From UHGV virus genome UHGV-1373670: a DNA stretch of 57,081 nt; one strand, written 5' to 3'. The notes under the pieces are model-generated. The model was not told the origin of the DNA, did not search any database, and was given only the letters and a program-made list of their open reading frames with translations. Below, piece after piece: positions 1 through 57,081 of this stretch (position 1 is its first letter; the number at the start of each line of letters is the position of its first letter). A program made the translations under genes and the position numbers. The stretch is from a virus.

Positions 1-1117
1 CCCAGGTCCAAAGGGCGACCCAGGTCCAAAGGGCGACCCAGGTCCAAAGGGCGACAGCTCCTATGCCATCTACCTCAAGACCACCAAGGATACCCCCAAG
101 CTAACCGAGGCGCAGTATGCAGCAATCAATGCAACGACGACCCAATACCTCTATCGAATAAATAAAGGCACTGAAGCGCTTATGAACGAGCAAACGATGT
201 CGGCAGATCAGCTCATGGAGCTTGACAGCCACCGACGTAACATAATCAACGCCCTACGAAACAAGGGCGCCCAGGTCTCCGACGACGACGGACTGGAAAC
301 ACTGGAGGAGAAGATCGGAGCGCTAAGTATCTATGTGCCGATCATCTTCAGGGCGCAGCAGTTCATTGACTGGAAAGATACATCGTTCCCGACGATGCAA
401 CTCTCCGAGAGCTATCGACCAGCTGATCTCAGCTATTGCTTTGCACGAAATCCATTCCTAAAAAAGCTGCCCGAGGTGCGAGGCATAGAAAATGCATCTA
501 ACGTATCCGCCTTTGCTAATGGTTGCTCCGCTCTGACCAGTGTCTCACTGCCAGACCTCGCGTCAGCACAGATCGCTTCATCGGTCTTTTCGGGCTGTTC
601 AGCGTTAGAAACGGCTACTATAGGCTCACTTCCCAAAGCCATCTCATTAGAAAGCTTATTCAGTGGATGCGGTATGCTAAATTCGGCAACGATAGGGAGC
701 GCTCCAAAGGCGACCACTGTAAAACTGATGTTCTTCAATTGCTCATCGTTGAAGAGCGTATCTCTTAACCTCTCAGGAGGAGGGATAACAAATTCTGAGT
801 ACATGTTCTCGGGGTGCTCAAGGCTAACGTCCGTGACTGGCGTAATAGATCTCACAAGTGCCATAAGTATTAGTAGTATGTTTGCCTATTGCTCCGACCT
901 CAAGGAGGTGCGCGTCAAGGGGCTCAAGGTAGACCTCGATCTCTCCGCCTGCGATTCGCTCTCCGTGGAGAGCGTGAAGTACTTAGTCGATAACCTCCAG
1001 CAGGTGACGGGCAAGAGCATCACGCTTGCGAGTGCTTGGCAGACGGCACACCCCACCGAGGCGCGAGCGTATGCACAGAAAGCCACCGCCAAGGGCTTCG
1101 CACTAACTTTCAGATAG
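1..1117 (+). CDS. Tail fibre / receptor-binding protein, C-terminal part: collagen-like GDPGPK repeats followed by a BspA-type leucine-rich-repeat domain. Open at the 5' end of the window, same frame as the gene that starts at 56477.
   Basis: Frame 2 is open from position 2 and reads PGPKGDPGPKGDPGPKGDSSYAIY..., running with no stop into listed ORF 182..1117. The C-terminus carries repeated F..GCS.L.SV.LP / ATIGS..K..S motifs typical of BspA-like LRR (LRR_5). Confidence 0.7.
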   Translation, partial: PGPKGDPGPKGDPGPKGDSSYAIYLKTTKDTPKLTEAQYAAINATTTQYLYRINKGTEALMNEQTMSADQLMELDSHRRNIINALRNKGAQVSDDDGLETLEEKIGALSIYVPIIFRAQQFIDWKDTSFPTMQLSESYRPADLSYCFARNPFLKKLPEVRGIENASNVSAFANGCSALTSVSLPDLASAQIASSVFSGCSALETATIGSLPKAISLESLFSGCGMLNSATIGSAPKATTVKLMFFNCSSLKSVSLNLSGGGITNSEYMFSGCSRLTSVTGVIDLTSAISISSMFAYCSDLKEVRVKGLKVDLDLSACDSLSVESVKYLVDNLQQVTGKSITLASAWQTAHPTEARAYAQKATAKGFALTFR

Positions 1118-1124
1118 TACAGCT

Positions 1125-1316
1125 ATGGAGATAATCGAACTGCAAGAGAAGGCGGGCTATATGTACGTCAATGCCGAGCATAGCATCGTGGCACGCTTCG
1201 GATACTGCCCATCCACTTACGCCAATCTGTGGAAGCTCACACCCGAAGCTGAAGCCCTCGCTCTCGAGGCGAAGTGGCGAGCAGAGAGAGGTGAACAGCA
1301 GGCAGAGAGTAACTAA
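1125..1316 (+). CDS. hypothetical small protein (63 aa)
   Basis: ORF immediately downstream of the fibre gene; no recognisable motif. Confidence 0.35.
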   Translation: MEIIELQEKAGYMYVNAEHSIVARFGYCPSTYANLWKLTPEAEALALEAKWRAERGEQQAESN

Positions 1317-1364
1317 CAACGGGGGCGGGGTGCAGAGCCTCGCCCCTCCTCAATACAGAGAGAT

Positions 1365-1832
1365 ATGAAGACAAATAGATTAGAGTGGTGGGAGACGCTC
1401 ATCGTGGTCGTAGCCGTGGCACTGATAGGCTACGCCCTTACGTCCTGCTCCCCAAGGGTGCTCCCGATCGAGAACACCCGCACGGAGTGGCGTGACCGAA
1501 TAGAGTGGCGTGACCGATGGCGGTTGGATAGCGTGTATATCCACGACAGCGTATATGTCTCCGAGCGTATGGCAGGCGATACCATCTACAAGGATAAGAT
1601 CGTGTATCGCAATCGCGAGAGAGTTGTCCACGATACGATCAATTCAGGTCGTGTCGATAGCGTGCGAGTCGTGCAGACCATTACAAGGCACGTTGAAGTG
1701 CCAGCCAAGCTCACAGCATGGCAGTCAATGCGCCTCAAAGCCTTTGCCCCCCTGCTCGCTATTGCGCTCGCCCTCGGGGCGTGGGTGTCGAGGAAGTTGT
1801 GGCTACCATTGCTCCGAGGCTTAATTGGATAA
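1365..1832 (+). CDS. lipoprotein with a C-terminal transmembrane helix (unimolecular-spanin-like topology)
   Basis: N-terminal signal peptide with lipobox LTSC (MKTNRLEWWETLIVVVAVALIGYALTSCS); C-terminal hydrophobic helix FAPLLAIALALGAWVSRKLWLPLL; charged, repeat-containing (EWRDRIEWRDRW) middle. Confidence 0.5.
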   Translation: MKTNRLEWWETLIVVVAVALIGYALTSCSPRVLPIENTRTEWRDRIEWRDRWRLDSVYIHDSVYVSERMAGDTIYKDKIVYRNRERVVHDTINSGRVDSVRVVQTITRHVEVPAKLTAWQSMRLKAFAPLLAIALALGAWVSRKLWLPLLRGLIG

Positions 1833-2316
1833 GGATATGAAAGAGATCACACTGAATGTAAGCAAGGTGCTGGTGTACAATGAGGTCAAGAAGAGTGCCA
1901 GCTACCAGGCTGCAAAGCTCATCGACAAAGACCCCACGGCATACGACCGACTTCTCCCTACTGATAGTAGCCGTGAGCTCCTGGAGCGGTATTGGAGAGA
2001 GGCGGTGAATGCCCTGATCGGAGGGATGCGTGGGTACATCAAGGAGCACCCCACTATGTCGGTGGGCCGTGCAGTAGAGCTGGGAGAGAACTTCGTAGTG
2101 AAGCTCAACGTGAGTACCCGCTTCGACGACGGAGCTATACCAGCAATAGAAGCTGGCATACACAGCTTCCTCACCATGGCCGTGCTGTCGGAGTGGTATC
2201 GGACGAGCCACCCCGAGGGTAGCGCACCAGCCTCCGAGGAGGCGAGTACGCACCTATCCGCTATGCTAAAGAAGCTGCACTACAAGCGTCCACCCGTTGC
2301 ACCCACAAGAGCCTAA
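1825..2316 (+). CDS. hypothetical protein, member 1 of a tandem paralog triplet
   Basis: 163 aa; shares a C-terminal motif (IHSFLTMAVLSEWY) with the next two genes. Confidence 0.5.
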   Translation: MDKDMKEITLNVSKVLVYNEVKKSASYQAAKLIDKDPTAYDRLLPTDSSRELLERYWREAVNALIGGMRGYIKEHPTMSVGRAVELGENFVVKLNVSTRFDDGAIPAIEAGIHSFLTMAVLSEWYRTSHPEGSAPASEEASTHLSAMLKKLHYKRPPVAPTRA

Positions 2317-2322
2317 GCCAAT

Positions 2323-2823
2323 ATGCAGAACGTAACTATTAGTATCAAGCTCCCCGAGGTCTACTACCAGGTGGCACTACAAGCGCACCTTCTTGGGGAG
2401 ACCGACTTATCGCAAGACAAAGACGCACGGGCCGTATCCCTCTCCCAGCTCGACGTAGAGGGGGAGAGTCGTGAGGTCATCCTTCGTGCGGTCAAAGCGT
2501 CCGACACAAGCCTGCGCCAGCGTCTGCACCTCTATCTCACGGAGGAGAATACAGCAACGTCCGTAGACAATGTGCCAAAGGACGAAGATGCCCTCACCTT
2601 CTCTCTACGCCTCCCCGACAACTTCTTCCTGCCAGCAGTCAAGGATATGGAGGAGGCTATCCACCATTACCTGGTCCACTCGTGCCTATCGGAGTGGTAC
2701 GCACTGATGAAGGATGAAATGGCAAGCGCATACAGCAAGTTCGCACAAGCGGACCTCGACAAGATGAAGCAGGCGTCATCGCGACGCATACGTCCTACAC
2801 GACCAGCTAACCCCTACGAATAA
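2323..2823 (+). CDS. hypothetical protein, member 2 of the tandem paralog triplet
   Basis: 166 aa; motif IHHYLVHSCLSEWYALM; same size, orientation and tight spacing. Confidence 0.5.
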   Translation: MQNVTISIKLPEVYYQVALQAHLLGETDLSQDKDARAVSLSQLDVEGESREVILRAVKASDTSLRQRLHLYLTEENTATSVDNVPKDEDALTFSLRLPDNFFLPAVKDMEEAIHHYLVHSCLSEWYALMKDEMASAYSKFAQADLDKMKQASSRRIRPTRPANPYE

Positions 2824-3416
2824 TGGAGAGACGAACATACCTTCACGACCTTAACGCCCGTCTTATTACAGAACGCCTCGACGGGGATCACCAGCGGGCT
2901 ACGCTCACCTTCTATACAGATGAGCTCATATACGACATACGCAACATCGCTTATATCTATGGTGTGGCTAAGTCGGACAAGCAGCCCGACGTAGACAATC
3001 ATCTTACCTTTGATATTGGCGAAGAGGGGAATGTGGATCGTATCGCGCGTGTGCTGGACCTTTCTTTCAGTGAGATCCAGGAAGCACTCTACCCTTACAC
3101 GCGTTCCCCCCTGCTGGAGGACCAGGGCTGCGGGTGCGAGATACACCAGCGTGACGATATACTCGACACCGAGCGAGAGGAGTACACCCTCAATATGATT
3201 GTACCTTCGCTCATGTCGCGGCATACGCTCACCTATGCGGAGAACTGGATACACGAGTTCCTGGTGTGTCGCGCCTTTGCAGAGTGGCTGATGCTCATCG
3301 GGGATAGTAGCTTTAATGTGTGGCTCGAGAAGGCTGAGATAGCCAAGAAAGAGATCATGCGAGCTATGGCTCGACGTACAGGGAAGATCCGACGCAAGAT
3401 GAGCCCGTTTGTATAG
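2823..3416 (+). CDS. hypothetical protein, member 3 of the tandem paralog triplet
   Basis: 197 aa; motif IHEFLVCRAFAEWLMLI; TAATG overlap with the preceding gene. Confidence 0.5.
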   Translation: MERRTYLHDLNARLITERLDGDHQRATLTFYTDELIYDIRNIAYIYGVAKSDKQPDVDNHLTFDIGEEGNVDRIARVLDLSFSEIQEALYPYTRSPLLEDQGCGCEIHQRDDILDTEREEYTLNMIVPSLMSRHTLTYAENWIHEFLVCRAFAEWLMLIGDSSFNVWLEKAEIAKKEIMRAMARRTGKIRRKMSPFV

Positions 3417-3433
3417 GTCTCGACACAAACAAA

Positions 3434-3480
3434 AAGCGGGGGCAGCTACCGAGGTATTCTCAGTAGCTGCCCCCGCTTCA
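3434..3480. terminator. bidirectional intrinsic terminator between convergent genes
   Basis: Perfect GC-rich inverted repeat gcgggggcagctac / gtagctgcccccgc (3436-3449 / 3463-3476) flanked by an A-run and a T-rich tract, between the + gene ending at 3416 and the - gene ending at 3496. Confidence 0.7.
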
Positions 3481-3495
3481 TTTGCAGAGAGGTCT

Positions 3496-6126
3496 CTATC
3501 GTGGCTTATCTGTCATCTTGGGTAGGTACTCAATGGTACACCCAAAGATCGCCTCCTCGGGGTCAAGCTGGCAGAGCAAGGCCACCTTGAAGAACTTGAA
3601 AGGAGTACCGCTGATACCTCGCAGGATATGGTCAGAACTTGATGAGATCACATGCCAGTCGAAGAGGTCACGCGAGCCGTAGAGGATCGTTCGCACGTGG
3701 CCCTTGCGGAAGTACCCACGCTGTATAACAGAGCGGATAGTCTTCATCGTGTCGGGTGCTCCGAGCTTCAAAGGTCGTGTCACCAGCAACCCTCGTACGC
3801 CCTTCGTTGGGTCGATCTTAGAATAGTCCACCACCTTACCATCCTTCGTCACGGCTATCGTCTGCGGGTAGGAGTTCACGGCCTTGCGAATGTCGGTAGG
3901 AGTAGTACTCCACTGCTTACTCTTGAGCGAGTAGACGTAGGTGTACGACGTCTTGGGGTTGTAGGCATACAGACGCTGACGTGGGTAGTCGTAGATCATC
4001 TCTGCCTCAGCGAGGAAATCCTTGAGGGGGAGGTGGTCTGTCTGCTCCTTGGGTATGCCAGCCTCCCTGGATAGCTCGTCGGACTTTGGCAAACTCTTCA
4101 ATGAGGTGCTTCGGTTTGGATCAAGCGAGTCGGAGATACACACACATTGCGAGCCTGACAACATCATGATACCACGCTCAGAGGTGAACAGCACCGCGTT
4201 GTCGATCTGCGTTATGCTCTTTGGATTGATGCACACGTCACGTGAGATCGGCTGCTTGGCGGTATATGTCCCGTCCTTTGCCACCTCGAGAGCCCATACG
4301 CCATCTGTGGACAGGGCATAGAGGGGGAACTGACCGAACTGACCTGCGGAGAGAGCCTTCGTGGCTGCACTAATCCCGAGGATCTTGCCCGTGCCGATTG
4401 AGTTCACCCCACGCGTCGGGAAGTTAAACGGGTTGTTCACCTCCGAGGTGTACACCTTGTTGGGCAATGGGAAGGTACGCTTAGAGGTGGCTTGCACATT
4501 GCTCTCGAATGCACGGAGGTCACGCTCCGAAGAGCTCACCCATCCCTCAATAGGAGACAGGTGCGTGCCCATAGCATAAGCTCCTGAGAGGAAGCTGTGC
4601 TTTGTGAGCTCTCGCTCCAGCTTCTTGTATATCCAAGTCGATCCTACTACCTCCTGCTTGTATGCCACCACCTTGTAGGCTCTGTTATCGGGGCAGTAGA
4701 CGAACGTCAGTAGCTTGTCTACATCCACGCTCGAATATACCCCTGCACTTATATATACGTCCTCCCCGTCGTCTCCCTTGATGACGAAGAACATATATAA
4801 GAACTGGCTCGCCACGGGTGTGGTGTACGGGAATAGCCTCCAGCGATCACTCTGTGCGAGCAGCTGCTCGGATAGGCCCGTGATATTTAGACGCGAGTTG
4901 TAGATATACGCGCTCGTCGGCACGGTCTTGTGATGCGACTTCGCGTCATCATGGAGCGTTTCGTACGTGGCGATGTGCTCTAAGAAGCCCTCCTTGTCGA
5001 AGCGCATATCCAGCTCATGGCTTAGAGATATAACCCCTGGCTTTATCTCGGCTGACTTGATGAGGTAGAATGAGCTGATGCCCCTAATCTGAGCGTCTAC
5101 TCGCTCGGAGTTGTTCAGGGCGTACCATTTGTTATCGTGCCATGCCGTCGGGTCTAAGATATTCACCTCCCACTCGCCAGGTATGACCCACGGCTGGAAG
5201 CGTCCCGTGCTACGTATCTCGGGAGTGAAGCCTGAGTAAGCCCTGGATATGGAGAAGGGTCGAAGGATGAGACCGAGCGGATCAAGGACAGAGCCATTAC
5301 CCGTGAGCGGGTGCTCCTGGTCCCATGTGTATATAGGAGACGATATAAAGAAGTCTACGCTCTTCACGATGTCCCCCCACTTAGTCAGCCGCTTGTAGTC
5401 CTCGGGGTCGTCAAGTGCGTGGGAGAGATCGCTCACAGATAGCGATAGCTTTATCTTACCTCCGCTGAACATGAACCGATTGCAGGTATTCGGGATCATA
5501 AGCACAGGAGGCGACGGCATCGTGGTAGATCCATCATAGAGCCTGAGAGCATAGCGGATAAAGAAGGGGAAGATGAACTTACCCTCCTTGTCGTAGTGCT
5601 TGGCGCGCATCCTATTGAGTAGCGACGCCAGCTGCTGCTCGCGATCTCGCCCCCTATCGTAGTCCTCCTCTACCACTACCTCCTTAGTCTTGAGCGCGAA
5701 GGACAGCTTGGGGAATGGTATCTGATCCCCCAGGTGTATGTATCCCTTTGTGGAGTCCTTGTAAAGGAAGTAGTGCATACCCGTAGGGGTGAGCACAAGG
5801 AGCGTATTGCCAACGCTCTGTATCTCCGTGATGTCCTTGCCCACGCTATCGAGCGGCACTAATGTCCCCCCGTCCTTGGTGTATGCGAGCTCTCCCGTCT
5901 CGGGGTCACGAAGGATATAGTGGCGAAATGACGGGGTCACATGAACGTGATCGATCGTCTTCCCCTTCGGCAGGTCAAAGATTGCAGCTGGAGGCTGAAT
6001 AGGCTTCAAAGCCTCATCCTCGGGGACAAGGCCTGACACACCTTCGAGATCCCCGTCGGGCACTGCATAGTCGTCGGGGGTTGTGGAGAAGCCGCGGTAA
6101 CGGATCTCTCGTATCTGTGTAGGCAT
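3496..6126 (-). CDS. large hypothetical protein (876 aa), last gene of the minus-strand operon; possible structural or tail protein
   Basis: Long uninterrupted ORF, no catalytic motif recognised by eye. Confidence 0.55.
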   Translation of the reverse strand: MPTQIREIRYRGFSTTPDDYAVPDGDLEGVSGLVPEDEALKPIQPPAAIFDLPKGKTIDHVHVTPSFRHYILRDPETGELAYTKDGGTLVPLDSVGKDITEIQSVGNTLLVLTPTGMHYFLYKDSTKGYIHLGDQIPFPKLSFALKTKEVVVEEDYDRGRDREQQLASLLNRMRAKHYDKEGKFIFPFFIRYALRLYDGSTTMPSPPVLMIPNTCNRFMFSGGKIKLSLSVSDLSHALDDPEDYKRLTKWGDIVKSVDFFISSPIYTWDQEHPLTGNGSVLDPLGLILRPFSISRAYSGFTPEIRSTGRFQPWVIPGEWEVNILDPTAWHDNKWYALNNSERVDAQIRGISSFYLIKSAEIKPGVISLSHELDMRFDKEGFLEHIATYETLHDDAKSHHKTVPTSAYIYNSRLNITGLSEQLLAQSDRWRLFPYTTPVASQFLYMFFVIKGDDGEDVYISAGVYSSVDVDKLLTFVYCPDNRAYKVVAYKQEVVGSTWIYKKLERELTKHSFLSGAYAMGTHLSPIEGWVSSSERDLRAFESNVQATSKRTFPLPNKVYTSEVNNPFNFPTRGVNSIGTGKILGISAATKALSAGQFGQFPLYALSTDGVWALEVAKDGTYTAKQPISRDVCINPKSITQIDNAVLFTSERGIMMLSGSQCVCISDSLDPNRSTSLKSLPKSDELSREAGIPKEQTDHLPLKDFLAEAEMIYDYPRQRLYAYNPKTSYTYVYSLKSKQWSTTPTDIRKAVNSYPQTIAVTKDGKVVDYSKIDPTKGVRGLLVTRPLKLGAPDTMKTIRSVIQRGYFRKGHVRTILYGSRDLFDWHVISSSSDHILRGISGTPFKFFKVALLCQLDPEEAIFGCTIEYLPKMTDKPR

Positions 6127-6135
6127 ACTCTATAT

Positions 6136-6519
6136 CTATTTACGTGGTGGCTGGATCTCGTAGTAGGTGGTGCTGGCTATCTGACGACGCTTGACGTAGA
6201 GCTGGACCACCTCATCCTCTATGTCGTATCGGTAGAGGATAGCGGCAGCCGTTGGCGTCAGGGTCTCGAAGCCGTGGGTGTTGGTATCCTCGTTATACTG
6301 GATAACTGGGGCAGCCTTTACCTGGGCTTCAGAGGCATCCTCGGGCAGGAAGGAGAAGCCGTATGTGGCGCGATCCTGTATCGAGAATACAAGCATACGC
6401 CTGCCGACAGCTTTCTCCCCTCCCATTTCTCGCAGTAGTCGAGGTGAAAGTGTTATTGACGAGTCTCGCGAGTCTATGGTCACAAGGCGTTTGCGCTGGT
6501 CGAGTAGCTTGTTAAACAT
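6136..6519 (-). CDS. hypothetical protein (127 aa)
   Basis: ORF in a tightly packed minus-strand operon. Confidence 0.4.
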   Translation of the reverse strand: MFNKLLDQRKRLVTIDSRDSSITLSPRLLREMGGEKAVGRRMLVFSIQDRATYGFSFLPEDASEAQVKAAPVIQYNEDTNTHGFETLTPTAAAILYRYDIEDEVVQLYVKRRQIASTTYYEIQPPRK

Positions 6520-6742
6520 AGGGTTGGAAGTTGGTTATCTTGGTACGGCTTCGGAATGAGATCGTCTTGATGAAGTTAAACGACCTGTTCGACGCAAGGA
6601 TCTCTCGGTGGGCCCTCGCATCCTCCTTTGTCTCGAAGATGTGGGAGGCTATCTCGCAGTTGCGCGTGCCTATATGGTAGACGATATTCGCGTAGTATCG
6701 ACGACCGAGGATGTGGTCAATGATTAGTGATAGTAGGTTCAT
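6512..6742 (-). CDS. hypothetical protein (76 aa)
   Basis: ORF in the operon; overlaps its neighbour by 8 nt. Confidence 0.3.
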   Translation of the reverse strand: MNLLSLIIDHILGRRYYANIVYHIGTRNCEIASHIFETKEDARAHREILASNRSFNFIKTISFRSRTKITNFQPYV

Positions 6743-6803
6743 AGCTCTGCTTTTGAAGTAGCCCCCTCTCCGCTTGTCGTGTGCAGAGAGGGGGCTGGGT
6801 TAG

Positions 6804-7004
6804 TTACTCTTTGGGGGTGTTGTGAAGTGCATTGAGGAACGCCTCGGCTACCGCCTTGCCGTATCGGTCGGAGAAGCACCCATTAAACTCTATGCTTAGC
6901 CCTGGCCCGTGAAGCGTAAACCGAGTGTGCGTAGCTTCGTCGAAGCCGAATTGAGATCCGCCAGGGATCGTCGTCCACTGAACGCGTGGGTGTGAGATCT
7001 TCAT
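6804..7004 (-). CDS. hypothetical protein (66 aa)
   Basis: ORF in the operon. Confidence 0.3.
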   Translation of the reverse strand: MKISHPRVQWTTIPGGSQFGFDEATHTRFTLHGPGLSIEFNGCFSDRYGKAVAEAFLNALHNTPKE

Positions 7005-7006
7005 GG

Positions 7007-7393
7007 CTATGCAGCTTTGATGATGTCTACAATGTCGAGGACTCGAGCGTCGGTGACGTCTTGGATACGTCCGTAGCTTGCCATGTCGCTGGCATCCATG
7101 ATTGACAACTCCTTGACAAGCGTCTTGCGCGTCACCTTCTTGCCGTCCACCTCATCGACAACACTCACGATATAGTATCCAGCCGACGTGCTGTCCACGT
7201 CAAGCCCCATGGCGTCGTTTACCCCTAACGGCTTTAGGCTCTTGATAGCCACGGGTGATGGCGTGAGCTCATTGAGGTACTCCAGCGTGCGTGCCTCTGC
7301 CTCCGTGTAGGAGGCTGCATTGACGAGGTAGGTCTCGGTGATTTTCTTGTCCTCCAGGTTATGGTAGGATACTCGTGCGATAAATAGGTCCAT
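7007..7393 (-). CDS. hypothetical protein (128 aa)
   Basis: ORF in the operon. Confidence 0.4.
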   Translation of the reverse strand: MDLFIARVSYHNLEDKKITETYLVNAASYTEAEARTLEYLNELTPSPVAIKSLKPLGVNDAMGLDVDSTSAGYYIVSVVDEVDGKKVTRKTLVKELSIMDASDMASYGRIQDVTDARVLDIVDIIKAA

Positions 7394-7412
7394 GTTAGTT
7401 TGTATTAGTTTT

Positions 7413-7730
7413 CTATCTGTTCTTTACTCGGTCACCTACATTCGTATGCATATAGGTGACTGCATCGACTTTCAGCTCTGTTACGTCCCCGTTGTCAAGC
7501 CTGACTTTGAGATAGTACCTATCGGGTCTATACACTATATCCCCCTCCCAAAAGCCCCAGTCGTACCCAGCAGGGTCTGCCACCTTCTCGATGACCACCC
7601 CTTCTGATCGTAGTATTCGCTCGGTTGCTTGTTTCCGTTTGTACTCCTCCGAACAGGATAAGGTCGTAGCGATAGCTCCAATGAATATGAATGCTATAAC
7701 GTAGTCTATACACTTAGCGTACTTGTTCAT
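7413..7730 (-). CDS. small lipoprotein (105 aa)
   Basis: Signal peptide with lipobox LSCS (MNKYAKCIDYVIAFIFIGAIATTLSCSEE). Confidence 0.45.
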   Translation of the reverse strand: MNKYAKCIDYVIAFIFIGAIATTLSCSEEYKRKQATERILRSEGVVIEKVADPAGYDWGFWEGDIVYRPDRYYLKVRLDNGDVTELKVDAVTYMHTNVGDRVKNR

Positions 7731-8088
7731 AGTCGTTCTCCTTAGTCGTTATTCCGAGTAGACTGCATGCGCGCTTTATGCGGTCTTTGTCTGCAAGCCT
7801 CTTTATGTCATCAACGCTGGTGTCGTTGTGTGGGCTAAGTACTATTTCATACGGGGGATACATGTGCTGAACCACATCCATTGTGCTTAGATACAGTGCG
7901 GCACGTGTCCGATTGCCATTATCGTCAAACACCTCCCGAATTGTGTAGAATACATCTGCATCTGCCGATACCTCCATAAGTTCAGCGTAGTGGTCTACCA
8001 CCTTCTCACCATCCATATCAAATGGGTCTGTGCAGTTCCACTCCAGCGGGTTCTTCTCTAGCTGTTGCTTTACTTCTTCTCGTGTCAT
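7714..8088 (-). CDS. hypothetical protein (124 aa)
   Basis: ATGA-coupled to the upstream gene; N-terminus MTREEVKQQL resembles the 8671..8925 product. Confidence 0.4.
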   Translation of the reverse strand: MTREEVKQQLEKNPLEWNCTDPFDMDGEKVVDHYAELMEVSADADVFYTIREVFDDNGNRTRAALYLSTMDVVQHMYPPYEIVLSPHNDTSVDDIKRLADKDRIKRACSLLGITTKENDYEQVR

Positions 8089-8375
8089 TTGATTAAGTTG
8101 TCTACTATGTTTAGCAATACTCTTGTCACAAGCGACCTCTTTGCGTGAAGTAAGTTGTTAGCCGTTAGCTCAGTTGTCGAGGTTACTGACGCATCCTTGC
8201 AGTAGTATATGGAGGACTCGTCTACTGCTATACACAAGCCGTTGTAACTCTTCTTCGGGAAGAAGTAGAAATCTCCGTCCTTCTCCACAGGTATCGATAG
8301 TCGCCCTGTGCTATCTTTTATCGTAAGCATATCTCCGTCGAACTTCATTCCCATATCTTGATTAGAGCGTGTCAT
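8085..8375 (-). CDS. hypothetical protein (96 aa)
   Basis: ATGA overlaps on both sides. Confidence 0.4.
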   Translation of the reverse strand: MTRSNQDMGMKFDGDMLTIKDSTGRLSIPVEKDGDFYFFPKKSYNGLCIAVDESSIYYCKDASVTSTTELTANNLLHAKRSLVTRVLLNIVDNLIK

Positions 8376-8674
8376 AGCGTCTTTACTAATTCTCTAAGGT
8401 CTTTCATGCATAGGTGGATAGAGCGCATTCGCGTTTGCGCATCCTCGCCACCATCGAGCTTGAATTTTATGTCCATTTCAATCTCGCCACCAAAGTCACC
8501 CTCACTCCTTGAGCGGGATACTATCCGAAAGTGCTCCCACTTCGGATTATCGTCATCACCCTTATTACGGCAGGTGTATTGCACCACCCTGCCATCGTCG
8601 AGGTAAGCCGTTCCTATTAGTAATCCTTTGCCGTGCTCATCCCACGTTAGCGTGGGTGCTATCTTCTGTGTCAT
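8372..8674 (-). CDS. hypothetical protein, about 100 aa, internal start MTQKIAPTLTW
   Basis: The listed ORF 8372..8884 has an arginine-rich N-terminal extension that overlaps gene 8671..8925 in another frame. An ATG at 8674 gives an ATGA junction with the upstream gene. Confidence 0.35.
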   Translation of the reverse strand: MTQKIAPTLTWDEHGKGLLIGTAYLDDGRVVQYTCRNKGDDDNPKWEHFRIVSRSRSEGDFGGEIEMDIKFKLDGGEDAQTRMRSIHLCMKDLRELVKTL

Positions 8675-8925
8675 AGTTCGTTGTTTACTATGTAGGTTAT
8701 AGCTAACTTCTTTAGCTTTGGCTCTGACCTTCCGATGTCGCCATATATCTTCTTCATTGGCTTCCTGCCCCCTATCTTCCACACCTCGATAACGGTTCGC
8801 CTTTTGCCGACCCTTGTAAGGTATGCATGCAGCCCTTGTGGTAGCCTTGTACACAGGCACCCAGTGTATGGCGACTCCACCCAATAGATGTCTCCGATTA
8901 ACTTTCGAGCTTCCTCTCGTGTCAT
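8671..8925 (-). CDS. hypothetical protein (84 aa)
   Basis: ORF MTREEARKLIGDIYWVESPYTG... Confidence 0.4.
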   Translation of the reverse strand: MTREEARKLIGDIYWVESPYTGCLCTRLPQGLHAYLTRVGKRRTVIEVWKIGGRKPMKKIYGDIGRSEPKLKKLAITYIVNNEL

Positions 8926-9205
8926 AGTTCGTTGTGTTTTGTAGAGTGCTCCCCGCCGTCCCAGGCGCGTGAAGGTCTCGCGTGCGGTAAATCGCCAGCA
9001 GGGCGCACTCGTGGCCTACTTACTTGTCAGGATGAAGTCAAATGGGGAGCAGTACCTTGGATCGTCAGGGGATAGCCCTGCGTTCTGTTCGTGGGTGTAT
9101 TCCTCCACCCATTTGCCAGCCTGCCCATACGTTGCGAACTCTCCGCAGATAGCGTCGGTGAGTCTGTTCTTTACGATGTACTTCATTTTCTTTTCGTTTT
9201 AGTGG

Positions 9206-9559
9206 TTAGTTCTGTTCGTTGCGTTCGTCCCTGAGCTTGTGTATGGCTTCTTCCGCCTCCTCCCATTCGCCACCGAAGATGTAGGTAATGACGCTCTGTG
9301 CGGTGTCGCTTAGAGGCACTTCCTTCGCTATCTCCCGTAGCTCTCTGAGTAGCTCGGTGTAGTCCTTCTGATCGGGCTCAAAGCCAAGGAATTTAGCTTC
9401 ACGGCAAGCCCGCCATACCGCCCCAGCATTCCCCCGACTTCTGTATTGTGCATATTCCACTATTTGCTGAATGGCATTGCCTCGGAAGTAGTCAATACGA
9501 TAGGTGATAAGCAGGTTGTCACGCCACGCTCTCAGCCGTTCTTTTTGTTCTTGGGTCAT
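9206..9559 (-). CDS. hypothetical protein (117 aa)
   Basis: ORF in the operon. Confidence 0.4.
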   Translation of the reverse strand: MTQEQKERLRAWRDNLLITYRIDYFRGNAIQQIVEYAQYRSRGNAGAVWRACREAKFLGFEPDQKDYTELLRELREIAKEVPLSDTAQSVITYIFGGEWEEAEEAIHKLRDERNEQN

Positions 9560-9575
9560 AGATCTATGTTGTTTG

Positions 9576-10178
9576 TTAGTCTTGATTATCTCGGTTGAAC
9601 ATTGAGTATATCTGCTCTACTATCCACGCTCTCCCCTCCGCCTTAGCTTCTTTGAGAGTTGGGAGGACCATATCGAGATTGCTTTTCAAGCGTTCCGACA
9701 CAGAGTAGACGCACCAGCCTCCACCAGCTGAGTACTTGCAGATGTGTATCCGCCAAGCATTCACCATTGTCCACCACTCGTCGTCGCCAGCCTTGCACCA
9801 TACAAGCGGTCGCAGGTTGTCGTCAATGAGCTTGCGGGAGATAGCCTCGGTAGGATATGGGGCTTTTGCCCTCAGCTCCGCTCGCATTGCTTTGAACATG
9901 TTTATGCACAACCGATTGGTCTTGGCGAGCTTCTTTATGCAGAGTTTAAGCTCGTCTATCTCCTCGTCCTTGTCGGCCACCTCCTTTTCGAGCTTCTCCT
10001 TTTCCTGGAACAGCGAGTAGTTGTGCTTCGTGAGGCTCTCACGCAGGTCGTCCTTGGACTTTCTGAGGTCTTCCACCTCCCGCCCCTCAGACAACCAAAG
10101 GAAGAAGAGTGTGACGCACCCTGCGCCAAGGGTGAGGCAGGCGATGAAGGAGAGGAGGGCGAATGTTTCGTTTGTCAT
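9576..10178 (-). CDS. membrane-anchored coiled-coil protein (200 aa)
   Basis: N-terminal TM helix (FALLSFIACLTLGAGCVTLFFLWL), Lys/Glu-rich coiled-coil segment, Cys/Trp-rich C-terminal domain. Confidence 0.45.
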   Translation of the reverse strand: MTNETFALLSFIACLTLGAGCVTLFFLWLSEGREVEDLRKSKDDLRESLTKHNYSLFQEKEKLEKEVADKDEEIDELKLCIKKLAKTNRLCINMFKAMRAELRAKAPYPTEAISRKLIDDNLRPLVWCKAGDDEWWTMVNAWRIHICKYSAGGGWCVYSVSERLKSNLDMVLPTLKEAKAEGRAWIVEQIYSMFNRDNQD

Positions 10179-10184
10179 ATCTCC

Positions 10185-10778
10185 TTAGTATTTCTTCCCG
10201 TGCAGTGCAGGGCGTGTTGCGTTGTATTTCATCTGAAGCTCGACGTGCTTCATCAGGTCGAACGCGAAGGTCTTGGATATTGTCCTCAAAATGCGAACAA
10301 TTCGCGTGGCGTTGGATTTGTAGGTGTCTTGTTCCTGAAAAGGATTACTAAGCCATTCGGTTGCTTTTAAAAGCTGCGTAGTAAATGTTTCCATAGATGT
10401 TGCAGGGAGCAATGTGAATGCCTCGATTACTTCTTCTCCCTTCACCATTGATCCGATGAAGTCAAGCAGGCGGATGCAAGCATTTGCGATTTCGTATTCA
10501 ACGGAGTACTTGACCTCGTTCACGAACATTTGAGTGTAGTGCTCACCCTCGAGCCGCTCCAGCTTTTTGATTGTTTTGTTAGAAAGCCTTGCCCACTTAT
10601 TGACGCGGTCGGCTTCCACGGCTTTGCCGAGTTTGGCAAGCACCAGCATCATGTAGTGGTCATAGTGGTAGCGCCCGTGTCGACGTTCGTCCCAGGAACC
10701 TTTAGCTACCGCCGTATTGTGGGCGAGCCTGGCGAGTGGAGCTATGTTGTCCCAGTTGTAGATGCCTGTCTGTGTCAT
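10185..10778 (-). CDS. MazG-like all-alpha NTP pyrophosphohydrolase family protein (paralog 1)
   Basis: Two helical E-rich segments (LAKLGKAVEAD ... VEYEIANACIRLLD) fit the MazG ExxE...ExxD pattern; C-terminus ...KYNATRPALHGKKY. Paralog of the next gene. Confidence 0.4.
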   Translation of the reverse strand: MTQTGIYNWDNIAPLARLAHNTAVAKGSWDERRHGRYHYDHYMMLVLAKLGKAVEADRVNKWARLSNKTIKKLERLEGEHYTQMFVNEVKYSVEYEIANACIRLLDFIGSMVKGEEVIEAFTLLPATSMETFTTQLLKATEWLSNPFQEQDTYKSNATRIVRILRTISKTFAFDLMKHVELQMKYNATRPALHGKKY

Positions 10779-10784
10779 ATCTTC

Positions 10785-11381
10785 TCAGTATTTCTTCCCG
10801 TGCTTCGCAGGGCGTGTTTCGTTGTATTTCAGCTTGAGGTCGATGTGCGCCATCAGGTCGATGCCGAGGTGGTCGCAGAGCAACTCGAGGGATTTGATGG
10901 CGTAGAGAATGGCGGTGCGGTGAGCGTACATATTGCAATGACAGCACACCTCTTGAAGGATAGGCCACAGCGCATCAGCAAGCGTCATTTCCCCATCGAT
11001 GTAGAATGCAGATACGCCTAAGTCGGTCTCTACCTCCTTCTCCGACAGCGCACGATCTTTTGTCATCCACCCCAGCAGGTCGAGCATGCGTATCACTGCG
11101 TCGGCGATCTCGTCCTCCACTCTATCCTTGACCTCACGTAGGAACTCTTGATTATAGGGCGCACCCGCTATACGCTGGAGTGTGTCTATCGTGTCGGGGT
11201 CGAGCTTCGCCCACTTGCCTAAGCGGTCGGCCTCCACTGCCTCGGAAAGCTCCGAGACAACCAGCATCAGATAATGCCCGACGGAGTGGGGCTCATTCCA
11301 AAAGCCTTTAGCTACTGCCCGCTGGTGGCAGTCCTTGGCGTAGCGGTTGAGCGTATCTGCGTTGTAAAGTATGTATGTCAT
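10785..11381 (-). CDS. MazG-like all-alpha NTP pyrophosphohydrolase family protein (paralog 2)
   Basis: AVAKGFWNE...LVVSELSEAVEAD...VEDEIADAVIRMLD...KYNETRPAKHGKKY; clearly homologous to 10185..10778. Confidence 0.4.
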   Translation of the reverse strand: MTYILYNADTLNRYAKDCHQRAVAKGFWNEPHSVGHYLMLVVSELSEAVEADRLGKWAKLDPDTIDTLQRIAGAPYNQEFLREVKDRVEDEIADAVIRMLDLLGWMTKDRALSEKEVETDLGVSAFYIDGEMTLADALWPILQEVCCHCNMYAHRTAILYAIKSLELLCDHLGIDLMAHIDLKLKYNETRPAKHGKKY

Positions 11382-11400
11382 ATTCGTTGCGATGTATCTA

Positions 11401-11583
11401 TTAGTTCCCGAGTTGAAAGAGTATGACGAAGGCCCACACCAGGCAGGCAGTCCCGAAGATGTTTATCGGGATAAGCCACCAGCGGAGCTCCCTCCCCTCT
11501 TGCTCATCCTCCTCCAGCAGTGCGTATGACGTAGGGGAAGTAATCAAGCCCATGAGAAACAGGATGATAAATTGAGTAGCCAT
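11401..11583 (-). CDS. small membrane protein (60 aa)
   Basis: Two hydrophobic helices (FIILFLMGLITSP; LIPINIFGTACLVWAFVILF). Confidence 0.35.
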   Translation of the reverse strand: MATQFIILFLMGLITSPTSYALLEEDEQEGRELRWWLIPINIFGTACLVWAFVILFQLGN

Positions 11584-11589
11584 GGTTAG

Positions 11590-12390
11590 TTATAGGGAGG
11601 ATATGGTTAAGCCTCCTTCAGGGTCACATACCATTGTGAACTTGGCGATGATGTTGAGGTTTTCCATGATCGCCATCGCAATCTCACCCATTTTGGGTAA
11701 GAAGTAGAGGTTTTGACCTACTGGTACCACCCTAAAACGGATGCGTACCTCATCGCCAGTGGTAGATATGAGTCTGATTGTCGATGGCCAATCCATCCGT
11801 ATGGTCTTGCCTATATTCTGCATATCAATATCAAACTTGAGGTGCGCAAAGTCTGATCTTTTCACATCCTCTATACAGAGGTGCATGTTGTATTCGGAGG
11901 GCATTCGGTTATAAGACACCAGCCTGATAAGATTAGACTCCTCACTGACAAACTCAAGGCCTACGCATTGAGCATCATGTCTACTCCCTACATTGTCACC
12001 TGCTGCTGTTGTTCCAGTAAACACCAGCCCCTTGATCTTTTTAGTTTCTTCTACTCGTTTCATGTCTTTAAGTTTTAGTCTTGTTGGATCGCCCTCCTTC
12101 TCCATAAGAGGTCGGGGAGTGCGTTGTGGTCGTGATACCCGAGTTCGTGATTCGACGCGTCCCATTCGGGAGTTGAACTCGGTGAGGCAGTCCACCATGG
12201 ATTGGTAGACCTCGTTCTGCCCCTTGCAGCAGTCCCGCAGGGTCGCGTGGTCCTCGATCAGCTTAGCGATGTCGGACTTCATGCTGGCGTGCATGCTGTC
12301 GAAAAGGCGGATGCGAGAGTGAATAGCCCAAATGAAGTAGGCCGCGGTAAGGGCGCATGCTATGAGCAGGCCCAGTGTTACGTATGTCAT
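11590..12390 (-). CDS. membrane-anchored hypothetical protein (266 aa)
   Basis: N-terminal TM helix (VTLGLLIACALTAAYFIWAI); ATGA overlap with the upstream resolvase gene. Confidence 0.45.
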   Translation of the reverse strand: MTYVTLGLLIACALTAAYFIWAIHSRIRLFDSMHASMKSDIAKLIEDHATLRDCCKGQNEVYQSMVDCLTEFNSRMGRVESRTRVSRPQRTPRPLMEKEGDPTRLKLKDMKRVEETKKIKGLVFTGTTAAGDNVGSRHDAQCVGLEFVSEESNLIRLVSYNRMPSEYNMHLCIEDVKRSDFAHLKFDIDMQNIGKTIRMDWPSTIRLISTTGDEVRIRFRVVPVGQNLYFLPKMGEIAMAIMENLNIIAKFTMVCDPEGGLTISSL

Positions 12391-12947
12391 CCGTTAAATC
12401 CTTTGATAGGTGTTGCGAGGTGGTGAATAGCCAGGAGCAGCGCGTCGCGGTCCTCCTGATTGGTGGCCCTTTGCTTGTGCTTAGGCAGTGTGAGTCGGTG
12501 ACGCTTGCATACCATCAGGAGCTCCTCGTGTGTGATCTTCCCGTTCTTACCCTTCCACACCTTGCGTAGTGGTGGCTGGCAGATGAGCGGGAACTCGTAG
12601 TCGGTGATGAGGTCACGCAGGACCTCTCCGACCATAGCACAGCGTCCGACGTTATACCCCGTCTTGGCTATTGCCTTGGCTTCCACCTGTCCCCCGATGT
12701 GTCGGTTGTGCGATGTCCCCCACACATTCTCGAGGACGAAGCGGTAAGAGTAGTCGGTATCGAGATACTGCTCGTCCACCTCGTTGCGCCATTCCTGGAG
12801 CAAGCGTACGATCTTTGGGATTGTCAGCTGCTCCAGGTGAATAGTGCGGTCGGTGATATTGATGCAAGCCCAGCCCGAGCCCTGAGTGTCAGGGTCGATG
12901 CCGATGATCAGCTGCTTCTTTGGGCGGGTGGTTAGGTCGTTGCTCAT
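12387..12947 (-). CDS. RuvC-like Holliday junction resolvase
   Basis: N-terminal motif LIIGIDPDTQGSGWA matches the RuvC/RNase H-fold catalytic Asp motif (IxGIDPG...G.A); size 186 aa; sits in the recombination/replication module. Confidence 0.5.
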   Translation of the reverse strand: MSNDLTTRPKKQLIIGIDPDTQGSGWACINITDRTIHLEQLTIPKIVRLLQEWRNEVDEQYLDTDYSYRFVLENVWGTSHNRHIGGQVEAKAIAKTGYNVGRCAMVGEVLRDLITDYEFPLICQPPLRKVWKGKNGKITHEELLMVCKRHRLTLPKHKQRATNQEDRDALLLAIHHLATPIKGFNG

Positions 12948-13438
12948 GGTTTGTACACCTCATTCTCCCCGTAGATACATGTCAATCGGAGTAAGATCGA
13001 CTCGATGAAGTGTCGTCTGCACGCGTCTTGGTCTTCCAATGGGCCTGTAATAGAACTATCCAATAAGAGCTCGTAGTCCTTGCACCTCAAAGCAAAGTCT
13101 ACCCTTTCCTCCTGCTCCCATCCTGGAATTTTGCTGGCAGCTATACTCAGATAGGCTTCACAAACTTTATCGAGATGCATAGTCAAGCCGAATTGAACGA
13201 AGCCGTCGGGAACAATCATAGTGTAATCGACGGCCCTGGAGAGGTCCTCGATTGATATGCCATCCTTCCCTTCTTTCTTGCTCGCCTTCACAAGATCCAA
13301 GAGCTTCTTTGGCGTACCCTTCTTCAGGCAGATAAGCACCTTATTGTAAATATCCATAAGCCTCTCCGCTTCTTCCTTTTCCTTTTGGCCCATGAATTTT
13401 AGGTTGGCGATCATTGTCTTTTTGTCTTCCATGTTCAC
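12944..13438 (-). CDS. hypothetical protein (164 aa)
   Basis: ORF in the operon. Confidence 0.4.
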   Translation of the reverse strand: MNMEDKKTMIANLKFMGQKEKEEAERLMDIYNKVLICLKKGTPKKLLDLVKASKKEGKDGISIEDLSRAVDYTMIVPDGFVQFGLTMHLDKVCEAYLSIAASKIPGWEQEERVDFALRCKDYELLLDSSITGPLEDQDACRRHFIESILLRLTCIYGENEVYKP

Positions 13439-13444
13439 CTGTTG

Positions 13445-13834
13445 TTAGAATGGCAGATCATCAGCGACTCCCGCTTGTGGTGCGGGTGCTGGTTGTGGTT
13501 GCGCAGGGGCGGCAGCTGGAGCGGTGGCTACCTGCTGTGGTGCTGGTGCAGCTTGCTGTGCTCCTGCCAGGACGATGTTCCACGCCTTGATCTCAGTGTA
13601 CCATCGCCCGTTGAACTCTCGGCTATCGATGTCTACGGAGACCATCACGTCCTGCCCCACCTGTGGTGTCTTGGCTACGTTGTCTCCGAAGAGTGAGATA
13701 CAGACCTTGCGGGGGTATTGCCCACCTTGCTCAAGGATGAACTCCTGCCTCTGCCATGGGTTGCCAGCCTTGGATGTTCCCGACTGGATTGGGAGGACCT
13801 GCACGACCTTCCCGCTGATATTCATTTCGCTCAT
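13445..13834 (-). CDS. OB-fold ssDNA-binding-like protein (DUF3127-like) with an SSB-type acidic C-terminal tail
   Basis: N-terminus MNISGKVVQVLPIQSGTSKAGNPWQRQEFILE matches the pattern of Bacteroidota DUF3127 proteins; proline/alanine/glutamine-rich linker; C-terminal DDLPF tail as in the bacterial SSB protein-interaction tip. Confidence 0.5.
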   Translation of the reverse strand: MSEMNISGKVVQVLPIQSGTSKAGNPWQRQEFILEQGGQYPRKVCISLFGDNVAKTPQVGQDVMVSVDIDSREFNGRWYTEIKAWNIVLAGAQQAAPAPQQVATAPAAAPAQPQPAPAPQAGVADDLPF

Positions 13835-13846
13835 ATCGCTGTGTGA

Positions 13847-14374
13847 TTAAAGTGTTGTCTGTTCTGTTACTCTGATGAGGTAGCCTCTACGGACAAGCTC
13901 GTCAGGGGATAGATCGAGGAGGCAGTCGGAGGTGTCTGTACTTGACACGTTGCGCCTTTCCTCTTTCAGGGCATTTGCCTTCGTGAGTCGTCGGTACTTA
14001 CCTGCGATAGCTTGCTCATGGAAAGTGCACCCCGACTCTTCCTTGTACTTTCGGATGCACCCCATAAGGCCAAGCTCAGGGGTACGCTCGAGCATCACGA
14101 TGATCTCGTCGATGATTGACGCTGGTATCACTCCATACCCTGCTGGCTTTCCTCCCTGGTGCTCGATGTACCTCGGGTGATGAGTCAGCTTGTGGCATAT
14201 GTGATGGCGTGAATATCCGTATCTCTTCGCAGCCATCCTCGATGCTGGCGTGGGCCTCATGCCGCCCTCGATCACCAGCTGCAAGGCGTAGTCTACGATC
14301 TTCTCGAGAGGTGTGTTTCGCTCGATCATGGCTAAGATTTGCTGATAGTTCGTAGCATCTTGCTCCGTTGCCAT
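13847..14374 (-). CDS. hypothetical protein (175 aa)
   Basis: ORF in the operon; His/Cys-rich middle. Confidence 0.4.
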   Translation of the reverse strand: MATEQDATNYQQILAMIERNTPLEKIVDYALQLVIEGGMRPTPASRMAAKRYGYSRHHICHKLTHHPRYIEHQGGKPAGYGVIPASIIDEIIVMLERTPELGLMGCIRKYKEESGCTFHEQAIAGKYRRLTKANALKEERRNVSSTDTSDCLLDLSPDELVRRGYLIRVTEQTTL

Positions 14375-14583
14375 CGCTCTTGTATCTCCTTCTGTGCTGC
14401 GGAGACGTCGGCCTTACACTGCTCGAGCTTCTTGCTGTAGTAGGCATGAGCTCGTGGCGTCGTGGTGCGTCCGATGATTGCAGGGAGTGCTTCGATATGC
14501 ACATTGAGGTTGCGGATGCGATCCCGCAGGTCCTTGTCGGTTAGGTCGTCGAAGTTGTTGAAGTTGTAACAGATGTCTTGCAT
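14332..14583 (-). CDS. hypothetical small protein (83 aa)
   Basis: ORF; overlaps the downstream gene by 43 nt in another frame, so the start is uncertain. Confidence 0.3.
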   Translation of the reverse strand: MQDICYNFNNFDDLTDKDLRDRIRNLNVHIEALPAIIGRTTTPRAHAYYSKKLEQCKADVSAAQKEIQERWQRSKMLRTISKS

Positions 14584-14594
14584 AAGCTTTGAGG

Positions 14595-15341
14595 TTACGA
14601 CCTCGGCTGTGCTGACGCCAGTCGGTGGTCTGTTGATGATAAATGGACTATGACGCAGTCGCCTTGGATGCGAGAGGCAGTGCGGTCGTCGTAGAGGTTA
14701 GGACCGCTCAGTGCGTCGGGTGGATAGTTGCTTGTGATGATCGTTGGTCGGCTAAGTCGCTCTCCGTGCTGATCGCTGCGTCGGCAGATGATTGACGCTA
14801 TGACGCTTGATCGTGATCCGTAGTACTGCGCCTCCTTGGGCTCTGCCCCGAGGTCTCCGATGTGCAGGACAAAGCGTCCCTCATCGAGATATTTCCCCGT
14901 CTCCTGGTAGTGTGCGGTGTAGTCCCTGGCGTGTGTCTCGCCATGGGTGGCACTGCTCCACAGCAGGGGTAGGTATGACACGCTCCATTTGTCCCGATCC
15001 TTGTCGTATTTCCAAAATGGGCGGTGCACCCCGACGATCTCGGAGAGGCGGTGCAGTAGTCGCACCAGCATGGTCTTGCCTGATCCCGTCGGACCCCACA
15101 CGTACAAACCTCCGAAGGGGTTAGTGCAGGACGGGGAAGCGAGTAGCCAGGCGAGGGCTCTGCGGTATGCCTGTATCTCGTCGGGCGATAGGTCGAAGGC
15201 TGGAGTCTCACGTCGTCCCAACTCGAGGAGGACGTCGAACGCGTCGTCAAAGGTGACGGGGTTCTTCATCAGCCGTGGCTCATACCCCTCGAAGGTGACG
15301 GGGTCAAGCGTTGCAAGCAGTTCTTCTTTCGTGAATGGCAT
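14595..15341 (-). CDS. AAA+ ATPase, DnaC/IstB-like helicase loader candidate
   Basis: Walker A VWGPTGSGKTMLV; Walker B-like FVLHIGDLG; sits next to the replisome-organiser gene. Confidence 0.5.
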   Translation of the reverse strand: MPFTKEELLATLDPVTFEGYEPRLMKNPVTFDDAFDVLLELGRRETPAFDLSPDEIQAYRRALAWLLASPSCTNPFGGLYVWGPTGSGKTMLVRLLHRLSEIVGVHRPFWKYDKDRDKWSVSYLPLLWSSATHGETHARDYTAHYQETGKYLDEGRFVLHIGDLGAEPKEAQYYGSRSSVIASIICRRSDQHGERLSRPTIITSNYPPDALSGPNLYDDRTASRIQGDCVIVHLSSTDHRLASAQPRS

Positions 15342-15353
15342 TGTGTCGTTGTG

Positions 15354-16505
15354 TTAGTCGGGATAGTCAGCGTACTTTGCGGGGAAGTTGCGTTTGAGTA
15401 CCGCTCGGTTGTCGTGGTCAAGTGCAAGCCACTTAGCCATTTCATCCTGTGGCGTAGGTGGCGCGCTTCGCTCAGGGTGGTATTCGGCATTGGTGTAGGT
15501 TGGTCGAGATTGCGAAGCTCGGGGGAATAGTGACTGCCGTTTGGCGTCCTCTTCCTTCTGACGCTTGTGCCAGGTGACCAGCGCGCTCTTCCAGCTCTTC
15601 ATCTTGTTAGGCCCAACGCGCCAGCCGTTGCTCTCGTAGTGGGCTATGAACCTCTCGGGGTCTACTTCATAGCCCGCCCTCTCTATCTCAGCTCTGACTT
15701 CATCCAGGGAGGGCGGGGAAAAGCGCGTCGCTTTTTCCCCCTCTCTCTTTATGTCTTCTTGTCTTATAGTCTTGGGGCTTTGCCCCCCTATTATCCCCCC
15801 ATCTACCTTGCTTTTTTGGGGGTCTACCTTGGTGCTACCTTCCTCGCTACCTTCCTCTACCTTACTTTCTACCTTGGTCGTACCTTCCTTTACCTTACCT
15901 CCTACCTTACTTCTACCTTCCTCTACCTTGGTGTCTACCTTGGTGTCTACCTTACTTTTACCTTGGTCTACCTTACTTCTACCTTCCTCTGTACCTTCCT
16001 TTACCTTGGTGCTACCTTCCTCGCTACCTTCCTCTACCTTACTTTCTACCTTGGTAGGTCTGTACTTTCTACCGCCCTTTGCCATGCGTTCGCGTGCCTC
16101 GGGAGATAGTCGTCGCTTGGCTCGGTAGGCGGTTGGCTCGTCGCTCGTCTCTTCATCTTCGTACCCCTTCCTGATGACGGCTTCGTGGAAGTCGTGGCTT
16201 AGTCGTCGTGAGTAGAAGTACTCGATGTTGTCGTCTCCAGCCTCTACTACGAAGAGCTCAAAGTCTCTGACAACAGACTCAATCATCGTAGGCTTGCGAG
16301 AGTGGAGTAGCTTCGCGATGAGCTTTGGGTCTAACTGCATTCGAGGCTCTTTGCCTTCGTCTGCTGATAGCTGGCTGAGTAGCTCGAGTGTTAGCCAGTA
16401 GATGCCGTAACCCTCTGCCCCATGTGCCGCCATGAGTCGTCGGAGCTTTAGGTCTAAGCTGGCATGAATATCGTGGCGAAAATATCTGTCGGAGCACATA
16501 CACAT
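15354..16505 (-). CDS. phage replisome organiser / DnaD-like replication initiation protein with an internal K/E-rich tandem-repeat linker
   Basis: N-terminus YFRHDIHASLDLKLRRLMAAHGAEGYGIYWLTLELL has the Lin1244-type replisome organiser pattern; C-terminus FIAHYESNGWRVGPNKMKSWKSALVTWHKR has the conserved phage C-terminal motif; the middle is about 9-aa repeats KVEEGSEEGSTKV. Confidence 0.55.
   Translation of the reverse strand: MCMCSDRYFRHDIHASLDLKLRRLMAAHGAEGYGIYWLTLELLSQLSADEGKEPRMQLDPKLIAKLLHSRKPTMIESVVRDFELFVVEAGDDNIEYFYSRRLSHDFHEAVIRKGYEDEETSDEPTAYRAKRRLSPEARERMAKGGRKYRPTKVESKVEEGSEEGSTKVKEGTEEGRSKVDQGKSKVDTKVDTKVEEGRSKVGGKVKEGTTKVESKVEEGSEEGSTKVDPQKSKVDGGIIGGQSPKTIRQEDIKREGEKATRFSPPSLDEVRAEIERAGYEVDPERFIAHYESNGWRVGPNKMKSWKSALVTWHKRQKEEDAKRQSLFPRASQSRPTYTNAEYHPERSAPPTPQDEMAKWLALDHDNRAVLKRNFPAKYADYPD
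15780..16060. repeat. imperfect tandem nucleotide repeat (about 9-27 nt units, taccttcct / ctaccttggt) inside the replisome-organiser CDS
   Basis: Direct reading: ctaccttcctcgctaccttcctctaccttactttctaccttggt... recurs many times; a 60-nt block at 15829-15888 is repeated almost exactly at 16009-16068. Confidence 0.8.
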
Positions 16506-16523
16506 AGTATATATGAGGTGTTA

Positions 16524-16844
16524 CTATTTACGTCTCATCTTCTCGGCTCTCCTTTTGAGGTCGTTGAAGATCGTCGTGTCGAGGATTATTGTTGATCGTC
16601 CTTCCTGTGTGAAGGCTTCGGGATAGTCTTTGATGCGTTGTCTGAGTGTTGCTGAGTTTCGTATGCCGAGATACGCCATCACTTCCTTGCGTCCGCTGAT
16701 GGTGCGATGCTGTGGCTCTTGTCGATGCCTCAGCTCTTCTCTGAGTGCCTCAGCTCCCTCTCGCATAGCATTCATGATGAGCTGCCGTAGATCCTCGGGG
16801 CTCATCTGAATGGTGACGGGGGTGTAGGTCTGTGTGGTTGGCAT
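16524..16844 (-). CDS. helix-turn-helix DNA-binding protein (excisionase/AlpA-like)
   Basis: ISGRKEVMAYLGIRNSATLRQRIKDYPEAF forms an HTH; small basic protein. Confidence 0.45.
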   Translation of the reverse strand: MPTTQTYTPVTIQMSPEDLRQLIMNAMREGAEALREELRHRQEPQHRTISGRKEVMAYLGIRNSATLRQRIKDYPEAFTQEGRSTIILDTTIFNDLKRRAEKMRRK

Positions 16845-16845
16845 A

Positions 16846-17589
16846 TCAGAATGGTGTCTTATTGATCTCTATTGTCATGTCGGGTGCTGCTATCATCGTG
16901 GGCAGCCCCGTAGCCTCTTCGATTGATTGTCGGCAACGCTCTGCATTGGTGTTGCCTGCGGAGAGGTGTATGAGCAGTATCTGTCGTGAGGTGGTCAGGT
17001 CATTTGCCAGGAGCGTCCGTAAGCAAGTGCCGTAACTCATGTGCGATCTTGTCGTGCGTTGGTACTGCGCTGGGTGGATAGCCCCTGCAGCGAGTCGCTC
17101 CTTGATGAGGTCCTCGCTGTAGTTGCATTCGATGAGCCAGTGCGTCGCCTTGGGGAAGCGGTATTTAAGTAGGTATGAGTCGGTGAGGAATAGCAGCCTA
17201 CCCATTTCTTCGTGCTCGATAAGGAAGCCCAGGGGCTCCTCTGCGTCGTGCTCCACGTCGAAGGGAAGGACCGAGAAGCTACCGATCTTCACTGCTCGCT
17301 TGCTCGTCAGTATTCGGAGCATGGGGTCGTCACCGAGCTGTAAAGCGTCGGCCGTCCCCCTGGAGCAGTAAATCGGTACTCTTCGGCTGGTGACCCAGCG
17401 GGCCTCGCGGGCATGGTCTCCGTGCTCGTGCGAGAGGAGGCAACCCGCGAGGTGCTGTAGGTCAAAGTCCAGGGACTGGAGTAGCTGCTGCTTCTTGACT
17501 CCGCATTCGATGAGGAGCGTTTCCCCTGACGATGTACGAAGTATGTAGGCATTGCCTGCGCTACTCGATCCGAGGACTGAGAGAGTCAT
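16846..17589 (-). CDS. metallo-beta-lactamase-fold hydrolase
   Basis: HxHxDH motif (LLSHEHGDHA) and downstream His/Asp; 247 aa; next to recT. Confidence 0.65.
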   Translation of the reverse strand: MTLSVLGSSSAGNAYILRTSSGETLLIECGVKKQQLLQSLDFDLQHLAGCLLSHEHGDHAREARWVTSRRVPIYCSRGTADALQLGDDPMLRILTSKRAVKIGSFSVLPFDVEHDAEEPLGFLIEHEEMGRLLFLTDSYLLKYRFPKATHWLIECNYSEDLIKERLAAGAIHPAQYQRTTRSHMSYGTCLRTLLANDLTTSRQILLIHLSAGNTNAERCRQSIEEATGLPTMIAAPDMTIEINKTPF

Positions 17590-17590
17590 A

Positions 17591-18562
17591 TTAGAATGGT
17601 GCTTCTACTTGTGCATCCTTGGGCTTACCTTCTAACTTTTCTTCGGGAGCTGGTGGTGTGGTGGGCGTTGCCGTGGGTGACTCGTAGATCTCGCCCGTCT
17701 CTCCGTCGAAGTCGAGGGACTCGCTTGCGGTCTTACTCTCGATCTCGCGAGCGACTTTGTTTGTCACATCCTCCACAGAGGCGTATTCGTCGCGGTCTAC
17801 ATAGTGTGCTTCGCCTTGCTCATCGATGACAGCTTGGTCGCTCTTGATAGCGTTCTGCATCTCTACGGAGAGTGGAGCGTACTTACTTAGCAGGAGCTTC
17901 AGTACGGTCTTCTTCGCCATAGCGTCAAAGTCCGTTGTCCACTTGCTGGAGGACTTTACCCAAGCCTTCGTGCTCTTGTAGGTCTCGGAGTATCGGAGGG
18001 CGTGGGCTTCGACTTCTTCACGTGTCATATATAGGCACTTCGAGAAGCCGTTGGTCAGGCGGAAGTAAGCGACGTAGCCTATGATGGGGAGCGTCTCTCG
18101 GTTGGGCTTGGCTGCGAAGCGGGTCTCCCCTGTGAGGAGGTCGAAGTCTTGAAGCTCACCCTCCCTAACTTCGGTAACATTGATCGCTTGGAACTGACCG
18201 CTTCGGATGGCAAGCTGTATGAAGCCCTTGTATCCCAGCTGGAACTGCGCCTGTGCTGTGCCGTTCTTTCGGTTGTAAGGTATGACGTAGGCAAAGCCGA
18301 GGTTTGGATCGAGTGGCAGATCAAGGGCGGTCGCCTTGATCCCTGCATGGATGATCGTCAGCGGGTCGCAGGCTTGTAGCCCCGTGCTGTTTGCCACCAG
18401 TGCCGTGATGTTGTTTACGAAAGAGGACTTCTTAGCAGAGAGCACCCGCTGGAGGTAGTCTTGGGTGCGCTGGTCAGCGAGGATATGGTTGAAGCCACTG
18501 AGCGTGTTGGCTTGGGGCTGTGCAGGCGCGCTGGCCGTTGGTTGGATTGTCTGTGGTGTCAT
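17591..18562 (-). CDS. recT: RecT-family single-strand annealing recombinase
   Basis: Core resembles RecT (…GFAYVIPY…AQFQLGYKGFIQLAIRSGQF…); proline-rich acidic C-terminal tail; ATG-coupled to the upstream ATPase gene. Confidence 0.7.
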   Translation of the reverse strand: MTPQTIQPTASAPAQPQANTLSGFNHILADQRTQDYLQRVLSAKKSSFVNNITALVANSTGLQACDPLTIIHAGIKATALDLPLDPNLGFAYVIPYNRKNGTAQAQFQLGYKGFIQLAIRSGQFQAINVTEVREGELQDFDLLTGETRFAAKPNRETLPIIGYVAYFRLTNGFSKCLYMTREEVEAHALRYSETYKSTKAWVKSSSKWTTDFDAMAKKTVLKLLLSKYAPLSVEMQNAIKSDQAVIDEQGEAHYVDRDEYASVEDVTNKVAREIESKTASESLDFDGETGEIYESPTATPTTPPAPEEKLEGKPKDAQVEAPF

Positions 18563-18568
18563 GTTGTC

Positions 18569-20560
18569 TTAATTGATATGTGTGACGTTTAACTCCTTGT
18601 CGTCGGAGACTTGGAGGCGAATGATCTGTGATGTGAGGTCGTCGGGGAGAGTCTGTATGCTCTCGCTGTTGTCTACGAAGACGGGAGCGCATACCTGGTG
18701 GTGCTCACTGAGCACTCGTATGATCTCGAGCCCTGCCGTGATGCGGCTTGCGGTGTTGGCTGCCGTAATGGGCACTCCGTTTACCAGCGGCTGGCAGGTC
18801 TCTGAGGGGAACTCTCGGTTCTTGTCATCGATGGTGTACTCGAAGAGTCGGAAGGTCACGCCACGGAAGCGTGAGTTGATCACTCGCTCGCACTCCTCTA
18901 CCTGATGCAGTGCCAGGCGGGTGGCTTCGTATTCTTCCTTCTCTGCGTCGGCTATCTGCTGTGCGATTGCCTTGGCTTCGTCCTCGAGGATCTTGATGCG
19001 GTTTGTGTAGTCGTCCCACTGATCCTGTGATGCGAGTCGCTTCTTGATCTCGTCGCGTCGGTCGGAGAGCTTCTTGCGCTTGGCGGTGTATGCCTCGGTG
19101 CTGTCGGTCTCGATCGTTGCGTTGTCGGCTTGCTTGAGTAGCTCTTGGATCTGCTCCTCGAGTTCGTTGTAGCCTGGGAGCTGCTCAGCTGGCGTGGGCT
19201 TTACGGCTTCCTCTTCGGGGAGATCGAGGAGATCGGCTTGCTGCTTGATGAGTATTTCATTGAGTAGGGTTGCCTCATCTTCGTTCTGTAGGATGATTGC
19301 CTTCCCACCAATTAGATCCTCTTCGCATTTTGCACTTCTCTCTTTTAGGAGAGTACCCTCTTGGGCTATGGCGTCGAGTCGTGCTTTCTTTTCACTCTGC
19401 CATACTGCCTCAGCCTTTGCGATTTGCTCATCGGGGAGTTGCTGGTGGCAGTGTGGGCAGGTCGTCTCACCATTATATATGGTAGCGTGGAGTGTCATCC
19501 ACTCTTCGCGCTTAACAAGCATCTGCGCTTTAAGCGACAAGGCCAAATCAGAGAGCTCGTGGTATTGAGTCAAGAATGAAGAGCTTTTACTTTTGCATTC
19601 CTCTAATCTTCGCTTCGTCTCGTCGATCTTGTGCTGGAGCTCCCGACGATGTGCCCCTCGCTGGTAGGTCTCTTCGTCGGCTCGCTTGTGCTCCTCGGCA
19701 ATGAGCTGACGCTGCTTGCTTCGGAGCTCCTGGATCTTGGCTTCTCGCTCGCTGGCCTCCTTGTCCTGCTTGCGCAGTCGCTCGGAGCTGCTGGCGATTG
19801 CCTTGTCTATATCGGTAAGCTCAGCTTCGATCCCTGCAAGTTCAGGCTCGAGCGTCTTGCGGTCCTGCCATTGTGGTAGCAGGATGCGCGTCTGATCGAT
19901 CTTCGGCTGGATCTTGGCTGCGTCCTCCTTGAGCTTCTTCTTGCGAGCTGCAATGCGTCTGCGGAAGTCTGCCAGGCTCTTACCATTGAGCTTGTCTACC
20001 AGCCCCTCCCACTCGGGAGAGGATGCTGCGATCTCCTCGATGCTTGGCGTGTGTGCCACGTCGAAGAGGATAGCGCGCTGGTCCTCCCATTTCAGGGAGG
20101 CGAAGTACTCGGGGTTTGTCAGCAGCTTGAACGTCGTCTCATCTATCAGAGCGGAGAGACGCTTGCCAAACTCCGTGACGCTGACGGGGACGTCGTCCCA
20201 GTAGCAGTCGGTGTGGTGGCCTCGGAAGACCTCCTCAGCTTGTCCGCGGGGCTTGACCCACTCCTCTACATAAGCGCGTCGGAGTGTGAGCGGCTCGCCA
20301 TCGACGGAGAGCGTCAAGGATACTTCGCAGGGGGCTTTGTCTGTGGTGTTGCCAGCCTCGTCGTAGCTCTTGACGTCCTCGTCCTTGCGTCCGTTGCGGT
20401 CCTTGCCGAACAGACACCAAAGGAAGGCATCGAGGTGGCGACTCTTGCCTGAGCCGTTAGGCCCTGCAATGATTGTCTCGTTGGGAGAGAAGGTGGTGGT
20501 GCGTTCTCGCTCACCCCTGAAACCTATCATGGTGAGCGATGTCAATCGAATTGTCTTCAT
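18569..20560 (-). CDS. SbcC/Rad50-like SMC-family ATPase (recombination-associated)
   Basis: N-terminal Walker A IIAGPNGSGKSRHLDAF; long coiled-coil with a CxxC zinc-hook-like CPHCHQQL; C-terminal signature/D-loop region (ITAGLEIIRVL...VFVDNSESI). Confidence 0.65.
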   Translation of the reverse strand: MKTIRLTSLTMIGFRGERERTTTFSPNETIIAGPNGSGKSRHLDAFLWCLFGKDRNGRKDEDVKSYDEAGNTTDKAPCEVSLTLSVDGEPLTLRRAYVEEWVKPRGQAEEVFRGHHTDCYWDDVPVSVTEFGKRLSALIDETTFKLLTNPEYFASLKWEDQRAILFDVAHTPSIEEIAASSPEWEGLVDKLNGKSLADFRRRIAARKKKLKEDAAKIQPKIDQTRILLPQWQDRKTLEPELAGIEAELTDIDKAIASSSERLRKQDKEASEREAKIQELRSKQRQLIAEEHKRADEETYQRGAHRRELQHKIDETKRRLEECKSKSSSFLTQYHELSDLALSLKAQMLVKREEWMTLHATIYNGETTCPHCHQQLPDEQIAKAEAVWQSEKKARLDAIAQEGTLLKERSAKCEEDLIGGKAIILQNEDEATLLNEILIKQQADLLDLPEEEAVKPTPAEQLPGYNELEEQIQELLKQADNATIETDSTEAYTAKRKKLSDRRDEIKKRLASQDQWDDYTNRIKILEDEAKAIAQQIADAEKEEYEATRLALHQVEECERVINSRFRGVTFRLFEYTIDDKNREFPSETCQPLVNGVPITAANTASRITAGLEIIRVLSEHHQVCAPVFVDNSESIQTLPDDLTSQIIRLQVSDDKELNVTHIN

Positions 20561-20578
20561 AATGTGTCGTGTATTAAT

Positions 20579-20615
20579 GAGTGTCTACTTTGTTGCGTGG
20601 TTGCGCTCTCCCGAG
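20579..20615. repeat. copy 1 of a composite direct repeat (gagtgtctacttt-N14-ctctcccgag)
   Basis: Identical 13-mer and 10-mer at the same 27-nt offset recur 168 bp downstream. Confidence 0.7.
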
Positions 20616-20746
20616 TTGGCCACGCTCGTACATTGCTGGCGGTTGCACCCTCACGGGCTTGCCGTCATAAAACGATAGATAAGATTCATCACTATTATAT
20701 CGGGCGGTATGACAGACCCGATGGGGAGCCGCTCGAAATTGCGGCT

Positions 20747-20783
20747 GAGTGTCTACTTTTTTTGGCAGCCCTACTCTCCCGAG
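20747..20783. repeat. copy 2 of the composite direct repeat
   Basis: gagtgtctacttt at 20747-20759 and ctctcccgag at 20774-20783. Confidence 0.7.
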
Positions 20784-20925
20784 CAAGGCTACCACTCTTA
20801 ACTTAACTAAAACAGCAATCAATAATGAAAAAAACCACTTTGTGTGGCGGCCGTGCCCCTTACAACACGACCGCCATTCTCAACACAATACACATACGTA
20901 AACAATCCGCATGTTGCTCTTACAA

Positions 20926-21117
20926 TTAGTAGTCATCCCCGTCTCTGTTATCGTACAGCTCTTTGAATGTGATCGGGAGCATAGCAGGGGCGAAGATCTG
21001 AATGATGATGCGGGGCATATCATTGAAGTGCCAGCCCATAGCGTAGATAGCGAAGGAGAGGAGGGTCAGGATAAGCGAGCAGGTGAGCGTCGCTTTCATG
21101 GAAATCTTACGTGTCAT
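20926..21117 (-). CDS. small membrane protein (about 63 aa)
   Basis: Internal start MTRKISMKATLTCSLILTLLSFAIYAMGW... of listed ORF 20926..21216; two hydrophobic helices. Confidence 0.35.
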   Translation of the reverse strand: MTRKISMKATLTCSLILTLLSFAIYAMGWHFNDMPRIIIQIFAPAMLPITFKELYDNRDGDDY

Positions 21118-21322
21118 AGTCGTATCTCTTATTATTATATGTAGTGTCGTCAGGAGGGTTGCGACCCTCGGGGTTTCCGTGCCTTCCACGGCTTCGCTCT
21201 TTGCGCAATAGGCCAAAGACTAACGACAATGGTTAATCACGCGCGGGCCTTTCACCCGCAGATTAATTCGTATCGCCATTGTTTATATCAAGTATGTCAA
21301 AGATCGCGGAGGACTGAGGGGC

Positions 21323-21538
21323 TTATCCCTCGGCAGAGGTGGTGCTGGACAGCTTTTCAGCTCTCTCGAGAGCGTTGTAGACTGTGTTCATGCTCACCTT
21401 GTACTTCTTGACGAGAGCTTTCTTGCTCTGCCAAGCCCCCCTGCCTTGCTCCAGGAGTCGCAGGTAGTCTGCCTGCATTTTCAGAGCTCGCGCATCTAAC
21501 TTTTCAGCGTGGCTCTTAGGAACTCTTATTTCAGCCAT
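21323..21538 (-). CDS. Cro-like helix-turn-helix transcriptional regulator
   Basis: 71 aa, HTH ALVKKYKVSMNTVYNALERA; divergent from the CI-like repressor gene. Confidence 0.55.
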   Translation of the reverse strand: MAEIRVPKSHAEKLDARALKMQADYLRLLEQGRGAWQSKKALVKKYKVSMNTVYNALERAEKLSSTTSAEG

Positions 21539-21598
21539 AGTTGCAGGTGGTAGATTATCTTTATATTTGTTTCGGATTTTACTCCAATTTTGGAGGTT

Positions 21599-21632
21599 CC
21601 TTTGTAGCTCCGCTTGAACTACACTACAAAGG
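21599..21632. promoter_or_regulatory. candidate operator: perfect 9-bp inverted repeat cctttgtag-N16-ctacaaagg
   Basis: Seen directly in the divergent cro-like/cI intergenic region. Confidence 0.6.
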
Positions 21633-21658
21633 TAGGAACAATAATTCCTATTTCCAAA
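21627..21658 (-). promoter_or_regulatory. Bacteroidota-type promoter for the cro-like gene and early operon (-7 TAccTTTG, -33 TTTG, 20-nt spacer)
   Basis: The plus strand shows CAAAggTA (21627-21634) and CAAA (21655-21658). On the minus strand these are TAnnTTTG and TTTG with consensus spacing, and they overlap the operator half-site. Confidence 0.5.
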
Positions 21659-21732
21659 TCTTGCGGTAATAATTATTCCTAAATACTACTTAACCTCCTG
21701 TTTGTCAGGGAGAAAAAAATTTAACCTGCGGT

Positions 21733-22431
21733 ATGAACAAGGAAGCAGAAACCATTGGAGCAAGGGTACTCGCGAGAGTGCTTGCCCATATAGGAATAAA
21801 ATCACCCACACTGGCAAACAATGTGGGTGTGGAATACAAGCGTGTGCAGAACGTGGAAACGGGCAAGACAAAGAAGGTATCGGGAGACCTGGCGTCTAAG
21901 ATAGTAACAAGGTATCCTGAGTTCTCACTGGACTGGCTGCTCACGGGTGAGGGCCCGATGCTCAAGGAAGAGAAGGTGAACGAGAAGGAGGAGGAGTACG
22001 AGCAGCTCCCCCGCATCACAGAGGACAAGGGACGACCCTACTACGACGTGGATTTCCTCGGAGGCTACGGAGAGTTTGCCGACGACCCAGCAAGCGCACC
22101 CGTTGCCTATATGATAGACTACCCACCATACAATAAGGAGGGCGTGTTCTATATGAATGTCCGTGGGGATAGCATGTCGCCTGAGATAAACAGCGGGGAC
22201 TTAGTTGCACTCCGACCTATCGAAGCGTGGTATGACTTCCTTCTCCTCGGGAAGGTATATGCTATCGTCACGCTCTCAGGACAGCGAACCATCAAGCGTC
22301 TGCGTCGTGGTAGCGACAGCGAACACTATACACTCGAACCAATCAACCCAGCATACGAGAGCCAAGAGATACCAAAGACACAGATCGAGCGCGTCTTCGA
22401 AGTTCTCGGTGGAATACGTAGATATGAATAG
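21733..22431 (+). CDS. CI-like repressor with a C-terminal S24 (LexA-like) peptidase domain
   Basis: N-terminal HTH; C-terminal VRGDSMSP (Ser nucleophile) and IKRLRRG (Lys general base). Confidence 0.75.
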   Translation: MNKEAETIGARVLARVLAHIGIKSPTLANNVGVEYKRVQNVETGKTKKVSGDLASKIVTRYPEFSLDWLLTGEGPMLKEEKVNEKEEEYEQLPRITEDKGRPYYDVDFLGGYGEFADDPASAPVAYMIDYPPYNKEGVFYMNVRGDSMSPEINSGDLVALRPIEAWYDFLLLGKVYAIVTLSGQRTIKRLRRGSDSEHYTLEPINPAYESQEIPKTQIERVFEVLGGIRRYE

Positions 22432-22433
22432 CC

Positions 22434-23042
22434 ATGGCAAAAGAAAATCCAACTCCCGTTAAGAGGTCATACCTGTATCGAAGCACCTATGTTTGGGTTG
22501 CTTTGATCCTAAGTATTGTATCCCTTGGATCTACGCTGTATGTAGCACTATCTTTCCCTCTAATGCGAGACTGGATGGACTATCTATGGCCTATACCTCT
22601 ATCCTCCCTCGCATCACTCCTCCTTATCCTTATCCTTGGGCGCGAAGTCAAAGCCCTTGGCGACCATCGCGTGGAGAGCTCCCCTGAATATATTTTGGAG
22701 GCTGATGCCAAGAGAATGTTAGCCCACGCTATATTCATTGTTGGTGCAGGTACATTGATTTCCGCATCAATGGGGGGTAGTGGTAATTTCACATTGCTCA
22801 TAGGGGGTACTATATTCACTACCGCTGTGATGTTTTTGGTGATCTTCGAAGCAAAAGAAAGGGCGACAAACATCAAATTGGGATCAATATCCTCTCAAGC
22901 TGATAAGATCAAGGAGGTGGAGCATCATGTTAATGCCATTAACCACAGACTCAGCGAACAAGAAAAGCTGATGCAGGAGATATTAAAGGAGCTGAAAGAA
23001 CTCAAGGAGTCCTCCTCGAGAGCCAGTGGAGGTGTTGCATAA
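22434..23042 (+). CDS. multi-pass membrane protein with a C-terminal coiled coil (candidate superinfection-exclusion or moron gene)
   Basis: Four hydrophobic helices; position between the repressor and integrase genes. Confidence 0.45.
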   Translation: MAKENPTPVKRSYLYRSTYVWVALILSIVSLGSTLYVALSFPLMRDWMDYLWPIPLSSLASLLLILILGREVKALGDHRVESSPEYILEADAKRMLAHAIFIVGAGTLISASMGGSGNFTLLIGGTIFTTAVMFLVIFEAKERATNIKLGSISSQADKIKEVEHHVNAINHRLSEQEKLMQEILKELKELKESSSRASGGVA

Positions 23043-23109
23043 TCTGCAACAACTCACAACCATTTCGTTGGCTTCACCGAAATGGTTTTACAATACAACC
23101 CCGCACAAC

Positions 23110-24429
23110 ATGCTACCTATACGTCGCACCTGCCACTTCTTCCTGGATCCGCAGAAGGGGTGGACCGCTCTCAAGATACGCTACCGCATACGCTATGCAG
23201 GATACGTGACTAACGTAGCCGTGGGGCATCGTGCAGAGCCAAGCAAATGGAGCACAGAGGCCGAACGCTGCCTAAAGAATACCAGCCACGGAGACAAGCG
23301 TACGCCAGCTGCTGCAATCAACAGAGCTATCCAATACGTCGAGGAGTCAATGGAGCGAGCCTTTGCCTACTTCGAGGCAGAGGAGCGACTGCCAAGCCCC
23401 GAGGAACTCAAAGCCAAGTACAACGAGTACCTGCAGTCAGCCCTCGGCATCGAAGAGACCAAGGCGCAGGCAATACTCCCCGAGGACAACAGCACTATCG
23501 TAGCAGTGTTCGACGCATTCGTCGCATCAGAGAGCGTCCGCAGGAGCTGGAGCGAGAGGCACAATGCGAACATACGCACAGCACGTATGCACGTATCTGA
23601 GTATGCAGGTAAGGACACCCTGGACCACATCAGTAGCGAGTGGGTGGCAGGCCTTATCACCTACCTCACCACGAAGCGAGGACTCCTCAACACATCAATA
23701 GACAAGACGCTGCGCATACTAAAGAGCCTACTCTACTGGGCACAAGGCCAGGGGCTATATGAAAAGGATTACCGACGCTTCTTTGACGTACGTCTCAAGG
23801 GTATCGACGCAAACAGAGCCGAGGTATATCTCACGTGGGAAGAGCTGAGTAGTCTTGTCTCCGTGGATCTCAGATTACATTCAGAGCGAGTAGCCCGCGA
23901 CCTCTTCTGCTTCCTCTGCTTTACAGGGCTTCGATACTCCGACCTCAAGAAGCTGACCCACGACAGCATCACACCTACGTCCATCAGGTACTACGCTCAG
24001 AAGACTGACCAACTTATCGAAGTAAACCTCAATGACCACGCCCGTGCTATCCTCGCAAAGTACGAAGGAGGGGACACCCCACTGCCACCAATGGCGGAGC
24101 AGCGACTCAACAGAACGCTCAAGAGTGTATGCGAGCAGGCGGGCATCAACGCGCCCGTCACACGACTACGCTACTCAGGACGTCACCGCATCGAGGAGAC
24201 ACTGAAAAAGTATGAGGTCATAACCTCACACGTCGGCCGTCACACATTCGTGGTGCAGGCCCTCACACTCGGCATCCCCTCTGAGGTTATCAGGAAGTAC
24301 ACGGGCCACAAGACCGAAGCAACCATGCGCCCATACATCGCAATAGCCGATACCCTCAAGGCTCAAGAAATGGAAAAGTTCAATCGTCCCCTGCTCGAGA
24401 AAAAGAGGACGAATAGAGGACGATTTTAG
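23110..24429 (+). CDS. tyrosine site-specific integrase (Bacteroidota phage-integrase type)
   Basis: C-terminal catalytic region ...SHVGRHTFVVQAL...HKTEATMRPYIAI (H-x-x-R ... Y); N-terminal arm-binding-like segment. The listed ORF starts at 23026; I prefer the ATG at 23110 (MLPIRRTCHFFLD). Confidence 0.75.
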   Translation: MLPIRRTCHFFLDPQKGWTALKIRYRIRYAGYVTNVAVGHRAEPSKWSTEAERCLKNTSHGDKRTPAAAINRAIQYVEESMERAFAYFEAEERLPSPEELKAKYNEYLQSALGIEETKAQAILPEDNSTIVAVFDAFVASESVRRSWSERHNANIRTARMHVSEYAGKDTLDHISSEWVAGLITYLTTKRGLLNTSIDKTLRILKSLLYWAQGQGLYEKDYRRFFDVRLKGIDANRAEVYLTWEELSSLVSVDLRLHSERVARDLFCFLCFTGLRYSDLKKLTHDSITPTSIRYYAQKTDQLIEVNLNDHARAILAKYEGGDTPLPPMAEQRLNRTLKSVCEQAGINAPVTRLRYSGRHRIEETLKKYEVITSHVGRHTFVVQALTLGIPSEVIRKYTGHKTEATMRPYIAIADTLKAQEMEKFNRPLLEKKRTNRGRF

Positions 24430-24779
24430 TAGCGTTATATTGCTTCCTATTATCCCCTATTATCTCAAGCCCACTACGCAAGCCCGCTCCGCAAGCGCAA
24501 TAGAGAATAATAGAGCGCAATAGCGAGTGGTTATTGATACTCCCACTCTGGGTACAACTATGCTTTGCAATTCATTGAATTACAGGTATATACAAGAAGA
24601 AGGATTAAGCAGAGGACGATTTAGGGGACGATTTTATACCCGCCTTCTAAATTAGATAGGTTTACATTTGGGAGATACTTCGGGATTTCGCATACCTTTG
24701 TAGACAAGAAAGCCAAGCAGCTTTTTCTTTACAACCACCAGTTTAGAGCGGGGAGGCCCACAGCTTCCTCGCTCTTCTT

Positions 24780-25064
24780 TTATGCCATCTCCTCAGCGAG
24801 CTTCGTAAGGTCGTCCTCAACGGATGCGCTGTTCACATTCGCTGTAAGGTCTACCTGGGTGCTCTGCATCTTCGGCAGCACGAAGCCCATGAGCTTAACC
24901 ATGACGTCGAGGCGGTCCTTCGGTGGCAGTGCATCGAGGTCCTCCTTCATCAATCCGCTCTCTTGATACTTGTCAAGCACATTCACTATAAGCTCTCGGC
25001 TTAGCTTCGTTGTCTTGTTCACTGAGCCAGGCTTTCGCCCGCCAGTCTTTCTTCCCTTTGCCAT
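24780..25064 (-). CDS. small basic protein with an AT-hook-like N-terminus (MAKGRKTGGRKPGS), hypothetical DNA-binding
   Basis: 94 aa; lone minus-strand gene between the integrase and the plus-strand virion block. Confidence 0.4.
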   Translation of the reverse strand: MAKGRKTGGRKPGSVNKTTKLSRELIVNVLDKYQESGLMKEDLDALPPKDRLDVMVKLMGFVLPKMQSTQVDLTANVNSASVEDDLTKLAEEMA

Positions 25065-25147
25065 ATTGCTTTACTCTATATGTCGTGTGCGCGCTAAGCT
25101 ATCACATTATCTTGCACCACATATAACATATAGAGCAGTAAACAGAT

Positions 25148-25666
25148 ATGGCATTACCAATCGCAAGCCTTGTCGGTGCAGGCATCGGAGCTATCGGGAG
25201 TATCTTCGGGGGCATCGCAGCAAGCAAAGCAGCCAAGCGCGCACGCCAGGGAGTCATGAGCAGCATGCGTGACAATCAGACCTGGTATGATAGACGATAC
25301 AACGAGGACGCACTCCAGCGAGCCGACGCCCTCAGAACTATTGAGCGCACCCGTGAGGCTATCGCCAAGCGCAACCAGCGTGCACAGGCAGTGCAGGCCG
25401 TCATGGGTGGCACAGAGGAGTCGGTGCAGGCGGAACGTGAGGCGGGCAATGAGGCTCTCTCCAACGTCGCCAGCGCAATAGCCGCAGACGGAGCAAAGCG
25501 CAAGGACCTCATCGAGAGCCAGTACATCCAGCGTCGTGACGGCTTCCAGCAGCAGCTCAACCAAATCGAGAACAACCGAGCCCAGGGGATCACACAGGCT
25601 ATCGGAGGTGTAGCACAGGCAGGCGCAGGTATCGCCAATGCCTTCGACCCACAAAGCAGTAAGTAA
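25148..25666 (+). CDS. hypothetical protein with a glycine-zipper-like hydrophobic N-terminus (candidate internal or ejection virion protein)
   Basis: MALPIASLVGAGIGAIGSIFGGIAAS...; coiled-coil rest; first gene of the block that includes the giant protein. Confidence 0.4.
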   Translation: MALPIASLVGAGIGAIGSIFGGIAASKAAKRARQGVMSSMRDNQTWYDRRYNEDALQRADALRTIERTREAIAKRNQRAQAVQAVMGGTEESVQAEREAGNEALSNVASAIAADGAKRKDLIESQYIQRRDGFQQQLNQIENNRAQGITQAIGGVAQAGAGIANAFDPQSSK

Positions 25667-25668
25667 CC

Positions 25669-26916
25669 ATGGGAGTGCTCGACGATATTCGGAAGGGCAC
25701 GGGGCGCGAGGTTTCACGCAAGGAGGACGCACCCGCCAATGTGCAGCAGGCGACCACCGCCCCTGCACCTTCACAGACACCCGCTGCCCCTACCCCTCCT
25801 GCCCCTCAGCCACAAGCCACAGCAGCCGCAGCCCCCGCGCCCAATCAGGGTGTCGGGGCTACAGCTATTAAGCGCATCCAGCAACTCGCACCTACTCCCG
25901 AGCTACCCCAGGTGCAACTCACCCAGGCAGACAAGGAGAAGGTCACACGCCCCACGTCTTATGTGGAGATCCTCCGACACCTCACTCCATTCACTCCTCC
26001 CACTGCCGAGGAGGTGGAGAAAGACCGACGACGCCAGCGTAGCCGTGAGGCTATCGCAGCAATAGGTGACGGGGTGCGAGCTATCAGCAACCTTGTTGCG
26101 ACAGCTAACTATGCGCCCAATGCCTACAAGCCCACCGAGACAATGCTCGGGAGTGTGCAGGATAGATACGAGAAACTGCGAGCCGCGAAAAAGGCGGATG
26201 CCGACGCCTATCTCCAGGCCTACATGAGAGCCAAGCAGCTCGACGATCATAACGACCAGGCGAGAGATGCACTGCAACTCCGACGCGATCAGGCCGCACT
26301 CGACCACCAGCTCAAGCTCGCCAAGCAGTCGCAGGAATATCAGAAGTGGGTGGCACAGCTCGGTGAGAAGGAAGCCGACCGCAAGCTCCGTCTACAGCTG
26401 GGTATGGCTGGCATCCAACAGCGAGCCAACGCACTCGAGGAGACGAAGCGACATAACCGAGCCTCCGAAGGTGAGCAGAGCCGACGCACGAACATCATGG
26501 CCACCCGTGCTGCCAACTCCGCAGGCAGAGGTGGTAGTGGCAGATCGGTATTCCTCGACTACGGTGACGACGAGGAAGGGGAAGACCTCGGAGGCTACGA
26601 GGTTCCCAAGGGTGATCTGAACAATGCCAATATCGGGCAGATCTACAACCAGCTCCCCGAGTCTGTACGAGCCCAGTATCGTACGAAGAAGGGCTTCGGG
26701 TCTAAGGCTACATATACCGAGCCAAAGGCAGAGGAAATGCTCAAGATTATTGGGCAGAACATCAACGATCCCAATGTGCAGAGAGCCATTTCGAGACTTC
26801 CAAACGCACGCAGGGTAGAGCCTAAACCAAAGGCAAAGCCCGCACCCGCACCAGCGAAGCCAGCAGCTAAGGGCGAAGCCTATAAGGGCAGTGGCTCAAA
26901 GGGCAAAGCCTACTAA
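25669..26916 (+). CDS. hypothetical protein with a proline/alanine-rich N-terminus, lysine-rich C-terminus (candidate internal virion protein)
   Basis: Low-complexity APAPSQTPAAPTPPAPQPQ... and C-terminal PKPKAKPAPAPAKPAAKG. Confidence 0.4.
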   Translation: MGVLDDIRKGTGREVSRKEDAPANVQQATTAPAPSQTPAAPTPPAPQPQATAAAAPAPNQGVGATAIKRIQQLAPTPELPQVQLTQADKEKVTRPTSYVEILRHLTPFTPPTAEEVEKDRRRQRSREAIAAIGDGVRAISNLVATANYAPNAYKPTETMLGSVQDRYEKLRAAKKADADAYLQAYMRAKQLDDHNDQARDALQLRRDQAALDHQLKLAKQSQEYQKWVAQLGEKEADRKLRLQLGMAGIQQRANALEETKRHNRASEGEQSRRTNIMATRAANSAGRGGSGRSVFLDYGDDEEGEDLGGYEVPKGDLNNANIGQIYNQLPESVRAQYRTKKGFGSKATYTEPKAEEMLKIIGQNINDPNVQRAISRLPNARRVEPKPKAKPAPAPAKPAAKGEAYKGSGSKGKAY

Positions 26917-26933
26917 CCAATCACCAGCAACTC

Positions 26934-29900
26934 ATGCAGAACAACGATAAGACGCAAAAGAACTTATCAGGACTCCACAATACGCTGGAGACCATGGGCT
27001 ACTCAGTCCCAAACATTGACCAGTTCGCAAAGGATATGCGCAAGGAGGAAAACCTGCGCAGTGTCTACGACAAGGTATCTTCGGGAGGCTACGAGCTCCC
27101 CGACTTCGAAACCTTCAAGGCAGACATGGGATGGATAAAGCCAACGCCAGCGGGAGTGCCTGCACCACTGCGACCAAAGGATCAGCTCGCACCAACGGGC
27201 AAGCCTGGTGCACCCGCTACCCCCTTTGGCTTTGATCTCCCCGCCAATCCCAAGAAGCCCTCGCACGCACCTAAGGCGCGCCTGGGCTTCCCACGTCTTG
27301 ACAAGAAGATGCGCCCTGTGCAGGAGGTGAACGACCCAAGCGTACCACTGCTCAAGACAACTCGAGACGTCGCACAAGATGAGAATGGCAACGTCGTAAA
27401 CGTGGTACAGCCTGAGCTTGTCCCCGACTTCGACCCCAACAATGGCGGGGTGACCGCTCCCAAGGCTCTCTTGGACGTGACGACGGGTAAGACTATTCGC
27501 CCCACCGAGCTGAGCAAGGAGGAGGTAGACGGCTACAACGCTGGCAACATAGACGCGGTAAAAGATCCCAAGCTGCGTCAGGCTTTGAAGGAGGCTAATG
27601 TAATCTACACACCTACACTCACCGAGAGCGACGCACGACGTAAGGCGGGAGAGCTGACAAGCGAAATCGACAAGGCTCTTGCCGAGCGCACAGAGTACCT
27701 CGATAAGAAGATGGGAGAAGTGACCATAGCTGATAGCCCCACCGCCTGGGGTATCCGTGGCTTCAATATCCCCGCAGCCGCGAATAAGTCCCGTATCGAG
27801 CAGGCTAACGACAGCGAGTATATGATGCTGGAGGCTGCGCGTAGCACGATGCACGATGTGAACAACCTCATCGCAGAAGCCGACCACAACACCAAGGAGG
27901 GCGGAGACATTGCTTCTGTCTACGAGCGTAGTGCACTCGCAGGAACGCTCCGAGGCTTCGGCAGTACTATCATTGACCCACGTGTATGGGATCAGGGTGT
28001 CAGAGATCTATCCGCATCCTCTCGCCTTGCAATGGCTCTCGATAAGGCTGACCGAGGAGAGAAGCTCACACGAGGGGAACAGCTCCTTCTCGATGCCAAG
28101 GCTAACGAAATGGCAACGGCTCTCTACTTCGAGGACCGCATAGGCCGTGGGTATAAAGCAGGGAGTGTCACCGCTCACGCTATCCCCTTCATGGTGGAAA
28201 TGGCAATGAGTGGTGGTATCTCAACTATGGGGAAGAACGTGTCGTCGGGTCTTGCTCGCTATGCTATGCGACGCTTCGGAGCAAAGGCCGCAGGGAAAGC
28301 TATCATCAAGCGCACTATCCGTGGCGCAGCTACAACGGCTGGTGCTATGCTTGCTGGTGGTGCTATGGCAAACACCTTCGGGGCGATGAAAACTGCCGCG
28401 AATGTAGTGGGACGTACCGCGGGGGATGTTCAGTTCTCTACGGGCGTGGATGCCGAAGGGCGAGCAACGACTACCTACGGAGGTCACACCGAGGGCGACA
28501 GCTTGGGCGAAGCCTTCGTTAAGGGCGAGCTGTCAAACACAGCAGAATACGCTACGGAGCTATTGGGCGACGGGCTTGTCGATGTAGTGAAGTGGGCCGC
28601 AGGTAAGGTCGCTTCTCCTGTTGCCTCCAAGCTGGCTCAGCTTATCGGTAAGACTGGGGTGGAAGCGGCCGAGCAGGTAGGCAAGAAGTCAGTACTCGGG
28701 AAGGTGGCAGGCAGTGTCGGTGATGCTGGGGCATGGACCTTGGCAAAGGCGAGTAAGTTCATCGAGAACATGCAGGCCTCTAAGTTCGCAACCTCACTGA
28801 AAGCTCTTGAGAAGCAAGCGCAATGGAATGGTGTGTTTGGCGAATACCTCGAAGAGCTCGCCAATAACGCAGCCGCTGTGATGATTGGCGACAAGGATCT
28901 ATCAGCCGACAAGGGCAAGGGCTTCTTCAACCTGGACGACAATATCGATACCTTCCTCGGGGTCTCCCTTATGGGTGGTGTCATGAGCAGCGCACAGACC
29001 GCGGGCTATTTCGCTGGCGGTGGTGCACGTGGGATGGCACGCTATCAGATCGGGCAGAGCGAGGGTGCAGTGTGGAGTACGCTCACCACGGATGAGCAAC
29101 GCAAGGCGTGGGACGACGTGCGCAGACAGATCCTGCTCCAGGATGGTAAGGAGCAGGTAGACGCTGTGAAGTCTGCACTCACTAACCCCAACTTCAACGC
29201 AGAGCAGCGTCGCGCTATCCTCGACTACACCAAGTCGGTGCAGACCTACAAGGGTATGAGCGAGTACCGACGCAAGCAGAGCGAGGATGCCAAGGCAGAC
29301 CCATTACAGAACGAGCTGGCAGACTCTTACGATAAGGGCGCAGAGATGACCCAAGCCGAAGAGATGAGCCATGCACGCAGCTGGTATGAGTTCGCTCAGC
29401 AGAAGGCGGCAGAGCGTCTCGGGGTAGATGCTGATGCTCTCGATGAGATGGGAGCACCCGACCAGCTGACGCTCGACCAGGTGGCACAGCTGCGAGAGGA
29501 GCACAGCGAACAGGCAGTGCAGTCTTATGTGGACTACCTCAATGCACGTGCTACCTACGAGGGTATGATCGGGAGTGTCTCCCAAGGCATACAGGCTGAG
29601 GCAGCACAAGCCGAGCAGGCAGTGCGCTCACAGCAGCACAAGGACGGAACACTCCGTCGGGCTATACTCCGAGGCACGGAAGGGAATAAAGTCGAAGTGC
29701 ATATCAAGGATGGCGACCTTGTCATGGATGAGGAGGGCCGTATCGATACCGACAAGTCCAGTAAGGACTTCATCGTTCGCGATAACGAGACGGGCGTCGT
29801 GCGCTTCGCCAGCATCGACGACATTATCAGTGCAGAGCAGCCCACGAGTGCCGACGATGCAGTGAGCGAAGCGGTCAATGCCGTCTACGAACGCAGAGAA

Positions 29901-32900
29901 AAGGAAGCGGCCGACGCTATCAACGGGACTATCACCCCACAGGTAGGAGCAGTATACAATCTCCTCGATGCTGATGGCAACCCCCAGCAGATCGCTATCC
30001 AACAGGTAGGCCAGGACGGCACACTCGATGTGGACTACTCGGGCGTACCTCACAAGATGACTACCGACGACCTGCAGGCCATGGCGGACAACACACGCGC
30101 CCGACAGATCGAGAATGAGCATGCAGCCCAGGTACAGCAGGCCAAGGCTGAGGAGAGAGAGGAACGCGAGCAGGCAGGCCTCCCACGCTATGCACTCAAT
30201 GATGAGCTGACCATTCGCACCCCCGAAGGTGAGGAGGTCACAGCCTACGTCACCAACGAGGAGGATGCCGACGGGAATATCGAGGTGTACTTTAATGAGC
30301 CCTTCGATGGGAAGAAGGTGCACCTCTTCACTAAGGACTACCTCGACGGGGTGGTAGTGGGTACACGCCTCAGCCCCGAAAGCGACGGGAACACGCAGGC
30401 CGTGGAAGCTCCAGCCACTCCAGCAGCACCAGCCTTAGCGCAGGTACAGCCCGTATCTGAGGAAGTTCCCGAAGAGGCTACCACCGCACCAACACCTACC
30501 CAGGAAGAAGAGAACGACATCATCGGTCGAAGTATGACCGAAGAAGAAGCCGAAGCCTTCCTTACAGCTATCTCCAACAACCACGAGGTAGCCCCCGAAC
30601 TTGAGCTGACACCTGAGAATTGGTATGCTGAGTTTGGTGAGGATGGTATGGTGCACACGCCCATAGGGGATGCTCACATGGGAGAAAACCAGTTCCTCAA
30701 GATGATGCGCGATGGGAGAAAGAGTAAGCTCGGTATGATCCGTCCAACGCTTGAAGCTCCGCACGCTATTGTCGAAGAGCCAAGCACGGCCAAGGAAGGA
30801 CAAGAGACAGAACGAGACAGCTCATATATCTACATCCGCGTATTCGAAAAGGAAGATGGGAGTCGTCATTACCACTTCACCTCTGTGTCTGTACAGCGAG
30901 ATGGAGGTGAGGTAATCGTGTCTAATCAGGAGAAGAGTAGAAATCAGGTGAAGCGGTTGCTTACAGAAGGCGTAGTGCTTTGGATGCGCGCCGACAACGC
31001 ACCTGATACTTCGGACGTAGATCAAGACTTATACTCATCGCAGGGGACTGAATTGTCCGACCCCGCTTCTGAGGGCACGGATGCGTCTCAAAGCACGCCT
31101 TCTGAGAGCAAAGATAATGAAAGCACCTCACACGATGATCCCAACGACGAGAGTCTCTCACCCGAGGAAGCATACGAAGCGGTGTTGCGTGCAACCAATG
31201 GCGACGTAGCCCTCGCTCTCGAAGTCATCGAGAGCACCATTGCCGATAAGGAGAAGGTGCTTGCCAAGGCCAAGAAGGCCAAGCCACGTAGTGCCGACAC
31301 TATCGAGGGTAAGATCCAGGCGCGCGAAGAAGTAGCTGCTGGTATCGAAGCCGCAGAGGTATCACTCGCACATTGGCAGGCCGTCGCTGAGATCGCAGCC
31401 GAGCAGGTGCAGGAGGAAGTTGCAGAGGTAGCCGAGCCCGTCGCAGAGCAGACGGAGCAGGAGAGCGAAGAGCCTACGGCCGAGCAAGAGCCCGCAGAGG
31501 AAGAGGCTGCCGAGGAGCAAGAGCCCGAGGCGGAGCAGGAGGAAGAAGCTACCCCCACGCCCGAGGACACCGCACCTGAATGGGGCAAGGACAATCCAGC
31601 CGACGCACGCGCACGTGGGTACATTAAGGTAGAAGGCTTGCGAGTGGATCGTCAGGGGCAGCTCTCCGACGCACTCATAGGCAAGGAGTCTGACGTGAAG
31701 TTCGCAACGAATGACACACAGCAGGCTCACTACGCTATCATCGAAGCCGAAAGCCTGCAGCCAAGCCACATCAGAGGATACCAAAATCAGCTGCACTTTA
31801 TTCCCGAGGCACAGCCAAAGGATCGAAGCGACGTTGTCAGCGAGCAGGCGGCAGTACGTATCGCAGCTAATATCAATCCCGAGGAGATCACAACGAGTGC
31901 CACGGCTTACACGGGTGCTCCTACCATCAACGCACGTGGTGAGGTGATCCAGGGTAATAGCCGTGCCGACGCACTGCGTGCCGTGTGGGAGTCGTTCCGT
32001 GATACGAGCGGTGAGAAGTACAAGCAGTACCTCATCGAGAATGCAGAGGCCCTCGGTATTGATCCCGAGGCTATCGAGGGGATGAAGTCCCCCGTGCTGG
32101 TGCATCTTGCCGACGTCAGCGACGAGCGAGCTATCGAGCTCGGACAATACAGACAGACGGACATCGAGAGCGGTGGCGTCGAACGTATCAATCCGCAAAC
32201 GCTCTATGCTAAGATCGGGGAGAAGCGTGACACCTTCATTCACTTCCTACTGGTGACAAGCGACGACGACCTCAGCCTTGCCGAGTCCATCACACGCAAT
32301 GCGGCTGAGACGCTGAGCTGGCTCAACCGCCAGGGCTTTATCTCTGACACGCAATTCCGTAGTGCCTTCGGTGCTAAGGGTGAGATCACGGCAGAAGCTA
32401 AGGAGGACCTCCGCAATGCTTTGTACCGCTCCTTCTTTGAGGGCGCGCACAACAGCCTGGAGGCAGAGTTCTACAACCTGCCCAAGCGTACACAGCAGGC
32501 ACTACTCCGCGTCTCATATCGCGACCAGCAGAGCCCAGCAGATGCGCACTTCCTCGATGAACTTCAATCGTCGGTAAGTGCATACAATGCTCTCATGGGG
32601 TACACTCCATTCGCTGAGGCTAAGACCTTCGAGGATGCAGAGCGTGCTATTGAAACGTGGATGCGCTTCTCGGGTGACCTCATTACGGGTGAGGTGAACT
32701 CCGAGCAGTATAGTAACTTTGCTGTACAGCTCGCACTCCGCTATAAGTTCCTAACGCAGAAGGAGCTTATCTCAAAGCTCAATGCGGTGTACGACGCAGT
32801 GCAGGCCGTCTCCGAGGATACCCTCTTCGGAGAAGGCGAGGTAAACCCTAAGACGCTTGCCGAGGCGGTGGGCGAAGTGTTCAGCATAAATATCGACAAC

Positions 32901-35900
32901 AATACAGAAGAAGATGGAAGTACTGGAAGCAGCTCTCCTGGCAGCGACCTTGAAGGGAGCAATGGCGGGGAACAAGAAGGACAAGGAACACCTGGCGGCA
33001 ATGAACAAGATCAGAGCCGAGCAGGGACGCCCGAGCGTAGAGGAGGAGCTGCAAGCAATCCTCAAGAAGGGGAAGGAGTAACCACCGAAACAGAAGAAGT
33101 AGCCCCCGAAGCAGGGGACACCCAGGCGAGCGATGCGACTGGGGAGGAAGAGGTACGTCCCTCGATAACATCCAAGGTCCGCAATGAGTACGTAGCTCCA
33201 GCGTACGACAAGAGCATGCCCCGAGAAGAGAAGGAGGCCGTGCTCGAAAGGGTAAACCAAGAGCTCAAGGAGGCAGAAGCCGAGGCGGTCAAGGCAATCA
33301 AGGACGCGAACGTGGCTCTGAAGGAGTACTACCACAGCGGAGCTATGCCTGGAGTTCGAAATATTGCCTACGTGAATGCTCAACGTGAGGTAGTGATCCG
33401 AGCCCACTCAGGACTCCCTATTGAAGCGAGCAATCCATTCTTGACTATGCCTGGGCTATCGGACATCATTGACCCTATCGCAGAGGCTAAGCAAAAGAAG
33501 GACGTACTCACCGCCCTCAAGAGTGAAATCGAAGATGATCTCAATGAAGACGAGGAAGGCCCTAAGCCAACCAAACCAAAGAAGGGCAGCACCAAGAAGA
33601 AGGGCGACAAGAAAACCACAGAGAAGGAGGAGGAGAAGCCACTGCCTCAGCCACGCAAGGTGAGCTTAGAGGGGCTTATGGGAGCTCTACACGCCACGGG
33701 CGAAGCGAGACTATCCGACCACATCGAGGAGGAAGAGGTAGAAGCCGATACTACTAACGGCATGCGCCCCGTGACCATTGAGGATATCGACGCTGGGGTA
33801 ACCAACGTGTACCACAATGGAGAGGAGCACGCCATCCTATCAACCTTCAACGATACGCACGCTCTTCTTGACAACATGCAGAAAGCGCCAATCAGCGAAC
33901 TGCAGATCAAGGAGGAGGCGAGCGAAGCTGGGCCCGAAGCCACCGAGGAGACAGCCCCAAGAGAGCTCGAGGATATGAGCGAAGAGGAGCTGATCGCATT
34001 GACCGACAATGAGGATACAGACGGAGATACCTTATGGCGTATCAGAGGTATCCTGCAATCTCGAAGCCGCATAGATACCTATTCCGCAGATGCTCATATC
34101 CTAAGCAATCCCAATGTGCCCGACGACCTTATAGAGGCTATTTCACTCGGGCGTGGTTGGTATGTATCAAACGGGAACACGTCGTCAAGAGCCTTTAGGC
34201 TTCTTTCGCAACGTCGCATGATGCAGGCCGTGGAGCATACTAACGAGGTCGCAGAGCAGCAGGAGAAGGAGGAAAAGGAAGAGGCCCGCGTCAAGAACGA
34301 AGGGCAGTTCGGCCTTGTCTCCGACGAGCGTATGCAAGAGCTCAAGGCTCGCATGAAGAAGAAGCTACGCGGGCAGCTCAATGCAGGTGTAGATCCCGAG
34401 GTCCTGGCTATCGGCCTGGAGCTCGCGGTGGGCTACATCGACCGAGGGCTTAGTAAGTTCAGTCGCTTTGCAGAGACGCTTATCAATGAACTCGGGGAGG
34501 ATGTCCGCCCATATATCAAGGCCTTCTACAACGGAGCACGCGATATGCCTGAGCTGGTAGAGTCAGGGCTATCCGCTGAAATGGATAGCTATGATGCTGT
34601 CAATGGTTTTGATATTGCTAACTTTGGGAAGGAAGAAAGCCCCGAGATCATCGAGCAGGCGCGCCACGTGGCCAAGGAGCAGGAGGCGCAAAAGCTGATG
34701 ACCGAAGTAAAGGAGCAGCAGGCAGAAGCAAACGCAACAGAGAATAATGGAACAGAAGAAGTACACGTACCAGCTCGCACCAGCACTGGAGAGCGAGAAG
34801 CAGGGGAGGAACATCGATCTGATGAACCGCTGGGAACGCCAGCAGAAGGTCAAGCTAAGCAGCCTAAGCAGAAGCGAGTGGATCGACGTAGTGTCGAAGA
34901 TACTCTCACTGACGACCAGCGAGGCGGAGGAGTACCTGAACAGCTTGATCAATCAGTAGAAGCTCCCAAGGGCGACAAGCCCGCTAAGCGCAACACGCGC
35001 AACTGGCGTGAGAAGAAGGGCGAGGACAACTCCCCTAAGTCTGATGCCGCACGCATCAAGGCTAACATCGATGCGATTAAACTCTCGAAGGAGATACTCA
35101 ACGAGGGCCGCGAAGCAACGCAAGCCGAGAAGGCTATCCTTGCTCAGTGGACTGGTTGGGGTGGATTAGGCGCAGCCTTTAACGAGTACAGCGCGCCTTA
35201 CGCCACTCTACGAATGCTCCTCACGGAGGATGAACTACGCGAAGCGAATGAGAGCCGACTGACGGCTTACTACACCCCCGCAAAGATTATCGACCAAATT
35301 TGGGACGCTGTGTCCGCGCTGGGCTTTAAGGGTGGCAACATCCTCGAGGGCTCTGCGGGTATCGGCTCTATGCTTGCGCGCATGCCAAAGGGTGTTAGCG
35401 ACGTGAGCAATATCCAGGCGGTAGAGATCGACAGCATCACAGGAGGCATCCTTTCACTTCTCTATCCCGACGCAGACGTACATATCAAGGGCTTCCAAAA
35501 TACCAAGGTAGCCCCAGGATCTGTAAGCCTTGCTATTACTAACGTGCCATTTGTCACGGGCCTCAAGGTCCACGATGATACGGGCTTCTCCGACCTGTCA
35601 CGTAAGTTCGGTAAGAACATTCAAGACTTCTGTATAGCCAAGAATGTGCGCACGCTCGCACCAAACGGGCTCGGGGTATTCATCACCTCGAGCGGTACGC
35701 TTGACAAGAGCAGAGACCTGCGCTTATGGCTCACGGATAAGGATGGGGGTAACTCCGACGTCGTCGGTGCGTTCCGCCTGAACAACGAAACGTTCATCGG
35801 TACAAGCGTCACGTCTGACATCATCATCGTTCGCAAGCGAGGCGAGAATGGCGAAAAGCTCGCTGGTGCTATCAACATCACCGAGACGACGCCAGTACGT

Positions 35901-38900
35901 ACGGGTAAGTACACAGATTACTCGGGAGAACGTGCCACGACAAGAGAGGTCGCACTATCGTATAACGACTACTTCGTACAGCACCCCGAGAACATGGGCG
36001 GTGAGATGAAGCTGGCGTTTGAGAATGGTGCAACCTACCGAGCTACCAGCGCAGGGCTATACCCAACACCGAACATCGACCAAGACAAGCTGCTCACTGC
36101 ATGGGTGCGCAGCATGAAGAAGATCGACATGGCTAAAGTCGATCCGAATGAAGGTGCTCGTACGGGCGTCACATCGGGCAAGGACCTAAGCGGATACAAG
36201 ATCGGTGAGGTCTTTGTGCAGAAGGACGGATCTGTTGCTATCGTTTCCACCAACAAGGGTATTACCATTGCCGAGAGCTTCGCCAATGACGGGAAGAAGG
36301 TGCGCAGTAAGTACACAAAGGCTCAGGTGGTAGAGGACTACCGCGCCATCAAGAAGGCACTGAACGAACTTATCGACTACCAGCTCCAGGCATCGGAAGA
36401 CTCTACGGGTAAGCTCAAGGAATTGCAGCAGGCTCTAAATACCGCTTACGATACCTTCGTCGAACGCTACGGCAACCTCAACAAGAATGTAGCGATCTCC
36501 TTCCTTAGCAATGATATTGATTGGCCAAGCGTCCAAGCCATCGAGAAGTTCGAGGAGAAGGCAAACGTCGACGGAAGCAAGACGAAGATCTACGGGAAGA
36601 CCGACATCTTCAGCAGCCGCATCATTGACCCAAAGACGCAAGAGAAGCCGACAGACCCAACACAGGCAGTCAAGGCGAGCATCCTTAGCTTCGGGCGTGT
36701 CGATCTGCAATACCTCTCCGATGCTCTATCCATCAGTGAGGAGGAGGCAAAGAAGGCGGCACTCGCTACGGGGCTTGCGTTTGAAAACCCAAGCACGGGC
36801 GTTGTGGAGTCTCGCTATGCTTACCTCAGCGGGAACGTGCGTGAGAAGCTCGCAGCCGCAGAGGCCAACAACGAAGGCGGCAAGTACGACGTGAACATCT
36901 CCGCCCTTCGTGAGGTGATGCCACAGGATATTCCAGCACACCTCCTCCCATACTCCTTCGGTGCTTCGTGGATACCTGCCAAGGTGTTCGAGGAGTTCGT
37001 CCAGGAGCGCACAGGAGTCCGCGTATCTCTCTCCAAGCATGGCGGGGGCTGGGTGATGACAACCAAGAGCGACGACTATACCGAAGCTAATAAGGCCCTC
37101 GGTGTGTACTCAGAGCTTCGTCATGAGTATATCCTCGGTACTGAGCTTATGGACGTGGCCATCAACCTCAAGACTAAGATCGTATCTAAGACGGAGAGCT
37201 TCGGGTATGGCAAGGACCGCACAACTAAGACGACCACCGACAAGGCCGCCACAGCTGCCGTATCCGACAAGGCCGACGAGCTCCGCCAGGACTTCGTAGA
37301 CTGGATGCAGGCAAAGGTGCAGGAGGATGACAAGCTCGCGGAGCAGCTGACGACTAAGTACAACATGGAGATGAATAACTACGTCCCCATGACTATGCCC
37401 GACGACTTTGTCCCCACACACTTCGAAGGCGCATCAAACAAGATCACGCTACGACCTCACCAGGCTAAGGCCGCTATCCGCGCAACGACGCAGCCCGTGC
37501 TCCTCGCTCACGAGGTGGGTACGGGTAAGACCTTCACGATGATCTCGGCAGCTATGGAGATGCGACGTCTCGGCACAGCTAAAAAGCCTATGATCGTCGT
37601 ACAGAATGCGACCGTAGGGCAGTTCGTCAATAGCGCAAAGCTCCTCTACCCACAAGCTAAGATCCTCACCCTCTCCGATGCTGACAAGGGGCCCGAAGGT
37701 CGCAAGCGTTTCTACGCAAACGTAATGTACAACGACTGGGATATGATCATCATCCCTCAGTCTACCTTCGACAAGATCCCCGACAGCGAGGAACGTAAGC
37801 GTACCTATATCGAAGAGAAGATCCGCGAGAAGCGCGAGGTGATCGAAGCGATGAAGGAGGACAAGGACGCAGCCCGCAGTGCGGTGTATCGTGCTAAGGT
37901 AAGAGAGCTCCAGGATCTCGAGAAGGAGGTCGCTAAGTCGTCACGCCCCGCCATTGATGCGAAGGCCGAAGCTAAGTCGCGTATGAACGCAGAGGCCAAG
38001 GCTCAGCAGATGCTGGACCGCAAGGTGGACGAGGGTGTCTATGAGTTCGACGATCTCGGTATCGACGCCCTTCTCATCGACGAGGCCCACGAGTATAAGC
38101 ACCTGGGATTTGAGACCGCCATGGGTCGAGACATCAAGGGTATCGACCCGTCTTATTCCAATAAGAGCCAGGGGCTATATCTCAAGATCCAAAGCGTCAT
38201 GGAGAAGACGGGCGGGCGAAATATCCTGTTCGCTACTGGCACGCCTATCAGCAACACGGCTGCCGAGATATGGACCTTCATGCGCTATCTCATGCCACGC
38301 GAGGATATGGAGGCCTACAACATTTCCAACTTCGACGACTTCGTGCGTAACTACGGGCGAGTGCAGACGCAGCTGGAGTTCTCCACGGACGGGAGATTTA
38401 AGGCTAACAAGCGTTTCGTAGGGTACGACGGGCTTAGCGAGCTGGTGCGTATTTGGTCACAGGTATCCGACACGGTACTCACAAGCAACTCTCCCGAGGT
38501 ACTGGAGAAGATCCCCGAGCTGGAAGGTACTAAGGCAACGGATATATTCCTGCCTCAGACACCAGGACTACGCTCGGTGATGCTCTTTGTGAAGGAACGG
38601 CTTGCAGACTTCGACAAGATGTCGGGAGCTGAGAAGAAGGAGAACTCGCATATCCCCCTAACCATGTATGGGATCGCGAAGGCTGCTGCCGTAGACCCAC
38701 GCCTTGTCATCAACGACGCGCCCGACGAGCCTATGAGCAAGACCAACGAAGCCGTACGCCAGGCTCTGCAAAGCCTGGAAGAGACTAAGGAGTATAAGGG
38801 TACTGTCGCCATCTTCTCCGACATCTACAATAACAAGGTCTCAGGCTTCAACCTGTACGAGGATATTCGCAAGAAGCTCATCGAGGCAGGCGTCCCCGAG

Positions 38901-41900
38901 GATCAGGTAGTCATCATGAAGCCCGGCATGGACGCTAAGAGAAAGAAGGCACTCTTCGACAAGGTCAATAGCGGTGAGGTGCGCGTCGTGCTCGGCTCAT
39001 CATTCACGCTGGGTACTGGGGTGAATATCCAGGAGCGACTGCACACGCTTATCCATGTGGACGCACCTAACCGACCAATGGACTATACCCAGCGCAATGG
39101 CCGTATCCTTCGCCAGGGAAACCTGCACAAGGAAATGGGCAAGCCCGTCCGCATCCTCCGCTTTGGCGTGGAAGATAGCCTTGACGTGACAGCCTACCAG
39201 CGTCTCAAGACGAAGGGGGCTATTGCGGATAGCATCATGCACGGGGCTGAATATATGGAGAACGCTCTTGAGCATCGAAGCATCGAAGAAGAGGGCGACA
39301 ACTTCGGGGATATGGTAGCTAACCTTTCGGGGAGTGAGTATGCCCTTCTGAAAAACCAAGCCGAGAAGGAGCTCCGCAAGCTGGAGACCAAGCGGAAGCA
39401 GTGGGAAGCGGACCAGCGTTATCTAAGCAAGGCTATCCCCGAGACGAAGCAGGAGATCGCAGGGCTTCGCGTCGTCGAGAAGAAGGCGGAGAGAACCCTC
39501 GCTGCCCTTGACGAGCTATTCCCAGGCGGCAAGGTCGATAAGATTGTAGTAGGCAAGCAGTCCTTCGGATCTGTGGACGAGATGAAGGAGTTCATCAAGG
39601 ACTACAACAAGTCGATCTCCGAAGCAGAAGCCGAGGTTAAGGAAGGCTTCGGCAATACCAGCGTGCAACGCTCGCTCACCTTATCGGTCAATGGTGTGGA
39701 CTTCGTGGTGAACACCAAGATCGAGAAGCACATGGAGCAGAAGGACAGCAAGCTGACGGCCGTGTCGAGACGTGTGATGACCTACTCATCTGAAAAGCTG
39801 GGTATCGAGAACACCCCCGTCCCAGGTATGCGTATTGCCAACGCCATAAAGGATATTACTGAGTCCGTCATCACGGGAGAGCGTGTACGCAACCTTGCCG
39901 CCAATGCGCAAGAGACCTACACACGCAAGGAGAAGGAGCTGGCACAAATGGAAGCACGTGCGGGTAAGCCCTTCGAACATGAAGAGGCCCTCGATAAGGC
40001 GCGCGAAGATGTGGCCAACTACGAAGAGCTTATGCAGAAGGAGCTTGAGGAGAAGGAAGCGAAGTACGCAGAGATGGACGCCCAGGTGAGCGCAGCCAAC
40101 AACGTGAGCAATGCGGAGGAAGATACCGAGGAAGCTAACGACGAGGAGGTGCGCTACCGCTCTGACGAGGAAGTCGAGCAAGATGATCTCGATATGCAGG
40201 ATCTCGAAGAGGTGGCCACCAGCATGGCAGAAGCCCTCGGGGAAAGCGTCCGCGTCATTCACGACACGTCAGAGATTGAAGGCCGCAGTGAAAGCGAGAC
40301 GAGACGCATGCGTGGTGCTAAGGGTTGGTATGATCCTAAGACGGGGCAGGTGGTAGTGGTGCTACCTAATGCAGAGAGCGCAGACGACGTCGAAGCTACT
40401 ATCCTCCATGAGGTCGTAGGGCACAAGGGCTTGCAGGAGCTTGTCGGTAAGGACCAGTTCGGCAAGTTCCTTGACGAGGTGTTCGAAGGTGCTAACGAAG
40501 CCGTGCGAAATGGTGTTGTCGAGCGAAGCAAGAGATACGGGTGGAACACCCGACTTGCCACCGAGGAGTATATCGCAGAGCTTGCCGAGCAGGGCTTCAA
40601 GGATCTCGAAGCACGCGACCTGTGGAACGTTGTACGCAACGCCTTCTATAACCTCCTCAGCCGAGTGAAGCTCGCGCTGGGCTGGGACATCAGCGACCGC
40701 GAACTTCGCTACATGCTTTGGCGCACGTATCAGATGAAGAAGGGCGAGGGCCTTATGGGGCAGGCTAAGGATATAGCCATGCAGGAGAAGCTGGGCGTAG
40801 GTAACTACGAAGAGGCCCGCTTCCGCCAGGGTGAGTCATCCGCCCCCGTAAAGGTGGCCGCCACCTATGATGCGCTTATCAAGAAGTCGAGCTATCAGAC
40901 GCAGGAGGCCCTCCAAGATAGCATGCTCTCGCTCAAGAAGGTCATGGAAATGATCATGCAGGCCAAGGGTGATGCTAAGTACATCGAGGAGATCGAGGGC
41001 TATCAAAATGCCTACATGGGAGAGAACAGAGTCTCGAGCGTAAACCAAGCAGAGGCCGCTGCATACAGCCGCATGGCACTTGAGCCCCTGGTGGAAGAGG
41101 TAAGCCGTCTTGCCAAGAAGGCTCACCACTCATACGTCACGGACTACATGATGGCTAAGCACGGGCTGGAGCGTAACCGCGTGATGGCCTTCCAAAAGGC
41201 CGTAGAGGCTGACGTCGACGCGCACAATAAGGCCGTCAAGGAAAGTGGCGAGGGCGAGGAGCTCACGGCAAGCAGTCTGTGGGATGCGTACCTCAATGAT
41301 ACGGATCGCCTGAGAAACGAAGCCGACTACCGCGAAGGGCGTATTACGGCTGACGTATGGCATAAGACAGACGACGAGATCCGTGCACGCTACGCACCGA
41401 GCTATGCTGAGTACCGCGAGCGAGACTATGCTGGTCTTACGGGCTTGCTTGATCGTCCCGACGTAGATATTCAGACGCTCGAAGAGGAGGCTATCGAAGA
41501 GGTCATGAAGTTCGAGAATGAGAACGACGTCACCGACCTATGGGAACTCACGAACAAGGCTACCGACGCACCGCTTGCAAAGCAGTACGAAGGAGGGCTT
41601 ATGAGCAGAGAGACGCTGGAGCACGTACGCAACATGTACGGGTACTACATACCTCTGCGAGGCTTCGATGAGACGACCAGCGACGAAGCATATAGCTACC
41701 TCGGTGACCGCGACCGCTCCTTCTCTCCCACGCTGAAGAAAGCCAAGGGCCGTAGCAGCAAGGCAGAGGACCCGCTCGCACACATCGCAAGTATGATGGA
41801 GTCAGCTATCTTGCAGAGCAACCGCAATAAGCTGGTGCGTCAGAAGTTCCTGAACTTCGTAGAGAACAACCCCAGCGACCTGTTCAGCGTGCAGAAGCTG

Positions 41901-43940
41901 TGGGTGAAGTGGAACGAGGTGACCAAGGCCTGGGAAGCTGTACTACCTGAGTTCGACCCAAGCGATACGAGCGAGGAGGTGATCCGTAAGACGCAGGAGT
42001 TCGAGGAAATGATGCGGGAGAACAAGAGAAAAGACCCGAAGAACTTCAAGCTGGCAAGCGAGCAGCCCTCTATCCCCTATCGCGTCGTCAGCCTGAGTGA
42101 GCAGATGCAGCACCAAATCATTGTCAAGCGCGGAGGCCGTGACGTTGTGATCATCGTCAATGGCGACCCACGTGTGGCAATGGCGGTGAATGGTCAGACC
42201 AACCCCGACGGGGAGGCTAAGGGGCATATCGGTGCGCTGTTCAGAGCTGGGGCAGCCGTGAATAGAAAGCTCGCAGGCTTCTATACGTCGCTCAGCCCTA
42301 ACTTCGTGGTGAAGAACTTCATCCGAGATATTATATACGCTAACACTATTGCGTGGGTCAAGGAGTCACCCACCTACGCAATGACCTACCACGCCAACGT
42401 AGCCAAGCTCGCAGGGCAGATGCACAGGCTTGTCCACCTCTATGAGCACGACAAGCTGGATATGTCCAACGAGACGCACCGCGCGTTTAAGCTCTTCATG
42501 AAGAATGGTGGAGAGACGGGCTACTCGCAGCTCCGTAGCATGGACCGCCATAAGAAGGAGATCGAGCGTATGATGAAGGAGTCAGGAGGACGTATTAGCC
42601 CCAAGCAGGCGTTCCGATTGCTGGGTGATACTATGGAGTTTGCCAACCGAGGTATCGAAGATCTCTCACGCTTCGCTGCGTTCCTGACGAGTAGACAGAT
42701 GGGCCGCACTATCGACCGATCTATCTACGACGCAAAGGAGATGACCGTGAACTTCAACAAGAAGGGAGCGGGCTCTACCTTCTATGATGCGACAACGCAA
42801 AGCAGGGTGGGTAATGCTGCGGCACTCCTTTCAGGTACGGGGCGTAGCTTATACCTCTTTTGGAATGTTGCTATCCAGGGGTCTGTGAACATCGCACGCG
42901 CTGTGAAGAGAAACCCCAAGAAGGGTACGGCATACCTGGCTACCTTCCTCGCTCTCGGTATTCTTCAGACGATGCTCCCAGCACTCACGGGTGGCGACGA
43001 TGATGACAGATACTGGAACTTGCCTGACTATGTAAGACGCAATAATATCTGTTTCTTTGTAGGAGACGTGCTTGTGAAGATCCCTCTACCCCAGGAAGCC
43101 CGCGCTATCTTCGGCATAGGTGAGCTCGGCATGAGCTACTCATCAGGGAAGGAAGACAAGACGCCCATGGAGCTGGCTCAGACTATCGCTGGTCAGATCT
43201 CTCAGGTGATGCCACTTGACCTCATGGACGACTCGGGGGCTACCCACGCACTCATGCCAAGCCTTGCTAAGCCCTTCTTCGAAGCACAGACTAACCACAG
43301 CTGGATGGGCCGTCCTATTTGGAAGGATACCGACTACAATAAGGCTATGCCCGACTGGACCAAGGCCTACAAGGCTACGGGCGGTGCTTACGTATGGCTC
43401 GCGAAGGAGCTGAACGCGCTCACGGGTGGTGACGACTACAAACAGGGATGGGTAAACATCAACCCTGCGAAGCTGGAGTACATGCTCAAGGGTTACCTCG
43501 GTGGGCTCTACACAGCGGCCGATCAGATAATCAAGTCCAGCGAGACCGCCTTCGGTGATCGTGAGTTCTCGATGCGTGACGTGCCTATCCTCTCGGGCTT
43601 CCTCGACGGGGCTGACGAACGCAACGATATGCGCAATGTCAATAACACGTACTACCACTTCAAGGAAGAAGCTAAGGAGGTCCTGCGCCTGGGTAAGTCC
43701 TACGAGAGTGATCTCGAGCAAGGCAAGAGTGACTCCACGGACTACGCTAAGAAGCTCGACGAGCTGGTGAACACCAAATCGTATGAGCGTGCGCTGCTCT
43801 TCGAGGATCTCAGTAAGGAGATCGAGGAGATGCAGAAGGCCCTGAAGGAGGCTACCGACCCTAAGGAGGCAGAGGAGCTACAGGCAGAGATTGACAAACA
43901 GAAGAAGGCACTGGTGATCCAGCTGCGCCAAATGAAATAA
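26934..43940 (+). CDS. giant polyvalent protein (5668 aa): ParB-like nuclease-fold domain, N6-adenine DNA methyltransferase, SNF2-family helicase, HExxH zincin-like metallopeptidase and additional uncharacterised regions
   Basis: Single uninterrupted 17-kb ORF. Motifs read directly from the translation: VIQGNSRADALRAV (ParB/Srx-like GxxR), ILEGSAGIGS and TNVPF (methyltransferase motifs I and IV), LAHEVGTGKT and LIDEAHEYK (helicase motifs I and II), QRNGRILRQGN (helicase motif VI), ILHEVVGHKG (HExxH). Confidence 0.8.
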   Translation: MQNNDKTQKNLSGLHNTLETMGYSVPNIDQFAKDMRKEENLRSVYDKVSSGGYELPDFETFKADMGWIKPTPAGVPAPLRPKDQLAPTGKPGAPATPFGFDLPANPKKPSHAPKARLGFPRLDKKMRPVQEVNDPSVPLLKTTRDVAQDENGNVVNVVQPELVPDFDPNNGGVTAPKALLDVTTGKTIRPTELSKEEVDGYNAGNIDAVKDPKLRQALKEANVIYTPTLTESDARRKAGELTSEIDKALAERTEYLDKKMGEVTIADSPTAWGIRGFNIPAAANKSRIEQANDSEYMMLEAARSTMHDVNNLIAEADHNTKEGGDIASVYERSALAGTLRGFGSTIIDPRVWDQGVRDLSASSRLAMALDKADRGEKLTRGEQLLLDAKANEMATALYFEDRIGRGYKAGSVTAHAIPFMVEMAMSGGISTMGKNVSSGLARYAMRRFGAKAAGKAIIKRTIRGAATTAGAMLAGGAMANTFGAMKTAANVVGRTAGDVQFSTGVDAEGRATTTYGGHTEGDSLGEAFVKGELSNTAEYATELLGDGLVDVVKWAAGKVASPVASKLAQLIGKTGVEAAEQVGKKSVLGKVAGSVGDAGAWTLAKASKFIENMQASKFATSLKALEKQAQWNGVFGEYLEELANNAAAVMIGDKDLSADKGKGFFNLDDNIDTFLGVSLMGGVMSSAQTAGYFAGGGARGMARYQIGQSEGAVWSTLTTDEQRKAWDDVRRQILLQDGKEQVDAVKSALTNPNFNAEQRRAILDYTKSVQTYKGMSEYRRKQSEDAKADPLQNELADSYDKGAEMTQAEEMSHARSWYEFAQQKAAERLGVDADALDEMGAPDQLTLDQVAQLREEHSEQAVQSYVDYLNARATYEGMIGSVSQGIQAEAAQAEQAVRSQQHKDGTLRRAILRGTEGNKVEVHIKDGDLVMDEEGRIDTDKSSKDFIVRDNETGVVRFASIDDIISAEQPTSADDAVSEAVNAVYERREKEAADAINGTITPQVGAVYNLLDADGNPQQIAIQQVGQDGTLDVDYSGVPHKMTTDDLQAMADNTRARQIENEHAAQVQQAKAEEREEREQAGLPRYALNDELTIRTPEGEEVTAYVTNEEDADGNIEVYFNEPFDGKKVHLFTKDYLDGVVVGTRLSPESDGNTQAVEAPATPAAPALAQVQPVSEEVPEEATTAPTPTQEEENDIIGRSMTEEEAEAFLTAISNNHEVAPELELTPENWYAEFGEDGMVHTPIGDAHMGENQFLKMMRDGRKSKLGMIRPTLEAPHAIVEEPSTAKEGQETERDSSYIYIRVFEKEDGSRHYHFTSVSVQRDGGEVIVSNQEKSRNQVKRLLTEGVVLWMRADNAPDTSDVDQDLYSSQGTELSDPASEGTDASQSTPSESKDNESTSHDDPNDESLSPEEAYEAVLRATNGDVALALEVIESTIADKEKVLAKAKKAKPRSADTIEGKIQAREEVAAGIEAAEVSLAHWQAVAEIAAEQVQEEVAEVAEPVAEQTEQESEEPTAEQEPAEEEAAEEQEPEAEQEEEATPTPEDTAPEWGKDNPADARARGYIKVEGLRVDRQGQLSDALIGKESDVKFATNDTQQAHYAIIEAESLQPSHIRGYQNQLHFIPEAQPKDRSDVVSEQAAVRIAANINPEEITTSATAYTGAPTINARGEVIQGNSRADALRAVWESFRDTSGEKYKQYLIENAEALGIDPEAIEGMKSPVLVHLADVSDERAIELGQYRQTDIESGGVERINPQTLYAKIGEKRDTFIHFLLVTSDDDLSLAESITRNAAETLSWLNRQGFISDTQFRSAFGAKGEITAEAKEDLRNALYRSFFEGAHNSLEAEFYNLPKRTQQALLRVSYRDQQSPADAHFLDELQSSVSAYNALMGYTPFAEAKTFEDAERAIETWMRFSGDLITGEVNSEQYSNFAVQLALRYKFLTQKELISKLNAVYDAVQAVSEDTLFGEGEVNPKTLAEAVGEVFSINIDNNTEEDGSTGSSSPGSDLEGSNGGEQEGQGTPGGNEQDQSRAGTPERRGGAASNPQEGEGVTTETEEVAPEAGDTQASDATGEEEVRPSITSKVRNEYVAPAYDKSMPREEKEAVLERVNQELKEAEAEAVKAIKDANVALKEYYHSGAMPGVRNIAYVNAQREVVIRAHSGLPIEASNPFLTMPGLSDIIDPIAEAKQKKDVLTALKSEIEDDLNEDEEGPKPTKPKKGSTKKKGDKKTTEKEEEKPLPQPRKVSLEGLMGALHATGEARLSDHIEEEEVEADTTNGMRPVTIEDIDAGVTNVYHNGEEHAILSTFNDTHALLDNMQKAPISELQIKEEASEAGPEATEETAPRELEDMSEEELIALTDNEDTDGDTLWRIRGILQSRSRIDTYSADAHILSNPNVPDDLIEAISLGRGWYVSNGNTSSRAFRLLSQRRMMQAVEHTNEVAEQQEKEEKEEARVKNEGQFGLVSDERMQELKARMKKKLRGQLNAGVDPEVLAIGLELAVGYIDRGLSKFSRFAETLINELGEDVRPYIKAFYNGARDMPELVESGLSAEMDSYDAVNGFDIANFGKEESPEIIEQARHVAKEQEAQKLMTEVKEQQAEANATENNGTEEVHVPARTSTGEREAGEEHRSDEPLGTPAEGQAKQPKQKRVDRRSVEDTLTDDQRGGGVPEQLDQSVEAPKGDKPAKRNTRNWREKKGEDNSPKSDAARIKANIDAIKLSKEILNEGREATQAEKAILAQWTGWGGLGAAFNEYSAPYATLRMLLTEDELREANESRLTAYYTPAKIIDQIWDAVSALGFKGGNILEGSAGIGSMLARMPKGVSDVSNIQAVEIDSITGGILSLLYPDADVHIKGFQNTKVAPGSVSLAITNVPFVTGLKVHDDTGFSDLSRKFGKNIQDFCIAKNVRTLAPNGLGVFITSSGTLDKSRDLRLWLTDKDGGNSDVVGAFRLNNETFIGTSVTSDIIIVRKRGENGEKLAGAINITETTPVRTGKYTDYSGERATTREVALSYNDYFVQHPENMGGEMKLAFENGATYRATSAGLYPTPNIDQDKLLTAWVRSMKKIDMAKVDPNEGARTGVTSGKDLSGYKIGEVFVQKDGSVAIVSTNKGITIAESFANDGKKVRSKYTKAQVVEDYRAIKKALNELIDYQLQASEDSTGKLKELQQALNTAYDTFVERYGNLNKNVAISFLSNDIDWPSVQAIEKFEEKANVDGSKTKIYGKTDIFSSRIIDPKTQEKPTDPTQAVKASILSFGRVDLQYLSDALSISEEEAKKAALATGLAFENPSTGVVESRYAYLSGNVREKLAAAEANNEGGKYDVNISALREVMPQDIPAHLLPYSFGASWIPAKVFEEFVQERTGVRVSLSKHGGGWVMTTKSDDYTEANKALGVYSELRHEYILGTELMDVAINLKTKIVSKTESFGYGKDRTTKTTTDKAATAAVSDKADELRQDFVDWMQAKVQEDDKLAEQLTTKYNMEMNNYVPMTMPDDFVPTHFEGASNKITLRPHQAKAAIRATTQPVLLAHEVGTGKTFTMISAAMEMRRLGTAKKPMIVVQNATVGQFVNSAKLLYPQAKILTLSDADKGPEGRKRFYANVMYNDWDMIIIPQSTFDKIPDSEERKRTYIEEKIREKREVIEAMKEDKDAARSAVYRAKVRELQDLEKEVAKSSRPAIDAKAEAKSRMNAEAKAQQMLDRKVDEGVYEFDDLGIDALLIDEAHEYKHLGFETAMGRDIKGIDPSYSNKSQGLYLKIQSVMEKTGGRNILFATGTPISNTAAEIWTFMRYLMPREDMEAYNISNFDDFVRNYGRVQTQLEFSTDGRFKANKRFVGYDGLSELVRIWSQVSDTVLTSNSPEVLEKIPELEGTKATDIFLPQTPGLRSVMLFVKERLADFDKMSGAEKKENSHIPLTMYGIAKAAAVDPRLVINDAPDEPMSKTNEAVRQALQSLEETKEYKGTVAIFSDIYNNKVSGFNLYEDIRKKLIEAGVPEDQVVIMKPGMDAKRKKALFDKVNSGEVRVVLGSSFTLGTGVNIQERLHTLIHVDAPNRPMDYTQRNGRILRQGNLHKEMGKPVRILRFGVEDSLDVTAYQRLKTKGAIADSIMHGAEYMENALEHRSIEEEGDNFGDMVANLSGSEYALLKNQAEKELRKLETKRKQWEADQRYLSKAIPETKQEIAGLRVVEKKAERTLAALDELFPGGKVDKIVVGKQSFGSVDEMKEFIKDYNKSISEAEAEVKEGFGNTSVQRSLTLSVNGVDFVVNTKIEKHMEQKDSKLTAVSRRVMTYSSEKLGIENTPVPGMRIANAIKDITESVITGERVRNLAANAQETYTRKEKELAQMEARAGKPFEHEEALDKAREDVANYEELMQKELEEKEAKYAEMDAQVSAANNVSNAEEDTEEANDEEVRYRSDEEVEQDDLDMQDLEEVATSMAEALGESVRVIHDTSEIEGRSESETRRMRGAKGWYDPKTGQVVVVLPNAESADDVEATILHEVVGHKGLQELVGKDQFGKFLDEVFEGANEAVRNGVVERSKRYGWNTRLATEEYIAELAEQGFKDLEARDLWNVVRNAFYNLLSRVKLALGWDISDRELRYMLWRTYQMKKGEGLMGQAKDIAMQEKLGVGNYEEARFRQGESSAPVKVAATYDALIKKSSYQTQEALQDSMLSLKKVMEMIMQAKGDAKYIEEIEGYQNAYMGENRVSSVNQAEAAAYSRMALEPLVEEVSRLAKKAHHSYVTDYMMAKHGLERNRVMAFQKAVEADVDAHNKAVKESGEGEELTASSLWDAYLNDTDRLRNEADYREGRITADVWHKTDDEIRARYAPSYAEYRERDYAGLTGLLDRPDVDIQTLEEEAIEEVMKFENENDVTDLWELTNKATDAPLAKQYEGGLMSRETLEHVRNMYGYYIPLRGFDETTSDEAYSYLGDRDRSFSPTLKKAKGRSSKAEDPLAHIASMMESAILQSNRNKLVRQKFLNFVENNPSDLFSVQKLWVKWNEVTKAWEAVLPEFDPSDTSEEVIRKTQEFEEMMRENKRKDPKNFKLASEQPSIPYRVVSLSEQMQHQIIVKRGGRDVVIIVNGDPRVAMAVNGQTNPDGEAKGHIGALFRAGAAVNRKLAGFYTSLSPNFVVKNFIRDIIYANTIAWVKESPTYAMTYHANVAKLAGQMHRLVHLYEHDKLDMSNETHRAFKLFMKNGGETGYSQLRSMDRHKKEIERMMKESGGRISPKQAFRLLGDTMEFANRGIEDLSRFAAFLTSRQMGRTIDRSIYDAKEMTVNFNKKGAGSTFYDATTQSRVGNAAALLSGTGRSLYLFWNVAIQGSVNIARAVKRNPKKGTAYLATFLALGILQTMLPALTGGDDDDRYWNLPDYVRRNNICFFVGDVLVKIPLPQEARAIFGIGELGMSYSSGKEDKTPMELAQTIAGQISQVMPLDLMDDSGATHALMPSLAKPFFEAQTNHSWMGRPIWKDTDYNKAMPDWTKAYKATGGAYVWLAKELNALTGGDDYKQGWVNINPAKLEYMLKGYLGGLYTAADQIIKSSETAFGDREFSMRDVPILSGFLDGADERNDMRNVNNTYYHFKEEAKEVLRLGKSYESDLEQGKSDSTDYAKKLDELVNTKSYERALLFEDLSKEIEEMQKALKEATDPKEAEELQAEIDKQKKALVIQLRQMK
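31660..32200 (+). other. domain within the giant protein: ParB/Srx-fold nuclease-like domain
   Basis: GEVIQGNSRADALRAVWESF around nt 31943-31978, preceded by a strongly acidic E/A/Q tract (31380-31560). Confidence 0.45.
35080..35900 (+). other. domain within the giant protein: gamma-class N6-adenine DNA methyltransferase
   Basis: Motif I (GNILEGSAGIGS, about 35340-35370) precedes motif IV (NVPF, 35541-35552). Confidence 0.7.
37430..39130 (+). other. domain within the giant protein: SNF2/DEAH-family helicase (N- and C-terminal lobes)
   Basis: AHEVGTGKT (about 37505), DEAH (about 38080), QRNGRILRQGN (about 39091). Confidence 0.75.
40330..40480 (+). other. domain within the giant protein: HExxH zinc metallopeptidase-like motif region
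   Basis: DVEATILHEVVGHKGLQELVG (HEVVGH at 40407-40424). Confidence 0.5.
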
Positions 43941-43951
43941 GAGAGAAGCGA

Positions 43952-45922
43952 ATGAATACCTACACTAAGAAGCTACGTCGGCTAAGCCAGGTTGGCGGGC
44001 AAAAGAAGATTGACTCCGTTGGATCTACCAAGCACCACGGGGAGTACAACCGAGCTATGGGCGTACTCCTCGAGGCGCGTCGTAGCTGGGACGCCATGTC
44101 ACGTTTCCGAAAGGATCGCGAGCGGTGCAAGCGGTACACCTACGGGGATCAGTGGAAGGATGTCGTCAATGTGGACGGCAAGACGATGACCGAGGAGAAG
44201 TATATCATGGAACAAGGCAGCGTCCCATTGAAGAACAACCTCATCCGTCGCCTTGTGCGTAACGTCCTCGGTGCATACCTCAAGCAGACGAAAGAGCCCG
44301 TATGCGTGGCGCGAGACAGAGACGAGCAGCGACTCGGAGAGACGATGAGCACGATCCTCCAGTACAATATGCAGCTCAATAGCATGACCGAGCTTGGTGC
44401 GCGCTCTATGGAGGAGTTCGTCATCAGTGGGCTAACGGTCCAGCATAAGAGCTACGGGGTGCGTGAGGGTCGCCTGGACTGCTGGACGCGCATTGTCAAT
44501 CCGAGTATGTTCTTCTTGGACTCCAATTCACAGGACGTACGCGGGTGGGACGTGAGTATCATTGGAGAGATCCATGATATTGACTTACAAACGCTCTTCC
44601 GAGAGTTTGCCAGCAGCCGCGAGGAGTGTGAACGCCTACGTGAGATCTACCGCTATGCACGCGACGGGGATTACGTGAGTCAATACTTTTCGGATTTCCC
44701 TGACTTCGGGTATAGCGATGCACGTACTTACGACTTCTTCACGGGTCGCGACCCCCGTCGCTGTCGTGTCATCGAGGTATGGCGCAAGGAGACGAAGGAG
44801 CGTTACTTGTGCCACGACCCCAACAACGGGGAGGTATACAAGATCGAGACGGAGGACTACGGGAAGATGGTAGAGGCTGTGAATAGAGACCGCATGGCAA
44901 TGGCCGCTGAGCAGGGGATCCCCGAGGAGGATGTGCCACTAATCGAGGCGACGTGGTTTGTAGACGATTATTGGTACTTCTACTACCTAAGTCCATTCGG
45001 TCATATCCTAAAGGAGGGAGAGACCCCATACCACCACAAGAGCCACCCCTATGTCTTCAAGGCCTACCCCTTCATTGATGGGGAGATCCACTCCTTCGTC
45101 TCCGACGTCATCGACCAGCAGCGATATACGAACCGCCTCATCACGCTATACGACTGGGTAATGCGCTCAAGCGCGAAGGGGGTACTTCTTATCCCAGAGG
45201 ATAGCGTGCCCGATAATATGACTCTCGAGGAGTTCGGGGAAGAGTGGAGTCGCTTCAACGGGGTGATCGCCTTTACTCCCAACAAGCAGGGGGTACTTCC
45301 CCAGCAGATCTCGAGCAACGCCACGAATATCGGCATCGGGGAGCTACTGAATATCCAGCTCAAGCTCTTCGAAGATGTGTCAGGGGTGCATGGTGCGCTG
45401 CAGGGTAAGCCAGGCTTTGCTGGTATGAGCTCCAGCCTATACGCTCAGCAGACGCAGAACGCGACGAACTCGCTGGTGGATCTCATGGATAGCTTTAGCG
45501 CGTTCACGATCCAGGGGGCGTATAAGGATGTGAAGAACATTCAGCAGTTCTACGATGAGAAGCGCGTGGTGAATATCGCGGGCAATGACTCGAGCCTACT
45601 CCCCGACGATCCCCGCAAGATCCGTGATATTGAGTTCGACCTCTCTATTGCTGAGAGCTCCTCGAGCCCTGCATATCGACAGCTCGCTAATGAGTTCCTC
45701 CTCGAGGTATGGAAGGCTGGTCAGATCACGCTCAACCAGCTATTGGAGGTGGGCGACTTCCCATTTGCGGACAAGCTCTTGCAGAGCCTCGACTCGCAAG
45801 CTGAGCAGATGAAGCAGGGCATAGCCCCCGAAGGGATAAGCCCCGAAATGCAGCAGCAGGCTATGGCTATGGCTGATCCAGCTGCCGTAGAAATGGCCCA
45901 CCGAGCCATCACGGCAAACTAA
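43952..45922 (+). CDS. portal protein (candidate)
   Basis: 656 aa; immediately downstream of the giant (MuF-position) gene and convergent with the large terminase gene. Assigned by size and position only. Confidence 0.5.
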   Translation: MNTYTKKLRRLSQVGGQKKIDSVGSTKHHGEYNRAMGVLLEARRSWDAMSRFRKDRERCKRYTYGDQWKDVVNVDGKTMTEEKYIMEQGSVPLKNNLIRRLVRNVLGAYLKQTKEPVCVARDRDEQRLGETMSTILQYNMQLNSMTELGARSMEEFVISGLTVQHKSYGVREGRLDCWTRIVNPSMFFLDSNSQDVRGWDVSIIGEIHDIDLQTLFREFASSREECERLREIYRYARDGDYVSQYFSDFPDFGYSDARTYDFFTGRDPRRCRVIEVWRKETKERYLCHDPNNGEVYKIETEDYGKMVEAVNRDRMAMAAEQGIPEEDVPLIEATWFVDDYWYFYYLSPFGHILKEGETPYHHKSHPYVFKAYPFIDGEIHSFVSDVIDQQRYTNRLITLYDWVMRSSAKGVLLIPEDSVPDNMTLEEFGEEWSRFNGVIAFTPNKQGVLPQQISSNATNIGIGELLNIQLKLFEDVSGVHGALQGKPGFAGMSSSLYAQQTQNATNSLVDLMDSFSAFTIQGAYKDVKNIQQFYDEKRVVNIAGNDSSLLPDDPRKIRDIEFDLSIAESSSSPAYRQLANEFLLEVWKAGQITLNQLLEVGDFPFADKLLQSLDSQAEQMKQGIAPEGISPEMQQQAMAMADPAAVEMAHRAITAN

Positions 45923-45940
45923 GATAGGGACGTGAAATGA

Positions 45941-45978
45941 TTAGCCCCGTGCTCGACGTTGGTTGGGCACGGGGCTAA
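45941..45978. terminator. bidirectional intrinsic terminator between the convergent portal and terminase genes
   Basis: Inverted repeat ttagccccgtgc / gcacggggctaa. Confidence 0.6.
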
Positions 45979-45980
45979 TA

Positions 45981-48125
45981 CTATATAGTGGCTTCGCTCA
46001 CGGGCTTTGATCTCCTGCTGGCGGCCCGTCGCTGCTCTGCTGTCTTTACCTGTATGATCTTGGGTAGTGGCATTTCCTTCGTATTGGAGCTGATGTACAA
46101 GCCTATTGCGCGCGTCATCAGAAGGTCGTCATGCTTACCGAGGATAGCTCCGTATGCTCCATTCTGTTTGCGCTCGTAGGTGATATACTCATTCAGACAA
46201 CGTTCGTCACGCTCGACGTATAGCCCTTCTCGGATGAAGGTGATAAGCACGTCGATGATGATAGGCTTCGTGTGCACGTTCGTATGGAAGCCGTACTTGC
46301 GAGGCACGGAGTCACGTATCTCATCGGCAGACTGCGGGCGTGCATACAGGTTGTCGTACACGTCTTTGATCTGATTGAGGATGAAGTGCGAATGATCTCC
46401 GTCCACTTGGCGGTTGGGGTCTTTGGTCTCGAGGGTGTTACTCTCAATGACCAGGAGGGCCTCGTCGTAGTACTTGGCGATCTGCGCAGACTTCCACGCA
46501 AGTTTATCCATATCGATGTGCCCGTACCACTGAGCCACGACCACGGGCTTACCCCCATCCATCATAAAGAGCCTGTCGAACACACAGATGACGGAGTAGT
46601 CAGCCCCGCGGCTACGGCCACCAATATCCACCACGACAAGGTATCTATTCGTGATGCGCTCACCCGGGTCTATCTCAGGCTTCTCCCAAATAGTGAATAG
46701 TCCTTGGTGGTCTTCAACAAAGCGCACGCCCGTGATAGCATCCTCGCCCGTCGCTCCATTGGCCACGACGTCACCCACGAAGCGCGGAGGCTTACACGTA
46801 GGTCTCAACGCTTCCACTTGGTACATGTCGAATACGCGTTGTCCTGAGTGGACGAAGGCTTCGATGTCGTCGGAGGGGAACTCAGACGCCATATCCCCGT
46901 GGTCGCTCTTGCTCTTTCGCTCCTGGATATACCAGTGTATGGCCTCAAGGGTAGCACCCTGCTCCCATAGCCACCACAGGTATTTACCTGGCTCGGCTCG
47001 GTCGCTCGCAGCATAGTCCGCTCTCCTGTTCTTCCATAGCTCTGTGGCGAAGGCTTCGCGGTCGGGTATGTCAAGGCTGTACTGCTCGATCTCAAACCAC
47101 GCCACGAAGAGGGCTTTGAATTGCGAGTCGCCACGACGGGCCGCATCATACTCTCGTTGGAAGAAGTTCCCCGTACCATTGGCGGTGGACTCATACACGA
47201 TCATGGTGTACGGCTTGTAGAGTACCCCCGAACAAGCGGAGCGGATGATCTGCTCGGGCGTCTTCCCCTCGGTGGTCTTCCATAGCCCCACCTCAGTGCA
47301 GTGCACCAGGTTGTAGTCACCACCACGCGCGCTGTCGGGAGCTTCTGCTGTCCCCAGCTTGATATTGCACGAACGCTGAGGGATGCGTCTTACGTTTCTC
47401 TCCGACCCTATGCCGATTAGCTTTGGCTCATTAGGCTTGAACGATGCCCCTATCGGGTATAGCCGCTCTATGGGGTAGGCATTAATAAGACGCTCGAACA
47501 TGTTGCTCACCTCTGTGGATGCTGCTTTGACGTGCCCGACGATAAGGGAGTTCAGTCCCACCTGGTGCACCAGCTGAAGCCACGCCATATATATCTGTGT
47601 GGCGGTAGACCCACCCCACTGACGCGCCTTCAATAGGATAAGGCGTATAGGAGCACCAGCAAGACGCTGACGCTCGAAAGCCTCGACGAGTTTACGCTGT
47701 GGGTGATTGAGCTTGAAGCGCACGTCAGAGCCACCCCCCTTGCGTTTGATGAACGCCTGGACCGCAGCCCAAAAGAAAAAATCATGCTTCTCTCTCAGTC
47801 GGAGGAACACCTCTACGAGTGCCTTCCTGTTCTCCTCCGTCTCCTCTCCGTACCTCTCCACAAGGAATTTGGATATGCTCCCCGCCTTGGATAGACGCTT
47901 GACGAGTGGTATATCCTTCATCGAGGTAGGCAGGTATTGCACCTCCATAGCACCGAAGTCAGAGAGGCGCAGCTCGAAACGCTCCAGCGGTGACCCTAAT
48001 CCCGTGATAGGATTAAATGGTGCATGGAGGGCTTCGAGCCGTCGCTCATTCTCTTGCAGTATTCGTGCTACTTCTTCGCGCATTGGGTGAGGTATCCAGC
48101 TATGAGGCCCACGATGAAGCCCCAA
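45981..48125 (-). CDS. terminase large subunit
   Basis: N-terminal ATPase with Walker A-like LLKARQWGGSTATQ; C-terminal RNase H-like nuclease region (VVVDIGGRSRGADYSVICVFD). The true start is probably the internal Met at about 48083. Confidence 0.7.
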   Translation of the reverse strand: MGLHRGPHSWIPHPMREEVARILQENERRLEALHAPFNPITGLGSPLERFELRLSDFGAMEVQYLPTSMKDIPLVKRLSKAGSISKFLVERYGEETEENRKALVEVFLRLREKHDFFFWAAVQAFIKRKGGGSDVRFKLNHPQRKLVEAFERQRLAGAPIRLILLKARQWGGSTATQIYMAWLQLVHQVGLNSLIVGHVKAASTEVSNMFERLINAYPIERLYPIGASFKPNEPKLIGIGSERNVRRIPQRSCNIKLGTAEAPDSARGGDYNLVHCTEVGLWKTTEGKTPEQIIRSACSGVLYKPYTMIVYESTANGTGNFFQREYDAARRGDSQFKALFVAWFEIEQYSLDIPDREAFATELWKNRRADYAASDRAEPGKYLWWLWEQGATLEAIHWYIQERKSKSDHGDMASEFPSDDIEAFVHSGQRVFDMYQVEALRPTCKPPRFVGDVVANGATGEDAITGVRFVEDHQGLFTIWEKPEIDPGERITNRYLVVVDIGGRSRGADYSVICVFDRLFMMDGGKPVVVAQWYGHIDMDKLAWKSAQIAKYYDEALLVIESNTLETKDPNRQVDGDHSHFILNQIKDVYDNLYARPQSADEIRDSVPRKYGFHTNVHTKPIIIDVLITFIREGLYVERDERCLNEYITYERKQNGAYGAILGKHDDLLMTRAIGLYISSNTKEMPLPKIIQVKTAEQRRAASRRSKPVSEATI

Positions 48126-48571
48126 AGGTGTACGAATTGATTGATGAGAGGGAATATGCAGCTAACGGCAAAGCCAACGGCAAGCCAGGTAAACCACTCG
48201 CGTTTGCGTGCCACCTGGGGAGTTACCATGCCTATCAGGGCGTAGCATGCACCTGAAAGCCCAGTCGTTGGTAAGGTGAGAATGTGCGCATCGCAGAGCC
48301 CGTGCAATGTGGACACGGGGAATAGCGACGCAATGATATAGGACGCCAGCAGCTGTCGTGCGGTTACGCCCATATAGAACACCAGTGAGAGCAGGCACCA
48401 GCAGTTTACCAGCCAGTGGAAGATGGACGCATGAAAAAGCGAGTAGGTCCAACGCCCCCACCATGGGCCCGCGTTGTATATCCCTACGCTGCCGTGGGGA
48501 ATGGGGAGCAAATAGAGGACGAATGTAAGCAGAGCGATGGCGAGGCTTAGCGTTTTGGTCTTGTCTTGCAT
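48068..48571 (-). CDS. rhomboid-family intramembrane serine protease-like protein
   Basis: About 6 TM helices; GxSG motif (TGLSGACYALIG) in one helix and a His-containing helix (VHLWGFIVGLIAGY) downstream, the rhomboid Ser/His arrangement; HWLVN matches a rhomboid TM2 motif. Confidence 0.55.
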   Translation of the reverse strand: MQDKTKTLSLAIALLTFVLYLLPIPHGSVGIYNAGPWWGRWTYSLFHASIFHWLVNCWCLLSLVFYMGVTARQLLASYIIASLFPVSTLHGLCDAHILTLPTTGLSGACYALIGMVTPQVARKREWFTWLAVGFAVSCIFPLINQFVHLWGFIVGLIAGYLTQCAKK

Positions 48572-48966
48572 AGCTGCTTGGCTTCGTTAATCTTCTCGTA
48601 GGTCTTGCGATCGGATAGGTAGAGCTTGGGGGCTGGTGAGTTAACCACCCGCGTTACAGCATCTTCGAGAGATAGCCCCAAAGGGCTATTGAGAAGTAGC
48701 ATTACACGCTTGTATATCTCCTCGTACATTTCCTGCGTCGATGGCGTTTTGATAGGGCATTCACCACCTAAGCGTATCATCTTCTGAATGACACGCACCG
48801 CCCTATCCTCTGATACGAAGAAGCGTGAGTACTCGCTGTTCTTCACATGCTGTACGACGTTCTTCATGTTTATGTAAAAGCACATCGAAGTAGCCTCTCG
48901 GTACTTCGTCAGTATCTCACAAAGCACTCGGTGCTTATACTCGTAGCACGATCTTTTGCCTGGCAT
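48547..48966 (-). CDS. hypothetical protein, first gene of the packaging operon (candidate small terminase subunit by position only)
   Basis: 139 aa, basic, directly upstream of the rhomboid and TerL genes. Confidence 0.25.
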   Translation of the reverse strand: MPGKRSCYEYKHRVLCEILTKYREATSMCFYINMKNVVQHVKNSEYSRFFVSEDRAVRVIQKMIRLGGECPIKTPSTQEMYEEIYKRVMLLLNSPLGLSLEDAVTRVVNSPAPKLYLSDRKTYEKINEAKQLCKTRPKR

Positions 48967-49097
48967 AGCTCGCTCCTTTATTTTGGTATGCCTTAAAGAT
49001 ACGCATTAGGGGGTTCAATTCCAATATATAATACGCAATATGTCACAGCATTAGGGCGGGTGCTTTATAGATTTGCTTCATCTATAAAATTAGGCTT

Positions 49098-49907
49098 ATG
49101 GAAATAGATGAACAGAAGGACCTTGCACCCGCAGATCCCCCTGCTGCTGAGGTGAGTAAGCGCGACCGACTCAAGGCGCGCTTGAAGGACAAATATCCCG
49201 ACGACGATATGGACGACGATGAAGTCCTCGCTGGTCGTATCAACGACGACTACGACGACTACGAAGGCCAGTTAGAAGGGTACAAGGGGAGAGAGAAGGA
49301 GATCGCAGGCCTCTTTGGCCGTGACCCCCGCAGTGCGAGCTTCATCTCGCGTTGGGCTGGTGGCGAAGATCCCGCAGTCCTTCTTGTCGAAACGTTCGGA
49401 ACGGAGATTACCGACGCTATCGGAGACCCTGAGAAGCAGGAGCAGATCGCGGAGGCTAATCAGAAGTTCCTCGACCGCATCGCTAACTCCGAGAAGCTCG
49501 AGAAGGAGTACGAGGAAAACCTGGGTGAGTCTCTCAACGTGATTGGCAAGCTCCAGGAAGAAGGCGTACCCGACGAGGATATTGACAAGGCTATGGAGCT
49601 GCTCCAAAACATTGTCACTGACGGGGTGCGCGGGAAGTTCACACGCGAGACCATCGAAATGGCACTCAAGGCTATTGGCTACGACAACGCAGTGGCAGAG
49701 GCCGAGGAGACGGGACGCGTGGCAGGGCGCAATGAGAAGATCGACGTGAAGCTCCGTAAGCCCGAAGAAGGCGACGGCACGGCCAACCTCTCGGGAGGTG
49801 GCTCAACCCCTGAAAGACCTACACCCGACCTGGGTGCTCTTGGAGTAGCATCAACGCGAAAGAGCATTTGGGACAAGGGCAAGATGAAGCGAATTAAGCG
49901 AGAGTAA
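49098..49907 (+). CDS. scaffolding-like protein (acidic, helical)
   Basis: Highly charged (DDDMDDDE..., EEGVPDEDIDKAMELL), precedes the capsid candidate. Confidence 0.4.
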   Translation: MEIDEQKDLAPADPPAAEVSKRDRLKARLKDKYPDDDMDDDEVLAGRINDDYDDYEGQLEGYKGREKEIAGLFGRDPRSASFISRWAGGEDPAVLLVETFGTEITDAIGDPEKQEQIAEANQKFLDRIANSEKLEKEYEENLGESLNVIGKLQEEGVPDEDIDKAMELLQNIVTDGVRGKFTRETIEMALKAIGYDNAVAEAEETGRVAGRNEKIDVKLRKPEEGDGTANLSGGGSTPERPTPDLGALGVASTRKSIWDKGKMKRIKRE

Positions 49908-49932
49908 TATCAACCAACTAACCAAAATCAAA

Positions 49933-51357
49933 ATGAATAAGAAGCAAGTAGCAACTAACATCTCAAACCTGGGTCTGCTCCTCTTGGCGGGCATCTTCGG
50001 GGGTGGTGCTATGGCTGTCGTCGGTCCTCTTCCTGATGCAGGTAAGACTGATAGCGGTGCAGCCGTAGGCCAGGGTGGCAAGGAAATGGGCAACGAAGGT
50101 ATCGCCAACCGCACCACGGGTGAGGCTGAGGGTGATCCCGACTACTATTCCAAGGCCATTGACGATCGCATCACGAAGATCCGTCCAATGTCCACCCCTA
50201 TCGATCAGATCAGCCGACACTCGGAAGCTCGCAAGATCGACAGCATGTCGGTAAAGTACCCATCAGTAGGTACTCGTCCTATCTCGACGACCACAGCCAA
50301 GCTGATGGCAGCACAGCAGGCCACCGACGCCAGCGTCAAGCTGGAAGTCGCTGACGGGAGCATGTTCACGCTCGACGATACGATCCGCGTCGTCGGAGTC
50401 AAGGGTCAGTTCGACGAAAAGGGTAACGCTTACCCCGTAGGTACTGCTCCCGACCTCGTCCTCCACGTCTGCGGTCGTGACCCCAGCACCAACCTACCCG
50501 TCGTATATGCTGTCAATGGCGCGAAGAACGCGAAGGGTCAGCCTATCCTCGTACCACAGATCGCGCAGAATACGCGCCTCGTCCGTATGGGTAAGGCTTG
50601 TGCTGAGCTTGACGCACAGACGGGTCGCTTCAACAACGTCCCCACCTTCGAGGAGCAGTACTGCCAAAACTTCATGATCCAAATCGAGCAGTCCACGATC
50701 GACAAGATGTCTGCAAAGAACGTCAAGTGGGACTTCTCGGACCTTGAAGAAGATGGCATCTACGATATGCGCCTTGCACAGGAGAACACCTACCTCTTCG
50801 GGGTAAAGAATAAGATCGTCCACCCCTCTAAGGATGGCTCTGCCACGTGGTTCACGGGGGGTATTTGGTATCAGGCTGGTAAGGACATCGAGGTCGGTAC
50901 GTACGTCGCCGCGTCAAAGCGCACCGACATCACCGATGAGCAGCTGGTAGATATCTCCAAGGACCTCTTCGTAGGTACGGGTGTCGGTAACAAGCGCAAG
51001 GTCCTCCTCTGCGGTAGCGAAATGCTCGCAGCGTTCTCGAAGATCAAGAGCGACAAGTTCCGCCTGAAGGAGTCGGTAGAGTCGTGGGATCTCCAGTTCA
51101 AGTCTTGGATCACCGACTTCGGTGAGATCATGGTCATGCATCATGAGCTCTTCGACCTGAACGGCATGAGCGACTGCGGTCTCGCTCTTGATCCCGAGTT
51201 CCTCGTCAAGAGTACCTTCCTCTCATGGCAGCGTAATATCCTCGACATGAAGGCAGCAGGTATCCGCAATACCGACGCAGCCGTCATCCAGGAGATCGCC
51301 TGCCTCTATCTCCGCTATCCAAAGGCTCACGCTCGCCTCAAACTGAAGAAGGCGTAA
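49933..51357 (+). CDS. major capsid protein (candidate)
   Basis: 474 aa, follows the scaffold-like gene, followed by a strong terminator. Assigned by position; the unusual hydrophobic N-terminus is noted. Confidence 0.45.
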   Translation: MNKKQVATNISNLGLLLLAGIFGGGAMAVVGPLPDAGKTDSGAAVGQGGKEMGNEGIANRTTGEAEGDPDYYSKAIDDRITKIRPMSTPIDQISRHSEARKIDSMSVKYPSVGTRPISTTTAKLMAAQQATDASVKLEVADGSMFTLDDTIRVVGVKGQFDEKGNAYPVGTAPDLVLHVCGRDPSTNLPVVYAVNGAKNAKGQPILVPQIAQNTRLVRMGKACAELDAQTGRFNNVPTFEEQYCQNFMIQIEQSTIDKMSAKNVKWDFSDLEEDGIYDMRLAQENTYLFGVKNKIVHPSKDGSATWFTGGIWYQAGKDIEVGTYVAASKRTDITDEQLVDISKDLFVGTGVGNKRKVLLCGSEMLAAFSKIKSDKFRLKESVESWDLQFKSWITDFGEIMVMHHELFDLNGMSDCGLALDPEFLVKSTFLSWQRNILDMKAAGIRNTDAAVIQEIACLYLRYPKAHARLKLKKA

Positions 51358-51395
51358 GCCTTAGAGTGTCCGTTGTCTTTTGTGATGTGTCTGTA

Positions 51396-51443
51396 AAGGA
51401 CGGGGGCAGGGGCCCTTGGGTGTCTGCCCCCTCCTTTATTATT
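51396..51443 (+). terminator. intrinsic terminator after the capsid gene
   Basis: ggacgggggcag / ctgccccctcc stem followed by tttattatt. Confidence 0.7.
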
Positions 51444-51448
51444 AACGA

Positions 51449-51919
51449 ATGAAGAAACGAATGAACAAGAGATATATCTCAGGCACTTGCCTTAGCCTTA
51501 GCCTCGGCTCAGACGCTGTGTCCTATCGTCACATTGCCTTTGAGCCTCAAATGGAGCGTGGCAGTGCGTATGTAACCAGCGACGAAGATGAACAGAAAGA
51601 GCTGGAGGCTCACCCCTACTTCGGCACATACTTCGAGGAAGATCCCTACTACACGGATAACTCGGAGGCGGTAGAGGAGGAAGCCAAGGTCGAAGAAGAT
51701 CATGACGAGAAGAGCGAGGGCGTGGTCCTCTCCTTCTCCAACGAGTCTGACGCTAAGGAAGCCCTCGCCACCGACTATGGTGTAGCCCGCTCTAATATGA
51801 GGTCACGTAAGTCCATCGAAAAAGCGGCTGAGTCCGTAGGTGTAAAAATCAACTGGACGGACGTCTCACCCTCTGCCACTGACGACGCTGAAGGCTCAGA
51901 CGCTACCGACAAGGAGTAA
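51449..51919 (+). CDS. acidic hypothetical protein (possible head decoration or accessory protein)
   Basis: D/E-rich, 156 aa; the true start may be an internal Met. Confidence 0.35.
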   Translation: MKKRMNKRYISGTCLSLSLGSDAVSYRHIAFEPQMERGSAYVTSDEDEQKELEAHPYFGTYFEEDPYYTDNSEAVEEEAKVEEDHDEKSEGVVLSFSNESDAKEALATDYGVARSNMRSRKSIEKAAESVGVKINWTDVSPSATDDAEGSDATDKE

Positions 51920-51925
51920 TCCTCC

Positions 51926-52570
51926 ATGGAGTACGCTATCGAAGAATTGAAGCGGTCGGTAAGGGTGGCACTGGACGAAAATAACACCAGTGCCACCCTT
52001 ACCTCTCTTGGTGACGTCGATACGCTCAGTGTCGAGGAGATCATCGAGAGTAAGCTGGAGGATGCTGCGCTCATCGTCCACCGCGATGCGCCACGCCACC
52101 TGCTGGACGTGGGGCTGCCCTTCTCGGGGACTATCCGCTGGGAGAGTGCCGTCGGCTATGGCCGTGGCGTAATGACGCTCCCTGCCGACTTCCTGCGTCT
52201 TGTCACCTTCCGTATGAGCGACTGGAGAAAGGACGTCACAGAGCCTATCTACGAAGATGACCCACGCTATGCATTACAGCTTAGTGCCTTCTCGGGTGTT
52301 CGTGGTTGTCCTGAGAAACCCGTGGTGGCTCTTATCCAAGCTCCCGAGGGTCTGACGCTGGAGCTATACAGCTGCGAGGCTGGGGAGTCTATCCAGGTGG
52401 AGAAGGCTCGCTACCTACCTCGCCCTAAGATCCGAGAAGGCAAGCTCACGATCTGTGAGCGTCTGCGCGAGGCCGTGGTCTACTATGCAGGGGCACTCAC
52501 CGCGCTCACGCTGGGCAATGGAGAGCAGGCCAAGGCCCTAATGGAAACCAGTAAGACACTAATGGAATAA
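51926..52570 (+). CDS. hypothetical structural protein (possible head-tail adaptor)
   Basis: 214 aa between the capsid and fibre genes; the stop overlaps the next start (TAATG). Confidence 0.35.
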   Translation: MEYAIEELKRSVRVALDENNTSATLTSLGDVDTLSVEEIIESKLEDAALIVHRDAPRHLLDVGLPFSGTIRWESAVGYGRGVMTLPADFLRLVTFRMSDWRKDVTEPIYEDDPRYALQLSAFSGVRGCPEKPVVALIQAPEGLTLELYSCEAGESIQVEKARYLPRPKIREGKLTICERLREAVVYYAGALTALTLGNGEQAKALMETSKTLME

Positions 52571-55392
52571 TGAAAGCAAGGCTTGTGAACTTAGGCGTAT
52601 TCGCTACGCTGCTTGATGTGTATTCGCGCTTCCCTCAGGGAGGTGTGGAAGGCGACTATGTGATTGTCGACGGCAAGGAGCTCTTGTGGGATAAGCACCG
52701 CCTCCGATGGGGCGACGCACCACGCAACGACGTAACGGAGCTGCGCCCTGATCCAAGCCCTTACCCAGGTATTCCAGGTGGCGGAGTGGGCTCTGCTGAG
52801 CTGGCGAGCCTTCGCACCGAGGTAGAGAAGCTGCGTGATCGTGTGGGTGAGCCTAATGGTATTGCTCCGCTCGACTCCGAGGGACTGCTCCCTACTAAGC
52901 ACCTGCCACCCGAGGCGAATATCGAGCACAGAATACGCACTGAGCTCAACGACAGCATTAGTCCACTTACGGCACGTGTTCTGCGTCTGCTCCAGGGTGA
53001 CCCCTCTTTGCAGTGGCTCTTTGTGGAGTCGGCTACGAGCGCACGACGTGTGGAGCATGTGGTCCGCTACTCGAATACATATAAGAAGCTATCCGTACCA
53101 GCTGGCGTCATTCGCCACCTCACCATGGGGATCGAAGGGGTACGCCCCGACCGACCACTCTCCGACTACAAGACGTGGGACATACCAGGTATCGAGGTGG
53201 ATGTAGATGATGCAGTACGCAACCTCTATGTGTATGCACGATGCAGCAAGACCGACAACACGGGGACATTCGTCACCAGCGAGGGCTTCAAGCCTATGGA
53301 AGGCGAGGAAGGCTACTACCACCTGCTTGTCGGTATGCTGAGCTCACTACCCAACAGAGTGTTCACACCTCTGTACGGGCTTGTGGAGATACCAGCGGCA
53401 GCTATCCGCATAGACAAGCTCATCTCGCCTGACGGGGAGTTCGTCATCGACTTAGTACGTAAGGAGATCCGAGGGTATAAGGTATCCTTCACGGGGGGAG
53501 GTGCAAGCGGTGGTCCTGATGCCGACACCATACTCGAGGGCATCTTAGGGCAAGCTCGAAGCTACACCGACGACAAGACCAACGGGCTCAAGGGCTACGT
53601 CGATACCAAGTCGGCAGGTGCTCGAAGCTACACTGACAGCAAATTCACGGAGGCGGGACGCTCCTTAGAGGATAAGGCTAATTCGGTAATCTCCAACCTC
53701 CAAGGCTATGCAGATGGCAAGGCGCGGGAAGGGAGAGAGTACACAGAGGCGCAGGTGCAGGCGTTGCGAGGTGAGCTCACGACAGGGCTCTCGGGAGTAA
53801 CCGAAATGAATGCGAAGATCGAGCGCATGCAGGAGCAGCTCGACGGGAAGGTATCTAATTGGTACTTCAATGGTGCGCCCTCCGCCACTACCCCACCGAC
53901 GTCGCAGTGGACGACGGAGAAGGACAAGAAGTCCCACATCGGGGACACCTTCACCTCGCTGGATAAGTCCCCAAGCCCCAACGCAGGGAAGAGCTGGAGA
54001 TACACACCTTCCTACACATGGGAGGAGATCGTAGACAGCGACAGCCTGAAAGCGTTGCAGCTTGCTAAGGAGGCCAAGGCCGCAGCCGACGGCAAGACGA
54101 CCACACACCTAAAGAAGCCCACATCCTACCAGGTGGGTGACAGCTGGGTGATGACCGAAGCCAACTCTATCGGAGGCGTGAACTACCCACGAGGGACTAC
54201 ACTCTTCGCTAAGGAGGCCTCTACAACATTCAACGCACTACACTGGGTGCGCCTGGACGACTACATATCATCGGTAGAAGCCAAGGGCTATGCCGACGGG
54301 AAGGCAGGCGAGGCACTGAATGGAGCAAAGCAATACGCTGACGCTGGCGACAAGACGACCTCCAAGCGTATCGACAGCCAGGCAGCGGCTACCCTTGTGG
54401 GGGCAAAGAACTACACCGACAGCAAGCACAACGAGGGGAAGGCATATACCGACGGGAAGGCGGGACAAGCCAAGAGCGAGGCGGTAGCCGAAGCCGAGAA
54501 GAAGGACGGAGAGGTACGTAAGTATGCCGACGATGCAGCTACGAAGGCCACGGATAAGGCCAAGAGCTACACCGACGGGAAGCTCAAGGCTATCGAGGAC
54601 AATGCACGACTGCTCGACTACCTACGAACGTCTATCACCGACGGGACGACCGACATCTATGGCGGGCTTGTCCTTACCAACTTTATTGCGGCACGTGATC
54701 CGAGGACAAGGCAGGTGCGCAGCTTCTTCGCTGGATCTGCTAACACCTCTCTCCCTGCCTTTGCAGCTGGTGTGACGGGCTTCGGGACTACAGGCGAGAA
54801 GCGTGTGGTTGAGATCAACCACGACGGCACGGGGCACTGGGGTCAGATGGAGGTTATGGAAGGCGGCAAGGTCTTACGTATTGCCTCAATGCTATTTGGT
54901 GGCAAGCTCCCTGATACCTATACCCACGACTTCCGAACGCTCGAGTTCAGCGACACACGTAACGAACGTTGCCGCGTCTACATCGGAGACGAAGGGGCTC
55001 TCTTCTTCATGGGCATGTGGGGTGCAAGCCCTCGCTTCGTGCGTATCTCGAACAAGCTAAACAAGCCCATTGTGCAGATCCGTGGCGACGTCGATATATC
55101 GGGGGCACTCCTCGGTGGGCGTGTGAGAGCAAACAGCGTGAGCTTCATTCATAAATGGGGGGCAAGGGCGGATCGCATGAGCATCAGCCGAACGGGCACA
55201 GGTACATACACCGTTACACACGATCTCGGGCATACGAGGTATTCGGTGATATGTATGGACAATGGCAACGGACGACACAACGCAAAGGCGGGAAACATCA
55301 CGGCTAACTCGTTCGAGATCTATACTAAGTACGACAACACGCTGTACAGCGACATCGACTTCACGTTCCTCGTATTCGGAGACAACTACTAA
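52570..55392 (+). CDS. tail fibre / tail spike protein with tandem Y-x-D-x-K repeats
   Basis: 940 aa; more than 10 copies of about 11-aa units (KGYADGKAGEA / KSYTDGKLKA / KNYTDSKHNEG). Confidence 0.55.
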   Translation: MKARLVNLGVFATLLDVYSRFPQGGVEGDYVIVDGKELLWDKHRLRWGDAPRNDVTELRPDPSPYPGIPGGGVGSAELASLRTEVEKLRDRVGEPNGIAPLDSEGLLPTKHLPPEANIEHRIRTELNDSISPLTARVLRLLQGDPSLQWLFVESATSARRVEHVVRYSNTYKKLSVPAGVIRHLTMGIEGVRPDRPLSDYKTWDIPGIEVDVDDAVRNLYVYARCSKTDNTGTFVTSEGFKPMEGEEGYYHLLVGMLSSLPNRVFTPLYGLVEIPAAAIRIDKLISPDGEFVIDLVRKEIRGYKVSFTGGGASGGPDADTILEGILGQARSYTDDKTNGLKGYVDTKSAGARSYTDSKFTEAGRSLEDKANSVISNLQGYADGKAREGREYTEAQVQALRGELTTGLSGVTEMNAKIERMQEQLDGKVSNWYFNGAPSATTPPTSQWTTEKDKKSHIGDTFTSLDKSPSPNAGKSWRYTPSYTWEEIVDSDSLKALQLAKEAKAAADGKTTTHLKKPTSYQVGDSWVMTEANSIGGVNYPRGTTLFAKEASTTFNALHWVRLDDYISSVEAKGYADGKAGEALNGAKQYADAGDKTTSKRIDSQAAATLVGAKNYTDSKHNEGKAYTDGKAGQAKSEAVAEAEKKDGEVRKYADDAATKATDKAKSYTDGKLKAIEDNARLLDYLRTSITDGTTDIYGGLVLTNFIAARDPRTRQVRSFFAGSANTSLPAFAAGVTGFGTTGEKRVVEINHDGTGHWGQMEVMEGGKVLRIASMLFGGKLPDTYTHDFRTLEFSDTRNERCRVYIGDEGALFFMGMWGASPRFVRISNKLNKPIVQIRGDVDISGALLGGRVRANSVSFIHKWGARADRMSISRTGTGTYTVTHDLGHTRYSVICMDNGNGRHNAKAGNITANSFEIYTKYDNTLYSDIDFTFLVFGDNY

Positions 55393-55426
55393 CCAGTACC
55401 AACCTAACCAACCAAAAACAAAGACT

Positions 55427-55996
55427 ATGAGTATTATCGACTTCTTCGACCCTGACGCCTTCTCCAAGACGGAGATAACGCACGCAGCGGTCATCGGGAT
55501 CTTCTGCTATGCGAGCGTGACTATCGCACGCTTTCTTGACCTTGCGTCCGCGCTTATGCGAGATAAACGCTTTGATGAAAAGCAGGCTCGCATCATCGTA
55601 AGTGAGGGAAAGCTGGAGGGAGACCCAAAGAAGCTCGCAAAGAAGTTCGGTAACGGAGCGTCAAGCAAGGGATTCGCTTCATTCGTCATCAGACTTGTGC
55701 TGTACTACTTCTGCGTGGCTCTTGCAGGCATTGCCGATGGGCTTCTGCTTATGTCTGATGCGTGGTCATACGCTCACATGCATGAGCTCCCATACGTATC
55801 AATGTTGGTGACGCTACTTATCGTACATACTGAGTTCACGAGTATTTGGGAGAACAGCCCCAAAAACGTCACGCAGAGCATGGAGAAGAGTATGCGACGC
55901 TTCGTGAAGGGAGCTAATGCGATACGCAACAAGGACGTCGAAGAGATCCGAGAGATCTTTGTCGAGAGAGTAAAGAGAGAAGAAGGAGAAGAGTAA
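55427..55996 (+). CDS. holin-like membrane protein
   Basis: Three hydrophobic helices, charged C-terminus, immediately upstream of the endolysin gene. Start chosen at the internal Met 55427 (MSIIDFFDP) of listed ORF 55262..55996. Confidence 0.5.
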   Translation: MSIIDFFDPDAFSKTEITHAAVIGIFCYASVTIARFLDLASALMRDKRFDEKQARIIVSEGKLEGDPKKLAKKFGNGASSKGFASFVIRLVLYYFCVALAGIADGLLLMSDAWSYAHMHELPYVSMLVTLLIVHTEFTSIWENSPKNVTQSMEKSMRRFVKGANAIRNKDVEEIREIFVERVKREEGEE

Positions 55997-56009
55997 TACC
56001 TATACGACT

Positions 56010-56480
56010 ATGAGCAAGTACTTTTCATTGTCCGAGATGACGCACAGCCCCACGGCTATCTCTCGTGGCATCCCCAACGACCCCAACAAGGATCAGATCA
56101 TGCACCTCAATATGCTCATGGAGTATCTTGACGGCATCCGTGAAGAGCTGGGGCATCCTATCATTGTCACCTCGGGCTTCCGCTCGGGCGGGGATAAGGG
56201 GCTTAATGCTGCCGTAGGTGGCAAGCCCGAAAGCCAGCATACCATGGGTCAGGCTGCAGACATCGTCCCCTACGACCGCAAGCTATTGAAGAAGCTACTC
56301 CATATCATTTGGGATCGTGGGGGCTTCGACCAGCTTATATGGGAGCATCCCAAGGGGCGTAGCGAGTGGATACACGTATCCATTGCTGGCAAAAACAAGA
56401 CGCCACGAGGGCAGGTGCTGGAGTACGACGGGAAGAGATATATGACGATGAAGAAACCTATTAACCCCAATACACTATGA
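56010..56480 (+). CDS. endolysin, peptidase M15 family (zinc D-Ala-D-Ala carboxypeptidase / L-Ala-D-Glu peptidase fold)
   Basis: SGFRS...SQHTMGQAADI...H motif arrangement (H-x6-D ... H) typical of M15/VanY-type cell-wall peptidases. Confidence 0.65.
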   Translation: MSKYFSLSEMTHSPTAISRGIPNDPNKDQIMHLNMLMEYLDGIREELGHPIIVTSGFRSGGDKGLNAAVGGKPESQHTMGQAADIVPYDRKLLKKLLHIIWDRGGFDQLIWEHPKGRSEWIHVSIAGKNKTPRGQVLEYDGKRYMTMKKPINPNTL

Positions 56481-57081
56481 GCATATTCGGACGAGCAGAA
56501 GCAGGAACGAAGGGGACATTACAGCTTGTGCAGCGAGGTACGGACAAGCTCATCCCCGTGGAGTTCATCAAAGATCCATCGGGAGAGGTGCTTGACCCTG
56601 CCCTATTCGAGAACCTCATTGTGAGTGTGACGAACGAGCGGTCTGCACTCTGTGCCACGCCACCCGTGAGCATAAGTGGCAACACGCTTATCGTCGAGAT
56701 GACCGCAGATATTACGCGACGCCTTGGCTTAGGCGTATGTGTGATGACGGCTACGGGGCGCATCCCCGACGAAGCGTATAGCGACGGCTACCACGACTAC
56801 GAGGTGGTAATCCCCATCTGCAAGATAACGAAGTACGGGAGTAACGAGACTCCAGTAAAGGTAACAGCCAAGGTGCTGGAAGTCCTCCGTGGTCTGAGTG
56901 CCTATGAGATCCTTGTGAAGCATGGGTATACCAAGACGGAGGCGCAGTTCGCAGAGGAGTTAATCCCTAAGAATGGAGGAGGAGCAGGTACACCTGGTAC
57001 ACCAGGAACTCCAGGTCCAAAGGGTGATCCAGGTCCAAAGGGCGACCCAGGTCCAAAGGGTGACCCAGGTCCAAAGGGCGA
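56477..57081 (+). CDS. tail fibre / receptor-binding protein, N-terminal part, running off the 3' end of the window inside collagen-like repeats
   Basis: ATG at 56477 overlaps the endolysin stop (ATGA). The frame reads ...GAGTPGTPGTPGPKGDPGPKGDPGPKGDPGPKG to the last base and is continuous with frame 2 at position 1. Confidence 0.7.
   Translation, partial: MSIFGRAEAGTKGTLQLVQRGTDKLIPVEFIKDPSGEVLDPALFENLIVSVTNERSALCATPPVSISGNTLIVEMTADITRRLGLGVCVMTATGRIPDEAYSDGYHDYEVVIPICKITKYGSNETPVKVTAKVLEVLRGLSAYEILVKHGYTKTEAQFAEELIPKNGGGAGTPGTPGTPGPKGDPGPKGDPGPKGDPGPKG
56985..57081 (+). repeat. collagen-like coding repeat (18-nt unit ccaggtccaaagggYgaY). The array continues at window positions 1-55.
   Basis: Direct reading. 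Confidence 0.9.

What the first reader, a model, noticed from the sequence alone, without database searches (positions are those of the whole stretch)
26934..43940. 5668-aa polyvalent protein: ParB-like fold, N6-adenine methyltransferase, SNF2 helicase and HExxH peptidase in one ORF, sitting at the MuF position next to the portal gene
One 17-kb reading frame fuses at least four enzymatic modules and several long uncharacterised regions. These include a glycine-zipper-like hydrophobic segment near aa 400-500, a strongly acidic tract and about 1.5 kb of C-terminal sequence with no motif I recognise. It follows two small glycine-rich and proline/alanine-rich proteins and immediately precedes the portal gene, the classical position of the head-morphogenesis MuF/gp7 gene. 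This is the architecture of the polyvalent proteins that are packaged into capsids and injected with the DNA to counter host restriction; P1 DarB is a methyltransferase-helicase of this class. At 5668 aa it would be among the largest phage proteins, and about 60% of its length carries no recognisable domain, leaving room for undescribed effector modules.
Basis: partly seen in the sequence, partly recalled or inferred. Interest (0 to 1): 0.85.

Follow-up and report, generated by a model that had tools for sequence, protein, structure and literature searches.

The report
Giant DarB-like polyvalent phage protein
One 5,668-residue gene of a temperate gut Bacteroidales phage joins a DNA methylase, a helicase, nuclease-like domains and other modules to a conserved tail module found in virion proteins of other phages; it is a very large but recognisable member of the 'polyvalent proteins' that phages are thought to package and inject to blunt host defences.

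Summary
The ORF is real: 26934-43940, 5,668 aa, 627 kDa, about 30% of the contig. The same product is called on independent assemblies.

Profile searches confirm a ddrB-type ParB domain, a DarB-type N6-adenine methylase (NVPF motif, as in P1 DarB) and an SNF2 helicase. They add LPD14, PBECR2 and LPD38. The "HExxH peptidase" is not confirmed. The conserved motif is HExxxH (HEVVGH, aa 4492), and its model matches no solved zincin. There is no MuF domain.

The gene ends a three-gene cassette: a 172-aa T7-gp14-like protein, a 415-aa protein, then the giant ORF. The cassette runs into a P22-type portal gene.

The last ~1,040 aa form one conserved, mostly helical module with no solved homologue. The same module ends virion-associated giant proteins of Bcep22-like phages (JC1 gp69). 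Sequence relatives are annotated in Stx phages such as 933W, and phi24B gp47 is a virion protein carrying LPD38.

Sibling Bacteroides phages carry syntenic 5,391-5,553-aa versions, one already annotated "DarB-like antirestriction". One sibling has swapped the methylase-helicase pair for a non-homologous pair.

Verdict: a new, very large member of a known kind, most likely a capsid-packaged, injected anti-restriction and ejection protein. Interest is moderate to low.

The parts
25148..25666 (+). 172-aa small protein with an N-terminal glycine-zipper hydrophobic segment (aa 1-29). It is T7-gp14-like (internal virion protein) and is the first gene of the cassette.
   Evidence: Pfam T7_gp14 E 0.0024, below threshold. 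18 of 45 family members hit T7_gp14 at E<0.01, best 5e-7. Hydrophobic segment. 52% identical to BKO1-TP3 gp57. 969 representative clusters at E<1e-3.
25669..26916 (+). 415-aa Pro/Ala-rich, coiled-coil-like protein; second gene of the cassette; function unknown.
   Evidence: No Pfam, PHROG or PADLOC hit. Conserved in BKO1-TP3 gp56 (41% over 119 aa) and BS-TP4 gp2.
26934..43940 (+). Giant polyvalent ORF, 5,668 aa, 627 kDa, pI 4.9.
27924..30491 (+). N-terminal region (aa 331-1186) conserved among the Bacteroides-phage orthologues. It includes LPD14 (aa 577-692, nt 28662-29009) and an Ala/Gly-rich stretch at aa 400-500.
   Evidence: Pfam LPD14 E 1e-15. blastp to BS-TP4 gp3 and BKO1-TP3 gp55.
30627..30983 (+). 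PBECR2 domain (predicted Barnase/EndoU/colicin-E5/RelE-like RNase), aa 1232-1350.
   Evidence: Pfam PBECR2 E 5e-11. In relatives P0069, P0071 and P0076 the same domain sits at a different place in the protein.
31374..31613 (+). Acidic low-complexity tract, aa 1481-1560.
   Evidence: 24 of 60 residues are D/E. Weak 15-nt tandem repeat.
31713..32105 (+). ddrB-type ParB/Srx superfamily domain, aa 1594-1724.
   Evidence: Pfam ddrB-ParB E 4.8e-26. Conserved in both sibling phages.
34314..34790 (+). Conserved domain preceding the methylase, aa 2461-2619. This may be where the precomputed 'faint' PF28553 WH_1 hit lies; its position was not shown.
   Evidence: Conserved in BS-TP4, BKO1-TP3 and DC1 gp67. 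PF28553 listed (faint) for the identical product. phrog_14770 and phrog_10089.
35028..35861 (+). DarB-type N6-adenine DNA methyltransferase, aa ~2699-2976. Motif I is EGSAGIGS; motif IV is NVPF at aa 2870.
37443..39287 (+). SNF2-family (SF2) ATPase/translocase, aa ~3504-4118. GTGKT at aa 3529, DEAH at aa 3716, Helicase_C at aa 3949-4062.
40203..40823 (+). Conserved HExxxH domain, aa 4424-4630. H4492, E4493, H4497 and E4545 are invariant. It is a candidate derived zincin metallopeptidase; the fold is unconfirmed.
   Evidence: A3 invariants. AF2 model pLDDT 82. Pfam DUF6782 only E 0.11. No PDB match by profile or by Foldseek. hhalign to a SprT/DUF6782-type domain E 0.11.
40821..43937 (+). C-terminal ~1,040-aa module, aa 4630-5668. 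It is mostly helical, has about 68 invariant residues, and always ends the protein. It contains a hydrophobic segment (aa 5332-5354, nt 42927-42995) and Pfam LPD38 (aa 5357-5553, nt 43002-43592). Inferred to be the virion-incorporation/ejection module.
43952..45922 (+). P22-type portal protein, starting 12 nt after the giant ORF's stop.
   Evidence: Pfam P22_portal E 1e-43; phrog_156 E 3e-90. The adjacency is conserved in 72 of 76 IMG/VR loci.

Best explanation
The ORF is a phage-type polyvalent protein of a temperate Bacteroidales phage. By gene content the phage looks podovirus-like (P22-type portal, SU10-type capsid protein).

Proposed mechanism:
1. The protein is made late, together with the two small proteins upstream.
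2. A few copies are loaded into the capsid near the portal (inferred).
3. It is expelled with or ahead of the DNA at infection (inferred).
4. The conserved C-terminal ~1,040-aa LPD38-containing module is the part that gets the protein into the virion and out through the tail. It plays the role that internal-core/ejection proteins play in T7-like and P22-like phages (inferred from homologues).
5. The rest is payload. A DarB-type N6-adenine methylase coupled to an SNF2 dsDNA translocase tracks along the entering genome and protects it in cis from restriction (inferred from P1 DarB).
6. A ddrB-type ParB domain, a PBECR2 RNase-like domain and several uncharacterised regions add further activities.
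7. The HExxxH domain between payload and delivery module may cut the polyprotein into working pieces (speculative).

Shown here: the ORF, the domains, the homologies and the synteny. Not shown here: packaging, injection, methylation, anti-restriction activity and processing.
For: Class membership:
- Pfam LPD14, PBECR2, ddrB-ParB, SNF2/Helicase_C and LPD38 all hit. phrog_10089 'DarB-like antirestriction' scores up to 1e-217.

DarB homology:
- blastp to P1 DarB gives three collinear pieces. Profile A2 against DarB gives E 1.4e-104. Both proteins carry motif IV NVPF.

Catalytic motifs are invariant across homologues, and structure-anchored profile hits reach M.TaqI and SNF2 ATPases.

Virion context:
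- The gene order is integrase | gp14-like 172 aa | 415 aa | giant | portal, with terminase, capsid and tail genes following.
- The same order occurs in Bacteroides phages BKO1-TP3 and BS-TP4.
- The portal follows the module within 12-140 nt in 72 of 76 IMG/VR loci.

Experimental anchors in homologues:
- Burkholderia phage JC1 gp69 (4,515 aa, DarB-like) is virion-associated by mass spectrometry with 51 peptides. So are the two proteins encoded just upstream, gp67 (196 aa) and gp68 (510 aa). JC1 and DC1 match both the methylase-helicase block (28% over ~1,900 aa) and the C-terminal module (E 4e-41; HMM 6e-68) collinearly.
- phi24B gp47 (2,811 aa, with LPD38) is found in virions by proteomics but is not seen in the cryo-EM reconstruction. 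Its authors propose an ejection protein. Sequence relatives of the module are annotated in 933W and other Stx phages (E ~1e-33).
- A PTXU04 polyvalent protein matches the module by fold. PTXU04 gp25, a 2,198-aa polyvalent protein, is needed for plaque formation in CRISPRi-ART. I did not verify that these are the same protein.

Payload modularity:
- BS-TP4 gp3 keeps the N-terminal region, the ParB domain and the C-terminal module. It replaces the DarB-type methylase-SNF2 pair with InPase plus an N6_Mtase and a Strawberry-notch-type helicase. This argues that selection acts on a methylase-helicase pair in this slot.
- In the database, 110 proteins share the C-terminal module behind varied ART, PBECR, MuF_C, InPase and RadC domains.
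Against: - No experiment exists for this phage or its close relatives. The Bacteroides-phage paper does not discuss the gene.
- The gp14 link is weak. The window protein scores E 0.0024, below Pfam's cut-off, and hhalign and BLAST against T7 gp14 itself find nothing.
- No lytic transglycosylase domain was found, unlike T7 gp16 and the Bcep22-like giants.
- P1 DarB needs DarA, Hdf and other partners for packaging. No such partners were identified here.
- The peptidase fold is unconfirmed.
- About 40% of the protein (aa 1-570, 700-1230, 1730-2440) still has no assignment.
Confidence: 0.75

Rival explanations
1. The protein is not packaged. It is a late-expressed cytoplasmic enzyme complex that methylates or remodels progeny phage DNA before packaging, and its position next to the portal reflects only late co-expression.
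Against: Collinear homologues are physically in virions: JC1 gp69 and phi24B gp47. P1 DarB is a head component that acts in cis on injected DNA (Iyer 2017). The module-then-portal synteny is near-universal in this family.
Confidence: 0.1
2. It is essentially a structural ejection or internal-core protein, and the enzymatic domains are decayed passengers with no activity.
For: PTXU04 encodes a polyvalent protein that is needed for plaque formation on a laboratory host, and a PTXU04 protein shares this module by fold. That suggests an essential structural role. phi24B gp47 is proposed to be an ejection protein.
Against: The methylase and helicase catalytic motifs are invariant across relatives at 23-50% identity. 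A sibling phage replaced the pair with a different methylase-helicase pair rather than losing it.
Confidence: 0.07
3. It is a MuF/SPP1-gp7-type head-morphogenesis protein carrying effector fusions, as the first reader suggested from its position.
For: It is adjacent to the portal gene. Some relatives carry a MuF_C domain (P0009 and P0103). Iyer et al. describe MuF-effector fusions.
Against: Neither Phage_Mu_F nor MuF_C hits this protein at E<=0.1, nor at E<=5 on the unassigned segments. The gene is upstream of the portal. The conserved anchor is the LPD38-containing module, not MuF.
Confidence: 0.04
4. The long ORF is an artefact (assembly chimera, or frameshifted genes read as one), or it belongs to a conjugative element rather than a phage.
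For: Extreme length. Polyvalent proteins are also common on conjugative elements.
Against: The identical 5,668-aa product occurs on independent assemblies. Orthologues of 5,391 and 5,553 aa occur in isolated phages. ORFs stay open across the whole 10-kb flank in 41 of 50 prophage loci, including cultured strains. The neighbours are portal, terminase, capsid, integrase and repressor genes. All three diagnostic domains are phage-type only.
Confidence: 0.01

Closest known systems
Bacteroides phage BKO1-TP3 gp55 (5,553 aa, GenBank 'DarB-like antirestriction') and BS-TP4 gp3 (5,391 aa, 'hypothetical')
   Same: Same gene order: integrase, small protein, medium protein, giant, portal. BKO1-TP3 aligns over aa 2-1204, 1367-2011 and 2439-5666 (46% identity in the last piece). 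Both share the N-terminal region, the ddrB-ParB domain and the C-terminal module.
   Different: Only 24-46% identity. This phage has about 55% GC and no close prophage match, so the host species is unknown. BS-TP4 carries InPase plus an N6_Mtase and a Strawberry-notch-type helicase in place of the DarB-type methylase-SNF2 block. This protein is slightly longer than either.
DarB-like giant virion proteins of Bcep22-like and Ralstonia podoviruses (Bcep22 gp75, JC1 gp69 4,515 aa, DC1 gp67 4,650 aa)
   Same: Collinear architecture: pre-methylase domain, methylase, SNF2 helicase and the C-terminal LPD38-containing module (28% over ~1,900 aa; module E 4e-41). Each is preceded by small and medium virion proteins. 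JC1 gp69 is in virions by mass spectrometry.
   Different: The proteobacterial proteins are annotated with an N-terminal lytic transglycosylase. This one instead has about 2,400 aa holding LPD14, PBECR2, ddrB-ParB and unassigned regions. In those phages the gene lies at the end of the structural module next to the lysis genes, not next to the portal.
Phage P1 DarB (2,255 aa), with P1 DdrB
   Same: Homologous methylase-helicase pair with the same NVPF motif IV (profile E 1.4e-104). The ParB domain is of the DdrB type. P1 darB also lies beside the P1 portal gene prt.
   Different: P1 splits these functions over separate proteins (DarB, DdrB) and needs DarA, Hdf, DdrA and Ulx. P1 is a myovirus. 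P1 DarB was not compared with the C-terminal module (A1) here. This protein is 2.5 times longer.
LPD38-bearing polyvalent proteins of Stx phages (phi24B gp47, 2,811 aa; the 933W 'LPD5 domain-containing protein') and of E. coli phage PTXU04 (gp25, 2,198 aa)
   Same: Share the C-terminal module: tblastn E ~1e-33 over 64% of the module for 933W and other Stx phages, and BFVD TM 0.52 for a PTXU04 protein. phi24B gp47 is a virion protein proposed to act in ejection. PTXU04 gp25 is needed for infection.
   Different: From the domains reported for them, those proteins carry other payloads (LPD5, LPD1, MuF_C), not the methylase-helicase or ParB domains found here.
T7 internal core/ejection proteins gp14-gp15-gp16
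   Same: A small-medium-large, co-directional three-gene cassette in the virion module. The first protein belongs to a family with many weak-to-moderate hits to Pfam T7_gp14.
   Different: No detectable similarity to T7 gp14 itself. The module has no fold match to any solved structure, T7 gp15/gp16 included. No transglycosylase domain. This is an analogy of role and layout, not shown homology.

Membership tests
Polyvalent proteins (Iyer, Burroughs, Anand, de Souza, Aravind 2017) | A single large polypeptide (often >2,000 aa) joining several enzymatic, DNA-binding and LPD domains | tested here: met
   5,668 aa with LPD14, PBECR2, ddrB-ParB, methylase, SNF2 helicase, HExxxH domain and LPD38.
Polyvalent proteins (Iyer, Burroughs, Anand, de Souza, Aravind 2017) | Encoded by a phage next to packaging/late genes (phage type), with phage-type-only domains | tested here: met
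   Portal, terminase, capsid, integrase and repressor genes are neighbours. The paper lists LPD38, ddrB-ParB and PBECR2 as phage-only.
Polyvalent proteins (Iyer, Burroughs, Anand, de Souza, Aravind 2017) | Transferred into the host cell with the DNA | not testable with these tools
   Indirect only: homologues are found in virions.
P1 DarB-like antirestriction proteins | N6-adenine methylase plus SF2/SNF2 helicase pair homologous to P1 DarB | tested here: met
   blastp in three collinear pieces; profile A2 against DarB E 1.4e-104; shared NVPF motif. phrog_10089. M.TaqI and SNF2 profile hits.
P1 DarB-like antirestriction proteins | Component of the virion head | not testable with these tools
   JC1 gp69, a collinear homologue, is virion-associated by mass spectrometry. 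There are no data for this phage.
P1 DarB-like antirestriction proteins | Protects incoming DNA in cis from type I restriction | not testable with these tools
   Known for P1 only.
P1 DarB-like antirestriction proteins | Depends on partner proteins (DarA, Hdf, DdrA, Ulx) for packaging | not tested
   No targeted search was made. The two upstream proteins have no hit to anything but T7_gp14.
MuF / SPP1 gp7 head-morphogenesis proteins | Phage_Mu_F domain (with or without MuF_C) | tested here: not met
   No MuF or MuF_C hit at E<=0.1 on tiles covering the whole protein, nor at E<=5 on the unassigned segments. MuF_C is present only in some relatives.
MuF / SPP1 gp7 head-morphogenesis proteins | Gene immediately downstream of the portal gene | tested here: not met
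   The giant ORF ends 12 nt upstream of the portal start.
T7-type internal virion (ejection) proteins gp14/gp15/gp16 | gp14-family small protein heading the cassette | tested here: inconclusive
   The window protein scores E 0.0024, below the Pfam cut-off. 18 of 45 family members hit at E<0.01, best 5e-7. No similarity to T7 gp14 itself.
T7-type internal virion (ejection) proteins gp14/gp15/gp16 | gp15/gp16-like fold, or the gp16 lytic transglycosylase domain | tested here: not met
Zincin metallopeptidases (MPTase of polyvalent proteins, SprT/DUF6782-like) | HExxH motif plus a third metal ligand on the zincin fold | tested here: inconclusive
   The motif is HExxxH, with invariant H4492, E4493, H4497 and E4545. 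Pfam DUF6782 E 0.11. hhalign to a SprT/DUF6782-type domain E 0.11, with the same strand-then-HE layout. A good model (pLDDT 82) finds no PDB match by Foldseek. No PDB profile hit.

The most novel reading that the evidence does not exclude
The conserved ~1,040-aa C-terminal module is an undescribed, essential ejection device shared by several podovirus lineages (Bacteroidales prophages, Stx phages, Bcep22-like phages, Vibrio phages). It has no solved structural relative. In the DarB-type giants it would tether an SNF2 dsDNA translocase at the cell envelope. The motor would then actively reel the genome into the cell while the fused methylase marks it. DNA entry and protection from restriction would be one coupled machine, rather than an accessory enzyme that merely rides along.
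Probability: 0.1. Interest if true: 0.7.

Novelty: new member of a known kind. Interest (0 to 1): 0.3.

Why it matters
This prophage family is widespread in gut Bacteroidales (Bacteroides, Phocaeicola, Prevotella, Muribaculaceae, Alistipes and Leyella). It spends about 30% of its genome on one gene. That level of investment implies that getting past host restriction, or getting DNA in at all, is a dominant cost for these phages.

Practical value:
- The locus shows a clear chassis-plus-payload design: a constant N-terminal region and a constant C-terminal module, with swappable methylase-helicase pairs between them. That design could guide engineering of Bacteroides phages and points to where new anti-defence modules may sit. 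The ~2,300 unassigned residues are the obvious place to look.
- It highlights a ~1,000-aa module with no solved structure that is found in virion proteins of other phages. A PTXU04 protein sharing it by fold may be the polyvalent protein that phage needs for infection.

None of this changes the classification. The class, its Pfam domains and close orthologues are already described.

Tried and rejected
- Whole-protein and 5,000-aa homology searches failed, on the length limit and a time-out. I used three sub-queries instead. That database holds only fragments of up to ~2,200 aa of such proteins, so the N-terminal 1,200 aa gave just 4 hits and could not be modelled.
- megablast of 21 kb against phage records found nothing.
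- phmmer of both halves against PDB sequences gave nothing useful.
- NCBIfam gave only partial helicase hits, far below the cut-offs. PADLOC gave only generic methylase and helicase hits.
- I searched for a MuF domain, a lytic transglycosylase, an ADP-ribosyltransferase and further BECR nucleases with Pfam tiles and E<=5 scans of the unassigned segments. Only PBECR2 was found.
- The peptidase fold of the HExxxH domain was tested by PDB profile, Foldseek and hhalign. All were negative or borderline.
- T7 gp14 compared with the 172-aa protein by BLAST and hhalign: no similarity.
- No sizeable internal tandem repeats occur in the ORF.
- The assembly-artefact and conjugative-element readings were rejected.
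Full report
**1. The observation**

The window holds one ATG-to-stop reading frame at 26934-43940 on the + strand. It is 5,668 codons long with no internal stop. Shuffled versions of the same DNA carry about 228 in-frame stops, minimum 185, and the GC content of the three codon positions is steady along the whole frame. The product would be 627 kDa with pI 4.9, and the gene takes 29.8% of the 57,081-nt window. The identical 5,668-aa product is called on independent public assemblies (Logan ERR589398, ENA ERZ27262983). Near-identical copies of its 3' third occur on about 15 IMG/VR contigs. Sequencing or assembly error is therefore excluded as the origin of the long frame.

**2. Domains**

Pfam on overlapping 800-aa tiles gives these hits:
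- LPD14 (aa 577-692, E 1e-15)
- PBECR2 (aa 1232-1350, E 5e-11)
- ddrB-ParB (aa 1594-1724, E 5e-26)
- SNF2-rel_dom and ResIII (aa ~3504-3607)
- Helicase_C (aa 3949-4062)
- LPD38 (aa 5357-5553, E 5e-41)

PHROGs place aa ~2000-4400 and the C-terminus in phrog_10089 'DarB-like antirestriction' (E down to 1e-217). They place aa ~2700-2975 in phrog_11801 'DNA methyltransferase'.

Pfam-A does not recognise the methylase directly, so I tested it separately:
- An alignment with 21 homologues has invariant G-x-G (motif I, EGSAGIGS), E-x-D ('AVEID') and N-x-P-F (NVPF, aa 2870).
- The profile of that alignment hits M.TaqI at 2e-5, type I M subunits, and SNF2/ISWI ATPases at ~1e-13 among solved structures.
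- PADLOC MTase_II hits at 3e-6.
- More distant homologues carry Pfam N6_Mtase/Eco57I and JGI's name 'N12 class adenine-specific DNA methylase'.
- P1 DarB aligns in three collinear pieces. It is hit by the profile at E 1.4e-104 and has the same unusual NVPF motif.

**3. The 'HExxH peptidase'**

The only literal HExxH is HEYKH at aa 3719. It is the tail of helicase motif II (DEAHEYKH) and is meaningless as a peptidase motif. The conserved candidate is HEVVGH at aa 4492, an HExxxH motif. It lies in a ~200-aa domain (aa 4424-4630) where H4492, E4493, H4497, G4499 and E4545 (in ATEEYIAELAE) are invariant across 23 sequences.

The evidence for a peptidase fold is mixed:
- The AlphaFold model is confident (pLDDT 82). 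It shows three short strands followed by the motif-bearing helix, which is the order expected of a minimal zincin.
- Foldseek against the PDB finds nothing (best E 0.75), and a profile search of PDB sequences finds nothing.
- Pfam gives only DUF6782 ('putative metallopeptidase') at E 0.11.
- hhalign against a SprT/DUF6782-type domain of a relative gives E 0.11, though with the same 'G-x-Y...IVV...HE' layout.

I treat it as a candidate, derived metal-binding or peptidase domain that remains unproven.

**4. The C-terminal module**

A database search with aa 4400-5668 found 110 proteins. In these, aa ~4630-5668 is always the C-terminal end. It is preceded by varied polyvalent-protein domains: ART-PolyVal, PBECR1/2, MuF_C, InPase, RadC, LPD1/3/5/13/23. 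In some relatives PBECR2 sits between the HExxxH domain and this module. That placement defines the boundary near aa 4630-4655.

- Thirty aligned sequences share about 68 invariant residues.
- The AlphaFold model (pLDDT 74, pTM 0.67) is mostly helical with two small sheets.
- In the viral structure library it matches, over ~1,050 columns at TM 0.5-0.72 and 13-30% identity, the last chunk of many phage polyvalent proteins. These include Ralstonia phage Alix, E. coli phage PTXU04, and proteins containing LT_GEWL or RelA/SpoT domains.

So the module is a single conserved unit roughly five times longer than Pfam's LPD38, and it has no solved relative. By sequence it occurs in 366 phage records. 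These include 933W and other Stx phages, BcepIL02, JC1, and Ralstonia and Vibrio phages. It also occurs in at least 588 IMG/VR loci. The protein's only strongly hydrophobic segment (aa 5332-5354) lies inside it.

**5. Context**

The neighbours are those of a temperate tailed phage:
- CI/S24 repressor (21733-22431)
- tyrosine integrase of the Bacteroidetes type (23026-24429)
- the three-gene cassette
- P22-type portal (43952-45922)
- large terminase (45981-48125, minus strand)
- SU10-type major capsid protein (49933-51357)
- tail genes
- on the other side, RecT, an SbcC-like nuclease, a replication initiator and a DnaC-like loader

The 172-aa protein that opens the cassette has an N-terminal glycine-zipper hydrophobic segment and a sub-threshold hit to Pfam T7_gp14 (E 0.0024). 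Its family is large, with 969 representative clusters, and 18 of 45 members hit T7_gp14 at E<0.01, best 5e-7. T7 gp14 itself shows no similarity by BLAST or hhalign. The 415-aa protein has no hit anywhere.

No MuF domain was found, and the giant gene lies upstream of the portal rather than downstream. The 'MuF position' is therefore not the right analogy. A small-medium-giant internal-virion-protein cassette is a better one.

**6. Relatives**

- The capsid protein is 63% identical to those of the isolated temperate Bacteroides phages BKO1-TP3 and BS-TP4.
- Both phages have the same order: (integrase) small, medium, giant, portal. Their giants are 5,553 aa (annotated 'DarB-like antirestriction') and 5,391 aa ('hypothetical'). 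The paper describing them does not discuss the gene.
- BKO1-TP3 aligns along almost the whole protein.
- BS-TP4 aligns at aa 331-1186, 1361-2066, 2461-2619 and 4422-5668, but not over the methylase-helicase block. In its place BS-TP4 has InPase, a Pfam-recognisable N6_Mtase and a Strawberry-notch-type helicase (AAA_34 plus Helicase_C_4). A methylase-helicase pair has therefore been replaced by a non-homologous pair in the same slot. This is good comparative evidence that this function is what selection maintains there.
- Portal homologues (47-63% identity) occur in prophages across Bacteroidales, including cultured Phocaeicola massiliensis, Bacteroides congonensis, B. neonati, Leyella stercorea and Duncaniella muris.
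- In 41 of 50 loci with at least 9 kb of upstream sequence, an ORF stays open over the entire 10-kb flank.
- In 72 of 76 evaluable IMG/VR loci the portal follows the module within 12-140 nt on the same strand.

Giant genes at this position are the norm for the family.

**7. Mechanism**

Three sets of published experiments on homologues anchor the inference.
- In the Bcep22-like podovirus JC1, the 4,515-aa DarB-like gp69 is virion-associated by mass spectrometry (51 peptides). So are gp67 (196 aa) and gp68 (510 aa), encoded just upstream (PMC9144972). JC1 and DC1 match this protein collinearly in the pre-methylase domain, the methylase, the helicase and the C-terminal module.
- In Stx phage phi24B, the 2,811-aa LPD38-bearing gp47 is found in virions by proteomics but is absent from the cryo-EM reconstruction. 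It is proposed to be an encapsidated ejection protein (bioRxiv 10.64898/2026.04.10.717836).
- In E. coli phage PTXU04, knock-down of the 2,198-aa polyvalent protein gp25 strongly reduces plating (PMC11879866). A PTXU04 polyvalent protein shares the module by fold; I did not verify that it is gp25.

P1 DarB is a head protein that protects incoming DNA in cis from type I restriction (as summarised in PMC5512222).

Putting these together, I infer that the C-terminal module gets the protein into the capsid and out at infection. The methylase-SNF2 pair would act on the entering genome. The other domains (ddrB-ParB, PBECR2, unassigned regions) would be further payloads. The HExxxH domain may process the polyprotein, as Iyer et al. 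proposed for MPTase domains.

I estimate the likelihood of each step as follows:

| Step | Likelihood |
|---|---|
| Membership of the polyvalent-protein class | ~0.95 |
| Packaging and injection | ~0.8 |
| Anti-restriction by the methylase-helicase pair | ~0.6 |
| Delivery role of the C-terminal module | ~0.5 |
| Self-processing | ~0.3 |

**8. Comparison and novelty**

Every recognisable element is described in Iyer et al. 2017 and in Pfam. The closest orthologues are in GenBank, one with the same functional label. The size is at the top of what I saw: 5,668 aa against 5,553, 5,391, 4,650 and 4,515, with a 3,764-aa podophage homologue described in PMC6606913. This is a matter of degree.

Three points emerged here that I did not find stated in the papers read:
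- the full extent (~1,040 aa) and breadth of the C-terminal module, and its lack of any solved relative;
- the HExxxH form of the putative metal site;
- the displacement of one methylase-helicase pair by another between sibling phages.

About 40% of the protein (aa 1-570, 700-1230, 1730-2440) remains unassigned and could hide new effectors.

**Verdict:** a new member of a known kind. Interest 0.3.

Noticed in passing
window 2-72 and 56993-57081: Both ends of the window lie in the same 18-nt tandem repeat, CCAGGTCCAAAGGGCGAC, which encodes collagen-like PGPKGD units. The first and last 18 nt are identical. The contig is probably a circular or permuted genome of about 57 kb whose assembly broke inside a collagen-like repeat, possibly of a tail-fibre gene.
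   Followed up: partly
window 15825-16068: An array of roughly 20 copies of an 11-nt unit (TACCTTnnnnn) lies inside the replication-initiator ORF (15354-16505, minus strand). It looks like iterons of a phage replication origin.
   Followed up: no
window 48068-48571 (-): A 167-aa ORF next to the large terminase gene carries a Pfam Rhomboid hit on the identical public locus (L004). Its counterpart in the Bacteroides phages is annotated as a rhomboid-domain protein. A phage-encoded rhomboid-like membrane protein in the packaging region is unusual.
   Followed up: no
L002 (Bacteroides phage BS-TP4) 1511-17686: The sibling giant protein gp3 keeps the N-terminal region, the ddrB-ParB domain and the C-terminal module. 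It carries InPase plus an N6_Mtase and a Strawberry-notch-type helicase where this protein has the DarB-type methylase-SNF2 pair. This is a non-homologous replacement of the same functional pair. The GenBank record also starts inside the gp14-like gene (gp1 is a truncated 79-aa piece).
   Followed up: yes
L169 (phage P1) 1003-9387: P1 darB lies directly beside the P1 portal gene prt, transcribed divergently, and P1 DarB carries the same NVPF motif IV as this protein.
   Followed up: partly
window 9576-11381 (-), repeats at 10173-10261 and 10773-10861: Three tandem paralogous ORFs of about 197-200 aa, with an 89-nt direct repeat (85% identity) spaced 600 nt apart at their junctions. Function unknown.
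   Followed up: no
window 24430-25147: The gap between the integrase and the cassette holds a 94-aa minus-strand ORF (24780-25064; basic N-terminus MAKGRKTGGRKPG...). A similarly placed small minus-strand ORF (gp58) occurs in BKO1-TP3. The BS-TP4 linear record starts just downstream of this point, so the attachment site may lie in this gap.
   Followed up: no
L089-L168 (genome contigs): Portal homologues of this phage family appear in bins labelled Staphylococcus, Akkermansia, Oscillibacter, Lachnospiraceae and others, as well as in many Bacteroidales. The non-Bacteroidales labels are most likely binning errors of metagenome-assembled genomes rather than real hosts.
   Followed up: no
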